Shown: positions 1 to 64,000 of the stretch, one piece after another
How positions within the stretch are numbered: the stretch's first letter is position 1
Layout of the letters: each line of letters opens with the position of its first letter
Assembly: GCA_001724265.1 (NCBI GenBank)
Contig: MEDY01000057.1
Location: 1 to 64,000, forward strand
DNA from: Rhizaria sp. SCN 62-66
Lineage: Eukaryota
Direction: 5' to 3'
Length of the DNA: 64,000 nucleotides
Made by a program: the position numbers and the translations under genes
The notes under the pieces: model-generated
What the model saw: only the letters and a program-made list of their open reading frames with translations
The model's database searches: none
Told to the model about the DNA's origin: nothing

Positions 1-418
1 GATATCAAAAATATGTTTTATTTGACGGATGTTTGACAAAGTTGTATGGCTATTTAAAACCGCCCCTTCCAGGCGCGTTTTTGCGTTTTTCATAAACCTA
101 CATCAGGGGTACAATATAAAATAATACAACATCGTCAAATGCTTCCTCGCCAATAGTCAGAACTCACCAGCGTCTGACATTCCTGAAATTCGATTTACGG
201 TGTAAAAATCATAATTTATTGTTATTGAATCGTAAAATGCGTCAGCTTTATCATAAATACGCGTATGTAACTTAACCAACGCATCGGTCTCACAAAAGAA
301 TACAAACAAACACGAACAACAGCAATTCTGAAACCACTGTGAACGATACATTAACATAAACCAACTTTGAACATTGTCTGACTGACTCACCAGGGCGTTT
401 GTTTATGCCTTGATGCAC

Positions 419-3400
419 TCACGCGCCGTTCTCGGCCGTGTCCGCCGCCGCGGCCGCCGCGCCCGCCGCCGCAGCCGCCGCAGCAGCTGCCTCCGCCGCC
501 TCCTTGCGCGCCTTGCGCACGTCTGGCGGGTACGCCATCGCGAGCTTATCGTAGCCCACGACGGCGTGCTGGCGCAGAGAGCGCTCCGGCGCGCGGTGGT
601 CGGGCAGCATCACACGCGGCACCAGCGGGCTCGCCGCCAGCGCGGCAGCGACCTCGGAAGGCGTCGCGTCCGCGGGGAACGCCGCCAGTCCGCCGTTGCC
701 GCCGCCGCCGCCGCCGGCGGTGAAGTCGCTGGGCAGCAGCGCCAGCGCAGTGCCCGTCGCGGAGCCCGGGCCGGGGACGAAAACAACCGGCGCAACCGCG
801 TTGACCGCGGACGTGGCAGTCGTCGCCACAGCGGTGCTCGCGCCACCGTCACTGGTACTCGTGCTCCTAGGACTCGCGACAGTGCTTGTGGCGGGCGCGC
901 CAGTGAGCGCGAGCACCGACAGCGCTCTGTCGGCCGCGGCGGGCGAGGCCCAGGCAGCCGCGTCCGCGCCGACAGCCTCCGCGGCGGCGAGCGTGGGCGC
1001 GAAATAGAACCGCTCCGGCCTGCGCACCGTCACGGGCGACTCGGGGTGGCCGTCGGGCCAGAGCGTAAACACGGTGACCGGCATCCACGGCGCCGCGCGG
1101 TCCGAGCGCGCGCGCGCGGCGGCCGCAGCTAAATGCGGATGCGGCGCCGCAGCGACGGCGCGCGCGACGGCGACGGCGTCGACAGCGGTCGCGTCGACGG
1201 TTGACTTGCTGCTGCCAAGGTTGCTGCCAGCCTTGCCGCTGCCGCCGCCGGTGGCGGTGCGCGCGGCGGCGGCGGAGGCGTCGGCGGCGGCGTCCGCGCG
1301 GGCCTGGTCGAATGCGGCGACGAGCGCGGCGGCCTCGGCGGCGGCGGCGACGCGGTGCGCAGCGACAGCGCGCGCGCCCTGAGGCTGGCTCGTTAACGAC
1401 AACGATGACGACAGCGCTCTACTACTCGTACCCACCGCAGTCGCACCAGGCGTAGTCGTAGACGCAGGCGCAGACACTGATGCTGTGGTCGGAGCGTATA
1501 GAGCGGCGGCGGCGGCCGCGGCCTTGGTGGCTGCGGCGGCGCGCGCGGTGCGTGTCTTGCCCCCTCCGAGCCTGCCGAGCCAGCGGCGCAGCGGCGAGCC
1601 GAGCAGCGCGCCCTCGCGCGGGTCGCGGCGCGCAACTGTGAGCACGCCAAACACGCCCGCCACGGCCTCGACCGAGGACGTCGCCGAGACGGCGGTCAGT
1701 GCGGCGGCCGCGGCGGCGGCGTCGGCGGCCTCGCCAGCGGCCTCGAGGGCGGCGGCGGCGGGCACGTGGCCGTCAACGAGGCCGTCACTCATCGCATGAC
1801 CAGCGGTAGCAGTCGCAGCGCTCGCGGTCACGGGCGCGGAGTCAGACGCGGGAGCGGCGATGTAGCTGCTGCTGCCGGCCGCGGAGTCTGCACTGTGTGA
1901 AGCAATGGGACTAGCGATAGCGGCATGCGGCACAGGCCCCATCACAGTCTCCACGGCGGCCACGGCAGCGGCGAGCGCGGTGCCGCGCGCGGGCGGCTGC
2001 GCGGGCGCCGCGGCCATCAGCGCGCCCGCGGCGGCGGCCGTCGCCGAGGCCAGCGCGTCGCCCGCGGCCGAGTAGCGCGCGGCGCCGGTGGCCCACGAGG
2101 GGTACCACAGAGACGGGGACAGCGCGGGGGACGCGACCGGCGTGCGCACGGTCACCGTCTGACTCGCGATCGAGCCGCGGGGGATGACCGTGAGCGCGCT
2201 GCTCTTGCTACCGGCGCTCGCACCGGCAGTCGTCGCAGAAGACGACGATGAGGGCAGGGCGGTGAGCACGGTGAGTTCGCCCTTGACTGCGAGCGGCTTC
2301 ATACCAGCGTTGCCGCGCGGAGTCGCAGCAGGACTCGCACTGCTAGCGGCAGTGCCCGCAGCAGCAGCGTTCGTGTTCGCGGCTGCAGCTGTGGTGGCAC
2401 CAGCAGCTGTGTTCGCAATAGCAGCTACGCTTGTATGTGTATGAGTGGCTGTGACGGTGGGGTCGAGCAGCGCGTTGAGGTCCCAGTCAACGCGGCCGGC
2501 GCCGCGGCGCGCGAGCACGTAGTCAGTCAGCACGGCGGCTTCGGCGGGGCGCACGGCCGCGAGCGCAAGCGCCTCCACGGCCTCCGGCATCGCGACGCGG
2601 CCCAGGCGGTCGTTGGACCGGCGCGGCGGCAGCGGGGACAGACCGGGCAGGTGCACGAGCTGCGTGCCCGTCGCCCAGAGACAGCGGCCCAGCGACACGC
2701 CGCGCGAGATGTAGTAGGGGCAGCGCGGCGACAGCAGCGAGCGCGCGAGCGCGGCGGCGGCGGCGCGCGAGAGCACGAGGCCGCCCGTCAGCGCCGGGTG
2801 ATCGTCGGCCTCAAGCCACGCGTGCGAGTACACGTGCCCCAGAGCGAGCGGGCATCCGGGCGCGTAGCCCGCGAGCCGCTGCAGCAGAGCGGGGAGGGAG
2901 ACCCAGGCGTCGTCAGGAACGATGAGCGCGAACTGCCACGTCGGCGGCACAACGGCACCACCATTGGCCGTACCTGCGACAGTACCCGTGACGGCGCCCG
3001 TGACGGCGGAACTCGCGCCGGTGCTTCCGGGGGTCCTCATGGAGGCACCCGTGGTGTTGGCGGGCGCAAAGAGCGCGGCCAGAGCGGGCGAGTCCGCGCG
3101 GAGGTATTGCGGCGCGTCAGCAGGGCCGCCGGAGACCCATTGCAGCGCGAACCGGGACGCCGGGCGGCCCTCGGCGCCGTCAGCCGCGGCATCCGCGTTC
3201 GCACCGGCGTCCGCCGAGCTCGTGGCGGCCTCATTACCGTTGCTGCCACTGCCGCTGGTGGCGGCGGTACTGGCGGAGCTCGGGGTGTTGATGCCGCTGT
3301 CGCTGCTCCCGCTACTGTGGAAGAGGTCCGAGGCGTCGAGCACGTCAGCCTCGGCGCCGGCCTCCGTCAGCCAGGTCTTGATGCCGGCGAGCTGGCGCTT

Positions 3401-4261
3401 GGCGGCGGCAACGCGCCCGCGCGCGGTGGCCGTGACGGGGCCCGTGGGCAGCGTGTCATGCAGCAGCGCCACGGAGGGGTGGTTACGCGCCCACGTCGCG
3501 AGCGCCGACGACGACTGCGCGTGGCGGCCGGCGCCCGTGAGCAGCAGGATCAGCAGGGACGACGGCGGCAGCGACGACGGGGGCGCGCTGCTGCTACTGC
3601 TGCTGCTCGAGGCAGGAGATGTGTGGATGTTGCTGCTCTGCGCAGCTGCGGAGGAAGAGATGGTAGTGGTGATGAACAGAGGGTCCGCGATGCGGGGCGT
3701 CTCCAGCGGCTGCGCCTGCGCGCTCCAGCCCTCGGGCGCCCAGGTGGCCGCGGCAGACGCGGCGGCCGCGGCGGCCGCGGCCACTGCAGGGTAGTGTTCA
3801 TGGTTCGCGGTGACGCAACAGGGATGCACGCGAGCGAGCTCGAACGGGTGCATGTACGACTCCGCGCGAGCGCCCGCAGCAACGTGGGCCACCGCACCCG
3901 CAGGGTCCGAGCAGCGCTGGAAGGGCGTGGCCAGCGGGGCGAAGTGCTGCGACGGGACGGGCGGCGGGCGCGTCAGGCCCTGGGCGGGGGTGTCGCCGCC
4001 GACAACGAGCGCGGCAGTCATCAGGCACGCGGAAAGCGCAAAGGCGACAAACAGCAGCGTCATGAACGTGCTCGAGGACGAGGACGACGAGGACGACGGC
4101 GGCGGTGCAAAGGTAAACGCCATGGCGGACGAAGACGACCGCGAACGGTGCTGACGGTTGTTGATGCTGCCGATACCGAGCGCGGGGCCGGCGCTCGCAG
4201 CCAGCGCAGGGGAGGAGCCCGCAAGGCCCTCACCTATCGGCTGGTAGGAGCCACCCAGCAT
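419..4261 (-). CDS. Type II membrane glycosyltransferase-like protein (GT31/fringe-like), intronless, with long Ala/Ser-rich insertions
   Basis: 1280-aa ORF (alternative start Met at 4123). Hydrophobic anchor FMTLLFVAFALSACLMTAALVVGG. GT31-like blocks LLILLLTGAGRH...ALATWAR, FALIVPDDAWVSLPALLQRL, GGLVLSRAA and VSLGRCL. Ends TGA. Confidence 0.65.
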   Translation of the reverse strand: MLGGSYQPIGEGLAGSSPALAASAGPALGIGSINNRQHRSRSSSSAMAFTFAPPPSSSSSSSSSTFMTLLFVAFALSACLMTAALVVGGDTPAQGLTRPPPVPSQHFAPLATPFQRCSDPAGAVAHVAAGARAESYMHPFELARVHPCCVTANHEHYPAVAAAAAAAASAAATWAPEGWSAQAQPLETPRIADPLFITTTISSSAAAQSSNIHTSPASSSSSSSSAPPSSLPPSSLLILLLTGAGRHAQSSSALATWARNHPSVALLHDTLPTGPVTATARGRVAAAKRQLAGIKTWLTEAGAEADVLDASDLFHSSGSSDSGINTPSSASTAATSGSGSNGNEAATSSADAGANADAAADGAEGRPASRFALQWVSGGPADAPQYLRADSPALAALFAPANTTGASMRTPGSTGASSAVTGAVTGTVAGTANGGAVVPPTWQFALIVPDDAWVSLPALLQRLAGYAPGCPLALGHVYSHAWLEADDHPALTGGLVLSRAAAAALARSLLSPRCPYYISRGVSLGRCLWATGTQLVHLPGLSPLPPRRSNDRLGRVAMPEAVEALALAAVRPAEAAVLTDYVLARRGAGRVDWDLNALLDPTVTATHTHTSVAAIANTAAGATTAAAANTNAAAAGTAASSASPAATPRGNAGMKPLAVKGELTVLTALPSSSSSATTAGASAGSKSSALTVIPRGSIASQTVTVRTPVASPALSPSLWYPSWATGAARYSAAGDALASATAAAAGALMAAAPAQPPARGTALAAAVAAVETVMGPVPHAAIASPIASHSADSAAGSSSYIAAPASDSAPVTASAATATAGHAMSDGLVDGHVPAAAALEAAGEAADAAAAAAALTAVSATSSVEAVAGVFGVLTVARRDPREGALLGSPLRRWLGRLGGGKTRTARAAAATKAAAAAAALYAPTTASVSAPASTTTPGATAVGTSSRALSSSLSLTSQPQGARAVAAHRVAAAAEAAALVAAFDQARADAAADASAAAARTATGGGSGKAGSNLGSSKSTVDATAVDAVAVARAVAAAPHPHLAAAAARARSDRAAPWMPVTVFTLWPDGHPESPVTVRRPERFYFAPTLAAAEAVGADAAAWASPAAADRALSVLALTGAPATSTVASPRSTSTSDGGASTAVATTATSAVNAVAPVVFVPGPGSATGTALALLPSDFTAGGGGGGNGGLAAFPADATPSEVAAALAASPLVPRVMLPDHRAPERSLRQHAVVGYDKLAMAYPPDVRKARKEAAEAAAAAAAAAGAAAAAADTAENGA

Positions 4262-5852
4262 GGGGTGTGAAAGCCTGTGAAAGAGTGCTTAAGGGTAGCC
4301 CGTGTTGTTGTCTCCGAAGAACTGGCTGGGAAGCGTGCGGCAGTGGGGCTATTCGAAAGGCATGCAAGGCAAGATGAATCAAAAAATGGACAAGGTGAGA
4401 ACCTATCATGTTACTAAGAACATTGGATAAAGTATGATGTAATGTAGCGCATTTTTATCCCGGAAATCGTGGATATCCCCCTAACTAACGATTATGGCGG
4501 GTGATAAATGGGCTTCGAAAACAGCCGAGCGCACTGCACGGTCTTGTCCGACGACCGCAGGCTAGCCACAAACGGTTTTTACAAGTGCTCTAAGCATTTT
4601 ATTTGTCGTACCGATATCATATAGACGTATATTGATGAGAAACCGCGCATCAGGCATTCTTGGTGCGTATATTCTTGAATTTCAATGTTAACTTGCAATC
4701 ATCATGCATTCAGCGCTATATCAAGCGCTAAAATGATAGCTTTGCCGCGCGCTACATGTAACGTCAAATAGTTCTGACTGTATTTCTTCATAGGCTTCAA
4801 AATATCGGACTCGTGTTCAGTTGGGTTCTGAACAGTTTTGTGTTGCCAATGGTGGTGACTGGTGAGAACGAAATCGCGTCCCACCGTTGCCCGTAGCCGT
4901 TGGCGTGGCCGACCTCAGATTGACAGACATGACATGTGCAAAGCAAACCTCGACGCATAATTGCACAAGTGCTTGAGATAACAAACACAGCAACAATGCG
5001 GCAAGAATGGAGTCACCGGCAAGACAACAACACACGCCTCCTAATAGCGCGAGTGTGATGTTACGGTGCAAAGAAGAAGTGTGAAAGACAAAGGACGGAA
5101 GGGAAGAGGGGGACAGAAATGAAGCGATAGTAAAGCAAAGCTGGAACTGCACAGGTGAGGGGACACTGAAGTTTTACTCAACAAAGAACTGAAAGAACAA
5201 AATCAAATAGATTAACGCGCTGTAGAACCGAAGTAAAACAACAAAGAAAAAAAAAAGATATGAGTCCACTGGGGCCGCTACTGATACAAAAGCGTTGTGA
5301 CAGAAACAAAGCTATGCAGGAGCGGGTACGATATGGAACAAAAGGATATTGTTTTTTTAACTAAACATTTACCGAGATGCAATGACCGAAAAATGAATGA
5401 ATACAAGTGTGTAGCAGTCTGCACAAACATGGCAATCAATTGGTACGATTATTGTCGAGTTTGTCGCAAAGGAAGCAGTAATAATGGCAGCGGGTGCCCA
5501 ATCCTAGCTGCACTACAGCACTAGTGCTACAGCTGCAGCACTGAAAAAAATAAAGAAAGAAACATCTCAAAACACAACAAATGTGAAATAAGCAAGCGCA
5601 AAAAGAAACAAAACGTCAATGCCTGCCATCGTATATTTCGGCAGACTGATGACAAACAAACAATGCATGAGCGCAATCACATTGCATGTATACGTAACAC
5701 ATGCAATGTGTGGACACAAACATTGCCCTGCTGCAGCGCACGCATATATGCACTCATGCGTACGCGCTCGTACTCCATGTAGTCTGTGACAAGGCTGCTC
5801 GACGTGCGCTGTCATTTCAAAATCATGAGCATTCGCGTCGACTGACGTATAT

Positions 5853-7983
5853 TTACGCGCGTGCCTTGCTGTTGTTGACGAGCGCAGCCGTAAGCTCTTC
5901 AGTCGCCGCGCCCTGCTTCAGCCCTGCAAAGTCAACGCTCCTGAGGCGGCCCTGCACGCGCGCGGCCTCGGCAAGCGCCTTCACGGCGGCGTCCGTGACT
6001 GCGTAGTTGAGCCCCAGTCCGAGCTCCGCGAGCGCGGGCGCGGCGCCGGCGCGGAGCGCCGCAGCGAGGGCCGACACGCCCGCATCGCCGAAGCTGTTGC
6101 TCGTCAGGTGCAGCGCCGTCAGCGGCGACGGGGTGCCGGCAGCGTGCAGGGCTGACAGCGCGGCCGCGAGGGAAGTCAAGCCCGGGTTGCCGAGCTGCGT
6201 GCGTGTGGGGAATCGGTTAAAGCAAGAAAGAGAAAAAATGACATTATGTAAGATGAGAAAACAAATCGCGTTTCAATATCAGTCGGTGCTCCTATTAAGG
6301 AAATGTGTGTTTGCAATATGATTGCAATGCTACTGATGATAAAACGTACCGACGTGTTGTTCAGGTGGAGCGTCGTGGCCGTGATCAGCAGCCTGCCTCC
6401 GTTCGATGGGAACAGCAGCTTCGCGCCTTCATCCCCTACCGCATTCCCGGTCAAGTTCAGCTCGCTCAGCGCCGTGCGGCCGAGCTGACTCAGCAGCGCG
6501 CGGTCGTCATCCGTCTCGTGTGAGATCTTGTTGGACTGGAGACTCAGCGTGCGCAGTGACGTGTTCTGCTCCAGCGCCGCCGCGAGCTCGGCGGCGGAGA
6601 AACGCGGCGCGGGCTGCTGCTTGAACGCCAGCGCGCGCACGTTGAATTGCGCCATGTCCAGCGCAGACACGCTATTGGCGCGCAGAGTCTCGCGGTAGTC
6701 GATGAACCGTGCAGTCGCGTTCTCCGCACCACCGGCACCCGCACTCGAGCTCGCGCTGGCGTTGGCGGCAGCGTTCGTGTTGTTGTTGTTGGAGCGTTTG
6801 GCGCTGAACGGGAAGAGCCCCTCGTCGTCGTCGTTGGCGCTAGCAACAGCAGCCTTGGCCTTGGCATCAGCCTCGGCGACCTTGGCTTTAGCTTCCGCCA
6901 CAGCCTTCGCTCTCGCGTCAGCCTCGGCCTTGGCCTTGGCCTCGGCCTTGGCCTTGGGGTTGGCGTTGACCGCCGCCGCCTCGCGCAGCTTCGCCAGCCC
7001 AGGGCCGTCCCGCAGCCCCGCTGTGACAACCGTGGCGAGCCGTCCCTGCGCGGCGGCGGCGGCCGCGAGCTCGGCCAGCACGGCGTCACTGGCGGCCGAG
7101 GCGGAGAAGCCCGAGTTGAGCCCGAAGTCGAGCTCGGCCAGCGCGGGCACCGCGCCGGCCGTGAGGGCGCGCGCAAGGGCCTGCAGACCGGCGTCGCCCA
7201 GCGCGTTGCCGGAGAGGGAGAGACGCGCTAGTGGCGACGGCGACGGGGACTGGGAGTGCGCGGCGGCGGCAGAGGTGAGGTGGAGCAGGGCCGTGGCGAG
7301 CGCAGTGACGCCGGCGTGGGTCAACTGTAGCCGTGTCAAAACAAGATAACAAATTGAAGGGAGTAAGTGCGAATCAACAAGTACGCAGAAATGATCGAAG
7401 TAACCAAGTCGATGGACTGCCTACCAAAAGAAAAATGCAAGATGATAACAGTTTTGTTCGTTATGATGTCGTTTTGTAGAGAAATTGAAGTGTAAACGTA
7501 CCGCGTTGTTGGGGAGACGCAGAGTAGTGACAGTGCTCAGGAGCTTGTTGCCGCTCCCGCCAGCGCCAGTGGCAAACAAGAGCTCCGCGCCTTTGTCCCC
7601 GATGGCGTTGCTGCCCAAGTCAAGCTCTTCCAGTGCAGAGCGGCCGAGCTGAGTCAACAGCGCACGGTCGTCGTCAGTCTCGTGCGAGATCTTGTTCCCC
7701 TGCAGCGTTAGCGAGCGCAGGGACGTGTTCTGCGACAAAGCAACCGCCAAGTCGCCAGAGGAAAAGCGCACGGGCGGCTGGTCGCGGAAGGCGAGCGCTC
7801 GCACGTTGAACTTGGAGAGATCGAGCTCGGTCACGCTGTTGGCGGCGAGGGACGCACGGTAGTCTGTGAAACGCGCGGTAGCGGTACTCACGGTAGCCGT
7901 GGCAGAACTCGTGCTGGGGACGGTGGTACTCGCAGTAACAGCGGGGGCGGCGGAGGATCGCTTGGCGTTGAAGGGAAACAGAG
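5853..7983 (-). repeat. Internal tandem duplication of an exon-intron-exon LRR module (about 7983-6960 and 6820-5853)
   Basis: Both copies encode LFPFxAKRS, FNVRALAF, QNTSLRxLxLQxNKISHETDDDRALL, PALAELxxGLN and QGRL, with an intron at the same position. Confidence 0.85.
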
Positions 7984-8320
7984 CGTCGGCGTCAGCGCTG
8001 TCACTATTCGCAGCAACAGCAGCAGCAGCAACATCAGTGTTGTTTGCAGTGCTGGTGTTGTTTTTGCTGGAGGCGGGCTCCGATTTAGCCTCAGTCGCGG
8101 AAGCAGCGGAATTGGGCGCCACGGCGGCAGGTGACTCGGGCTTGGCTGCGTGTGCATGCTTGTTGCTGTCGCCGTCGTGAGCAGCAGCAGCAGCAGCAGC
8201 GTTGTTGTCAGACTTGTTCTCGGGCTTGTTGTTGTTGTTGTGATCGGGGTAAGCCGCGGGCTTGGGGCCGGTGGCCGGGGACGGTTCGGCAGCGGTGGCC
8301 GTGCTGGCACCACAACCCAT
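5853..8320 (-). CDS. Leucine-rich-repeat (RNase-inhibitor-like) protein with N-terminal acylation motif; 3 exons: 8320-7502, 7324-6350, 6194-5853
   Basis: Starts MGCGAS (N-myristoyl Gly plus Cys). RI-type LRRs LRSLTLQGNKI, LEELDLGSNAIGDKGA, LARLSLSGNALGDAG. Two phase-0 GTACGT...CAG introns (7501-7325, 6349-6195) join three ORF-track pieces in frame. Ends TAA. Confidence 0.85.
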
Positions 8321-8828
8321 AGTGACTGCGTGAACGAGTGCGGGGACGGAGAACGAAGGAGGGGGGTGCGAGTTGTGAGTGACTACTGAAAAGCAGCTCT
8401 AACGGAGACATAAAGGAAGATTCGCGCACACTATGCATTTACAATACAATATATACGTGTTTAATATCATGCAACTCGGAAACTTGGCTCCAAGTGTGAT
8501 ATGAAAGCTGGAATATATCGTAAGAGCGACAATACGAGGGATCTTCGAGAAACGTTGCGACCAAGCCCGTGGCCTTCAAATTGAGTGCGTCAAAAGAAGG
8601 CAATATCGGTTTCGTCGTGATCCATTGATTTGCTCGGAATACCAAACGTTGTTTTAAGATACTATATTTCATATTTATTTCAGGGCTGACGATCACAATC
8701 TCTTGTTTCAATCTCTTCTGTTGTGCCATTCGCGAGTAGCAGTGGAACCAACTGAGAGCACCACAAGTCTCATACAACCGCCACCGACACCAGTTTGGCT
8801 TTCCATATCAATCAGCGCCCCTCCGACG

Positions 8829-9869
8829 ATGCAGGGCGCGTCGTCCTCGTTGTTTTTGGCTACGCCGGGCGCAGCTGCCCCGTCCCCGGTCCTGGACACG
8901 CACTGTCTGCTCAACGCCGACACCCTCCGCGCCGCAACCTCTGCTTCGGTGCGCCTGGCCCGCGTCCGCGCCTGCGCCGTCTCTGCTGCGGCCGACGACG
9001 CCGCGGTCGCGTGTGGTGACAGCGACTGCGAGTCTGACTGGTCCGTCGACTCTCTCGCGGCCTCGGACCAGCCCCCGCCGCCCCTCGCGGCGACCGTGCC
9101 TGGCATCGCTCACTCGCTGCACGGCCCCGGGCTCTCGCTGCCCAGCGCCAACTCCAACAGCGGCGGCGATGGCGGTGGGATGTATCCGCACTCGCATCTC
9201 GCGCACGCGCAGTCGTCGCAGTTGCTGACACACGCTTACCACAGCCACGCCCACGGTCACGGTCATGTGCACGGCTATCAGACTCAGACGATGCCGGCGA
9301 ATGCGCACGCTCACGCAGACACCGCTGGTCCTGTCTACGGGCCCGGAATCAGCCAGGGGCCGCGCCGGGGCTTCGATGGCGGCGCTAGCGCAAGTCTCTA
9401 CAACAATTATGGCAATGTTAGCAGCAACAGCAACGTGAACATGAGTAGCGCAAGCGCAAGCGCAAGCTCGGGTGGGAGTGCAAGTGTGAGTGCAAGCCAG
9501 CGTGAGCTGCAACTTTGGCAGCAATTACATCTGCAGCAGATGCAGCTTCAGACCAATGGGAGCGCGAGCCCTGGGTTCCCAGCTGGTCCCGGTCCCAGTC
9601 ACCCGGAACAGCAGCAACCACAGCCTAATGCGCAGACACAGACGCTGTCGCAGCTGTCGCCGGTCCCCCATTCGCCATCTCCTGTGGCTCTGTCAGCGCA
9701 AACTAGCTCAACAACAGCAGCAGCAACAGCAGTAGCAGCGGCAGCGGCAGCCGCAGCGGTAGTGGGCGGAGGGGGGCTGACAGTGGCGCAGCAGCAACAA
9801 CAGCAGGCGATCGCGTCTCTGAAGCTCGGCAGCGGCGCGGGGCCTGCGGCGCGGCTGCTGTACCGCTGA
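8829..9869 (+). CDS. Hypothetical 346-aa protein, mostly low complexity (His/Gln/Ala/Ser); N-terminus weakly APC15-like
   Basis: GC-rich ORF with ATG at 8829 between AT-rich flanks, ending TGA. Codon style matches the neighbouring genes. Confidence 0.6.
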   Translation: MQGASSSLFLATPGAAAPSPVLDTHCLLNADTLRAATSASVRLARVRACAVSAAADDAAVACGDSDCESDWSVDSLAASDQPPPPLAATVPGIAHSLHGPGLSLPSANSNSGGDGGGMYPHSHLAHAQSSQLLTHAYHSHAHGHGHVHGYQTQTMPANAHAHADTAGPVYGPGISQGPRRGFDGGASASLYNNYGNVSSNSNVNMSSASASASSGGSASVSASQRELQLWQQLHLQQMQLQTNGSASPGFPAGPGPSHPEQQQPQPNAQTQTLSQLSPVPHSPSPVALSAQTSSTTAAATAVAAAAAAAAVVGGGGLTVAQQQQQQAIASLKLGSGAGPAARLLYR

Positions 9870-10682
9870 CACTGATCCAACCACGTCTAGGTTGTTTAAA
9901 CTCTCGTCCTGCAGTCGGAAGCTGTTGTTGACTCAGAGTTCATGTAGAATGCGATGTGTTTTTTCATAAATGCCGCTGTCTGTTGTGTGTGTGAAGCCAA
10001 CGCTCTCGCGTGCCACCTGTTCATAGCCACCATCAAAAAGACCATGCGAAGTGTTTTATTGGTCAATATGTTCCGACACATCTGTCATCCCGTGTTATAT
10101 AGTATTGCCGTCATTGGCCTTTTCCTCGTTCCAGTGATATGGATCAAATGTTCATACAATATACGTAATGTATCTCGATCCATGTTGATAATATAAACTT
10201 TAACTGACACAGATCCTGTATTCCCACCTTGTTAAGCTTATGATCGGAGTGATATTTCATCTTAACTTGCAAGCAAGCCAAATCACTATTTAGCCCGCTC
10301 ACAGTCACTCGCCACGCAACAGACAAACACAGCAACTGTGCACTCAGAATTGCAACAACAACTCGCACACCACTAGATAACAACAAAGGAGTCACGTCAT
10401 CCTACATCCAGTAAGATGACATAACCTCAACTTGAACACTGCTCGCGTTGCAAGCCAAACGACAGTGGCTCGCTGGCTCAGTGGGCTTGGTCCCCAACAC
10501 GCTCAGATCCTACACAAATACACGTCCACGTCGACACGCACGTGTAATTCTCAATCATAACAGCGGCAACACCAAACGGTACACACGCGCAGAGAGTGTC
10601 TAGACAACTCAATACTGCATCGCACGGCGCCGACGCACTGCACTGCTCACATCACCTCCGCAAGCGCACGCGCGCGGGGCGC

Positions 10683-11313
10683 TTACGTGGAGCCATAGGC
10701 GCGGTCGGCGCCTGAGCCTGCGCGCTGCAACGTGGCCGGGTTGTTTGTGATATGGCCACCCGAGGCCTTGATGGCGCACATCTGCAACGCAAGCGCCCAC
10801 TCGCGGCACTCCTCGGCAGACTTGGCCTGGATGTCGAGCTTGCCCTGGGACGACGCGGTGAGGTAGATCATCGCCTTGGTCGTAGAGACGTCCGCCGCAC
10901 ATGTTGCGCCGTAGAGGGAAAACTGGCGCAGGGGCACCGTCGCCTGCGAGAGGTCGAAATAGAGCGCGTATGGAACGAGAGTGAGTGGATCATGTGAAAA
11001 TGATTGAGATGATTGGCGCGAGCGACAGACAAACGAGTGAAGTGAGACAAGGGTTGTTGCAAATGAAAATGGCGCAGACAAAGAGCATAGTCGAGTGGCT
11101 GTCGGTGAAAACGAGCAAGCATTGATAGGCAAGACAGGGTTTACGTACGGTCTCGCCCGAAAAAATGAAGACGGTGTTGTTGCGGATGACGACGTAGCGC
11201 TTCTCCCACGCGCCCCAGGGGCAACAGCAGAAGGTCGTCTCCATGTGCACGTGCAGCCACCCGGCCTTGATGATCAGACCGCTGTTCAGGTCGCGGCTAG
11301 CAGGCGCCTCCAT
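10683..11313 (-). CDS. Small stand-alone PH-domain protein; exons 11313-11149 and 10943-10683
   Basis: IIKAGWLH...WEKRYVVIRNNTVFIF joins across a GTACGT...CAG intron to ...IQAKSAEECREWALAL, the typical PH C-terminal helix with Trp. Confidence 0.85.
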
Positions 11314-11835
11314 GCTGAATACATTGCGGGTGAGAGGTGCGGGCGCGTGCGCGCAGAGTGAGTGAGGCGACGTGGGCGTGCGTGAAAAGGGGAGAGAGAT
11401 ACCGGAAGATATGAGTGTGTTGTGAGAAATTTTAAATATAAATGAATACCTGACAACAAATTTGTCGCAAAAGTCGCGCTGAAATCTATGTTGTCGGAAT
11501 CTATAAAGCGTACAATCTATTTGAAAATGGCCCTCTCTGACACAGGAGGGGGTGTCCCAAATCGCGCTCCTTCACTGACGGACCTAGCGCATTTACCAAA
11601 CATATGCCAATGTAGCCCTCAATTAATCGCTGAGCATAAATAAAGACTTAAAGGTTAAATGTGGGCACGAATATTTCTCTAATGACCCTTTATTATTGTC
11701 AGGCCCTGCACCTCGGCCGCGTAATTGTGCTATGTACCAACTCGTATGAGTCAAAAATCGACGTAACCATACGGCGCGCCACACGCGCTGAACCACCGTC
11801 TTCGGTCTCTAGCCTCGAGCGCTCACTCACCGCCG

Positions 11836-13564
11836 CTATGCATGCGCTTGTGCCAGTGCATCTAATGCCCGCTTAAGCGCGGGCATATTGGGCGCCACAG
11901 CCGCGCCCGCGCTCGCAGCTGCAGCGGCCGCCACCGTCTCGGCGCCTGCGTTGCCGCGCAGCAGCTCGCGGTCACCCACGAGCGCGCCGTCGTCGCAGCC
12001 ACAGCGGGGGCCGGCGCCCACACGGCCAGCGTGGGCGCGAGCGGCGCCGTAGCACGCGTACGCGGCCCCGCCTGCCGCGACTGAGTCAGGACTCCCGCTG
12101 CTCTTGCTCGCGTGCGTGGTGCTATAGACAAGAGGGCCCTTTAGAATCGTATCGAACCACTCAGTGCCCAGAGCCACTTGCTCCGCACTGCGCGCGTTCG
12201 CAGCAGCAGCAGCACCGGTGACACGCGCAGAGACCGTGATCGCAAGCGGCAACGGCCCCTGCGCTGGCTCCGGTACTGACAAGCGCACTGACGTTAGAGC
12301 AGCAAGCGCAGTCTCGGGCACAGCGGCGCCAGTGCGGCTGGTGCGAGTGCTCGCAGCGGTGCTGAGCTCTTCGACGATGACGACGTCGCTATCATCGCCG
12401 CTCGCCTCGTGCTGACGCGCATCAGGGCGCGTATCTGTGCTCCCATGTGTACCTGTACTTGCTTGACCACGAATACTCGCATCACAACGCTGTTGTTGTG
12501 CCACTGACTCGCCACCAGCACAGCCGCCACTGCCGTCAACCGCTGCAATAACGGCGTCAACGGGGAGAAAGAACGGCGAGGTATAAGACAAGTAATGTTG
12601 TTTGTTCTTAAGCGCCTGTGACGAGAAGTCTTGTGAAATCACGTGCAGATGCAGCTGCGGCAGCGAGGGCAGCGCGTGGAAACCCAAACGCACGCGCGCA
12701 GACGGCGGGTAAGCGTTGCTGTGGCTGCCGCTGTTGCTGCTGCTGGTGTGCGCCAAATCTGTCGTTGAGTCAACGTTGTTGCTCTGAGAAACAGTAGTTG
12801 TGCCGATGTCGCTGCTTTCGTGGGTTAAGTCAGAGTTAGAAGTGGCGACGACAGCGGCGCAGAGCGCAGCAGCAGTGGTAGACGCGTGCTGCACACAGGC
12901 AAGAGGCGCTGCAGCGACCGAAAGCAGCGGGGCGTAAGCTGACTCTGGCACGAACTTACTCATTGGCGTCGAAGTCAAGCCGTCACCGTCGTCGCCGCGC
13001 GCTGAAATTAAGCCGCGCGGGACCGACCGTGCGTAAGCGCTGTCTGGTGTGGTGTGCAGCGCATAGAGCGCAAGAGCGCGCAGTGAACGCAGCGTGTCTG
13101 CGGCCTGGGTGCGGGACCGGGTTGCAGCGAGAGTGTGGAGCGACAAGAGGGCGGCGTCGCGTGGGACTGAAAAATGAAGATATAACAAGGATATAAACGA
13201 TTTTTAATAAGGCATGCAAATATTCGTTATTTTCTATAGAGTTAACCCAAAATGTAGTGTTATTTTTAGTATATCTTTGCAACGTACTGACGAGCCAGTG
13301 TGTTTTGGCTTTGGCGTAAGCGTCCTGAAGAACGACGAGCGAGGGTGAAAAGCACACCACAGCGGGGTCAGCCTCCAGTGCGTCATCATTACGCATAGCC
13401 ACGCGTACCAGTGCGGTCATCCACGCAGGGCCGCGAACGAAAGATGGCGCAGATGTGTGGGAACCGCGCACAGCATTGGATGCAATGGATGAAGCGGCTG
13501 CCTAGCGGGCATCGTAGGACGACTCGCGGGAGCGCGAGCGCGGGCGCGCTGCAGGAGCGGACAT
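11836..13564 (-). CDS. APTX: Aprataxin-like HIT-family DNA 5'-deadenylase; intron 13287-13167; start uncertain (13564 with in-frame TAG, or 13420)
   Basis: Spliced QDAYAKAKTHWLVIPR, then RLGFHALPSLPQLHLHVISQDFSSQALKNKQHYLSYTSPFF, the aprataxin/Hnt3 signature. C-terminal PNMPALK resembles a remnant of the zinc-finger helix. Confidence 0.85.
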
Positions 13565-13934
13565 ACGGCGTAAAATTGAGGTAGTATGCTTCAAAGGTAA
13601 CTTGATGTGTGTGCTGGTCCCAATAGTGCCGCGCAAAAACATAGACCGGAGCGGTGTAGCAAAGCACGAATCTGGCTCAAGGACGGCTTGGTGGGCGAGG
13701 CAGACTGCTGACAAGGCTAGTACGAAAAGATATTACATTGAGATCAATTTCGACTTTCCTGTAGTGCAATTTTACCAATATATTTTTTCTGTGTAGTTAT
13801 ATTATTACCTAAATTTTAACACGTATTGACGATGGATTTGTTGAGTTATTACACGTCGAAAATCTTGCTCACTCCTTCGCTCTTGCTCATCCACCTGTGT
13901 CCCGCCCTGGTCATCTCCCCTGCGCCCGCGACAG

Positions 13935-16155
13935 ATGCTGTCTGAGATCATCCTGACTCCCGGTCAGCAGGCGGTTCTTGCCACGATTGCAATCAGTGTC
14001 CTGCCGACGCTGGTGCTGCTGTTGGTGCCATTCTGCCACAGCTCGCGCGCTCCCGCTGCTAATGGTGGCGCCGCCGCCCGCAAGCAGTCCCCCGTGCCCC
14101 CGCGTCTGCTGCGCATTCTGCTCGCGTTTGCCGTCGGTGGCCTGCTCGGCGACGCGATTCTGCACCTGATCCCGCACGCCGTGTTTCCCCACGACCACGC
14201 TGGCGACCACGCTCACAGTCACGGCCTCGGCCACGCCCACAGTCACTCGGCTGTCGCGAGTGCTGGCCACGCGGTTGTCTCGCTCCCTCCCGCTGTCGCT
14301 CCGGCGGTTGTTGTCGCTCCTGCTGCTGCTGCTCACAGTCACAGTCACGACCATGATCATGACCATGACCATGGACATGGACATGGACATGGACACGCGC
14401 ATGCCCACAGCCATGCTCACAGTCACGACGACCACGGACATGGCCATGCCCACGGTCACGACCACGACCATGGACATGGACACAGTCACGGGGGCCGCAA
14501 GTGCAACCATGACCACAGCAACGACCACATTCACGCCCTCGGCGGCCACGCTCACGGTCACGGGCACGACCACAGTCACCATGAACACGCTCACAAGAAG
14601 GTCGATGCTGCTGCTGCGCCTGCGCCTGCTGCGGCGACGCATGCTAAGACTGATACTGCTGCTGCTGCTGCTGCTGCTCACAAGCATGAGCACGAGCATG
14701 ATCATACGCACGATGACCACGGCCACAACCACGGACACGGCCACGCGCACAGTCACGACGACCACGCTCACAGTCACGATGCCCATGCGCACGGTCACGC
14801 CCACGGCCACGATCACGGCCACGATCACGGCGCGTTCACCCGCGTTGGTCTGCTCGTGCTCGCAGGCATGGGCATCTTCTTCATCATCGAGCGGGTGGTC
14901 GCAGCCGCCCGCGCCGCCGCGGGGCTCGCCCCCGGGCACGGCCACAGCCACGGCGGCCACGGCCATGGCCACGGCAATCACTCCGCCGCCGCCGCGAGCA
15001 GCAGCAGCAAGGATGAGAGCGAGAGCGAGCAAGAGCCGGAGCAGACCGAGGACAGCGATATCGTCCGTCTCCGCCGCAGCTCTCGCTCCCGCGCGACCGC
15101 TACCAAGCCCAAGGCGGCTGACAACGCAAACGAGAGTGCCAATGCGAGCAAGAGCAAGAGCAAGACTGGCAAGCGCGCCACCAAGCCCGCTGTCCCGGCC
15201 GCTGATGCTTCAGCTGACTCTAAGACTGAGGTGGCTTCGACGAAGGGCGACGACGACGAGGAGGAGTCGACGCTTTCCGTGCTCACTGGCTCGCCCGCTG
15301 CGCTGCTGAACCTCGTGGCCGATGTGACGCACAACTTCACTGACGGTCTCGCTATCGCGGCGGCCTTCAGCGCAGGACAGGGGGTACGTGTCACTGTGAG
15401 ACTCTCATTATTCGAAAAATATCACATGTTTATATCAAAACTTAATGGTTCTATCTGTATTTATATGGATATTTTGCTTTAGAACTGTATGACTTCGGTT
15501 TCATGTTGTTGGTTCAATGCTCATTTATGCCCGCTTCCAACCTCTTTGTTTGCCTTATTTCTCTTTGCTTCTAGCTTGGTATCTCGACGCTGCTAGCCGT
15601 GCTTGTGCACGAAGTGCCGCACGAGCTCGGTGACTTTGCCGTGCTTGTCCAGGCCGGGCTCTCGCCCCAGCGCGCCCTCAAGATGCAGTTCGTCACCGCC
15701 ATCGGTACGTCACGCAAATCTACGAAATCAACGTCACATCACACTAAAGATTGAAAAATCGGTATTCGCTTTTGGATTCGCATATAATGGTATTTTTATT
15801 TAGTATTCTAATACTAACTTATATCACCCTGATTATGTTTCTATCGTGACTATTTGGTGCTTTTAAACACACAGGTGCTTTGCTTGGCGTTTTCGCTGGT
15901 CTGCTGGCGGCCGACACGTTCACCGCTGCATCCACAGTCATCCTACCGCTCACGGCAGGCGGGTTCATCTACGTCGCGCTCGTCTCGGTGCTGCCTGACT
16001 TGCTCAAGCCGCTGCCGCGCGATGTGGGCGAGAGTGACTGTGAGCTGCCCGGTGACGAGGCCAGTCCCGCGGCGCAGCTCGTAGACACGGCGTCGCTCGT
16101 TGCAGCGATGGCCGCAGGCGTATATCTCATGGTACTGATTATCGAGCTCGAGTGA
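13935..16155 (+). CDS. ZIP (SLC39) zinc transporter, LIV-1 subfamily, ZIP7/KE4-like; exons 13935-15383, 15575-15704, 15875-16155
   Basis: [41 protein letters not shown], spliced [17 protein letters not shown] (HEXPHEXGD motif) and [20 protein letters not shown]. Two GTACGT...AG introns keep the frame. Confidence 0.93.
14190..14830 (+). repeat. Coding His-rich (HX)n low-complexity tract inside the ZIP transporter
   Basis: Degenerate hexamers such as CATGGA, CACAGT, CACGGC and CATGAC encode HGHGH/HSHDH/HAH runs. Confidence 0.85.
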
Positions 16156-16732
16156 AGGGGTGTCTGCGCGCCTTAGATTGGCTTGACAACAGAGCAAAAG
16201 TAGCTTTTGTGCAGCGGCAATGTGAACAACGCAAGTCAAATTTCCTGGGATATGAACGCATCTTTAAACGTGCGGTAAGACCGGACGATATTCACTGATT
16301 AAAATATTGTTGTGCAAACAAATACACTTGGTTACATAGTTGTATCTAGCTATCTGTGCTCTTGTTTCAAGTCAAAATATCGAAAAGCCACGTCTCACTG
16401 GACGAGTTTTTCGGTCCAGCTCAAAGTCGAGTCGGCCGATCGTTTTCGTGAGTAACGGCGGAGGAGTGAACGCAATCGCGTGACCGTCATAGAATCAGTT
16501 GATGAAAACATAATTAACATCAATAATATATCACTGCAAATTCTACCTTTGCGTTTTACTCACATCTCTCCTTGCGTTTTCTGTCCTGCCACATCGCCAC
16601 TTTCAGACAGCCCTAACAGCCTTAGCTGACATTGGGCTCGAATCTCCCTTTTTCTCGCGTCTCTCTCAGTCAGCGTTCTTCCCAAAACTCTCTCGCGCTA
16701 AGCTCATTTAATCTCACCGCACGCATTCCGCG

Positions 16733-17944
16733 ATGATGGCTACAGCCCCGCCCGGCGCGCCGCAGTGGGACGCCATCGACAACTTCCCGATCGACAGCAC
16801 AACCAGCAGTAGCAATGCACCTGCCGCGTCATCATCGTCCTCCGCCGCGGGCCCCGCTGCTGGCGGCTCCCAGCTCTACTACATCAACCCCAACGCGCCC
16901 GCCCCACAGCAGCAGCAGCCCCAGCCTCAGCAGCAGCGTGGCCCGCCCCCGCCGCTGCCCCCCGCGAATCTTATGTACTCCCCACACTCTTACCAACAAC
17001 AACAGCAGCAGCAGCAGCAGCCGCAGCAGCAGAGGCAGGCGCAGCCCCAGCAGCGGAAGTCGTACGGCTACCCGCCGCACCCGTCGCCCGCCGCGCCCCA
17101 CCCGAACTACAGCAGCCCTCAGCAGCAACAGCAACCGCAGGGACAATATCAGCAAAAGCAGCAGCAGCAGCGTCCGCCGCCGCCCCCCATGGCATCCAAC
17201 CCTTATCAGCAGGCGCCGCTCTTCTCCCCCGCTTCCCCCGCCTCTCAACAGCAGTTGCAGCAGCAGTATCAGCGCCCGCCGCCCCAGCAGCAGCCGCAAT
17301 CTCAGCTGCTGGCGCAGTCGACGTCGCACCTGAGCGAGGATGAGCTCGAGCGCCGCTACTTCCGCCAGCGCGAGGTCGGCGCGTACGGCACGCTCCAGGA
17401 CGACTTGTCCTCGACCTTCGCAGCCGCACAGCGCACTCTCAACCCCTCGCTCTCGCAGTCGCACGCGCTCGCACAGTCGCAGTCGCACCAACACCCGGCG
17501 CCCTTCAGCGCGGGGCCCGGAGCCGAGGCGTACTCGTACTCGGCGCAGAGCCAGCATTACGGCGGTCAACAGCAGGGACAACAGCAACAGGGTCCCGTTG
17601 CTGTGTTTGCCAACGGGCCCCACGGCCCCTCGCGCCGCCCCAACAACGGCTCTCAACAGCAACAGCAGGTGTACCCCGCGACGTCGTCCTCGTCCACGGC
17701 GTCGGCGTCGGCGCTCCCCGGCCTGCCCCGCGGAACGCATGGGGGAACGCGCGGGGTCTCTGCGGCCCCCGCAGCGCCGAAGCGGCAGCACCCGTTCTTG
17801 CGGCAACAGGCCGCGTCCTACGGCGTTGGCGTCGGCGGCAGCGCGAATAGCGCCAAGCGGCCTCCGCAACAGCAACAGCAGCAACAGCGGAGTCAGCAGA
17901 GGCCGAGTAGTGGGGCGCGCAACCGCGGTGCTGCTATGACTAAA

Positions 17945-17975
<31 letters not shown>

Positions 17976-20550
17976 CGAGGCAGGGTGGCGACAGTCACGG
18001 GTACGACACGTACGGCTCTGGCGCCACCGCCGGCTACTACACCAATGCCGGCTACACGGACAACAACAACAACAACAACAACAACAGCTACGGTGGCTAT
18101 GAGGATAATACGTTTGGCGGTGCCGCCGGCGCTGACGACGGCGACGGAGGTGACTATTTCGACTTCCTGACCGCACACAATGCCCAACAGCAGCAGCAAC
18201 AACAGGAACAACGACAGGGTTGGGGTCAGAATGGCGCCGGCAACCCCCCGCCTCCTCATGGTGTGGGCAGCGAGCTCCTCGCACTGCCCTCGGCCCCCGT
18301 CGACCACTACGGCAGCGCACACGGCCACAGTCACAACGGACAGCAGCCGCAGCAGCAGCAGCAGCCGGCGGCGGCGCGGCCGTTTCCGCCCCCCGCGCCC
18401 TCAGCTCGCGACTACCCCCACCTCGCCGCCGCCGCCGCTGCAGAGCAAAACAACAACAATAACAACAACAACGGTCAGTTTGTGCCCGGTGACCTCAACT
18501 TCAACGCTAAGCCTGCGTATAGCGGCTCCCCTGCTGCGTCGTCCCGCGGCACCGGCGCCGGCCGCCCCGCTGCGTACGCGCCGGACACGCGCGCCTCGCA
18601 GTCTGCGGCGCCGTACCTGGACCCGCGCGTGCCCGGCCCGCCGCCACAACCCGCCCCCGCGCTCACCACGGCGCCCCGCATCGCCGGCCTCCGCGCGCAG
18701 GACCAGCAGAACGCGCTGCCGCAGAGCTCGCAGGCGCAGTCTCAATCGCAACAACAGGCGGCGCAGTCGCACTCGGCGCTGCTTGCGCACGCGTCCGCCG
18801 CGACCAACTGGGCGGCCGATCACCCGCATATCAAGGCCGCGTGGGACGATCATACCGCTGCGCTCGCCGCCGCTAACGGCGCTAACAACAACAGCAACGG
18901 CACCGCTGGACCTCAGCAGTCTCAGTCTCAGCAGCGGTCTCACCGGACCGGCGCGAACGCGGCGGGGCCGGGGGCCAAGAGCGGTGGCGAAGGGGGGGAA
19001 GAGAGCGTGGCGGCGCGGCTGCGGCGCGCGCGGCAGGACGAAGACATGCGCGCGCGCGAGCGCGAGTGGCAGCGCCTCGTCGCCGGCGGCGGCAGCAACA
19101 GCGGCGGCAACGGCAACGGGAATGCTTCTTCGACGACGGGCAAGGCCGGCGCCCAACAGCAGGGACAGAGGGCTGGGCCGCAGCAACCTGGACAGCAGCA
19201 GGGTCAACAACAGCAGCAACAGCAGCAGCGGGAACGCGAGAGGTTGGAGGCTGAGGCGTGGGCGCAGTATGAGCGGGAGCCGCCGCTGCAGCAGGCGTAC
19301 CTTGGACTGCCTCCGGAGCAGCAGCAGCAGCAGCAGCAGCAGAAGGAAGCGCCGGCGACGGTGACTGACGCTGACGCCGATGTTGAGGCTGAGGCGGAGT
19401 ACCAGCGCGACTCCCAGCAGCAGCAGCACCAGCACCAGCACCAGCAGCAAGGATTTGGATCTTCCAAGTCTCAGTCCCAGTCTCAGCCTCAGAATAACGG
19501 TGAGTCTGTTGGTCCTGAGTCTACCGGCAATGCGACTGTGAACAACAACAGCAATCCTGACTCTGCACCTGTCTCCGAGCGCCAGCTAAGCCAAAACTCG
19601 TCTCAGAACAACAACGCCAACAACACTGGTGGCGGTTACGCGTCCGCCTCCCGCTCTGGCTCTCGCTCCGGCTCCCGCGGTGGCGCTACATCCGCCAACG
19701 GCTACGGCTCTGGTTCTGGCTCTGGCTCTGGCTCTGGCTCTGGCTCCGGCTCCCGCGGCGCCCCTCGCTCCCGCCCCGCCTCCCACAGCAACAGCAACGG
19801 CAACAGCAGTAGTGGTGAAACGGCCGAAGAGCGGTCCGCCGCGGCCCAGAAGCGCGCCCAACTGCTCACTCTACTGCGCTCCCAGAAGGAGTGGGAGACG
19901 CAGCACCGCGCCGCCGTGATCGGTGACCGCAAATCGGAGCACGCCGAGATCGTCTCGGCCCTCCGCGCCGCCGATTTGACCGGCAAGGCGCTCACGGCGG
20001 AGCAGTTGCGGCGGGAACATAAGGCCGCGCAGGCACTGGTGGCCGCGGCGGCGCAGCAGCACGCGCGCGCGACGGCGGAGCGGCGGCAGGAGCAACGGCG
20101 CGACGCCAAGCGCGCCGAGCTGGAGCGCGAGGCCGCCCGCGAGGCCGCGCGCAAGCAGCAGGCCGAGGACGAGCAGCGCAAGTTCGACGAGCTGGTCCGC
20201 GCGCTCCGCGAAGAGCAAGAGGCCACGGTGCAGGCGTACGAGCGCGAACGGACGCTGGAGCGCGCACGCGAGGTCGATAACCTCAAGCGGCGCTTTATTG
20301 GCGAGCGGATCGCCAAGATCACCGGTCAGGGCGCGCCGGCCGGGGGACTGGGCTCGGCCACGGTCACGGGCGCGGTGCCAGCGCAGCTCGCGGCGATGTA
20401 CCTCAAGCCGCTCGAGAAGAGCAGTAACAACAACAATGGCAACGGCAACGGCAACATCAACGGCAATGGCAACACTAACGCGAGCAACGGCGAGCAAGAC
20501 GAGGCTGATGCGAACAGCGCAGGCGTCGGCCGCTCCCCTAAGCAGCGGTC

Positions 20551-20589
<39 letters not shown>

Positions 20590-20926
20590 GTCGCCGCGGT
20601 CTGAGTCGCCGCGCTATCTGGGCAGCAAAACGGCCGGCGCGCGCGGGGCCCGCACCTCCGCCGCCGCCGCTGCTGAGAAGGAGCAGAGTGAGAGCAAGAG
20701 CAACAAGCCCGCGGCGGCTGGCAACAAGACCCGCGCTGTGACGCGCGCTGAGAAGTCGTCCTCTAACGCGCCCGCGACCGCGAATGGGAATGGGAGTGCG
20801 AAGAACAGCAGTGACGCTGCGGATGGCCCGCATGTGGAGGATGGTGGCGATTATACATACGCGCCGGAGGACGACGAGAGCGGCGCTGCCCACGGTTACT
20901 TGAGCCCCGAGGCGCATGGACAACAA

Positions 20927-20965
<39 letters not shown>

Positions 20966-21283
20966 GTGGATGTGTATGCAGTGAGCGATGGCACAGTCAA
21001 CGCTGGTGCTGATGGCAACGGCGACGGCAACGGCGATAACGGCGGCCCCAAGAGCGGCGTTATTGTGCCGCCTCTCGCGCTGAGCGGCGCCGTTGCCGCC
21101 AACGCAAACGCAAACGCAAACGTTAATCCTAATGCCAATGGCAAAGGTGAGATTCCTGACGAGACCGTGATTGCCCATGCCGATGCGAGCAGCGGCAGTG
21201 CTCCTGCTGCAGCTGCGCCGGCGCCGGCGTCCGGTGACACGTCGCGTGTTGCGTACGGCGTTGACCCCAGTATGTCACAGTGA
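16733..21283 (+). CDS. 1516-aa Gln/Asn/Pro-rich disordered protein with a C-terminal coiled-coil region; function unknown
   Basis: Single long ORF with many poly-Q and poly-N tracts, a (GS)n run near 19705-19755, and a charged helical segment at about 19830-20320. Ends TGA. Confidence 0.8.
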
Positions 21284-21655
21284 GTGCGCTGTTGTGTTAA
21301 CTCACTAGGGCCAGCTGCTTAGCAACTGACGCGAGGAATCATGTCTGCCGGTTACAGAGATGAGACATTCCCTCAAGACAGAGTGGGATGTTGTATGATT
21401 TACAATTTATATATTAAGACTTTCACACAATGACAAACACCACTATACAAAGAGTTCGTTTTTTTATTTCTCAATCAACCGCGGACGTACATATCAAATT
21501 TAACACAGTCTACGTATTATAGTGCATACAATGGCCATCTGTCGTGGGACGACGCATCTGCAACCATGCAAAGAGTATCGGCAATGTGATCGCATGTCAG
21601 TTCAGTACCCGTCTCAGCGCCATCACGCGCTCTCTGTGTGCATATGTATCTGAGC

Positions 21656-22315
21656 TCAATCGGTGCACATCTCGGAGACGTAGTCGTCGTAGTGAAAGTA
21701 GCCCTGCGAGTCTACCGCGTGGTGCAAATCGCGAATCAACGCGCTCGTCTGCGCGGGCGTCAGCTTCTGACTACCGTACTCGCACAAAATGCTCTCCAGC
21801 GCGTCGAAGCGAATCTTCCCCGGTGGCGCGCCGGCCTCGAAGACGCGGAACGCCTCGCGAATCTGCGACGCGACGTACGAGGCACGCATTTTGCGCGACA
21901 TGACGGCCAGGAACTCGTCAAACTGGATCGCGCCGTCGTTATTCTCGTCAATCTCGGAGACCATCTGCGTCACGTCGTCCATTGTGACCTGCATGCCGAG
22001 CATGCGCATGAGTTGGTGTAGCTCTTCGTTGCTGATGGAGCCGCTGCGGTCCAGGTCGACCAGCTCGAAGATCTCGCGCAAGTCGGACTTCTGCTCTTCG
22101 GTCAGCGCCACGTACACCGTCGAAGCGGAGGACCGGCTCGCGACCACGTTGTTGTTGCTGCTGTTCGCCGCGGCGGCAGCGGGGGCGCCGCCGATAGAGC
22201 GCATAGCGGCGCCGGAGGCAGGGGATGACATGGCCAGGGAGGGCGACGCGGAACCGGCCGCAGCGGAGGCAGAGGCAGCGGGGTCAGAGCCAGAACCGGG
22301 GGACGGGTACGACAT
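21656..22315 (-). CDS. Calmodulin-family EF-hand protein, most like outer-arm dynein 18-kDa light chain (LC4)
   Basis: EF loops DLDRSGSISNEE and DENNDGAIQFDE are intact and EF3/EF4 are degenerate. FLAVMSRKMRASY...AFRVFEAGAPPGKI...YGSQKLT resembles algal flagellar dynein LC4 as I recall it. First in-frame ATG is 22315. Confidence 0.75.
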   Translation of the reverse strand: MSYPSPGSGSDPAASASAAAGSASPSLAMSSPASGAAMRSIGGAPAAAAANSSNNNVVASRSSASTVYVALTEEQKSDLREIFELVDLDRSGSISNEELHQLMRMLGMQVTMDDVTQMVSEIDENNDGAIQFDEFLAVMSRKMRASYVASQIREAFRVFEAGAPPGKIRFDALESILCEYGSQKLTPAQTSALIRDLHHAVDSQGYFHYDDYVSEMCTD

Positions 22316-22884
22316 GCGGGGCGCGCAGGTGCGGTTCAGTGGGGAAGTCACTGGCGGGAGCAGGACGCGTGGGCAGCGTGATGTGAGGTTGGGAAAACGG
22401 GACTTTGTTAAAATGAGCAAGTTGGAAACAAAGGAAGGGTTATCTGGTTATTAATAAGGTTTCTGTGGGTATACTAAAATAAAATAACGTTTTCCTAGTT
22501 GACTCGGCCGATATGAGGCTCGGCACTCAATTTTACGGCTAAACGGTCGATGTTTCGCGTATTTTCGAAAGCACGAATCGAGTCCAAGGAGTCGAGCGCT
22601 TCAATCGATCCGTTACTGTCCCACGGCGAACTTCGTCTTTGTATGTGATAGAACTGTGTATTTGAACTAGGTAAGGCTGAAACTGTAAACTATATAACTA
22701 GAACTAAGATTTCACATGTAAATCCGGCTTTTTTCTCGTGGATCAGTCATTTGTGCGAGATATGCCATTGAATTGTGCCGCTGCCAGCCTAAAATGGCAA
22801 AGCAGAAGTGTGTCGTCTTAGAACGCTAACGAAGAATAGCAAACACATGTCAGGGCAAATGTGTCACGGCAGAAAATTGCACTC

Positions 22885-23344
22885 TCAGTTGCGCCCATAC
22901 GCTGTAGAAGCACCAGCCATGACAGACCCCGGCAAAGCGGCAGAGCGCATGGGCTGCGCGGCGGAGTCGGCGGGGCCGACTGGAATCACTCTCTCGCAGA
23001 GGTGAGACCACGCGTCTGCGGGGCGGTTCAGCTCTTGTGCAACGTCTACAGCGCCGGAAATGTCGAGCACAAGCGCAGACACGCCGCTAGCCGCTGTATT
23101 GACCTCCTAAGCAAGCGAGAGCGAGTGAGAGCAGAGCAATGATACGGGCGAGTGAGGCGAGGGCTTCAAGAGGAAACAAGGGGTTAGAATGCAATTTAGA
23201 TATCAGGAACAGAGTATAAACTAAAACGGTAAGACGCAAACGTACGGAAACAATGGCTTCAAGAAGCTGGGCCATTTCGGCATCGAATGCACTGCCAGTG
23301 ACGGATGTTGGAGCACGGTAGGAGAAGTTCGCAGTACCACTCAT
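22885..23344 (-). CDS. Small protein resembling DASH/Dam1 complex subunit Dad1; exons 23344-23246 and 23106-22885
   Basis: GTACGT...TAG phase-0 intron gives AFDAEMAQLLEAIVSEVNTAASGVSALVLDISGAVDVAQELNRPADAWSHL, which follows the Dad1 pattern from F(E/D)xE to VxxE(F/L)xxxxxxWS. Confidence 0.55.
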
Positions 23345-24117
23345 CTAAGCTTAGGAAGAACAACAGGATATATAAGCGCAGTAGTCAAGTAATGAGGGAC
23401 TAAGAAATAAATAGAAGTATGATGAAATATATTTCTATAGCAACTCATTTAACGATGAGGACACGATATGGCAGCTGTTTGAAGACTGTCGGCTCGTTGG
23501 GGTTTGATAGCCGTTGTTGGTGGCTCGCGCCACAACCAGTAGTCACGACAGGTGCCTGACAAACTTCAAGTGATTTGATGCCTTAAATGAACTTTTGACA
23601 AAATAATACTTCAGTATTGTCATTTTCTAGATTTTCTGTTTTATTCATCGTTGTTAAAAACTGATTTTCGCATATTCTTCTTATTGATCATTCTTCTCCA
23701 CATATTTTTGGCGACCTGATTCTTTCGAGTCCAAAAGAGATTTCTTAAGAATACCTAAATAAGTAGTCGCGAAAAAGAAGACATAGTCACAAAAGATGGA
23801 TTGTAATCACGCTTTCAGCATGGGAATAAAAAGTTGTACCCTATTAAATCGCTTTCTCCACACAAAATGGCTCCTGATTTCAAGTCATGTGTACGGTCAA
23901 GGCGTGGTAAGGCTTTAAGAGTATGTTTTGTATTATGACAGGCATGAGCACGAAGCAATTAATATCAATATATGAGTAGATTTATAGACTACGTAACCAT
24001 TGTTGTGAAAGACTTGTCTCCTGGCCCGCCATGGGACGCAGCGCAGACAACATTTCTTCCTTTCGCGTCGCTTTTGAACGCCATACTTGCTCACAGTACC
24101 ACAGCAAGAAGGCAAGC

Positions 24118-26844
24118 TCACCGGCGCGGACTGCGGCTGCGGCTGCGGTCGCGGCTGTCGTCGCGGCGGCGGCGCGGCGGCGACCGACTGCGACTGCTGC
24201 TTGCACTGCGACGGCGATTGCGATCGCGGCTGTCGCTGCGGCTGTCGCTTCGGCTGCGGTTACGTCGCGGCGAGTCTCCGTAGCGGTCCCCGCGGCGCGC
24301 GCGCGCGGGCGGCGACAGCGCGCGTTTGCCGCGGGAGCTGGTCCCTGTGGCACCTGTGGGACCCGCGGTGGCCACCGGTGCGCTCACACTGCCACTAGTG
24401 CTGAGAGAAGAGGACGAGGGCTGCAGCGCAGCGTCATCAGCGGCATTAGAAGCGGCACCAGAAGCGGTGGCGGTGGCGGAGGCGGACTCCGGCTTAACTT
24501 CTTGCTTCACCTCACGCTTGACGTCGCCACGAGGTGACCGTGAGCGCGACCGTGAGTCGCGACGGCGAGGTGACCGTGACCACGACGGCGACACAGAGCG
24601 CGAGCGACGCCGGCGACTCTGCGCTGAACGACGGCGCGGGGGTGACCGTGAGCGCGACTGAGACCGTGAGTCGCGGCGCGGGGGTGACCGTGAGCGCAAG
24701 GGTGACCGTGAGTCACGGCGTCGAGGTGACCGTGAGCGCGACTGAGACCGTGACCGTGAGCCCGAGCTAGAACGAGAGCGGGAGCGAGAGCTAGAACGAG
24801 AGCGGGAGCGAGAAGAAGACGGCGACCGACTGCGACTGCGGCGCTCGCGCTTCACCTCGCGCTTCACCTCACGCTTCACACCGCCACGCCGGCCATCGCG
24901 GCTGTCGCGACCATCACGACTGCTACTGCGGCTGCGGCTGCGGCTCGAGCCACTGTCGCTGTCACTGTCGCTGGAGCGGCTGCCGCGGCGGCCACGGCCA
25001 CGGCCACGGCCGCGGCGCCTGTCGCGGTCGCTGTCGCTGTCGGACCAGAACGAGTCCGAACTGGAGGAGGAGGACGACGACGAGTCAGAGTCTGACGAGT
25101 CCGACTCTGCGAGCGCGCGCGCCGCCGCGGCAGCAGCGTCGCCCATATCCTCGGCCGCGCGCGCCGCAGCGGCCTCGGCCATCGCGCGACGCTGCTCGCG
25201 CAGGTGCTCCTTGAGCGGCTCCGCGAGCAGCCCCAACCCGATCTCGGTGAAGAAGCGGACCGCGAACTTGCTCGCCTCGGGGTGTTCCTTGGGAAACAGC
25301 CCCGCCGCGGCCTCAGCCAAGCCAGGGGAAAGCAGCCGCGCACGCAGCCGCGCGGCCGTCATGAGCTGCGCAAGCTCCTGGAACAGCTCCTTGACGAAGA
25401 TACGCGTCGAGACGTTCGTCTCGCGCTCCGACAGGCGGACGTAAGAGAGGACGCCCCAGTCGATGGCGTCGGTGTGCAGCAGGTGCGCGTAGCACAGAGC
25501 CAGGTTGCGCAGCTTGGACAGCGGGAAGTCGTGCATAGTGGCGTAGTTGAGCGCGAACGCGTCCTCGAACTCGAGCCGGTAGCCACCCTCGCGACCCGAG
25601 TCGACTTTGCACAGCCGCTCAGCGAGCGAGCCGTACAGCCGCATGTACGAGCGTTCGTTGCCACAGCACAGCAGCACCATGTTGGCGACCTCGCGCTTGC
25701 CGCCCTCGCGCAGCGGCAGCCGCAGCAGCTTGTGCGCCGCTTCCTCGAAGGTGAGCGAGGACACGATGATGAGGTAGACCTTGCGACGCAGCTCCATCGC
25801 GAGCGCGCTGCTGCCGTCGTAGACGCTCCCACTCGCGCTCACGCCGCCGTGCGCCGACAGCGCGTGCGCCGCTGCGGCGATGGACGGGTCGTGCTTATGC
25901 TGCTGCTGCTGCTGCTCATCGTCCGCGGCGTCGGCTTCGTCGTCGGCGTCGTCGTCGTCGTTTTCGCCGAGGATTTCGGCGCGGACAACGGCGTACTCGT
26001 CCTCATGTTGCTGCCACGCCGGGTCGCGCTTGAACACGTCCAGCAGCGCCTCCGCGTCGTGGTCGCCGTCCAGCTCGGCCTCGTGCGTAATCTGGTCGTC
26101 CAGCTCCACCAGGTCGAGTCGCGCGTCGATGGCCGGGTGGGACTTGAACCCTGCGCGGTAGGCCGCAAGCACGGTCTCGCACTGCACCTGCACAGGGCCG
26201 GAGAGCTTGCCCTCGGAGAGGACGGCGCGGAAGCGCGCGAAGACGGCCGCGTCGACCTGCCGGCGGAAGAGGTCCAGCAGCGTCGCGCCAACCTCGAGCG
26301 TAAAGGTGGCCGCGAGGGACACGGCGTCGTCGGTCGGCGTCTCGAGCAGAGCGTCGATGATCTGCAGTGCGAGGACTTCATGCGCGACGCGGTAGTTGAC
26401 CAAGTGCGCGAGAAAGGCGCACGCCGCGGAACCACCGGCGCGGTCGCCACGCTTCCACCCGCGGCGGAACTTGAGGATGAGGCGGCGCAGGAGGATGTCG
26501 CCGATCTCGGGCAGCTTCGTGTTGATGATAGAGACGAGCGCGGCGTAGACGCGGGTGAGCGAGGGCGCCGCCTCTTGTGCGGCGAGCAGCGAACGGCACA
26601 CGAGGCCGCGGCCGCGGATGAGGTTTTCGTGGAAAAGCTCGGCAACAATGTTCGGCAGGTTGTCGGTGTTGGCCTTGTTGATGAGACCGTTGATGCTGCG
26701 CCGCAGGGCCTCCCAGCGCTCGCGTTGGAGCGTCTCTTCGCGGAGCTGAGACGCGTCAGCAGCGTCCGCGCCCTGGGCGGCCTGCTGCTCGCGCAGCATG
26801 CGCAATTTCGCAGGAGGGACGTAAACACCGGTTTTGTTCGACAT
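24118..26844 (-). CDS. CWC22: Pre-mRNA splicing factor CWC22 (MIF4G plus MA3 domains, long RS-rich tail)
   Basis: GVYVPPAKLR, QRERWEALRRSINGLINK, ENLIRGRGL, LVSIINTKLPEIG, ELRRKVYLIIVSSLTFEEAAHKLL, STRIFVKELFQEL and FFTEIGLGLL. Intronless. Confidence 0.96.
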   Translation of the reverse strand: MSNKTGVYVPPAKLRMLREQQAAQGADAADASQLREETLQRERWEALRRSINGLINKANTDNLPNIVAELFHENLIRGRGLVCRSLLAAQEAAPSLTRVYAALVSIINTKLPEIGDILLRRLILKFRRGWKRGDRAGGSAACAFLAHLVNYRVAHEVLALQIIDALLETPTDDAVSLAATFTLEVGATLLDLFRRQVDAAVFARFRAVLSEGKLSGPVQVQCETVLAAYRAGFKSHPAIDARLDLVELDDQITHEAELDGDHDAEALLDVFKRDPAWQQHEDEYAVVRAEILGENDDDDADDEADAADDEQQQQQHKHDPSIAAAAHALSAHGGVSASGSVYDGSSALAMELRRKVYLIIVSSLTFEEAAHKLLRLPLREGGKREVANMVLLCCGNERSYMRLYGSLAERLCKVDSGREGGYRLEFEDAFALNYATMHDFPLSKLRNLALCYAHLLHTDAIDWGVLSYVRLSERETNVSTRIFVKELFQELAQLMTAARLRARLLSPGLAEAAAGLFPKEHPEASKFAVRFFTEIGLGLLAEPLKEHLREQRRAMAEAAAARAAEDMGDAAAAAARALAESDSSDSDSSSSSSSSSDSFWSDSDSDRDRRRGRGRGRGRRGSRSSDSDSDSGSSRSRSRSSSRDGRDSRDGRRGGVKREVKREVKRERRSRSRSPSSSRSRSRSSSRSRSRSSSGSRSRSQSRSRSPRRRDSRSPLRSRSPPRRDSRSQSRSRSPPRRRSAQSRRRRSRSVSPSWSRSPRRRDSRSRSRSPRGDVKREVKQEVKPESASATATASGAASNAADDAALQPSSSSLSTSGSVSAPVATAGPTGATGTSSRGKRALSPPARARRGDRYGDSPRRNRSRSDSRSDSRDRNRRRSASSSRSRSPPRRRRDDSRDRSRSRSPRR
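24530..24812 (-). repeat. Degenerate tandem repeats encoding the RS domain of CWC22
   Basis: Repeated GGTGACCGTGAG units and two adjacent copies of GAGCTAGAACGAGAGCGGGAGCGA on the + strand. Confidence 0.75.
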
Positions 26845-27184
26845 TTACTCTGTATCCCTGAGTGGGTCGAAGGTATCACTCCCAGATTCGATTTCAAATC
26901 TCCCTTCCTTACCGCAGCTTGGCCGACGGCGACCAACGGCTGGATTGGTGGACCAGGATTGGCCGTCACAAAAGAGGCTCATCTCTGCTTTCCACCGCCG
27001 TCGTATAGAGACTCTCGATATGGGGTCTGTTTCTATGCGACATGATACCTTTATTTTGTATTTTTGTTTTTCTAACGAGCTTTACAGGCCTGCTGTGTCC
27101 GCCAAGATTATACCTCACCATCAATCCCGCGCCTTCACCTTGTTCTCCTGCTCGGCTTTGTCCCTCCAAGGCGCGCGACAGACA

Positions 27185-27696
27185 ATGAGCGAGTCGTTCC
27201 GTCCTGCGAAGCTGCGCGCGTGCATTCACTGCCGTCGTGTCCAGTACGAGAAGGATTTCACCTCGACAGGCTGCGCCAACTGCGGCACCCGCATCTGCAC
27301 CCCCAACTTCGTCGGGTCCGTCCTTTCATCTCCTTTCCCCGCTATCTCTCGCCCCGCAACAATTTTGTAACACCCCCGTCTCACCTTGCCCGCTTACCCA
27401 CAATTGTTTTGTGTTATATTCGCCGCGTTTGTAGGCTGATCGCGATGATGACGCCGCGCTCGTCGTGGGTCGCACGCGCCCAGAGCATCGTCTCCCTTAA
27501 GCCCGGCACCTACGCCGTGTCCGTCACGGTGCCCGAGAACGCCGAGGCCGCTGAGGATGAGGAGCTCGACGCCGGGCTTAACGGCGTTAACGACGAGTAC
27601 GAGGACGACCTTGCGGGGCTCCCCGACGCTGACAGGGAGGCGGAGACCGGCGGCGCCGGCCGCAGCGCCATTCGTTACGACGACGAGGACGACTGA
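27185..27696 (+). CDS. SPT4: Transcription elongation factor Spt4 (DSIF small subunit); exons 27185-27315 and 27435-27696
   Basis: LRACIHC...GCANC...CTPNFVG/LIAMMTPRSSWVARAQ...PGTYAVSV, joined by a GTCCGT...TAG intron. Acidic C-terminal tail. Confidence 0.92.
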
Positions 27697-28530
27697 GCGA
27701 CGAGTTCCAAGACAAAAGCATCTCCACAATCAGCTCTCAGTCGAGACGACAGGTGCGCTATTTGATAAGACATAGTGTATATTTCTCGAGAACCTTTTAG
27801 TTGCACATTTGTGACATTTATTTGCGTGAAGATCGCATGATTTTGGTGAGGGCCGATCACAGGGCCTGCTTTGGGGACTCTCAAATGCGTCGCGATATGC
27901 GTCCTAGACGTGTCGGTGGCGTTTTAAAAGGTCTATGCGCACATACACAACTATACATAGAATTCATTCAACTTAGTCTCATTGTATATTGTACTCATTG
28001 CAAATCGCTGCGTCCACTGAACTCTGCAAAGTGACTGTGATCACTGCGAGCTGACTGGCGGCAGTCCAACGGCTCCCACACACCGGCCGTTGGGGGCGAA
28101 CTTGGAATCAAAAGTTCATCGTGAAGACGTTCGTATAATAGCGATATATTTCACCATAATACTAGATTATATTTTCGATATGTGGGAAGATCACTTGCAG
28201 CAGAAATGCAGCCGGATTATGCTCGAAATTTGCCTCGGGAAGAGATCTGCTTCCCGCAGGTCCACGCTCTTGACTAGTCGACTTTTCATCGACTCTCACG
28301 CCATGTGATCTGCACAATGAAACTGCAAACACTGTGTCTCGTTTAACTGCGCACCTTTCTACCTTATCATGATGCATTCTCACCGCGAAGTCTCTCTGAT
28401 CCCCTGTACTAGCTTGCTCTCCTTGCACACTGTTCGCAGCTCTTTCGAGCCCGCCTTCCCTTGATCTTTCTCGCAGCCACCGCTTTCTTCTAAACTTCAC
28501 CGCCGCGCTTCCGCCGCGCACCGTTGCCTT

Positions 28531-29807
28531 ATGTCGTCGACCGGACGCTATCCGCTGCGCTCGCGCTCGCGTTCTCCACTGCCTCACGACTTGCCCTTGT
28601 CCCGCGCAGACGCTCCCGATGGCCGCTTCCCTCCCTCTGGCCCCGCCGCCGCTGCCGCTGCCCCTGCCGCTGGCACGGCCACTGGCACTGTAACCACTCC
28701 GGCAGCCACTGCACCGACATCAGCAGCTCCCGCGGGCGATGCTGTTGTCGCCGTCGACGCCCCCGTCCGGTCAGAGTCCGCGCCCACTTGTGACACCGCG
28801 TCGTCCACAGCAACATCGACAGCAACTGCGACTGTTACTTCTACTGCGACTTCGACTGGCACAGCGTCTGGCAGCTCGCGCCGCGTGCCGCCGCGCGTGT
28901 ACAAGCCGTCGCCCGTGCCGTCCAAGAGCGCGCCGCCCCGCGCCTCTGCGGGCCAGCTCGCTCCGGCCGCGGCACGAAACAACAACGCAGTCGCAGTCGC
29001 AACCGCCGCCGCCGCCGCCGCCGCAAATGCTGCTGCTAGTGCAAGTGCAGGTCTGAGCGCCCGCGTTGTCACGCAGTCTTCGTCGTCCTCAGCTGCACCG
29101 CTGTCATCATCGTCGTCTGCGGCTGTCGCCGCCGCCGCCGCCCGCGCCCGCCGCGCCGCGACTGCCGCCGCCTCGGCCGCTTCTCTCCCCGCCTCCGGCC
29201 CGAGCGCTGCCCATGCACACCGTTCATCCAGAGCGACTGCCGCGAGTTCCGGCGACAGCGGGGTCCCCGAGGAGCTGCAGACGCGCGCCAAGGTGCTCCG
29301 TGAGCGCCCCGCGCGGTCCGCCGTCGCGCCCGTCGTCGACGCCGCACTGGCGGCCACCTCCGCCGCCGCGGGCGCCGCGCGCGCGCTGCTGCTGACGGCG
29401 ATCGCGACCGAGAGCGCGCCCGTGTACGACAGCGCGGAGGTTGTCACGCCACTTGTCTCTGCCTCGGGCGCGGACCCCGCGCGCCCCCTCACGCTCTCCC
29501 AGTCACTTCCCACCAGAACTACAACTGCTGAGGCTGAGGCGGCTGATGGTGTGGAATCGGAGAAGGTGAGTGCGCCCGCGGCCAAGCGCACCCGCGGCGC
29601 TTCCACTGCACTCCCTTCTTCTCTGCCCGCGGTTCCCACTGCGGGCCGCGCTGGTGCGCGCAGGGGCGCTGTGTCCGTCATAGTCACGTCCTCTTCTAGT
29701 AGCAGCTCTAGCTCTAGCTCTAGCTCTCGAGGCGCTGACGCTGATGTCGAGGCCGAGGTGATGCTGCCTACTCCTGCCGCTCCCGTCTCGGTCACCAACG
29801 CAAACAG

Positions 29808-29858
<51 letters not shown>

Positions 29859-32800
29859 GTCGCCCCGCTCCCGCCGCAAGCGCGCCGCCGAGGCCGATGC
29901 AACCGACGCCGCGACTGCGAGCGAGATCGCCAGCACGAGCACCGGCTCCCTGGCGTCCATCGCAGAGGCCGATGACGATGACGACGCCGCCGCCGTTCCT
30001 CCCCTCGCGTCGCGCAGTGGCTCCAAGCCTGCGTCCGCGTCCGCTGCCGTCCCCGCCGTGGCCGCGGCCGTTTCCCGCTCCGCTTCAGCCCTGTCGCCGC
30101 CGCGCCCCGCCACTTCGACCGCGGCCACGCTCGCCGCCGCGGCCGCGGGCAGTCCCGGCGCGACGCGCGCGTCCACGGGCGCCGGCGGCGGGCACTCCGC
30201 AGCCGACGCGGCGCGGTCACCGCGGTCGCCGCTGTCGCCGCGCGGCGGGCTCACCGATCCCATCGGCGGCGCGGCCAAGGTGCCGGCGCTGAGCCCGCGT
30301 CTGCGCTCGCCGCCTCAGCAGCAGCGCTCGCACTCGCAGTCGCCCTTGCAGACGCTGTCGCAGACGCTGTCGCAGACGCAGTCCAAGTCCCCCTCACAGT
30401 CGCTGTCACATCTGCAGTCGCAGGTGCAGGCGGTCGTTTCGCAGTCGCTCTCGCAGTCGCAGAGTGACGCTGGGTTGATTTCCCCCCGTGCGCTGTCGTT
30501 CACGTCCATGACGGACACCGACGCCGCCGCCGCTGTCGCCGCTGTGCCTTTCGTCGCCAGAGACAACATCGCCACTGCACAGCCACACAGCGCCGCTTCT
30601 AATGCTGTGAGCACCCCGGTGAGCAGCAAACTCAACGCGAGCTTTGATGCTGGCGAGCTTTCGGCCGCGCGCCGTGCCCGCGGCGGCAGCGAAAGTGCGC
30701 GCGCGCGCCGCAGCGCCGGCGCCCCGTCACCCGCGTGCCCCAGTCTCACTGGCACCGATATCGGTGACAACGGTGACTCTGCTATTTCCGCTGACGCAGC
30801 ATCATCCGTAGCCGTTGCAGTCAGGCCCGGGGCGTTGACGCGTGCGGTCAGCGACGGCGCGGCCGTGGCCGCCGCTGCAATGAGCGACGGCGACGATAAT
30901 GATGCCACTGTAGACATGAGCAGCAGTGCCGCGTTTCTTGGCGACGACGCCGACGCCGACGCCGACATTGTCAGCGATGCCGATGCCGACGCCGGCGCCG
31001 ACGTTGACACTGACGCTGACGGTGAGGCGCTGGGTGCCGGCGGTGAGGCCTGGACAGACACCGACACCGACAGCGCAAGCGAGGACGCGAGCGAAGAGCA
31101 GCAAAACGACGACGACGACGACGAGGGTACCGTCACCGGCGACGGCGGCGACGATGCCGGCACCGACGCTGCCGTGCGCCGACGCCGCCAGCCATCGCCG
31201 CGGTCACTCAAGGCCATCTCGCGGCTCCCGCAGCCGCAGCAGCAGGCCGCCATGGCTGCGGCGGTCAAGGCCGTTGAAGAGGAGGACGAGCAGAACAGGT
31301 ACGAAATTGCACTTGACAAAACAATATTCAACAATATCAACGTATTTCCGTCATTTATAATCATAAGCTGTATGACAATAGTTTTATCTTAATATTTCGA
31401 ATATTATGTTATATTTGTTGATATAAATCATTTTTAGGCACCCGTCGTCTCCGATCCCGTCGCGCGACCGCTCGCTGCGCCGCCGCCGCACCGCGCTCGC
31501 CATGCCGGCCCCCATGGATCTCACGGGCTCTGCCGACGGCGACGGCGGCGACGGCGACGGCGAGACAGGCGCAGCCGCGGCGCCCGCGCTGCCGCCGCCG
31601 TCTGAGAGCGTGACCGACGAGACGTACAGTCACGCCGGGATCCCTATCACGCCCATTGCGCCCCGCACAGTCTCCCGCGCCAAGAACAGCTCCACCGACA
31701 GCAGCAGCAGCGCGGCGAACGCGGCGAGTGCGAGCACCAAGCTCAGATTCGGCGAAGACGACGAAGCCCCCGCCTCGACTGCTGCTGCCGTTTCTGCAGT
31801 TTCCTCTGCGGCTCCTGCTGTTTCCGTCTCAGTCTCCGTCTCGATCCCTGCTGCTGTTGCTGTCGGCGCACAGGGGCAGGGCGCGAGCGCGTCGCCACAG
31901 TCGCCGCGCCGCCGCCTGGGCCCGCGCGAAGGCGACGACCCCATCATCACAACGACCGGCGCGTCCCCCTTGACTTCGCCCTCCGCTCTCGCCACCGCCG
32001 CCGCCGCCGCTGCGAGTCTTGCTGGCGGTCTCACTGGCGCCGGTGTTGGCTTAGCGTCCGCCTCCGCGTCCGCAGTGCCGACCCCGATCCGCAAGGCCGC
32101 CGCCGAGGGTCTCGAGGCCGCACTCCACAACGCTAGCAGCACCGCTAGTAGCGGAAGCAGCGGCAGAGTGAGTTTCAGCGCCCTGCCGCGCCCGTGTCAG
32201 GGCACCCGTGAGCCGTGCGCCGCCGACGCGCGGCCCGCGACCGCTGGCATCCTCCGCCGCGAGCCCCGCGGCCCCCGCACTGACGGGCGCCACCTCCGGT
32301 TCTCGTACGCGCACTGGGCCGCGTTCCCAGTCTTCCCGGACTGGGGCAAGTGCCCGCACGACCCCACCGGGTTCGCGCTGGGGCTCAGTCCCGTGGCCGA
32401 GTCCGCGGGCGTGATGACCGTGACGGCGCGCGAGAACGCCAAACCCGCGATGGACTCGTGCGACATCGAAATGCGTACGTTCATTAGTAACTTTCGCAAT
32501 TTCAGAGCAAAGCAATGTTTATCTGTTTGTTTTTGATGCACCGACATTAATTTCTATTTCTAACTTGCGTTTTTTTCTTTCTCTTGTTCATTTAAACGTT
32601 TTCTGTTGATTTTCTCGTTTTATTCTCAATTTCCCAGGTTTGCGCCGCGTGGCGTGGCGCGAGGCATTCTACATCGTCAAGGCACTCGCGCCCGCGCTGC
32701 TGCCGCGCCCCGACGCTGCCGCGCCGCCGCTGTACGATCCCGCCGTGGTGCAGCGCGAGGGCGTCAGCGCGCTGCCAGCGATTGTGGCCACACTGGGCGG

Positions 32801-34742
32801 CGAGGGCGTTACGCTGCGGTTTGGCTACGCGCCAGAGACGGGGCCTGACGCGCCTGCGCCGCCCGCGCTGTTGACTGTGGGCGCAGGCAAGTCCGCCACG
32901 CTCAACCCGGAGGCTGTGGAAATGATCAAGCAAGGTATGATCGATCTATCAAAACGAAAGACACATTCAAAGCTAGATTGGCACGAATCGAAGTACACAT
33001 ACTATCAATTCATTTTAAATCCCTTTGATATCTCTCACATTTTCCGTTTTTCTATCTTTAAATGCATTTTCTCCGTTTTGCGCAATCTAGCGTTGATCCC
33101 GACGTCGCGTCTGCACGGCGTGTTCAGCTCCATCGCGCGCGACATGGCGCTGGGAGAGATGTTCTCCGTGGCCGACACGCCCGACGATGCCATTACCGCA
33201 GTCACCGCCCCGCCGCCGCACCCGCGCGCGGGGCTCCCCGTCGCGGGGCCCGAGGCCGTGACGGACTACACTGCTGCGGTCCGCGCCGTCGTCAACGCCC
33301 CGCTCGGCGCGTTCACCGACACCGGCGATCTGCAGCGCCTCAAAGAGCACCGCAAGTTCGCCGGCTGCTCATGCCGGCTGCGCGTGCCGCTGTGCCCACA
33401 CAGGGACTACCGGTACGACGCGGCGGCGCTGCATCCGCTGCTGCCGCCGCCGTTCGGTTCGGGCTCGGCGTACCCGCTTGCGTCGCGCTACTGGCTGCCC
33501 ACAAACCGCGATGGCGGGGGCCGCGGCCCGCTCAATGAGCGCAACGAGGACGACGAGGAGGATGAGGAGGACGCGGCGTTCGACTACGACACGTCACAGG
33601 CCAAGTCAAGTGAGGACGAGGTCGCACTGGCGCTGGCGCATGTCATGGGTCTCGCCCCCGGGTCCCGCGCGTACCCCGATGAAACGGGCGGTATGTGGTG
33701 CGATGATGTCAAGTCTGCGAGTGAAGGATGCGCGATTTGCGAGCTGCTGGTGTGGGACCGTGTGGTACGGTGCGATGAGAACTCGTGCCCCTGCTTCCTC
33801 TCTGGAGTCAAGTGCACTGCGTACGTCAAACATAACAAGGAAAACAAAAACACTTCAATGAGTGGATGTCTGGAAATGAATTGATTTTCGGTTTAGTCAT
33901 TATGACGATCCTTAAACTAAAGCCGTATATTAATGTCATTTACTCACGCTTGAACTCATCAGAACTTTTATTTGTGTTTCATTCGATCTTTTTACGCTTT
34001 TCGTAGTGACGCGTGCGGTTGCTCTGACGACTGCTGTAAGAACCCCAACTCGCGCCACGAATTCGACGACGAAAAAGTCAATTTCTTCCGCATGCACGTG
34101 GTGCGCATGGCGAACACGCGCGTCACCAACAGCGAGACCGAGTACGCACTGCCCGAACGCAAACTCGCGGTACTTAAGGAGCGCATGAGGGACATGTACA
34201 TCCGCCACGAGCGGTCGGTCCACGACGTCCGCGTGTCGCGCCGCCAGCAGGCGCGGGTCGAGGCCCTCCGCCGCGGGCTGCCGGGTGCGGGCGGCATTGA
34301 GCTGGTGTCGGCGGAGGACACGGCGGCCGAGGAGGCGCGCGCCACGGCGGCGGCGGACCTCGCGTTCGGCGGCGCCAGCACAACCGACGTCCCCGGCGCT
34401 TATACGGAGCAGGACGTGGCCGAGCTGGACGCGATGTTCGAGGCCGAGATCCGCGCCGCCGCTGCCGCCGCCGCTACTATGGGCGAGGCGGCGGGATCGC
34501 AGGCTCTGACGGAGGAGCAGATCGAGGAGAAGATTGCGCAGATGCGCCGCTTTCTGCCGCCGGCCATTGCGCCGCTCGCGCTGCCGACGCCCGTGCACAG
34601 TGAAGAGGCGGGGGACGAGGGCGACTACGAGGGCGACGCCGAGGCGGACGCGGATGCGGAGGCGGAGGCCGAGGTGGGGCATATTGAGACCGAGAGCGAG
34701 AGCGGCGTCGAGGTCGGGGTGGCCATGGTTGACGGCAACTGA
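28531..34742 (+). CDS. CSRNP/AXUD1-like cysteine-rich nuclear protein with a very long low-complexity N-terminus; exons 28531-31298, 31438-32474, 32638-32934, 33091-33820, 34007-34742
   Basis: Four GT-AG introns join four ORF-track pieces in frame. Blocks GILRR...HLRF...FALGL, DLQRLKEHRKFAGCSC and CDENSCPCFLSGVKC...CGCSDDCCKNPNSRHEFDDEKV parallel the CSRNP_N domain. Confidence 0.7.
29809..29856 (+). repeat. (GCT)16 microsatellite encoding poly-alanine
   Basis: Sixteen perfect GCT units within exon 1 of the CSRNP-like gene. Confidence 0.9.
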
Positions 34743-35541
34743 GTTGTATATGCCTAACTCATCACTAAAGTGTCAATTTGAGCCCTAACCGCACTAGCTT
34801 GAAACGAGACCTGAGAAATCAATCTAAAAGGCACGCTTGAGCAGCATTAGTAGTACCAGAGCGAGCTTTGGGAGCGAGTGGCTGATCAGCGAGTGGATCT
34901 CTGTGACGTCGAGCTCTGTCACGGCCCGTCGATATTTGCATTAAGAAGTGTATTGAAGCGTTTACAATAGTTTCAGTTTATTATCAAGCATTCAATCACT
35001 TTTACGAACAATATTACTATTATTTTAACAAATGAAGCAAGTTGTGTAATTCATATTGCGTCCTAAGTGTGTCGTAATAAAGTAGACATGATGTTACGAA
35101 GAGTGTTGCTAAAGTAAACGTTTGTGTATTTTTGTTGTTTTGATTTTATCGTCATTTTGTTCTTGAACTGTTAGGTATCTTTTGTGGTCGTGGTTATTGC
35201 TAATAGTCATCTAAAGATAGAATCGAGCACACACAAATCAAGCCGAGTTGCAGAATGCTCACGTGTTGCCCACAGTGACACAACGTCAGCGTGTGATCCT
35301 CTTACAAGCGCGCCATGGATCAGCGCTGTATGAAGCAAGCTAACTGGCTCTACGTTATGTTGACTGTTGTTGTACAAAAGTGGTGTCTGCACTTCAGTCA
35401 ATCACGAGTCGCTATGTGGTGGCATGCGTTAACAAGACGTTTCCCTCTTGTAGACCCACTCTTTGGTTGCTTTGCCGCGCTGCATTATGCCGCGATAGCT
35501 ATTTGGTACGTATATAGTATGCTATCTGTCGTTTTGGGATC

Positions 35542-35965
35542 TTAGATGGTGCCCTGGTTGCTCTGGAGGGCGGCAATCTGCTGCTTGAGCAGCGCAATCT
35601 CCTCGTCCTTCTCGCGGATCACGCGCTGCTGCTCCTCGACAGTCTTCTTGAGCTTCTCCGTGTCCTCGCGCACAGGCGCGCCGAGGTACTCCTTGACGAA
35701 GTCGTTGGCGTTGACAGGCTTCTCGGGCAGCTCGTACAGACCGACGATGACCTTAGTCAGGTTGTCCAGGACGCCAGCCTTCTCGAGGTAGCGCTGGAAC
35801 TCCTCCTTCTTCGCGTCGCTCGACTATAGACAGGAAATCAAAACAAGTGGCAAATAAAGCGTAGTGCATAGCAAGTGAGCATTGCTGTGACGTTGTATCT
35901 GTTATAATCAGAGGTTGAGCGTCGAGGAAAGGCAACATGGAGTGTTAACGGACCTGCATCGACAT
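35542..35965 (-). CDS. MYCBP: c-Myc-binding protein homolog (MYCBP/AMY-1); coding exons 35965-35954 and 35823-35542; not in the ORF track
   Basis: ATG TCG ATG CAG then a GTCCGT...TAG intron, then SSDAKKEEFQRYLEKAGVLDNLTKVIVGLYELPEKPVNANDFVKEYLGAP and a coiled coil. Ends TAA. Confidence 0.92.
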
Positions 35966-36424
35966 GACTCTGTCTGAGAGCCGTTTGCGTGGGGAAGAAA
36001 GAGACATGAAGACATACAAAAAGAAAAATAGATGTATAAGCATTGGTATTATTCTGGACAATACATGAAAAATACATAAACGGACACATGATCTCATATT
36101 GGCTTTAGCTCAGACCCTCGTTCGTTTCTTCCTGTGTTTCGAAATGACTCCGGTCATTTTTCACGGGACCGAAAAAATGCGGACAATTCAGAACAAAACA
36201 AAGCTTATATGCACTCTTACGAAGTGATATCAATTTAAATTTAGTATTTTGTGATACTGCGACAAACGATATCCCAATGATAGTTAAAACCTATTTGTAT
36301 GGTTGTTATTTATGCATATACTTGGTTCAAAATGGCTTCTAAAACTGACTATAACTCTGTAAACTCGACGACTCGCAAGTACCTGCTGGTCGTTGCTCTC
36401 GACTCTGCGCAATACGGATATCGC

Positions 36425-37679
36425 TTAGAGCATGGGGTTGACCTTAACGATTCCGTCGGCACGCGTGCGGAACTCCTGCCCGCCACGCGCGGCCACCACG
36501 CCCTCACTGTAACACGCGTTCTGGAACGCAGTCATCTCGCCCACCAGCGCCGTCTGCAGCGCCGCGCGCGCCGCCGCGATGGCCGGGCCATGCTCCGCCC
36601 GCGCGGCCGCGACCGCAGCCTCGGCTGCGGCGACGGCGGCGGCGGCGGCGGCGGCGGCCTTCTTGCCCGCGGTCATCTGGTTCTGGCGCGCCTTGGCCAG
36701 CGCGGCCTCGAGCGGAGCGACGGCGGAGAAGGCCGCCACGGTCTCGGCCGCGCGCGGGCCCGCGAATAGCAGCGGCAGCGCGAGATCGATCGCGGCCGCG
36801 GCCTGCGCGGCGGCCGGGGACGGGCCGGACGCCGCCAACACGGCCTTGCCGCTGAAGCCGTTGGCCTTCGTAGCGGGGGCCACCGAGGACGCGGCGGCAG
36901 CGGAGGCGGACTTGGCAGCGGCGGCGGCGGCGGCGTCGGCCTTGGTGGCAGGAGCCTTAGCGGCGGTGGCGGGCGCAGCAGAGGCGTCACCGGCGACGAA
37001 CGACACCTCGACGCCCTTGAGGCCCTTGTTCTTGCACTTAAGCACGCCGACCTGCTTGATCTCGGTCAGGTCCGCGACCGTGACAGCGGACGGGTACAAC
37101 GCACGCAGCGCCGCGGCGTCCGCGAACGGGGTTGCGCCGGTGATGATGGCGTTTGCGAGCTCGAACGCGCGCGACGCGATGTCCTTGATGTACGCCTCCT
37201 TGGCTTCGTTCTCGCGCGCTTCGGTCTCCTTGGCGCGCGCCTTAACCTCGGCCTCGGTCTGCGGCTCGGGCGCAGGCGCCGCGGTGGCGAGCGCGGCGGA
37301 GAGGTACGCCTCGAGAGGGCTGGTCTGGCCGGCGGCGTACAGCAGAGTCATCTCAGCCCTGTGCGACACAGAAAGTGCCAAACAACGCAAAACAGCACGA
37401 AAATCGGGAATGTAATGAGAATGTGCGATATAAGACACGAGTGAGTCAGTATCAATTGCTGAGAATAAAACGTGAGCGTGCTAGACGTTGTGCGATGCGG
37501 AGAGCTGCGTGTCGAGGCGATATGGTAAGCACGTACTTGGCGTTGGAAGGGAAGGTAGTGTCCTTCCAGTCAAGGGAGACGCCAATGGTCTGCTGAAAGG
37601 CGGAGAAAAGCACCATGGCAGCGGTGGTAGTCAGAGGGGTCTGCTTGGCGCGGTTGCGCTCGCAAGGGATGTCGGCCAT
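36425..37679 (-). CDS. Protein with a degenerate AlaRS/ThrRS editing (tRNA_SAD/AlaX)-like N-terminal half; exons 37679-37537 and 37358-36425
   Basis: A GTACGT...CAG intron joins two ORFs. TTAAMVLFSAFQQTIG, AFELANAIITG and DLTEIKQVGVLKCKNKGLKGVEVSFVAG echo AlaX structural blocks without the metal ligands. The gene model is solid and the family call is tentative. Confidence 0.55.
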
Positions 37680-38157
37680 CTGCGAAGAGGCGTACGTTGC
37701 AGATCAGGGTGAGTGCGGCGCGTGAGATCAGGCGAGGTAGAAAACACAATTATAATATCTTAATTAATCAAGCGTTTTGTTTCTATTTAAGACACTCAGA
37801 CTGCCATGTGACGATCGAGAAGGCGAGAAAGCAAGGCATTTGGATCGACGTCGCGGCTACTCCCAGCTCACCACAAAACGCCTTGTGACCGTGAGCATCT
37901 TCCCGACGTTGTCATTCTGCTGGATACCCTCACTGTATACCTACTGCAGTACACTTTTGGGGGAACTTCAATTTACACATATATTATACCTGAATTGTAT
38001 CGCTTCATGCCTCTACTGCTATGTGTATTCCTGCTCTGAAGTTGCCGTAGAAGGAGCACTGCAACTCACACACGTCAGCCACTTGCCTTCCTCGATTTCT
38101 TATTATAGAACTCGTCAAACCGAAAACGCGCTGTGTGCCAAGATTTACTCGTGCGCA

Positions 38158-41100
38158 ATGGATTTGACTTGCACATTTTCGTCTTCTTCGCTCTCGGGTG
38201 CGAACGCGGGCGCGCAAGATACGGGCGAGGACGTGGAGGCCTCGATCACCATCACCGTAGACCCCGATGACGACCCGACGCACGTGGTCCGCGAGCTCTG
38301 CGTCGCCGAGGGTCTCCCCGCCGACTTTACGCGCTCCTTCGCCGCGCTCGTGCAAGACGTCGTTGACGAGGCCTCCCGCGCCGCCCCGCTGCCGCAGTCG
38401 TCCCTCACTGCCGCCGTTATCACCGCGTCCGCCGCGTCCGCGTCGTCGTCCCTGCTCTACAGCGACAAGCCCGTCATCGCCCGCCCCGAGGACACCGCCG
38501 CGGCCGCCGCGCAGCAGACGCAGACGATTGCGGAGACCGCCGCAGCTGCGTGGGCCACGTTACTCCGCGCCGGCCGCATCCCTGCCGCCGCCGCCGCTGA
38601 CGCTGCCGCTGACGCCGCCGACACGACCCACACAGACGGCGACACGCCAGACTCGGCTCCTTCGGGGGCCGTGGCCGTGTGCGCGTCTGCGTCTGCGTCT
38701 GCGCTGGCGGCGTCTGCGGCGTCGCACGCGTGGGCGACCGCCTACCAGGCTGTCATCGCCCGCCGTGACCTGCGGGGTGCACTGTTCGCCTGTGTGCGCA
38801 ACCTCGCGGCGGCGACGAGGCTGCTGCACCGGGCGCGCGCGGGGGCGTTTGCCGCGCTTACGACGCAGCACGCGCGCGAGATGGAGACCGTCATGCGCCA
38901 ACAGGTACGGTACATATGTCAAAACTGTCACCGCAGCAGCTGCTTGGCAACCGCACACACACTAATATCAGCACGAAACACATATATTCATACCATATCA
39001 CATCGTATCATATTCAGACAATATTCGACATGATATAATAACAGATTCATATCATATATGATATCATATCTTGTTTCATTCGTCTATTCATTTCTATAGT
39101 CCTCATTTTGCTCCAATCCTTTCGATATTGTTACTTTTTTTACCTTTCTTTCTCAATGCGATACTCGAATATAGGCCGCATCTGGCGGCGTCCGCTCGAT
39201 CACTTCCGCAGCCGCCGACCCGTCCTCCGGCTCCGGCGCTGGCGACGCCCTGAGCGCGCTGGTCTACGCGCACCTCTCGGCCACCGAGGCCACGCACGCG
39301 CTGTGGCGTCGCCGCCTCGATACGCTCCACGCCACGCAGCGGCGTCTGTTCCGCGCACTCGTGTTCAAGCTCGCTGACGCCGCACTTGGCGCGAACGCGA
39401 GTGCGAATGCGTCCAACGCTGCCTCATCAGCGCTCGCCGTGCAGGCCTCTTCCTCCTCATCGTCAGCGGCGGCGGCGTCTTCGGCGGCGGCGGCTGCGAG
39501 CGCGGCTGCAGATACCAATGCGCTGCGGCGGCTGGCGGGGTGGTTTGCCCGCTCCGCCCCTCCTGCTGCCGCCGCCACCGCCGCCACAGCCGCTGCCTCC
39601 TTGTCCTCCTCTTCTGCAACGGCCAGTGCGAGTACGAGTGGGAGCGCCGGCGCGGACGCGGCCGCGCGGTCGCCGGTGCTGCTGCGAAGGCAGGTGTTCC
39701 TCGGAGGCCAGCAGAAGGCCGAGTTCTTTGTCACGCTTGAGCTCGGCGACTGCGAGGCTCTCACGGACACCAACTGGGACATTTCAGAGAGCTCGGCCGC
39801 CGCCAACACTGCGGCCGCCACTGCTGCTGCCATCGCTGCTGCCACGGCGGCGACGGAGCCGGGTTCTGCCGAGGGCGGCGGCTCTGAGGGCGACGGCGCG
39901 ATGGCCGTGGCGATCGGCGGCGCGACGGTGCGCGCGGCGGCGGAGCTGGGCGCGCAGAGCGACCTTGCCTCGCTCTTGGTCGCGCTGGGCGCCGGGGCCG
40001 CCGCGGGCGTGGTCGTCAACGCCCAACAGCAGCAGCAGCAAAGCAACAACAGCAACAGCGCTGGGAGTGATAACGAGGGAGCGTGGAGCGCTGAGGCGGC
40101 TCGGCTGTCTGGCCACGCGGATGCACTGTACTCGCGCGCGCTGACGGCGCTGGTGCTGCCGCAGCTGCCGGAGGGACTGGTGCTGGCCAGGGATCGCCGC
40201 GAGGCCGGCGGGGCGATGGCCTGTCTCCGCGTCAACAAGGTACGTAAACGCTACAACGCAAGAACATTTCAAGAAATTCGAAAATCAAATGGAAATACGC
40301 CTTGCAACTCGAGAATTAATATTATTTCACTCACGTATATCTTTGCATCTGGATTTCCTTCGTGTTTTGTTCTTGTTCTCCAGTTCGTGGAGGCGTGTGA
40401 CTCGTCGTCGGAACTGCACTTCCCGCCTCTTGTGTCCCAGCTTCACGACCTTACTTCCAACCTTGCCGCTGCCTACCGCGCCGCACATCCCACCGCCGCC
40501 GCCGCTGCCTCGAACAACACTGGCGCTGGAATCGGCGCTGGCGCGAGTGCGGGTGCCAACTCACGGCCGTTGCCGCCCGCGACGCGTTTGCTGCACCCGG
40601 GCGACGTGGTGACGACGGTGCACTCGAACCTGCGCGCCGCGCACGCCGTGCTGCACCTGGTCTCGCTGCCGACCTTCTCCGCGCGTGCCGCGCAGGAGGC
40701 GCTTGACCGCATGTCCACCCCCGCACTCGCCGCCGCCGCCGCCGCAGCCGCCGCAGCCGCCGCCGCCGCAGCCGCCGCCACGACTGCCAGTGCGACTACC
40801 AGCGCGGGCACCGACCCCGCGGCTGCTGCGGCGGCTGCGGAGGCGGCGGACCGCGTTTCCGCGCACTGCGCCGTGCTGACGGGGCTGCAAGACGCGCTCT
40901 TGGCAGCCGACTACCACTCGGTGGCATCAGTCGGCGTGCCGCTGGCGCTGGCGGGTCACACGGATGCCGTGGACCGCGCCGTCGCCCCCGCCGTCGACGT
41001 GCTTGTGGCCACGCACGCCGCCACGGCCGCCGCCGCCGCCGCGCAGCAGGGCCACGGACAGGGCGACGCAGCGAGCGCGCGGTCCGCGGCCGCGGCCGCT

Positions 41101-41466
41101 GTGGGCGCTGCGGTGGCGTCCGCGGCGTCCGCGGGCGAGCCCGTAGTGGCCGAGGCCGTGGCGCAGGGTGAGGTCGTCATGCGCGCAGTCAAACACGCGC
41201 TGACGCTGCTGGCGACGACGACGGCACCCGCGGCGCGCACGCTGCGCGAAGTGCGATTCCTGGTCTCGCTGACGGCTGCGGTTACGCGGGGAACCAAGGG
41301 ACTGGAGGCCGCGCGACAGGGGCAGGCCGCGGGGGCCTCGGCGGCGGCCACGGGGACCGGGACCGGGGGCGCGGGGGACGCCAAGCCGGACTGGGCGGTT
41401 GTGCGGAGGCTCGCGTTTGTCCGGCAGTCACTTGCGGCCTTCGAGAACGTCTGGGGCACCGCGTAA
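38158..41466 (+). CDS. C12orf4/FERRY3 (DUF2362) homolog; exons 38158-38904, 39175-40239, 40384-41466
   Basis: QHAREME, LYSRALTALVL, FVEACDSSSELHFPPLVSQL, LHPGDVVTTVHSNLRAAHAVLHLV and VLTGLQDALLAADYHSVASVGVPL match DUF2362 as recalled. Introns are GTACGG...TAG and GTACGT...CAG. Confidence 0.85.
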
Positions 41467-42178
41467 TTCAGCATCGCGGTGTCATCACATGTTATCTAGT
41501 CTTTCCACTCTTTTGCCAATGGGATCAAAAATACAAATCCGAATCTATGTTATGGATATAGGCTTCTTGTCGGGCTTGCTTGAGTTCCATCTGCGTGGTT
41601 CCGTGAAAATGACACGACTTGTGATGTCAGTAATATCCACGACGCCCCCATAGGTGCGACTTTCCCCTTTGGTGGCGACGGCCCTCGTGATTCGTACATG
41701 CAGCCCCCGTGCTAATTTGAGGAGCGCTATTGACGGTCTTGACTCGAAGCAATTGTGGGGACTGGACAATACTTGGTCTGTCGATGGTTTGACAGACTAG
41801 TAACTCTAGTTGTCGTCGCATTAGCTGCGAGCAGGGACAGCAATAACTTTATGAGTAATATTTGTTTTGAAGTCGCCCCCTTTTTAATAGGTATTTTCAT
41901 ATTGGATACATCCATCTTGAGTATAATTAAACTCGTATGCTTTGCGAACGTACACTTTTAAACGAATATCTGTGCATTTCGTTCTTGTTTTGATCGCAGA
42001 TAACCATTGCTAAGGTAAACTCTTATTTTAAGAAGTAGAAATGTGTGTATATCATACGTCGCGTGTTTCATTCATTCAAAATATTAAGTTATTACATGTT
42101 GTTTATGATCAATCACCATCGTTGATTCCACGTTCGTGCGTCGTCAGTTCTCAAAGCATCGCTCGCCACAATCACGAA

Positions 42179-45100
42179 TCACATCTGGGGCAGCGGCGTA
42201 CTGTCCGCAGCGAGCTGCCCCGCCGCCATCTCCTCGCCCCTGCGCACGAGGCGCGTGAATGCCGTTTGCAGCCTCTGCTCGCAGCGGCCCAGTTGCCCGA
42301 GCAGCGCGTCGCGCGTGGCCAGCAGCTCGCCCGCTTGGGCCGCCTGGGCGCCGCGCAGCCCGCCCAGCGCGGCCTCTCCGCGCGCCCACGCGGCCTCCTG
42401 GTGCTGCAGCGCCAGCTGCGCGCGGCCCAGCGCACGCACCGCGTTGGCCAGCACCACAGCCGCGCCCTTGCCCGGCGCCGCGCCGCTCTTCGCGGTGGCG
42501 CCGCCAGAGGCCTGACCGCGCTGCTGCTGCTGTGCAGCGCTGGGCTGCTTCTTGGGGCTGCTCCTGGCCTTGTCGCGGCCGCGCTGCGGGGAGCCCACTG
42601 CGGTGACGGCAAGCCTGCGTGAGGGGCTGGCGAGCTGCGACTGCGGCAGCGCAGACCCCGCGGTGACGGCGACGGCGGGCAGCGCGCTCTTGTCCGCGCC
42701 CAGACTCGCGTCCAGACCAACGGGAAGTGTCGCTGCGCCCGAGAAAAAGCTCTCCATCTCGCTCTCACCGTCAGCTGCGCCATCGGCCTCGTCGCCATCG
42801 CCGTGGATCTGACTGCGGTCGACGTCGGCGGCTGACATGACGCTGGCGTCAACGTTGCCAGCCGCGGCCGCAGCCGCAGCGTCCTCGCTCTCAGCCGCCT
42901 CAGCAAGCGCGGCGCGGACAAGCGCAGCGACTTCCTCAGAGCTGACCGTGGCCGCGGCGCCGTCAGCCACGTCGCAGATGGCGCCACACTCGGCCTGCGC
43001 GGCGTTGACGACTGTGCGCAGCGCCTTGACGCGCAGCCGGCACTGCCGCGCCGCTGAGGCCGTCTCCCCGGTCGACGCGTCCGACGCGCGCGCGCAGGCC
43101 TCAAGCACGGATGCGACGCCGGCGACCGAGTCGCGCAGCACGACCATAGCCTCGGCCAGCGCGGCGAGCACTTCGCTGCCTTCGCTCTGCAAGCGAGAGC
43201 CCTCGCCCACGACGGCGCCACGGAGCGCCTCGACGTGCGCGCGCGCGACGAGCGCCTCGGCCTCTTCGCGCGCCGCCGCAGCGTGGCGCTGCTCCCACAG
43301 CGCGCGGTGCTCTTCCCACATTGCGCCCAGCCGCGCAGCCTCGGCCTCAGCGGCGTCGGCGCGCGCCTGCGCGTGCGCGCGCGCGTCGTCGGCGTCCTCG
43401 AGCGCGGCCGCAGTCGCCGCGCGGTCCGCCTCGTACTCGGCCTGCACGCGCTCCCACTCGGCGGCCTTGGCGCCCAACTCCTCGGCCGCGCGGCTCACAG
43501 AGTCCAGGTCGCCGTGCGCGCGCCGCGCCTCGCCCGCCGCGGCGGCCTCGCGCGCCTGCAGCAGCGCCGCGGAGCCCTCAGCGCGCGTGAGCCGTGCGCG
43601 TAGCAGCGAGACCTCGCCGGCCAGCTCACCAGCGCGGGTCTTAAGCGCGTCGCACAACGCACCCTGCGCGGCGAGCTCGGCCTGGCGCCAGCCCTCCAGG
43701 TCGGGGCACGGGATGAACACAGAGCCCGTGACGGGTTCGGTGTCCTCGGCCGCCACGGCCACGGCCGCGCCGCCGCCCAGCGCCGCGGGCGCCACTGGGG
43801 AGAGCTTCCACAGCCCGCCCGACGCGATGTTGGGCCCCGCGCCGGAGCCCGCGAGCGCGCGCGCCGGGTAGGGGTACGGCGCAAGCGTGCGCGTCGTCGC
43901 CGCGGCCAGCGCGCTCTCGAGCTCCTTGACGCGGCGCTCCTCAGCCGCGTGCTGCGCCTGAGCCTGCGCCACGGCCGTGCGGTGGGCGCCCTCGGCCCAC
44001 GCGCCCAGCGCGGCCTTGACGCCGCGCGCGCGCCGCGCCACGGCCGCCAGGTCGCCCAGAGCGGCGGCCATTGCACTGGCAAATTCGGCCTGCGCCGCCT
44101 CGCCGGCGGCCGCCGCGGCGGAGACCAGGTGCGCCTCGGAGCCGCAGGACTCAGCCGCGGGGGCCAGAGCCGTGGCGGCGCTCGCAATGGCGGCGTTCAG
44201 GGCGTGCAGGCGCTCTGCCGCGTCCTCAAGCTCGGGCCACGAGCCCATGCCTTCGCTGCCGTCAGCGGCAGCGTCCGCGTCATCGTCGTTATCGTCGTAG
44301 CCGAACGTCCCGCTGCCCTGCGCGGCCGCAAGCTCCAGCGAGAGATCGCCCGAATGCGCGGCGCCGTGCGCTGCGTGTGACGCGGAGGCGAGCGCAAGGC
44401 TGCGGCGCGTGGCGGCGCCGGGCGTCTGCCGCGCGGCCGCGGGGGACGCGCGCGCGACGGCGCCGGAGGCGGGCGTGCCGCGCTGCAGCATGCGGGCAAC
44501 AGGCACGCCGCTGCCGGCGGGGGTCGCGTCCGCCGCAGCCGCCTGGCGACGCAGCGCGGTGACGTCCGCCACGCTCGACGTCATCGTCAGCCGCGCGGTC
44601 ACGGTCGAGATGCCGCTGCCGCCAAGAGAGGCGCGCGCAGTGCGCTCGCGCTCGCGCTCGGTCTTAGCCTTGCTCTGGCGCGCCGCCCACACGGCCTCGC
44701 ACGCCGCGCGACGGGCGCCCCAGCGCGCGCGCGCCTCGGCTGCAGCGCCGAGCGCAAGCAGCGTGGCGTCGGTGGCGCCGCGCGTCTCGGTCAGCGCGCC
44801 TGCAACGGCGGTCGTCTCGCGCTGCAGCACGCCAAACGCGTCCTCCAGCGCCTCCGCGCGCGCCTGCGTGCTCTGGCCGCGCTCCGTGAGCAGCGAAGAG
44901 AAGTTCGTGATGACCGCGGCGGCCTGCGCCAGCGTGGCGTCGAGCGCGCCTGCCACGTCGTCCACCGCCGTCGCGAACGAGTGCAGCTTCGCGTCCGTGA
45001 GCGTGCGCGCGTGCGTCGCCCGCAGCGCGGCGGCGTCCGCGGCCGACTGCAGCAGAGCGCATCGGCGCGTGAGCGCGGCGACGGATGTGGCGAGCGCACA

Positions 45101-48100
45101 GCCCTGCGCGCGCGACGCAAGCAGCGCGCGCGCAAGTGCGCGGCGCTCGTCGTCGGCGCCCAGCGGCAGCGTCGCCAGCGCTAGCAGCCGCGCTGTGGCC
45201 GCGGGCGTGAGGCCCGTCGCCGGGTCTGCCGCGCCCGCGGCGGGGCCCTGAGGCGCGCCAAACGCGGCGCCCGCGGTGGGACCAGCGGAAAGCACGGACT
45301 GCGCACCCGTTGTCGACGACAGTAGCACCACCGCGGACGGGGGCGCCACTGTCACACCCATCGCCGAGCCCCGACTCGCAGCGATCGCAGTCGAAGTGGC
45401 GCTCATCGCAGAGTTGCGCTTAACGGCGGCGGCGCTGGGCGAGATAAGCGCAGAGCCCGTCGCACGCGCGCTGCCGGCGCGGCGGCTGGGCGTGGCGGAC
45501 GACGACGACTTGCCACCACGGGGCGACGCGGGGTGTCCCGTGGCGAGCGCGCGCACAAACGCCTCCGTCTCTCGGTCGTAGTCGCTGCCCAGCGCGCTCG
45601 CGCCCGCACCGGCAACCGCGCCCTCGACCGCGGCGTCGGCGCCGCCCGCCGTGGCCGCGGCGAGGAGGTCCGCGGCGCGGCGCCAGCCGGGGGCGACAAC
45701 GGCCGCCAGCGCGCCGCCCGCGAGCCCGTCGGCGGTCTCGGCCTCACGCGCGCGCTCACGCTGCTGCAGCGCGGCGAGCTGCTGGCGGAGCGCAGCGTTC
45801 TCGGCCTCGGCCCGCGCCAGCGCGCCCTGTGCGTCGGCGAGCGCGCGCGCGGTGGGCGTGTTGCGGAGGTGCTCGAGCTCGGCGCGCAGAGCGGCGGGGA
45901 CGAGTGCAGCCCACTGCGCAGACGCCAGCGCGCCGCCTGCGCCGGGGCACACCGCGGCGGAGACGAAGGCCGGAGCGGACGGGTCCTCGCGCTGGAGCCG
46001 CGCTAGCACAGCGGACACGGCGGCGGCGCGCGCGGCAGGCATGCGCACCCAGCCCAGGCGCAGCTTGCGGTACACACGGCACCGCGGGCCCGGCGCGGCC
46101 CCGGACATACTGTTGCCGCTGCCACTGCCGGTCAGAGAGGAGGACTGTGCGCTCGCACTGCCAGAGTAAGGCACCACAGCGCCGGTCGTGTTCATGTTCG
46201 TGGAGCTGTGCGCAGATCGGAAGGGCGACTGCGTGAACTTGGTCGTGAACGCAGGCCGCTCTGCCGCCGCGGCCGAAGACGAGCCACTCGCCGCGGCGAC
46301 CGCAGCGGCGACCGCGGCGGCAGGGGCGACACGGACGTTCGCAGGCGCAAGCGCCGAGGATGGCGCAGGGGTCGCAAACGGCACGGACACGACGCGCTCC
46401 TCCCAGAGGTCCAGCACGTCCACAAGGGGCTCGCGCGCGGCAACACCTAGCGCCGCGTCCAGCTGCGCCAGTGCCGACGCCGCCGCGGACACGATCGGGC
46501 GCGCGGCGTACGTGCCCGCGGCGCGCGGGGACAGCCCCAGCGCCGCAGCCACCGCGGCCGCGGCGGGCGCAGAGCCCCGCGGGGATAGCGGGGCCGCCCG
46601 GGTCACAGCGCCAGTGATACCACCGCCGCTCGCGGTCGCAGGGCTAAGAGGGGACTGCGTCGGCCAGAGCGCGCGCACGTAGCCCGTGCCAGAGCCAGAG
46701 CTGGGGTCAGCGGCCGCGTCTGTGGCGCTGGCGCCGTCGCGCGCGTCCAACTGCAGATGCGAGGCCTCGAGCGCGGCGTAAGCCGACACCATGCCGGCGG
46801 CGACTTCGCCGGGCGTGGGCACCACCGGCGGCAGCGCGCTGCACGCACTCGCGGAGCCCTGTGCCTGCGATGACCCGTCGTGGCCGCAGAACGCATGCGC
46901 TGCCTGGGACTGTGACTGGAACTGCGACTGCGCGTGCGTGGGCGTGCTGCCGGTGGTGGGGCGCGCGTAGGCCTCGGCAGCCGCGCGCGCAGCGTTGGCG
47001 AGCAGCGCCCGCAGCGCCTGCGCCGGCAGCGCGCCCGTGCACTCGGGTTGCGCCGCGCCGGCCAGCGGGAGCCCGAGCTCCGGGCGCTGCAGCGGGAGCG
47101 GGTCCCACTGCGAGTCCTCCTCGTCAGCCGCCTCGGCGCCGGCCATGGCGGCGGCGGCGTCGGAGTCAGACGCGAAGGGCCCGGAACCGTCGGCGGCGCC
47201 GTACGCGGCCGCGGGGTAGCCGGGCTCGACCTCAACGCCCGCGAACGGGTACCGCAGCGACGCCGCAGCATTACCGTGGCCGTTGCCGGGTAGGGGCTCG
47301 CCGGGCTGGCCCGCAGCGGCCGCGGGGGCCAGCGCGGCGCGTGCGCGCTGTTGCTGCTGCACGGCCGCGGCGCGCGCGCGGGCGATCACGCGAAGCGCAT
47401 CGGCCACAGCGGCCTCGCTCACGGGGGGCTCATCGGCGGCGGTGTCTGTAGGCAACGCGCCGGCGCGCGCGGCGGCGGCGGCGACCGCAGCAGCGGTGGC
47501 TGTGGGCGAGGACACCACCGGAGACGCAGTGGGAGGGTTGTGCGCCGTGCTGGAGAGATTGAGCATCGCGGGCGCGGCGACTGACTGGAGCGCGCCGCCG
47601 CCGCCGCGCCGCACGGCCAGCATCGTCGACGGCGAGAGCACCACGGGCGTCACCACTGCTGCGCCGCTCTCATGCAAGGAGGCGGAGTTGGCTTGGGCGG
47701 AAGAGGACGGGGAGACAAAGCCGCGCGCAGAGGGGCGCACTAGCGGTGTCGGCGGCTTGACAGCGGACCGCGGCGCGGTCCCAGTCGTGGGCCCAGTCAC
47801 TTGTGTGTGCGCGGGTGTGCGTGAGGGCGCGGGGGCCGAGGCACGGGCGCCGCCCTTAACCGGCGTCGCCGCGGCAGCCGCAGAGGCCACGAACACAGGC
47901 GCAGACCGAGCCGCTGCAGCACTGCCGTTGCTGTCGGTCGTGCGCGCCGCGTGTGACTGCACGCGGGGCGGGGACGCGGCGGCGCGCGCAGAGGCCAGCG
48001 CGGCGGCATGTGCGCGCGCAGCGGGACTGATCACAGTCGCGGGACGCGCGGCGACCGCGGCGGATAGTGTCGCGCCGCGGGACGCTGACGGCGGACCACG

Positions 48101-49165
48101 GCTGGATGCGCGCCCAGTGCCAGCGCCATTGCCTGACGCTGAAGCCGAGGCAGACGCAGAGGCAGCAGTGCCTGAGCGCGGCGCGGGGCGGGATGAGGGC
48201 GCGGTGGTGGCCAGTGCGGACTTGAGGGGAGCGTCGCGCTGCGGCGACTGCGACTGTTGAGATTGAGACTGCAGAGACAGAGGTTGAGACTTGTAGTCGG
48301 TGTCACCAGAGCCTTGGTCTTGCTCATGAGCATAGCCACTGTAGTCGCCATTGCCATAGCCGCTCTTGTCATCGCCACCGTCCCCGTTGCAGTCGTCGTA
48401 GTCATTCTGCGCGTAGTCGTGGCAGTACCCGTCCGCACCACCGTTCACGTCGATCTGATACGCAGCGGGACTATCGCTCGCGTCGACGGCAAGCTGCGGC
48501 GGCAGAGAGTCCTGAGTCGGATAGCCGCCGTTGCCTGCGCTGTAGCTGTCGTAGCCGTAGGCGTAGACGTCGTCGCCGTCGATCACGAGGTCGTGGCTGC
48601 CGACGCCAGCAGTGTAATTACACTTGGCCTCGGCGACTGGGTCAACGGCAGCGGCGGCGTTGGCGTCGTCAAAGTACCCACTCTCAGGCTGGGGCTCGGG
48701 CTCAGGCTCCGCAGAGGCGGAGACCGCGGCGGGAGTGGCGTTGCGCGCGCGGCCGAGTGAGGCCCCTGCGCGGATCACAGGCCCGCGGTAGGTCACTGAC
48801 TTGGGCGCCACAGACTCGGTTGCAGCATTCACAGCGAGGTCGTGCTGCGGAGCGCGCGCGGTAGCAGGGCGCCTGGTAGCGCGGGCCAGGATGCCAGCGC
48901 TGACACCGTCAGCGCCGCCGATGCCGGGCGCGAGGCGCGCGCGGGAGAACTTGCCAGCGCCAGAGCCGCCGGAGAGGAAGGCACTGGCGTCGGCGCCGAC
49001 GGAGGATGTGTCGGGCGCGGGACCGGCCTCGGGGGATAGGGCGCCGGTGTCGAAGATGTCCGCGCCGGGCCCCGACTGTACGTCATCAAAGGACATCAGC
49101 GAGGCGTCGTCCACGAGGGAGAGCTCACCAGGCAGTGACTCCTCAGCTGGAAAACGCGACGACAT
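42179..49165 (-). CDS. 2328-aa Ala-rich protein, disordered N-terminal half and multiple coiled coils; function unknown
   Basis: Uninterrupted 7-kb GC-rich ORF bounded by AT-rich spacers, with heptad-like E/A/R/L-rich segments in the C-terminal half. Ends TGA. Confidence 0.8.
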   Translation of the reverse strand: MSSRFPAEESLPGELSLVDDASLMSFDDVQSGPGADIFDTGALSPEAGPAPDTSSVGADASAFLSGGSGAGKFSRARLAPGIGGADGVSAGILARATRRPATARAPQHDLAVNAATESVAPKSVTYRGPVIRAGASLGRARNATPAAVSASAEPEPEPQPESGYFDDANAAAAVDPVAEAKCNYTAGVGSHDLVIDGDDVYAYGYDSYSAGNGGYPTQDSLPPQLAVDASDSPAAYQIDVNGGADGYCHDYAQNDYDDCNGDGGDDKSGYGNGDYSGYAHEQDQGSGDTDYKSQPLSLQSQSQQSQSPQRDAPLKSALATTAPSSRPAPRSGTAASASASASASGNGAGTGRASSRGPPSASRGATLSAAVAARPATVISPAARAHAAALASARAAASPPRVQSHAARTTDSNGSAAAARSAPVFVASAAAAATPVKGGARASAPAPSRTPAHTQVTGPTTGTAPRSAVKPPTPLVRPSARGFVSPSSSAQANSASLHESGAAVVTPVVLSPSTMLAVRRGGGGALQSVAAPAMLNLSSTAHNPPTASPVVSSPTATAAAVAAAAARAGALPTDTAADEPPVSEAAVADALRVIARARAAAVQQQQRARAALAPAAAAGQPGEPLPGNGHGNAAASLRYPFAGVEVEPGYPAAAYGAADGSGPFASDSDAAAAMAGAEAADEEDSQWDPLPLQRPELGLPLAGAAQPECTGALPAQALRALLANAARAAAEAYARPTTGSTPTHAQSQFQSQSQAAHAFCGHDGSSQAQGSASACSALPPVVPTPGEVAAGMVSAYAALEASHLQLDARDGASATDAAADPSSGSGTGYVRALWPTQSPLSPATASGGGITGAVTRAAPLSPRGSAPAAAAVAAALGLSPRAAGTYAARPIVSAAASALAQLDAALGVAAREPLVDVLDLWEERVVSVPFATPAPSSALAPANVRVAPAAAVAAAVAAASGSSSAAAAERPAFTTKFTQSPFRSAHSSTNMNTTGAVVPYSGSASAQSSSLTGSGSGNSMSGAAPGPRCRVYRKLRLGWVRMPAARAAAVSAVLARLQREDPSAPAFVSAAVCPGAGGALASAQWAALVPAALRAELEHLRNTPTARALADAQGALARAEAENAALRQQLAALQQRERAREAETADGLAGGALAAVVAPGWRRAADLLAAATAGGADAAVEGAVAGAGASALGSDYDRETEAFVRALATGHPASPRGGKSSSSATPSRRAGSARATGSALISPSAAAVKRNSAMSATSTAIAASRGSAMGVTVAPPSAVVLLSSTTGAQSVLSAGPTAGAAFGAPQGPAAGAADPATGLTPAATARLLALATLPLGADDERRALARALLASRAQGCALATSVAALTRRCALLQSAADAAALRATHARTLTDAKLHSFATAVDDVAGALDATLAQAAAVITNFSSLLTERGQSTQARAEALEDAFGVLQRETTAVAGALTETRGATDATLLALGAAAEARARWGARRAACEAVWAARQSKAKTERERERTARASLGGSGISTVTARLTMTSSVADVTALRRQAAAADATPAGSGVPVARMLQRGTPASGAVARASPAAARQTPGAATRRSLALASASHAAHGAAHSGDLSLELAAAQGSGTFGYDDNDDDADAAADGSEGMGSWPELEDAAERLHALNAAIASAATALAPAAESCGSEAHLVSAAAAAGEAAQAEFASAMAAALGDLAAVARRARGVKAALGAWAEGAHRTAVAQAQAQHAAEERRVKELESALAAATTRTLAPYPYPARALAGSGAGPNIASGGLWKLSPVAPAALGGGAAVAVAAEDTEPVTGSVFIPCPDLEGWRQAELAAQGALCDALKTRAGELAGEVSLLRARLTRAEGSAALLQAREAAAAGEARRAHGDLDSVSRAAEELGAKAAEWERVQAEYEADRAATAAALEDADDARAHAQARADAAEAEAARLGAMWEEHRALWEQRHAAAAREEAEALVARAHVEALRGAVVGEGSRLQSEGSEVLAALAEAMVVLRDSVAGVASVLEACARASDASTGETASAARQCRLRVKALRTVVNAAQAECGAICDVADGAAATVSSEEVAALVRAALAEAAESEDAAAAAAAGNVDASVMSAADVDRSQIHGDGDEADGAADGESEMESFFSGAATLPVGLDASLGADKSALPAVAVTAGSALPQSQLASPSRRLAVTAVGSPQRGRDKARSSPKKQPSAAQQQQRGQASGGATAKSGAAPGKGAAVVLANAVRALGRAQLALQHQEAAWARGEAALGGLRGAQAAQAGELLATRDALLGQLGRCEQRLQTAFTRLVRRGEEMAAGQLAADSTPLPQM

Positions 49166-50554
49166 TGAGGCGAACGGTAGAAGAGAAGGATGAATACCTT
49201 TGTGGAAAGCTAAGAAAGATACGTAAACTTTTGGAGCATAAATTTATGTTATGCTTGTTTTTGTGAGATGACATGCTTTTGAGACACGAGTATGCCTGAA
49301 TTGCGGATAGCAGAGCGGCAGGGAATGAGGGTAGCGAAACATAGTTCAAATCATCTTCCCAATCAGTAGTCAATTCAACACAACGTAGCATATAATTCAT
49401 ACACGATATGAACCATTGACAATTACACAACAGCATTCCGGCTAAGTCCAATTTGACAGTGAAACCATTGTAGGGTTCATACGTGAAGAAAGGCATCCTG
49501 ACCTTCCGGTTTCGTTCACAGTGCCGCCCTGCTGTACCTAGTGGGACTCGAAAACATGCATTTAGCCGTTGCTAAGGATATTATTTCATGAACGTTGTAC
49601 GAATCATGCTTACCGTATGCCACACATAGTGGGTCATGTTATATCAAAATTTATAAATCAACGACACATGTTGTGGACACAACTTGTCAGATCGTCATAC
49701 GAATTTTCGTCGCCGTCACTCTGAGGTCGCGTCCATCGTGACATCTGCCGACTCAAAGGTATGTGAGATCATTGCAATATGATTTTATTTGTAGGAATAC
49801 TGCGGGCAATATTTATTTAAGCATGTAACACTTTGTGTGTCCACATGCAGAAATAATTACACACCTAAATCGCGCAGAGCATCTTGCGATCACGAAGCGA
49901 CGCTACAGTTCGCCATTCACAACAAGCTGACTAGTACGATCTTTTTTAAACAAAGACAAACATCCCCGTGTCGCCACGTCATTCGAATGAGTTAGTGCCG
50001 TTCGGGCCTGAACTACAATGATCACAGTTCATTCCCAAATCATAAGGCGCAGATGTGACATTTACTCACGGCCACATGCAAGCTCAATGAGCTCGCGCAC
50101 CGCAGTGACGTCAACGCATGTGATGAAGTTGTTAAGAAGACCACAGTCTTGCCCAGCGTGTCAGCAGCAGATTTGGAAGCAGCCAGAAGCTTCGTTGCGT
50201 ACGTCTCAGAGAGGTCGGAGAAGGCGCGTTCGGCACCTGAGTGGAGAAGAGTGCGGGGCCACTTCAAAGCGTTCTTATCGTTGCTGCAATGACGCAATTG
50301 TAGCCTCGTAGACCATAGGTGCGGGCTGTTTGTAACGCAATGTGCGCCTGCATGCAGCCTCGCCAATAATTATAAGCAAGCGACATTGGCGAAAGAGTTC
50401 GTTCATGGTGTTTTTAGAAAATCATTGATAAACCAAATGCAACACAGAAGCATTAAACAAAGGTTACTTTCAAGCACAATCCCTTCACAAACAATCACCA
50501 CACCACCAAACTACTTGCATTGATCTTATTATACCCCTCTAAACATCACTCAAA

Positions 50555-52135
50555 TCACTCAAACCTGGGCGCGACGGTGATGACCCTGTGCAGCTTCTCC
50601 AGCAGCTGCGTGAGCTCACTGTTACCGCTAAACCCATCCTGCTCCAGCTCCGCCCCGCGCAGCAGCAGCGGCATGCCCCCCGCGGCCGCAAACTCATCGA
50701 ACCCGCCGCGACCGAGCAGCGGCGCGGCCCGCAGCATCGCCTCCGCAACGCGGGTCAGACTCGCAGTATCGAGCTCCACGCCCCGCAGCGCGGCGTCAAG
50801 CGCCCAGGCCAGCAGCGCGCCCACGCCCGTGCCGGCAAAGTGCAGTGCAACAAGGCGGAGCTTCCGCACGGGGCCCGAACAGCAGTTGAGCGCGACCCAG
50901 CTCGCCGCCTGCAACGCCGCCTTGGGGCCGGGGCCCCAGCGCGCAGGGGAGCGGATGCGCGGCACGGCAGCGAACACTGCGGAGATGAACTTGGAGTCAA
51001 ACAGGGGCTCGCGGAGATCATACTGCGTGATCATGTTCGACGCAAGCTCCATCGCGTGCCGCGAGCCCTCGGCGCTGCACATCGCGCCGTGCGTCAGCGT
51101 TGTTGGCACCGCAGCGTCGTCGTCGTAGCTCTGCGCGTCACTCCGAGCTTGTGCCACAGCGATGCCGGGGCCAAGAACGCTGGCAAACGCGGCGAGCACG
51201 TCTTCGGTAACAATGCTCAGAATGCCCTCTGTGGAGAAGGAGCCTGTGACGCTGGAGAAGATGTGCAGCGCTGCGTCGCGCGTGGGAAGCCGCTGCATAA
51301 ACACGCGCATGCACCGTTCACGCAGCTCATCGTCGACCAGCGCGAGATAAAACGGCTCGATGTCCTCGCCCCAGCGCGCCGCCGCGTGCGCGAGCGTCTG
51401 CAGACACAGCGCGCGCCAGTCCCAGCGGCCGTCGTTGTGCTCGAGGCCGGCGTCGTCGCACGCGGCGTTCTCGCCGTCGCGGCCGGGGACGAGCGCAAGC
51501 TTGGCGGCCTCCAACGGCAAGTGCGCAAGCTCGGGGTCGTCACGCGGCATAAAGCGCACGATGGCCATGACGGCCTCAGCCAGCGCGGTCAGCAGCGCGA
51601 GCGAAGAGTGCCGCGGGGCAGCGAAACGAGCGCGGGCCGCTGCGGTCACGCGCTCCACGGCACCAGTGGCCAGGAGACGCGCGAAAACGTCCAAGTCGTC
51701 GGAGCAGTCGGCACGGACGGCACTCGCAAGGACTCCCAGCGCAGCGATGACAAACCCCTCGCTCGCTTTATTGTCGCTGCTATTTTTGTCGGCGAGGCCG
51801 TCGAAGTGCAGGAGCCGGTCGACGGCGTCGTAAGCGTCGTGGGAGAGCAAAATGGTGCAGCCGTCCTCAGACTTGGAGAGGTTGTTGATGAGACGCAGCA
51901 CTTCAAGTGCGCGGCTGTCGGCGGGGGTAGCAGAGCTGCTGGAGACGTTAAGCGTGTCTACTAGCAGTGGCAGCACGCCTGCAGTATTGAGAGCTGCGGC
52001 GAGCTCGTCCATATCGATGTCACTGGCGTCGCTGATACGCGTCAAGAAATAGACTCCGCGCTTCTGCAGAAACGGGTCGTTGGACTGAACCTCGCTGACA
52101 ATGTTGGGGAGCAGTTCATCCAAGACCTCTGACAT
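50555..52135 (-). CDS. Armadillo/HEAT-repeat protein (divergent importin-alpha-like fold, no IBB domain seen)
   Basis: 526-aa ORF with LPNIVSEVQSNDPFLQKRGVYFLTRI, AGVLPLLVDTL, ALQAASWVALNCCSG and FAAAGGMPLL, typical of ARM helices. Confidence 0.7.
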   Translation of the reverse strand: MSEVLDELLPNIVSEVQSNDPFLQKRGVYFLTRISDASDIDMDELAAALNTAGVLPLLVDTLNVSSSSATPADSRALEVLRLINNLSKSEDGCTILLSHDAYDAVDRLLHFDGLADKNSSDNKASEGFVIAALGVLASAVRADCSDDLDVFARLLATGAVERVTAAARARFAAPRHSSLALLTALAEAVMAIVRFMPRDDPELAHLPLEAAKLALVPGRDGENAACDDAGLEHNDGRWDWRALCLQTLAHAAARWGEDIEPFYLALVDDELRERCMRVFMQRLPTRDAALHIFSSVTGSFSTEGILSIVTEDVLAAFASVLGPGIAVAQARSDAQSYDDDAAVPTTLTHGAMCSAEGSRHAMELASNMITQYDLREPLFDSKFISAVFAAVPRIRSPARWGPGPKAALQAASWVALNCCSGPVRKLRLVALHFAGTGVGALLAWALDAALRGVELDTASLTRVAEAMLRAAPLLGRGGFDEFAAAGGMPLLLRGAELEQDGFSGNSELTQLLEKLHRVITVAPRFE

Positions 52136-52639
52136 TTAGTCGAGCTCTGTGGTCATGATACGAGCAGAATCACAAAGCGCACGAGGCAAGGCGAAGAGGT
52201 AAGGTCAAACCAAAGATATGAGAGTGCAAACATAAGCAAATACGAATATAATAAGAACACGGAACAGAAATACGCGTAGCAGTCCGTTAATTTAAGCGGC
52301 ATTAGCATGCGTGATAGATACACACCACACTCAATGCTAAAACAAGCCGACCACAAACGGGCTGGCTGTTTCACCATAAGCGTCGCGCACTAAGAAAGCT
52401 CATCTTTGGAACGCCATTACAAGTGATAGCGTTCGACATCGGTACCATAAGTCTCGGTCACAATTTAAACCGACAATTAATATGTTATTTCTTATTTTAT
52501 TGTCTATTCCTGTTTGTCGTCGCATGTAATCTCGCTTGAGGCGTTGACCAGACTCACCAACGCTCTTTTCTCACGCAACTTCAACCTCGACAGCTTTTGA
52601 CTTGCGGCACCTGCGAGTCGAGCTTACTGGCAACACAAC

Positions 52640-55600
52640 ATGTCTTCTATCGGCGCGGCTGCGGCTACCCGTGCGAAGCAAGAAGCTGCGCTCCTTGTTG
52701 AGGTCCGCAAGCTGACAGATATCACACACACGCCCGCTAAGCGCCACGAAAGCGCCTTCCGTAAGTTCGCCGCTCTCATCTGCCCCAACTGCAACTACTG
52801 TGAGTTCCCCGGTTGCGGCACCCACCACACGCTGCTTACAAACGCCAAGGGCAACGGCCACGCCTCGTGCTCCGGCTGTGAACGCAAAAACCACGACTGC
52901 AGCACTGACAAGTCCTCTCCATGGTGCGACCACTGCCGCGACTGCAAGCAGTCCCGCGCCGACCCCATGTTCTGGCTCATGCGTGACGCGGCCGCCTACG
53001 CCATGGCCGTCGCCGTGTTTGCCGCCGCGCCCGCCAAGTCCCTCCAATCGCAGGCCATTGTAGCCACGCTCGCACTCGTCTGCGACTGCTGCGCCGCCGC
53101 CGAGATCCAAACCCTCGACGGCGCGCTCCTAACGCCTGCTGCGCACGCCGCGGCCCTCGCGCGCGGCCATGTCTTTACCCTCGAACACTACGACCCGCGC
53201 TGCACAGGCCCGCTGCGCGCGCTGCCCGTCAGCGTCTCTAAAGTCGAAGCGTTGTACCTCGCGGGCGCGGTCGGGACCACGCGCCGGCTGCCCGCACCGC
53301 GTCCCGACGCCGCGGCCTTCGCGCGGCCCGCGCGCTGGGCGACGCACGCGGCCGTGGACGCCGACCCGGCGCTGCGGTCGCTTAGCCTGCGATCGCTGCC
53401 CGCGGACCAGCGGTACGCGCTCGCGGCGCTGCCGCGCGAGCCCCACCCGTACCCGGTGTGGATGTCGCGCGGGTTCGTCGGCCAGTTCGGCGACCCGTTC
53501 GTCAAGGACACCGAGCTGGAGGGCGGACACACGAAGGAGTCGCTTGCGTATCTCGCGCACTATCTCAGCACTCTACGCGCGCGCGTCACCCTCACCCCCG
53601 CAGACAGCCTCAGCAACGCAGTCGACGGCGGTAAGAGTACGAAGGACGGTGCGAGTCGTGTGTTGTGCCCGCTCTCGCCGCAGGGCTGGCGCGCCGTCGA
53701 GAAGGCCGCCGCGCACCTTGCACAGGCGGCGGCGACGGCCGCGGACTTTGCGGTCGTTGCCCGGCTGCCTGCGGTTGACGCGCCCGGTGTGCGTCTACGT
53801 AACGGTCATGTCGTCCGCCAGCGCCGCCGCAAGAACGCTAAGGCCTCTAACACTGTCGCTGCTGCTCCTGATGCTGGTGCTGGTATCCCTGCTGTGGCGG
53901 CCCCCGCGCCCTTGGGTGCAAAACCGACTGAGAAAGACAATGAGAAGGATGGCGAGAGCAAGAGCACGGGCGAGGGTGACAACAATAGCAAGAACGATGC
54001 TGCTGCTGACGATCACGAGAACGACGATATCAGCGATGGCTGCAGCGATGTGGCCGACTCCGACCTCAGCGAGTCTGACCTCACAGACTCCGCCTCTGAC
54101 GCTGACGACGACAGCACGAAGGCCGAGGACACCAACAAGACTCAGTCTGTAGTAGTGAGTGCGTCTGCTGGTGACAACAACAGTGATGTTGACCTTGACC
54201 TTAAGACCGTGTGGGAGAGTTACCAGGCACTGCGCAAGAAGCGCGCCTCTGCTGCTGACGCGGACACTGCGGCCCCGCCGTCCGACACCAAGAGCGCCGC
54301 CGACGATAACAAAGACTATGACGATGCCGACGCCGCACGCAACATGAGCGAGGGCGCCGCGGCCGCCGCTTTCAACCGGCTGAATCGCCTGCGCAACCGC
54401 ACGCGTCGCGCCGGCACCGCTAGCGCGGGCGAGTCTGCCAGCAAGGACAACGACGGCGATGATGACGCGTCGTGGGCGGCGCAGGCGATTGCGCAACAAG
54501 GGCTCTCGCCAACTGTGCGCGACCACGCGCTGGCGGCGCTCGTGCGGCAACACGTCGACCGGCTCCAGCGGCTGCAGCCAGGTGAGGCGTTCGTCTTCCC
54601 TGGCGGCTACATGGGCGCATCTTCCGGCCACGCCATCATGCACGTCGTCGTCCGCGGCGGCGCCTGCGGAACGACTGTAAACAGTGACCCCACCGACTTG
54701 ACGCAGTGCGGCACTGTGTCTGCGGACGAGTTTGACTTCATCACCATCAACACGGGCAACGGCCTCCAGTTCCACCCGCCGCAAGTGACCGCGAGCAAGA
54801 CGCGCTACGTGACCGCGCTCACAGTCCCGCGCGTGCCCGCGCGCCGCATGCTGTCTGCGCCCTTCTGGCTGCTCTACCTGCGCTGCCTCAACTACTCTGC
54901 CGACGCGCACGGCGCTGAGCTGCTGTATCAGGTACTGCTGCCTTACCTCGCCGGCGGTGCGCTTGCGCGCGCGGCGACACTGCAGCCTGCGCGGCTAAAC
55001 GGCGTCTACCGCACACAGCAGCGTGCGGGCTCGTGCTACTTCCGCTGCGTCACCGAGTGCGCGCGCCACCTCATGCTGTGCCACGGCGCCAGCGCGGCCG
55101 ACTGGAAGGCCGTGTCCTTCTGGCTGCGCGCGGCGATGCTCGAAGACGCGCTGCGCGACTTGCACGTCTCGCGCGCGCTGTACGACGCGTCCGACGTGCC
55201 GATGCTGCGCATTGCCGCGAAGCAGACGGTCAACGCGCTGTGCAACTGGACCCGCATCGGCGCCAGCACCGGCGGCGACGCCAGCAGCAAGGTCGGCGCG
55301 GACCGCGCGGGTGTGCCGGTGGAGACGGCGGCGGCGGCGTCTGAGCTGCTGCGGCGCCTCGTGCTGGCGCTGGAGCGCAAGCTCGCCAGTCTGCCCGTGC
55401 CCGACTCGCTGCAGTGGGCGCCGACCTACCTCACTGGCGTCGCCGCTGAGCTCGCTTTTACGCAACGCGTGACAGAGAGCTCGGTCGTTGACGTCCCCGT
55501 CGCGTCTCCTGCTGCAGTGACGTACGAAGGCGACGAGCCTCTCTTCTCGCTGTCCTTCACGTCGCCCATCGCAGGCGCTGCGACTGCTGCTGTTGTGGGC

Positions 55601-58600
55601 GATGTGACCGCGCACTCGGCCACCTCGCTGGCGCTGCCTTTCATTGCGGCAGAGGATGGCTCGGACGCGGACGACGACGGCGGCGACGGTGACGACGACG
55701 ACATTTACGCACAAGACGGTTCTGCGCCACCCTCGGGCACCAATCCCGCCGACACTTCTTCTATGTCACAGTCGATTTCGCTGGGGAGTCCGCTGTCGGT
55801 GCAGGTGCTGCAGCGCCAGGGCTCGTGCGACGCACCCGATGGCTTTGGTGCGCTGCCGACTGAGGCCGTTGACGCCGCCGGCAGTGAGCGCGATCTGGCC
55901 GAGCTGCTGCTGCCGCCGACGTCGATGTGCGCGCTGAGCGATAAGGCGCAGACTCTCGCGTACTTGCCACCTGTGCTCAAGCCCGAGTCAACTTGCGCGG
56001 GCTCCGCTGCGCTTTACGGCGGTTTTGACCCGTTCATTGCGGACCATGCTGCGCACACGGACAAGCTTGCCGGTGACGACATGGCCGAGCCTGCCCCGGC
56101 CGCGCCCGACCTCGTCACTGCCTTCGACAAGGTCGACAAGACTGACGCCGCCGCCGCGGACGCTCCTCAAAGCGCCGCGACAGTGCTGCGCCGTGAGCAT
56201 GATGCGGCGGTGGCGACGCTGTCGCAGCTCAACGCCGTGGCCGCGCAGCTGGTTGAGTGCCAGTCGCTGGCGCACTATCACCACGCCGTGCACTTCATCG
56301 CGACGACGGTGACGGAGCGCCTGCCCGTGCCGCGCACACTGCGCGAGCGCGGGCTCGAGGTCCTGCCTCTGCAGCGCCGGCCCAGCTCTATGGGCTTCTC
56401 CGCCGCGTCTAATACGACGAGCAAACCCGCTGCGGCTGCGGCGACGACAGAGACTCCCGCAACCGCTGCTGTGGCAGCGCTTTCATATGAGTCCACGGAT
56501 GCTGGCTTCGTGGTCGAGTTCGAGCCTGGCGCTGCCGCTGCGGCCGCAGCTGACGGCCGTGAATTGAAGCGCTCGCCGTGCTGCCCTTGGCAGGACGTGC
56601 CGCTGACGCGCGCCGAGATCACGACCGCGATCACCGCGGTTGCACGCACTTCCCGCCTGCTGATGGCTGCGGCCGCGAGCACCGACCAGTCCGCGCCCGC
56701 GGCCGTCGCGCGCAACGCCATTGTGGCGGCGCAGCTGCTCGCCATCACCGACGCACTAATGCGCGTGCGTGCTGTGCCCGCGCCCGACGACGCTGACGCT
56801 GACGCGCGCGCAGGACTCTCGCCGTGGGCGGCCGTGCTTGACGGCGGACTGCCGCTTGAGCCACGCGCCACGGACAAGCAACGGTTCGCGATTGTTGCGC
56901 CCGCGACGTCGAACGCGGACAATGTGCCGCTGGAGACGCTGACGGCGCTGCTACCGCTCACCGAACCCGCCGTCGCCCTCGCCCGCGCGCGCACGCTGGC
57001 ATACCTGAAGGAGCGTGCTGCCCGCGCAGATGTCCTGCTGTTTTCAACAAAGGCACAAAAGCTCTGCTCGTTCTACTACGGACCCGACGACCCGGAGCTG
57101 CGTCTGATGCAGACATTTTCGACCGAGAGCGGCATCACTCTTGACCGCCCAGTGCTGCCGGGCGCGCAGACGGAGTGCTCGCCCCAGGAGGCGAGCGCGC
57201 GCTGGCTCTGCTCCTGCGACGCCTCGACCTCATCCGGGTATGAGCACGAAGTCACGCCGATCGTCACGCGTTTCCCTGAGTTCATGCACTGGCGCAACGC
57301 CGCACTCACGCTGCAGCTGCTACTGATGTCGCCCCGCGCACTGCGCGCTGAGCTGGGCGGGTGTTTGATGACTGAGCGCGGTGTCGAGCTGCAGTGGTCG
57401 TTCTTCAGAGCCTCCGCTGAGCGCAAGTCCATTGTCATTGTGCTCCGTTTTGCTGGCGCCTCAAACGACACATTCATCTTCACGGCGCGCCGCCGCATCG
57501 CCGCCTCACCCGCCTGGCCAGACTATTATATCAAGCCGCCCGCTGAAGGCAGCTCTACCCTTGCGCTCGCCAGCAAACGCGCCTCTGCAGCCGCCGCGGC
57601 CGCGTATCCGAGTGAGTCGTACTCCTCTGGCACCGACATCGTGGCAGCTGTGGCGCCTGTGCCGGCGCCCGCGACGGGACTGTACCACCTGCGCTACAAC
57701 GACAACCGCGAGACGACCGCCGTGGGCGCCACCGCCGCCGGCGCCGCCGCTGCGACCGCAGCCACACGCGTCTTCGCCGACGACGTGGACGTCGATGCGC
57801 TCATCGGCAGTCGACACAACAGCGGCAATATCGACACCGCGTCGGGCTTCGCGTCCCGCCGTGACCGTGACGGCCGGCTCCCGCACAGTGTGCGCATGCA
57901 GCCCGCGCTGGTGGCCATGCGCCGCGGCGGCGTCGACTCCTTCGAGGGCGTCGCAGCCTCCACGGCGCCCGCGGCTGCGACGCGCAACGCGAACCTGCTG
58001 CACTGGGCTGATCTTGACTCGGCACTGCCACAGGCGCTGCGCGAGCCAGAGGTGCTGATGGCGCCCGCGCTGCCGACGTTCCACCATTACCTCTCGGCCG
58101 AGGCCGCGGAGCGTCTGCTGTGCGCGCTCGCGGAGCCCTACGCGCGCATCCCGCTTGTTCTGGCCCAGTTCGCCGCGCCGGGCGCAGAGACGTGGCTGCT
58201 CAACCCGGCGTTGCGCGAACTGCTGTCCGCCGTGATCACCGAGCCCGCGCGTTTCCAGTCAGCCTTCGCGGCTGCGCGCACCGTCACCGCGCTGCCCGCG
58301 CACCCGCTGCGGCTCGGCACGCCCTGCGGCCTGCTCATGAACGAGGTCCTGCACGCGCCCGCAGCCGTACTGGGTCCACTGTGCACGCTCTTCGATACTG
58401 TCGTTGCGCGTTTTGCACCGCCGACCACTGCTGCGGTCACCGCGCTGGACCCCGCACTGTCGTCCGACGCCGCTGTAGCCGCACTCTTTACACTGCCAGC
58501 GGGGCTCGCCGGCGCCGACGCCGAGGCGCTCGCCGCGCGCTGGACTCTCCCCACAGCGTCGGCCGCGGCGGGTTTTTTCTTCCTCCTGCGGCTCGCCGCG

Positions 58601-61600
58601 CGTGTCGAGCGCTGGTGCGTGTTTGTCCTCGACGCGCTGTGCGCCCGCTCGTACGACCCCGCATCGCCGTACTGCCCGCTCGCGCTGCCGTCGCCGGCGG
58701 CGCTGGCGGCCACGCGCGCTGAGCTCACGGCTGGCCTTGCGCAGCTGCGGCGGCGCATGACGCAGGCCGCGCTGCCGCTGCTGATGCACTGGCGCCGCCT
58801 CTCGCTCGCAGCGCTCACGGCGACGCCGGTGGCGACTGTGGTCGCCGATGACGGCGCTACTGTTGCTGTCGCGGCCGTGCCTGACGCTGTTGCTATGGCC
58901 GCTGCACTTCCGCGCAATCTTGCAATTCACAGCCACATTGCTCTGGTTTTGCGTTGTCAACGCGAGCCCTCTGACGCGACCGCGACTGCTCCCGGACACC
59001 CGATGTTCGCTTACGAGGCTCTTACGCCCGCACAGGCGAGCACGCTGCTGGGCGCGGTCTGCTACACCACGACGTGGAACGCGGGCGCGGACGAGTCACA
59101 GAGCTCTGCGCCCGCCAAGGCAAAGACTGCAACTGCGACTAATGACGAGAATGCGAAGCCCGCGGAGGCGACGCCAACGGGCGATGAGCAAGAAGACACG
59201 CCCACCGATAGCGTTGGCGACGACGAGCGCGCCGACTGCTGGGCAACACACGTCCCGGTGCCCGCTGACGAGCTCCGTGCACTGCTCGCCGCACGCCGCG
59301 CGCCTTTGCACGCCTGGATTGTCGCACTGCCCGCGGCGACGCGCTCGGATGTGCTTTCTCGCGCGCTCGAGTGGGTAAGTGACCCGCGGAGCGGTGCTGA
59401 AGCTGCGGCGGCTAGTGGCACTGAGCCTAGCGCCGTGACTTGGGAGCCTGCTGCTGCTGCGCCCGGCGAGTTCTGGAATTCTGCGTCGGAGACGTCTTTC
59501 AGCTTGCTGACTGGTCTCATCTCGCGCGCTGCCGCAGGTGTGCGACCTGTGCCTACCTCAGTGTCCAAGCACGTCGCCTTTGCAACCGGCGTGTCTGGCG
59601 CAGCGCGCGCGCTGGTCACCGCACAGTCACGCAGGCTGGCGCGCACAACGTACAGCGTCTTCAGCCGTGACATCACCGCTCATGTCTGGGAGCCGTACTC
59701 GCCGCACGACCTGAACGCCGCCGCACCGCGCGCATTGACGGCTGCCGAGGCCGCATCAGGCGTCGAGGATCTTGCTGTGACCGCAGCAGAGTCCGGCGCC
59801 AGTGATGCCGAGGCAACCAGCTCTGCCGCTGTTGTTGAGCGTCACGGTGCCCTCTTCCGTGGCGTCATCTACTCGCGCCGCTACGGTACTGTGACGCTGG
59901 ACGACAACGAAGAGTGGGTCGCGCGCCTGTTTGAGCCTTTCCTGACCGAGACCTACGACAAGCCCGACTCTGCCGCGCGTCACGCGGCACTGACCTTCTC
60001 CTGGTTCTTGCCCCACGCGCCCACATGCGCGTCGGCGGGCTTCACTGCGCTGTTTGGTTTTGACTCGGCGACGGAGACGTGGCGTCTCGCCGTGCTCTCG
60101 CGCCACCGCGCCACGGTGCAGGTTTTCGTGCTGGCCGAGGCGGGCCGTGTGCTGTATCTCTCGCAGGCCTTCACCACGGCCGGTGCGCTTGCGTTGTCAT
60201 CCTTCGCACCGGGCGCTGGGTCTACGCTCGTGTCCGCCGCTGCTGCCGCGGGAGACGCCGCCGCACAGGAGCGGCTCCGCGCTCAGGAACAGGACCGCTT
60301 TTTCACCGAGACCAGCCGCTTTGCGCGCGGTAACCCAACGCGTCCGGTGGAGATGGAGGGCTCGCTCGTGCTCCGCGCACGCGCCCCCGCGCCGCCGCCG
60401 CGCTGCACTGACTCGCTGCTTTTCCCGCCCGCTGGCTCGGAGACGATGGTGGTGCCGCAGTGCCTGCTGAACGGCCTGCTGCCCGCTGTGCTGCTCGAGA
60501 GCTTCACGTTCCAGCTGTCGCTGTCAGACTTCTGTCTCCGCGGTGCACCCATCGCGGCCGTAGCCGAGCTGCCGCAGTGGCGCTTCGGACTGTTGGTCGT
60601 GCCGCTGCGCCTGCCCGCGGCCGGTCTTGGAAGCGATGCACCTGCTACCCGTGTTGAACGCCCTCTGGAGTTCCTGCGTCTGCTGGGTCGCGTCGGTGGC
60701 ATTGTCTACCGCACGCCCGCGTCCAGCGACGGCACGACGGCGGCACTCACGGAGCACAACTCGGTGCGCGTGCTGGTGAACCTCTCGTGCTCTGTCCCTG
60801 GCTCTGCTCTTGGACGCGTTGCCGACCTGTCCACACGCGTCGAGGACCTCTCACACACGCTGCTGTGGGCGAAGCCTGCGCCCGAGCTCGACCTCACTCC
60901 GCTTCTGATGCCCACGGGTGCTGCTACCGACGCCCAACGCACTGCCGTTGCATGCGAGCTGCGCGCTCTGCGTCCTGTGAACGGCGAGGAGCGCGATGAG
61001 GCCGCTACTGCGCAGTCGAGCGATCGGAGCGCACTTGCGGAGCGCGTCATCGCTACCAAGCTCACTCTCGACACGCTGTGGTTCCCCCGGCTTAACTTCA
61101 CGCTGGTGGTGCGCACCGACGCGTCGGGCCACACACGGCTGCATTCGCGTGAGCACGCCGATATGTACGTGTCTGACGTGCGGTCCTACTCGCTGGCGCC
61201 GCTCTTCATGGGGCTGCCGCACGCGCTGTTGATGCAGAGCCGCGCCAACACGTTCTCTCTGTTCCTACCGTCGTACCCGGTGACGCGGCCCGTGGTGCGC
61301 GTGAGCCCGCTATCGACAGACCTCCGCCAAGAGCGCGATAACACCGATTGGCTCTCGACTGTTTCCGCGCGCTACTACCTTTACTCGGTGCATTCGTCGC
61401 ACACGCGCGTGTTGCCGCCCGAGGGCGCGGGACTGGGCCCCGCAGCGTGCCTCTTCACACTGCGCATGCTGCACCGCAACTACGCCGACGCGGCGTCGCT
61501 GATCGAGACGTGCCGCGTCGACACGCCGCTGTCGGCCGAGGAGGTGTTCCAGCTGCAGCAGGCCGAGGCCACCGTCGGCGACTACCACCCCGACGCCGTC

Positions 61601-64000
61601 ACCGTGCGACTGCGTCTGCTCACGGCACTGCTGCAGTGCCCGACCAAGGTCGAGTGGCGCGCGCACGAGGCTTCGACGCACGGCGGCGGCGGCGGCCGTG
61701 GCCGCGGGCGCGATAAATACAACATAATGACCGACGCCGTCGAGTTTGCCAGCAAGCGTCACCGCGTCTCGCCTGCGTGCGCCTTTGCGCCGCAGGAGCT
61801 CATGAACTTGCTCGACACGCTGCAGCTCACACACGCTTTGCGCATGGACGACAAGCCTAAACCGTTGCCGACGGAAGTGCGCAACTTGGCGATGATTCTG
61901 CGCGCTGAACTCGGCCTGATGGCGCGCTGCGAGGCTGAACCGCCGCGCGGCCACACTGACTGGCCCGTCGGCGGCGCGCTCCCCGGCGGCGGTTACTACG
62001 ACAATGCACTGCTCGACTTGACCACTGGCTTCATCTACGAGCAGGACGACGCAGGTTCAGTGATCACGCGCCGTCGCCGTCGCTTCGACGAGGCCGCTCT
62101 TGTGACGCACATGGCGTCGGGCCTCTCGCTATCTGCCGCCGAAGGTGCTGCGGTCCGTACTGCCTCGCTCGCGCCGACTGTGCGCACAGTCGGCGAGCAC
62201 CTGGACGTCATGGACCCCGCGCCGCCGGCCGCGTGGCAAACACTGCTTGCACGCGCCACTCACATCCTCAACATGGTCAGCGACGGCAGTGACTTTAAGG
62301 TCGACCTGGGGGGCTCGCTCTGCTACGACCGTCCGCTGCGCCGTCACATGCGCGGCGCTTGGCTGGTCTGGCTGATCAATCGCGCTCTTAAGGACGACCT
62401 CGGCGGTGGCAGTGAACGCCTCGGCTTCCTCTTCATCCTCGAACTTCTCCAAGGCACGCGTGTACCTGCCGTTTGGGAGACGGTGCAGACGCGCGCTGAG
62501 CGCCGCACCCGCGGCAAAGACGTGCGTGCCAAACGCACCGCGCGCGCCGAGGCTCACAAGCTCAAGAAGAGCGCTGCTGCTACTGCAACAGCTTCTTCGA
62601 CTGACTCAAAGTCTGCTGCTGAAGAGACGCCCGCTGACGACGGCACTGCAGCCGCAATGGCGCTGATGATGGACTTCTTTGGCTCCGCGCCTCCGGTTGC
62701 TGCGGAGCCGGAGAAAAAGACTGACGCTGCAAAGTCCAAGGATGATAAGGCCTCTGGCACCGACAAAGACAAGAAGGACAATAAGGGCGACAAGCCCAGC
62801 GCACTGGCGACTGCACTGCAAACGCGCAAGCTGCGGCAGAAGTTGCTGCGCGGCGCGACGCTGAAGCCGACCGAGCTGGTAAAGCTGGATGATCAGGCGA
62901 TGATTAGTGAGCATCGGCGCGAGCGTGTATATGGCGACGCAGACGGCGCCGCGCTAGCGGAACTCGTCGCTCAGTGGCTGCATCTAGATTTCCAGGGACA
63001 ACGCGGCCGTCAATCAGACATGGGTCTGATCCAGTTCCTCTTGTTGCAGGTGGCTATGCGCCAGCGCGACGCCGCTGTAGCCTACGACGAAGCTATGGCA
63101 GCTGCTCAAGCGACGACAGCATCTAAGGCCCCAGTTGACTCCACAACATTTGCTTCCTCTGCAAGCGCATCTGCTGAGTATGCGCTCTCCATTCCGCCCA
63201 GTGCAGACCCAGCACACGCTGCTGAGGTTGCCACAGCTCACGCTGCCTGGCTTGCACACCTCGAGGAGACTGCGCCGACGACGAGTACCACGACGACTAA
63301 GGTTGCGCAGCCTGCCAAGGTCGATGTCAAGGCGTTGGCGATGCTCGCTCAGTCGACACCCATCCTGCAAACGCAGCTGAACCTGCGCGTGCTGCGGCCG
63401 CGCTTAGCCAAGACAGTGACCGTGGGCAAGGCGGAAAAGGACGGCCCCACGCCATTCTTTACATTGTGGATGGAGTCCGTCGCGTGCGCCGCACACGCGC
63501 TTGTGACCAACGACATGTGTTGGATCTCGCAGGTCCAGGGCCAGGGCGCTACGGCTGAGAACATCAAGGCGGGACAGACCGCGGCTGCTGCTGCGCTGGC
63601 GCGCTCGGCGGCCGTCACGCTGACACGCCCTATTGAGCTCGCCGCTGGCAGCGCGCCTGACCGCAGTCAGTCTGAGCGCTTACTTGACCCTTCGCTTCTG
63701 CCTGCTCACCTGCGTGTGTCGCAACGCGAGTTGGAGGAGTTGCTCTCACAGCCGCTGTTTGCCGCTGATGCCCCGCGCCACGTCGCGCTGCACGGTGGAG
63801 ACTGCTTTGCGCGCACGTCGGACAAGGATCAAGAGCCTACTTTGCCGTTCGACTTGGTTGCGCACCCTGCGTTAGCGGCCCCGCAAGCACGCGCGATGCT
63901 GCAACGTATCCAGACTGACTTTGCGCTGCACGCTCGTAGCCGCAATGCTGCTGCGATACCCGCCGTGCCCGAGCTGGTCGACCTCCTTGCAAGCGCGCAG
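52640..64000 (+). CDS. Giant intronless protein (at least 3787 aa, 3' end outside the window) with an N-terminal Cys/His cluster and a cysteine-protease-like domain; resembles DUF3638/DUF3645-type giant protist proteins
   Basis: ATG at 52640 (MSSIGAAAATRAKQE). The ORF track reports no stop-terminated ORF in this frame, consistent with an open frame to the window end. Motifs read: ELEGG, PGGYMGASSGHAIM, INTGNGLQFH, QQRAGSCYF, EPYARIPLVL, GTPCGLLMNE, GLLPAVLLESFTF and DYHPDA. Confidence 0.85.
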   Translation, partial: MSSIGAAAATRAKQEAALLVEVRKLTDITHTPAKRHESAFRKFAALICPNCNYCEFPGCGTHHTLLTNAKGNGHASCSGCERKNHDCSTDKSSPWCDHCRDCKQSRADPMFWLMRDAAAYAMAVAVFAAAPAKSLQSQAIVATLALVCDCCAAAEIQTLDGALLTPAAHAAALARGHVFTLEHYDPRCTGPLRALPVSVSKVEALYLAGAVGTTRRLPAPRPDAAAFARPARWATHAAVDADPALRSLSLRSLPADQRYALAALPREPHPYPVWMSRGFVGQFGDPFVKDTELEGGHTKESLAYLAHYLSTLRARVTLTPADSLSNAVDGGKSTKDGASRVLCPLSPQGWRAVEKAAAHLAQAAATAADFAVVARLPAVDAPGVRLRNGHVVRQRRRKNAKASNTVAAAPDAGAGIPAVAAPAPLGAKPTEKDNEKDGESKSTGEGDNNSKNDAAADDHENDDISDGCSDVADSDLSESDLTDSASDADDDSTKAEDTNKTQSVVVSASAGDNNSDVDLDLKTVWESYQALRKKRASAADADTAAPPSDTKSAADDNKDYDDADAARNMSEGAAAAAFNRLNRLRNRTRRAGTASAGESASKDNDGDDDASWAAQAIAQQGLSPTVRDHALAALVRQHVDRLQRLQPGEAFVFPGGYMGASSGHAIMHVVVRGGACGTTVNSDPTDLTQCGTVSADEFDFITINTGNGLQFHPPQVTASKTRYVTALTVPRVPARRMLSAPFWLLYLRCLNYSADAHGAELLYQVLLPYLAGGALARAATLQPARLNGVYRTQQRAGSCYFRCVTECARHLMLCHGASAADWKAVSFWLRAAMLEDALRDLHVSRALYDASDVPMLRIAAKQTVNALCNWTRIGASTGGDASSKVGADRAGVPVETAAAASELLRRLVLALERKLASLPVPDSLQWAPTYLTGVAAELAFTQRVTESSVVDVPVASPAAVTYEGDEPLFSLSFTSPIAGAATAAVVGDVTAHSATSLALPFIAAEDGSDADDDGGDGDDDDIYAQDGSAPPSGTNPADTSSMSQSISLGSPLSVQVLQRQGSCDAPDGFGALPTEAVDAAGSERDLAELLLPPTSMCALSDKAQTLAYLPPVLKPESTCAGSAALYGGFDPFIADHAAHTDKLAGDDMAEPAPAAPDLVTAFDKVDKTDAAAADAPQSAATVLRREHDAAVATLSQLNAVAAQLVECQSLAHYHHAVHFIATTVTERLPVPRTLRERGLEVLPLQRRPSSMGFSAASNTTSKPAAAAATTETPATAAVAALSYESTDAGFVVEFEPGAAAAAAADGRELKRSPCCPWQDVPLTRAEITTAITAVARTSRLLMAAAASTDQSAPAAVARNAIVAAQLLAITDALMRVRAVPAPDDADADARAGLSPWAAVLDGGLPLEPRATDKQRFAIVAPATSNADNVPLETLTALLPLTEPAVALARARTLAYLKERAARADVLLFSTKAQKLCSFYYGPDDPELRLMQTFSTESGITLDRPVLPGAQTECSPQEASARWLCSCDASTSSGYEHEVTPIVTRFPEFMHWRNAALTLQLLLMSPRALRAELGGCLMTERGVELQWSFFRASAERKSIVIVLRFAGASNDTFIFTARRRIAASPAWPDYYIKPPAEGSSTLALASKRASAAAAAAYPSESYSSGTDIVAAVAPVPAPATGLYHLRYNDNRETTAVGATAAGAAAATAATRVFADDVDVDALIGSRHNSGNIDTASGFASRRDRDGRLPHSVRMQPALVAMRRGGVDSFEGVAASTAPAAATRNANLLHWADLDSALPQALREPEVLMAPALPTFHHYLSAEAAERLLCALAEPYARIPLVLAQFAAPGAETWLLNPALRELLSAVITEPARFQSAFAAARTVTALPAHPLRLGTPCGLLMNEVLHAPAAVLGPLCTLFDTVVARFAPPTTAAVTALDPALSSDAAVAALFTLPAGLAGADAEALAARWTLPTASAAAGFFFLLRLAARVERWCVFVLDALCARSYDPASPYCPLALPSPAALAATRAELTAGLAQLRRRMTQAALPLLMHWRRLSLAALTATPVATVVADDGATVAVAAVPDAVAMAAALPRNLAIHSHIALVLRCQREPSDATATAPGHPMFAYEALTPAQASTLLGAVCYTTTWNAGADESQSSAPAKAKTATATNDENAKPAEATPTGDEQEDTPTDSVGDDERADCWATHVPVPADELRALLAARRAPLHAWIVALPAATRSDVLSRALEWVSDPRSGAEAAAASGTEPSAVTWEPAAAAPGEFWNSASETSFSLLTGLISRAAAGVRPVPTSVSKHVAFATGVSGAARALVTAQSRRLARTTYSVFSRDITAHVWEPYSPHDLNAAAPRALTAAEAASGVEDLAVTAAESGASDAEATSSAAVVERHGALFRGVIYSRRYGTVTLDDNEEWVARLFEPFLTETYDKPDSAARHAALTFSWFLPHAPTCASAGFTALFGFDSATETWRLAVLSRHRATVQVFVLAEAGRVLYLSQAFTTAGALALSSFAPGAGSTLVSAAAAAGDAAAQERLRAQEQDRFFTETSRFARGNPTRPVEMEGSLVLRARAPAPPPRCTDSLLFPPAGSETMVVPQCLLNGLLPAVLLESFTFQLSLSDFCLRGAPIAAVAELPQWRFGLLVVPLRLPAAGLGSDAPATRVERPLEFLRLLGRVGGIVYRTPASSDGTTAALTEHNSVRVLVNLSCSVPGSALGRVADLSTRVEDLSHTLLWAKPAPELDLTPLLMPTGAATDAQRTAVACELRALRPVNGEERDEAATAQSSDRSALAERVIATKLTLDTLWFPRLNFTLVVRTDASGHTRLHSREHADMYVSDVRSYSLAPLFMGLPHALLMQSRANTFSLFLPSYPVTRPVVRVSPLSTDLRQERDNTDWLSTVSARYYLYSVHSSHTRVLPPEGAGLGPAACLFTLRMLHRNYADAASLIETCRVDTPLSAEEVFQLQQAEATVGDYHPDAVTVRLRLLTALLQCPTKVEWRAHEASTHGGGGGRGRGRDKYNIMTDAVEFASKRHRVSPACAFAPQELMNLLDTLQLTHALRMDDKPKPLPTEVRNLAMILRAELGLMARCEAEPPRGHTDWPVGGALPGGGYYDNALLDLTTGFIYEQDDAGSVITRRRRRFDEAALVTHMASGLSLSAAEGAAVRTASLAPTVRTVGEHLDVMDPAPPAAWQTLLARATHILNMVSDGSDFKVDLGGSLCYDRPLRRHMRGAWLVWLINRALKDDLGGGSERLGFLFILELLQGTRVPAVWETVQTRAERRTRGKDVRAKRTARAEAHKLKKSAAATATASSTDSKSAAEETPADDGTAAAMALMMDFFGSAPPVAAEPEKKTDAAKSKDDKASGTDKDKKDNKGDKPSALATALQTRKLRQKLLRGATLKPTELVKLDDQAMISEHRRERVYGDADGAALAELVAQWLHLDFQGQRGRQSDMGLIQFLLLQVAMRQRDAAVAYDEAMAAAQATTASKAPVDSTTFASSASASAEYALSIPPSADPAHAAEVATAHAAWLAHLEETAPTTSTTTTKVAQPAKVDVKALAMLAQSTPILQTQLNLRVLRPRLAKTVTVGKAEKDGPTPFFTLWMESVACAAHALVTNDMCWISQVQGQGATAENIKAGQTAAAAALARSAAVTLTRPIELAAGSAPDRSQSERLLDPSLLPAHLRVSQRELEELLSQPLFAADAPRHVALHGGDCFARTSDKDQEPTLPFDLVAHPALAAPQARAMLQRIQTDFALHARSRNAAAIPAVPELVDLLASAQ

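Follow-up and report, generated by a model that had tools for sequence, protein, structure and literature searches.

The window, by which we mean the entire 64-kb stretch analyzed here, holds 18 gene models in ∼49 kb of coding sequence, including an LRR gene with an internal duplication, a ZIP transporter, SPT4, a FERRY subunit 3-like (Fy-3) gene, and orphan genes. Ten of these genes are interrupted by a total of 16 introns spanning positions 6195–40383 (Table 1), a density within the window of 0.33 introns per kb. The introns are fairly uniform in length (119–270 nt) and AT rich (24%–51% GC) inside GC-rich exons, and the set could be recovered again without the donor motif. A motif-blind screen for intragenic islands of <45% GC and ≥60 nt found 22, of which those of at least 95 nt were exactly the 16 introns; the remaining six (63–92 nt) were open in-frame coding runs. 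Both outer limits given by the original prediction, 6195 and 40383, were reproduced in this re-found set.

Table 1. Introns of the window. In the donor column, exonic letters are in lower case and the slash marks the splice site.
Gene and intron	Position	Strand	Length (nt)	Donor	Remarks
N-myristoylated LRR gene, intron 2	6195..6349	-	155	tcg/GTACGT	acceptor GCAG; low-GC island
LRR gene, intron 1	7325..7501	-	177	gcg/GTACGT	homologous position of internal gene duplication
Small PH-like gene	10944..11148	-	205	acc/GTACGT	frame continuity; low-GC island
HIT/DcpS_C-like gene	13167..13287	-	121	tca/GTACGT	phase 1
ZIP transporter, intron 1	15384..15574	+	191	ggg/GTACGT	
ZIP transporter, intron 2	15705..15874	+	170	tcg/GTACGT	phase 1
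Small (∼104 aa) orphan gene	23107..23245	-	139	tcc/GTACGT	low-GC island
SPT4	27316..27434	+	119	cgg/GTCCGT	phase 2
∼1,850-aa orphan gene (28.5–34.7 kb), intron 1	31299..31437	+	139	cag/GTACGA	GC 24%
∼1,850-aa orphan gene, intron 2	32475..32637	+	163	tgc/GTACGT	frame continuity
∼1,850-aa orphan gene, intron 3	32935..33090	+	156	aag/GTATGA	sole +4 T
∼1,850-aa orphan gene, intron 4	33821..34006	+	186	tgc/GTACGT	frame continuity; low-GC island
MYCBP-like gene	35824..35953	-	130	cag/GTCCGT	immediately 3' of fourth codon
Ala-rich orphan gene	37359..37536	-	178	caa/GTACGT	phase 2; spliced ORF 366 codons
Fy-3 (FERRY subunit 3-like) gene, intron 1	38905..39174	+	270	cag/GTACGG	
Fy-3 gene, intron 2	40240..40383	+	144	aag/GTACGT	

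Removal of the introns yields one long ORF in each of the ten interrupted genes. No intron beyond these 16 is needed for all 18 models to be complete, each with a stop and with an ATG close to where its ORF begins. The LRR gene becomes an open frame of 737 codons once introns 1 and 2 are removed, the HIT/DcpS_C-like gene an ORF of 514 codons (with the junction reading ...THWLVIPRDAAL and the DcpS_C match in exon 2), the ∼1,850-aa orphan gene a 1,877-codon frame upon removal of its four introns, and the Fy-3 gene an ORF of 1,094 codons. Continuity of Pfam profiles backs four junctions: those of both ZIP introns, SPT4, and the second Fy-3 intron. The Zip profile is divided between the tail of exon 1 (111–199), exon 2 (205–246), and exon 3 (248–322 of 323). 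The second ZIP exon also carries the sequence HEVPHELGD. For SPT4, the Spt4 profile matches at 1–24 in exon 1 and at 47–77 of 77 from the first residue of exon 2, and for Fy-3 a weak profile match in exon 2 (149–213) is followed by a match from position 304 that begins at the first residue of exon 3. The ∼104-aa orphan gene (start ATG at 23344) is without homology support, and its frame was traced by eye from ATG to TGA. Two introns, 32935–33090 and 40240–40383, have lengths that are multiples of 3 and are open in frame, so that frame logic does not demand them. Because the ORF at 32610–33884 also reads through it, the former is defined by GC contrast and splice signals, not by frame.

Among 15 of 75 cDNA joints listed, at least one of the 16 introns has a precise spliced joint: in runs X8 and X10, which represent one sample, position 35823 is joined exactly to 35954 across intron 35824–35953, with CT..AC ends on the + strand. 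Three polyA-RNA contigs from run X5 are unspliced, with those at 31268–31570 and 40141–40440 crossing introns 31299–31437 and 40240–40383, respectively, and that at 32050–32635 entering intron 32475–32637. For these contigs, intron retention and DNA carry-over cannot be told apart.

All 16 interruptions are best explained as ordinary U2-type GT-AG spliceosomal introns of an uncultured, fast-evolving host that is intron poor and GC rich. Each has GT...AG ends and a YAG acceptor, and 14 of the 16 contain a yUnAy-type CTYAY motif 35–70 nt upstream of the 3' splice site, a placement for which shuffling gave a mean of 4.1 and for which none of 1,000 shuffles reached 14. No U12-type donor, GTATCC or ATATCC, occurs among the 16.

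The donors are GTACGT in 11 introns, GTCCGT in two, and GTACGA, GTACGG, and GTATGA in one each. Resolved by position (n = 16), they have G10/C4/A2 at −1, A14/C2 at +3, C15/T1 at +4, G16 at +5, and T13/A2/G1 at +6. The number of introns, the donor counts, and the 15 C at +4 and 16 G at +5 are all as originally predicted, now from a motif-blind recovery and a donor matrix. At least 15 C at +4 would arise by chance with P = 5.6e-9 given intron composition, and at least 11 of 16 boundaries carrying GTACGT with P ∼1e-21. The hexamer is not enriched, as the window has 25 copies where 19.4 ± 4.3 are expected, and only 11 of the 25 copies are donors; GTACGT is therefore special by its placement. It had also been proposed that exonic sequence compensates at weak donors. 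Both −1G (5 of 5 non-GTACGT donors against 5 of 11 GTACGT donors; one-sided Fisher p = 0.058) and AG at −2/−1 (4 of 5 and 1 of 11, respectively; post hoc p = 0.013) are skewed as claimed, but this amounts to a weak trend and not to proof of compensation.

The donor is kept by selection and not by common descent. As the introns are AT rich, +4C and +5G are not a by-product of GC pressure, and +4C is clearly held by selection. In the paralogous repeats of the LRR gene, the flanking exons are ∼70% identical, whereas the intron interiors have an identity of 0.58 vs 0.56 for shuffled sequence; both introns nevertheless begin GTACGTTT. This bears on an introner-type burst, in which the introns would have spread recently from a single mobile family and would owe their identical ends to descent. 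Introner elements occur in Mamiellales, another group with +4C, and the narrow range of intron lengths would suit such a burst. However, an all-against-all BLAST of the 16 introns returned only chance words of 9–13 nt (best E-value 0.005). With no lengthwise similarity among the introns, and with the LRR pair no more alike than shuffled sequence, an introner family is hardly credible and essentially refuted. It is also improbable, though less so, that the pattern is an artefact of sampling, with +4 mixed genome-wide or with further introns in the window, for instance in UTRs, that have other donors. The sample is 16 introns from a single contig, UTR introns are invisible to frame logic, the region upstream of the ZIP start codon has a candidate GTACGA at 13720 (+), and RNA supports one junction among the 15 of 75 joints listed. 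Against this, GC contrast alone recovered every intron, the 18 complete gene models call for only these 16, the bias to C at +4 is far from chance expectation, and a by-eye check against the models revealed no GTAAGT, GTGAGT, or GTATGT at an exon-to-intron GC drop on the coding strand.

Recognition by U1, the hand-over to U6, and U6 m6A all come together at position +4 of the 5' splice site, and lineages with an unusual fixed base there are natural experiments on the co-evolution of splice sites and snRNAs. For the snRNAs and their modification, we infer that these ordinary U2-type introns, whose donors would have converged on GUACGU, are on balance probably read by unaltered U1 and U6 with a tolerated mismatch at +4, on the precedent of other +4C lineages. 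GUAAGU is the full complement of U1 ACUUAC (10.1101/2022.06.08.495308, in its available sections). The 5' splice sites may have converged on a single strong hexamer, as in other intron-poor lineages. Of its six positions, +1, +2, +3, +5, and +6 are complementary to the canonical U1 5' end ACUUAC, and the ACA of the U6 ACAGAGA box can pair with +5G/+6U. It is +4 that varies between lineages: most have A, budding yeasts, Giardia, and Trichomonas have U, and the present introns have C, with a mismatch that would be tolerated as is reported for Thecamonas and Mamiellales. Donors other than GUACGU may be aided by exonic AG, through pairing with both U1 and loop 1 of U5. U6 m6A (METTL16/SNRNP27K) may plausibly have been lost or have become irrelevant.

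According to the available sections of one preprint, lineages with a +4 pyrimidine mostly retain canonical U1. A preference for +4C is reported there for three lineages: Thecamonas trahens and Mamiellales, both with canonical U1, and Mastigamoeba balamuthi, which has ACGUAC (10.1101/2022.06.08.495308). Since two of these three precedents are canonical and one is ACGUAC, a uniform +4C by itself neither implies rewired snRNAs nor excludes them. One doubtful but tenable alternative is that U1 carries G for U at position 5 (5' ACGUAC), so that GUACGU pairs 6/6 and the consensus and U1 have co-evolved, as has been proposed for Entamoeba (ACAAAC/GUUUGU) and Mastigamoeba (ACGUAC). The consensus is the exact complement of the Mastigamoeba variant (10.1101/2022.06.08.495308), all but one of the 16 AT-rich introns have +4C, and the T of the lone exception could wobble with G; in addition, the CWC22 branch is long (1.35 vs a median of 0.22), which suggests that the splicing machinery evolves fast. 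Variants at position 5 are also natural. When metagenome contigs were scanned for U1 genes in which this position is not U, a pattern that required the U1 loop motifs identified nine Rfam-confirmed U1 genes and one truncated copy with ACAUAC. None of the six ACGTAC hits to this pattern, which a U1 lacking the loop motifs would escape, is a U1 gene, and neither is the single ACGTAC match in the genome contigs. That no genuine ACGUAC U1 occurs among the contigs scanned is a weak argument against a rewired U1, as the host U1 may not be in the collection; that most of the described +4C lineages keep canonical U1 also speaks against it. The window itself gave no match to an snRNA gene at the gathering score, nor with the threshold relaxed to E ≤ 1. 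More specifically, and again with little confidence, a fast-evolving wastewater protist might have acquired a U1 ACGUAC, 6/6 Watson-Crick with GUACGU, convergently and independently of Archamoebae, perhaps with loss of U6 m6A. If true, this would be the first perfect match of a +4C consensus with U1.

A rewired U6, in which the central A of ACAGAGA that faces +4 would be replaced by G (ACGGAGA) and pair with +4C, is highly improbable. Few RNA elements are as conserved as the ACAGAGA box, and it is retained in the one U6 observed beside a variant U1 (L012). In favor of this change stands a logical argument, that the central A of ACAGA faces +4 (PMC11732430) and that +4C is near-invariant, but the available sections of two sources report no natural U6 with an altered ACAGAGA box (10.1101/2022.06.08.495308; PMC11732430).

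The features of homogenized splice signals in intron-poor lineages are found here, namely a low intron density and a near-invariant donor that differs from GUAAGU and has a pyrimidine at +4. Saccharomycotina, Giardia, and Trichomonas are likewise intron poor, and their near-invariant hexamer departs from GUAAGU at +4 alone, where it has a pyrimidine. As far as the available sections of two sources describe them, the +4U lineages have GUAUGU (GTAYGT in Trichomonas type A) and canonical U1, and in Saccharomycotina the +4U switch goes along with the loss of both METTL16 and SNRNP27K (PMC11732430; PMC13548475). In these lineages, however, U is the rule, and U can pair with unmethylated U6 A, which C cannot do. 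The +4U preference of Saccharomycotina is not seen here (U 1/16, C 15/16), and GTACGT is a minor donor both in Trichomonas (1 of 11 among the type A introns listed) and, according to listings, in yeasts. Entamoeba, an intron-poor protist with a transformed donor consensus, provides a model of rewired U1: its GUUUGU donors have a co-evolved U1 AACAAAC (10.1101/2022.06.08.495308, in part). There, in contrast, both +3 and +4 are changed to U, and U1 compensation has been demonstrated.

The +4C signal is real but has precedent, such that a further lineage joins the known +4C lineages; the present result cleanly describes a splice signal specific to this organism and is not evidence for a new mechanism. 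The few +4C lineages described in the available sections are discordant, two with canonical U1 and one compensated, and another, apparently unrelated, would add a useful data point, all the more as its selected +4C consensus exactly complements the compensated form of U1. Mastigamoeba balamuthi shares the +4C preference, and its U1 ACGUAC exactly complements the GUACGU found here; unlike this host, it is an amoebozoan and intron rich (2.5 per gene), with GUGCGC donors that have +3G and +6C (10.1101/2022.06.08.495308, in part). Mamiellales (Ostreococcus and Micromonas) have GC-rich compact genomes with few introns and near-invariant +4C/+5G donors, which are given as GYGCGY, without a compensatory U1 change, in the available sections of the same preprint (10.1101/2022.06.08.495308), but they have G at +3, where the present donors have A. 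The branch-site-like motif of the present introns is only a loose CTYAY, and the introns are strongly AT rich within GC-rich exons. Thecamonas trahens, an apusomonad, is a protist that is similarly intron poor and prefers +4C, with canonical U1, and it is listed among lineages transformed by intron loss and an atypical donor (Roy & Bowser, bioRxiv 10.1101/2022.06.08.495308, in part). The likeness as described concerns the +4C preference. The present organism does not group with apusomonads, and its CWC22 has its best matches in Paulinella and Plasmodiophora, at 44%–47% identity.

The most conspicuous feature of the 16 coding introns is their donor. The original prediction gave this as GTACGT in 11 introns, GTCCGT in two and GTACGA, GTACGG and GTATGA in one each, with C at +4 in 15/16 and G at +5 in 16/16. 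A recount agrees throughout, the one exception at +4 being a T. The full matrix (n = 16) is A14/C2 at +3, C15/T1 at +4, G16 at +5 and T13/A2/G1 at +6, and every acceptor is YAG. Against the introns' own composition (24% C, 13% G), the chance of +4 C in 15/16 is P = 5.6e-9 and that of +5 G in 16/16 is P = 5e-15. The introns, 119–270 nt long, are AT-rich (24–51% GC) and sit in exons of ~60–75% GC, so that +4C and +5G are kept against the local AT bias. The GTACGT-type donor pattern is real and is maintained by selection.

A search blind to splice motifs returns the same introns. Sliding 30-nt windows of GC <45%, applied inside the 18 gene models, yield 22 low-GC islands of at least 60 nt; the 16 of at least 95 nt are identical to the introns originally predicted, and the remaining six (63–92 nt) are Asn/Ser/Lys-rich coding runs, open and in frame. 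Excision of the 16 segments leaves a single continuous ORF in 10/10 intron-containing genes, two of the introns being in-frame multiples of 3, and each of the other eight genes is one complete exon whose ATG lies near the start of the open frame. Positions 111–199, 205–246 and 248–322 of the Pfam Zip profile are spread over the three ZIP exons in order, the SPT4 intron divides the Pfam Spt4 profile into 1–24 and 47–77, and the first residue of exon 3 of Fy-3, a FERRY subunit 3-like gene, is where the Fy-3 profile resumes (position 304). The count is of coding introns, frame logic being blind to UTR introns. A GTACGA at 13720 (+), with a sharp drop in GC, lies in the divergent HIT–ZIP spacer, 215 nt 5' of the ATG of ZIP. 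This site may be the donor of a 5' UTR intron with A at -1, or it may mean nothing.

RNA runs were searched as low-depth Logan contigs. In cDNA contigs from two runs of one sample, 35823 in the MYCBP-like gene is spliced onto 35954; the segment removed begins CT and ends AC on the + strand and coincides exactly with the predicted intron, donor CAG/GTCCGT. Among the joints listed (15 of 75), most have sides of ~21 nt in GC-rich low-complexity sequence; most of those listed are spurious joins, one having been checked in detail. The joint 30151 to 30696, which has GT..AG ends, was rejected as an intron: its 544 skipped nt have a GC content of 71%, and that length is not divisible by 3. Contigs of a polyA-RNA run (X5) are unspliced, remaining colinear with the DNA through or into predicted introns 31299–31437, 32475–32637 and 40240–40383. 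This run has almost no coverage of intergenic bins, a sign that the RNA is real, and the unspliced contigs may reflect intron retention or pre-mRNA rather than carried-over DNA.

Over the whole window GTACGT shows no enrichment: there are 25 copies, compared with 19.4 ± 4.3 in shuffles. Eleven of the 25 are donors; among the remaining 14 are exonic copies that lie in frame in the EF-hand gene. Because such copies are unused as donors by frame logic, the hexamer by itself does not suffice to define an intron; the motif is necessary-looking and insufficient. Exonic compensation in the donors that depart from GTACGT, which the original prediction also proposed, survives as a trend: G occupies -1 in 5/5 of these and in 5/11 GTACGT donors (p = 0.058), and exonic AG at -2/-1 is found in 4/5 and 1/11, respectively (p = 0.013, post hoc).

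The possibility that the introns are copies of one element was rejected, as all-against-all BLAST of the 16 gives words of only 9–13 nt. An intron closes each half of the tandemly duplicated LRR gene, of N-myristoylation type (MGCGAS...), and its phase-0 position is the same in both. DNA identity is ~70% in the exons flanking these introns, and the intron interiors are at shuffled level (0.58 versus 0.56). The two paralogous introns, otherwise unrelated, both start GTACGTTT, and this shared start despite diverged interiors indicates selection on the donor. Across the 16 introns there is no strong branch box of the TACTAAC type (yeast) or ACTGAC type (Ostreococcus). A yUnAy-type CTYAY, mostly CTCAC or CTTAC, lies 35–70 nt upstream of the 3' splice site in 14/16 introns; shuffled controls average 4.1 and reach 14 in 0 of 1000. 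T/G-rich runs of the TTGTTT/TCATTT type lie 3' of this element, probably the branch site, whose distance from the acceptor is constrained and rather long.

These introns are a further case of a known phenomenon, the lineage-specific, near-invariant donor of an intron-poor eukaryote, in its rarer +4C form. In the available portions of Roy & Bowser (bioRxiv 10.1101/2022.06.08.495308), the U1 5' end ACUUAC is fully complementary to GUAAGU, and atypical donors with a +4 pyrimidine are often fixed in intron-poor lineages with U1 unchanged; Thecamonas trahens prefers +4 C and Mamiellales have GYGCGY donors, both with standard U1. On this precedent, we lean toward canonical U1 and U6 that would read +4C by a tolerated mismatch. 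Our literature search found, in the text portions available, no described lineage with a GUACGU consensus; species-level +4 tables may exist in supplements. The matches listed for such a consensus were to donors of minor use in yeasts, to Lipomyces, to the GTAYGT of Trichomonas and to the preprint of Roy & Bowser; PMC10581693 contains no occurrence of GUACGU, pyrimidine or cytosine.

The original prediction looked to an altered snRNA. A compensated U1 would carry the 5' end ACGUAC, complementary to GUACGU, and seems to us rather unlikely. U1 5' ends do vary among metagenome contigs, where a scan that admitted A, C or G at position 5 and required the loop motifs of stem-loops I and II matched 18 loci. 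Nine Rfam U1 genes overlap the pattern and L011 is a further, truncated U1 copy; the 5' end is ACAUAC in all nine and in L011. The scan recovers genuine U1 variants and contains no ACGUAC U1, a weak null in that the lineage's own U1 is not known to be in the collection. Six ACGTAC matches (L002, L003, L007, L008, L015, L016) were rejected, none being U1. A version of this pattern with N at position 5, run on prokaryote genome contigs to catch any mis-binned eukaryote DNA, matched nine loci, three of them canonical animal-like U1 contaminants and none relevant. The 64-kb window has no snRNA gene at gathering score or E ≤ 1, and no tRNA gene. A changed U6 box would act at the same donor position, which, in the accessible text of PMC11732430, is faced by the central A of the ACAGA box, with +4A favored by m6A; there, +4A-to-+4U switches in intron-poor yeasts accompany loss of METTL16 and SNRNP27K. 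On GC-rich marine-type contigs, ACAUAC is the sole U1 seen and the adjoining U6 keeps its canonical ACAGAGA box. We regard a changed U6 box as highly improbable.

The marine-type contigs (56–60% GC; L012, L013, L017, L011) hold dense clusters of U1, U4, U5, U6, SRP RNA, 5S rRNA, tRNA-Sec and many tRNAs. Low-GC (29–40%) metagenome contigs carry plant-like U1 genes with 5' end ACAUAC in place of ACUUAC. At four plant-like loci the ACAUAC U1 lies ~0.5–1.3 kb from a second, canonical ACUUAC copy; one organism therefore retains a U1 of each kind, standard and +4U-matching. Physarum is mentioned as having both in the available part of bioRxiv 10.1101/2022.06.08.495308.

Coordinates of features in the window and on metagenome contigs
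Feature	Location	Coordinates	Strand	Remark
LRR protein gene	window	5850-8319	-	internal tandem duplication
CWC22 gene (spliceosomal protein)	window	24118-26844	-	intronless
Very long ORF	window	419-4288	-	intronless, Ala/Ser-rich, without Pfam family
Very long ORF	window	16712-21283	+	intronless, Ala/Ser-rich, without Pfam family
Very long ORF	window	42179-49243	-	intronless, Ala/Ser-rich, without Pfam family
Very long ORF	window	52601-64000	+	intronless, Ala/Ser-rich, without Pfam family
Sense-strand GTACGT in GC-rich coding sequence, EF-hand gene and giant ORF	window	21873-21878, 22110-22115	-	non-donor by frame logic
As above	window	61165-61170	+	non-donor by frame logic
X5 polyA-RNA contigs colinear with DNA at predicted introns	window	31268-31570; 32050-32635; 40141-40440		
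Plant-like ACAUAC U1 loci, low-GC contigs	L001, L004, L006, L009, L005, L010			
U1 copies	L001	8812-8971; 10191-10348		one ACAUAC, one ACUUAC
U1 copies	L004	6944-7100; 7593-7753		one ACAUAC, one ACUUAC
U1 copies	L006	2-164; 956-1121		one ACAUAC, one ACUUAC
U1 copies	L009	7727-7884; 9106-9265		one ACAUAC, one ACUUAC
snRNA genes	L012	U1 227-387; U5 555-666; U6 860-963		

The window, of 55–77% GC in 4-kb bins, is densely packed with genes, long open frames alternating with AT-rich spacers. Bioreactor and wastewater metagenome runs carry near-identical DNA (94–100% of sampled words in runs X1–X3), so it comes from an uncultured eukaryote. Pfam identifies eukaryotic genes for CWC22 (MIF4G+MA3), a ZIP transporter, Spt4, a FERRY subunit-3-like protein, an EF-hand protein, LRR_6 repeats and a HIT/DcpS_C-like protein. 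Several very long ORFs of low complexity match no family; the four in the table span 1,289 to >3,800 codons. CWC22 is at most 44–47% identical to its best matches (Paulinella, Plasmodiophora), and viral contigs searched with it gave no relative. The ARM-repeat protein, looked up in the atlas, added nothing on taxonomy. In a quick ML tree of 41 sequences it is unplaced, on a branch of 1.35 against a median of 0.22 (~six times); so long a branch points to a fast-evolving lineage, or possibly to fast-evolving splicing machinery. The LRR search for relatives matched only P0125, the window's own paralogous exon ORF, which has entries on 7 contigs of up to 102,647 bp, and the Fy-3 exon search found a sole relative, the JGI metagenome protein P0124, 67% identical to the third exon. 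In the ZIP transporter (ZIP7/KE4-like, HEVPHELGD; 13935–15383, +), the His-rich loop, cytosolic or luminal, is exceptionally long and carries HGH/HSH/HDH repeats over hundreds of residues.
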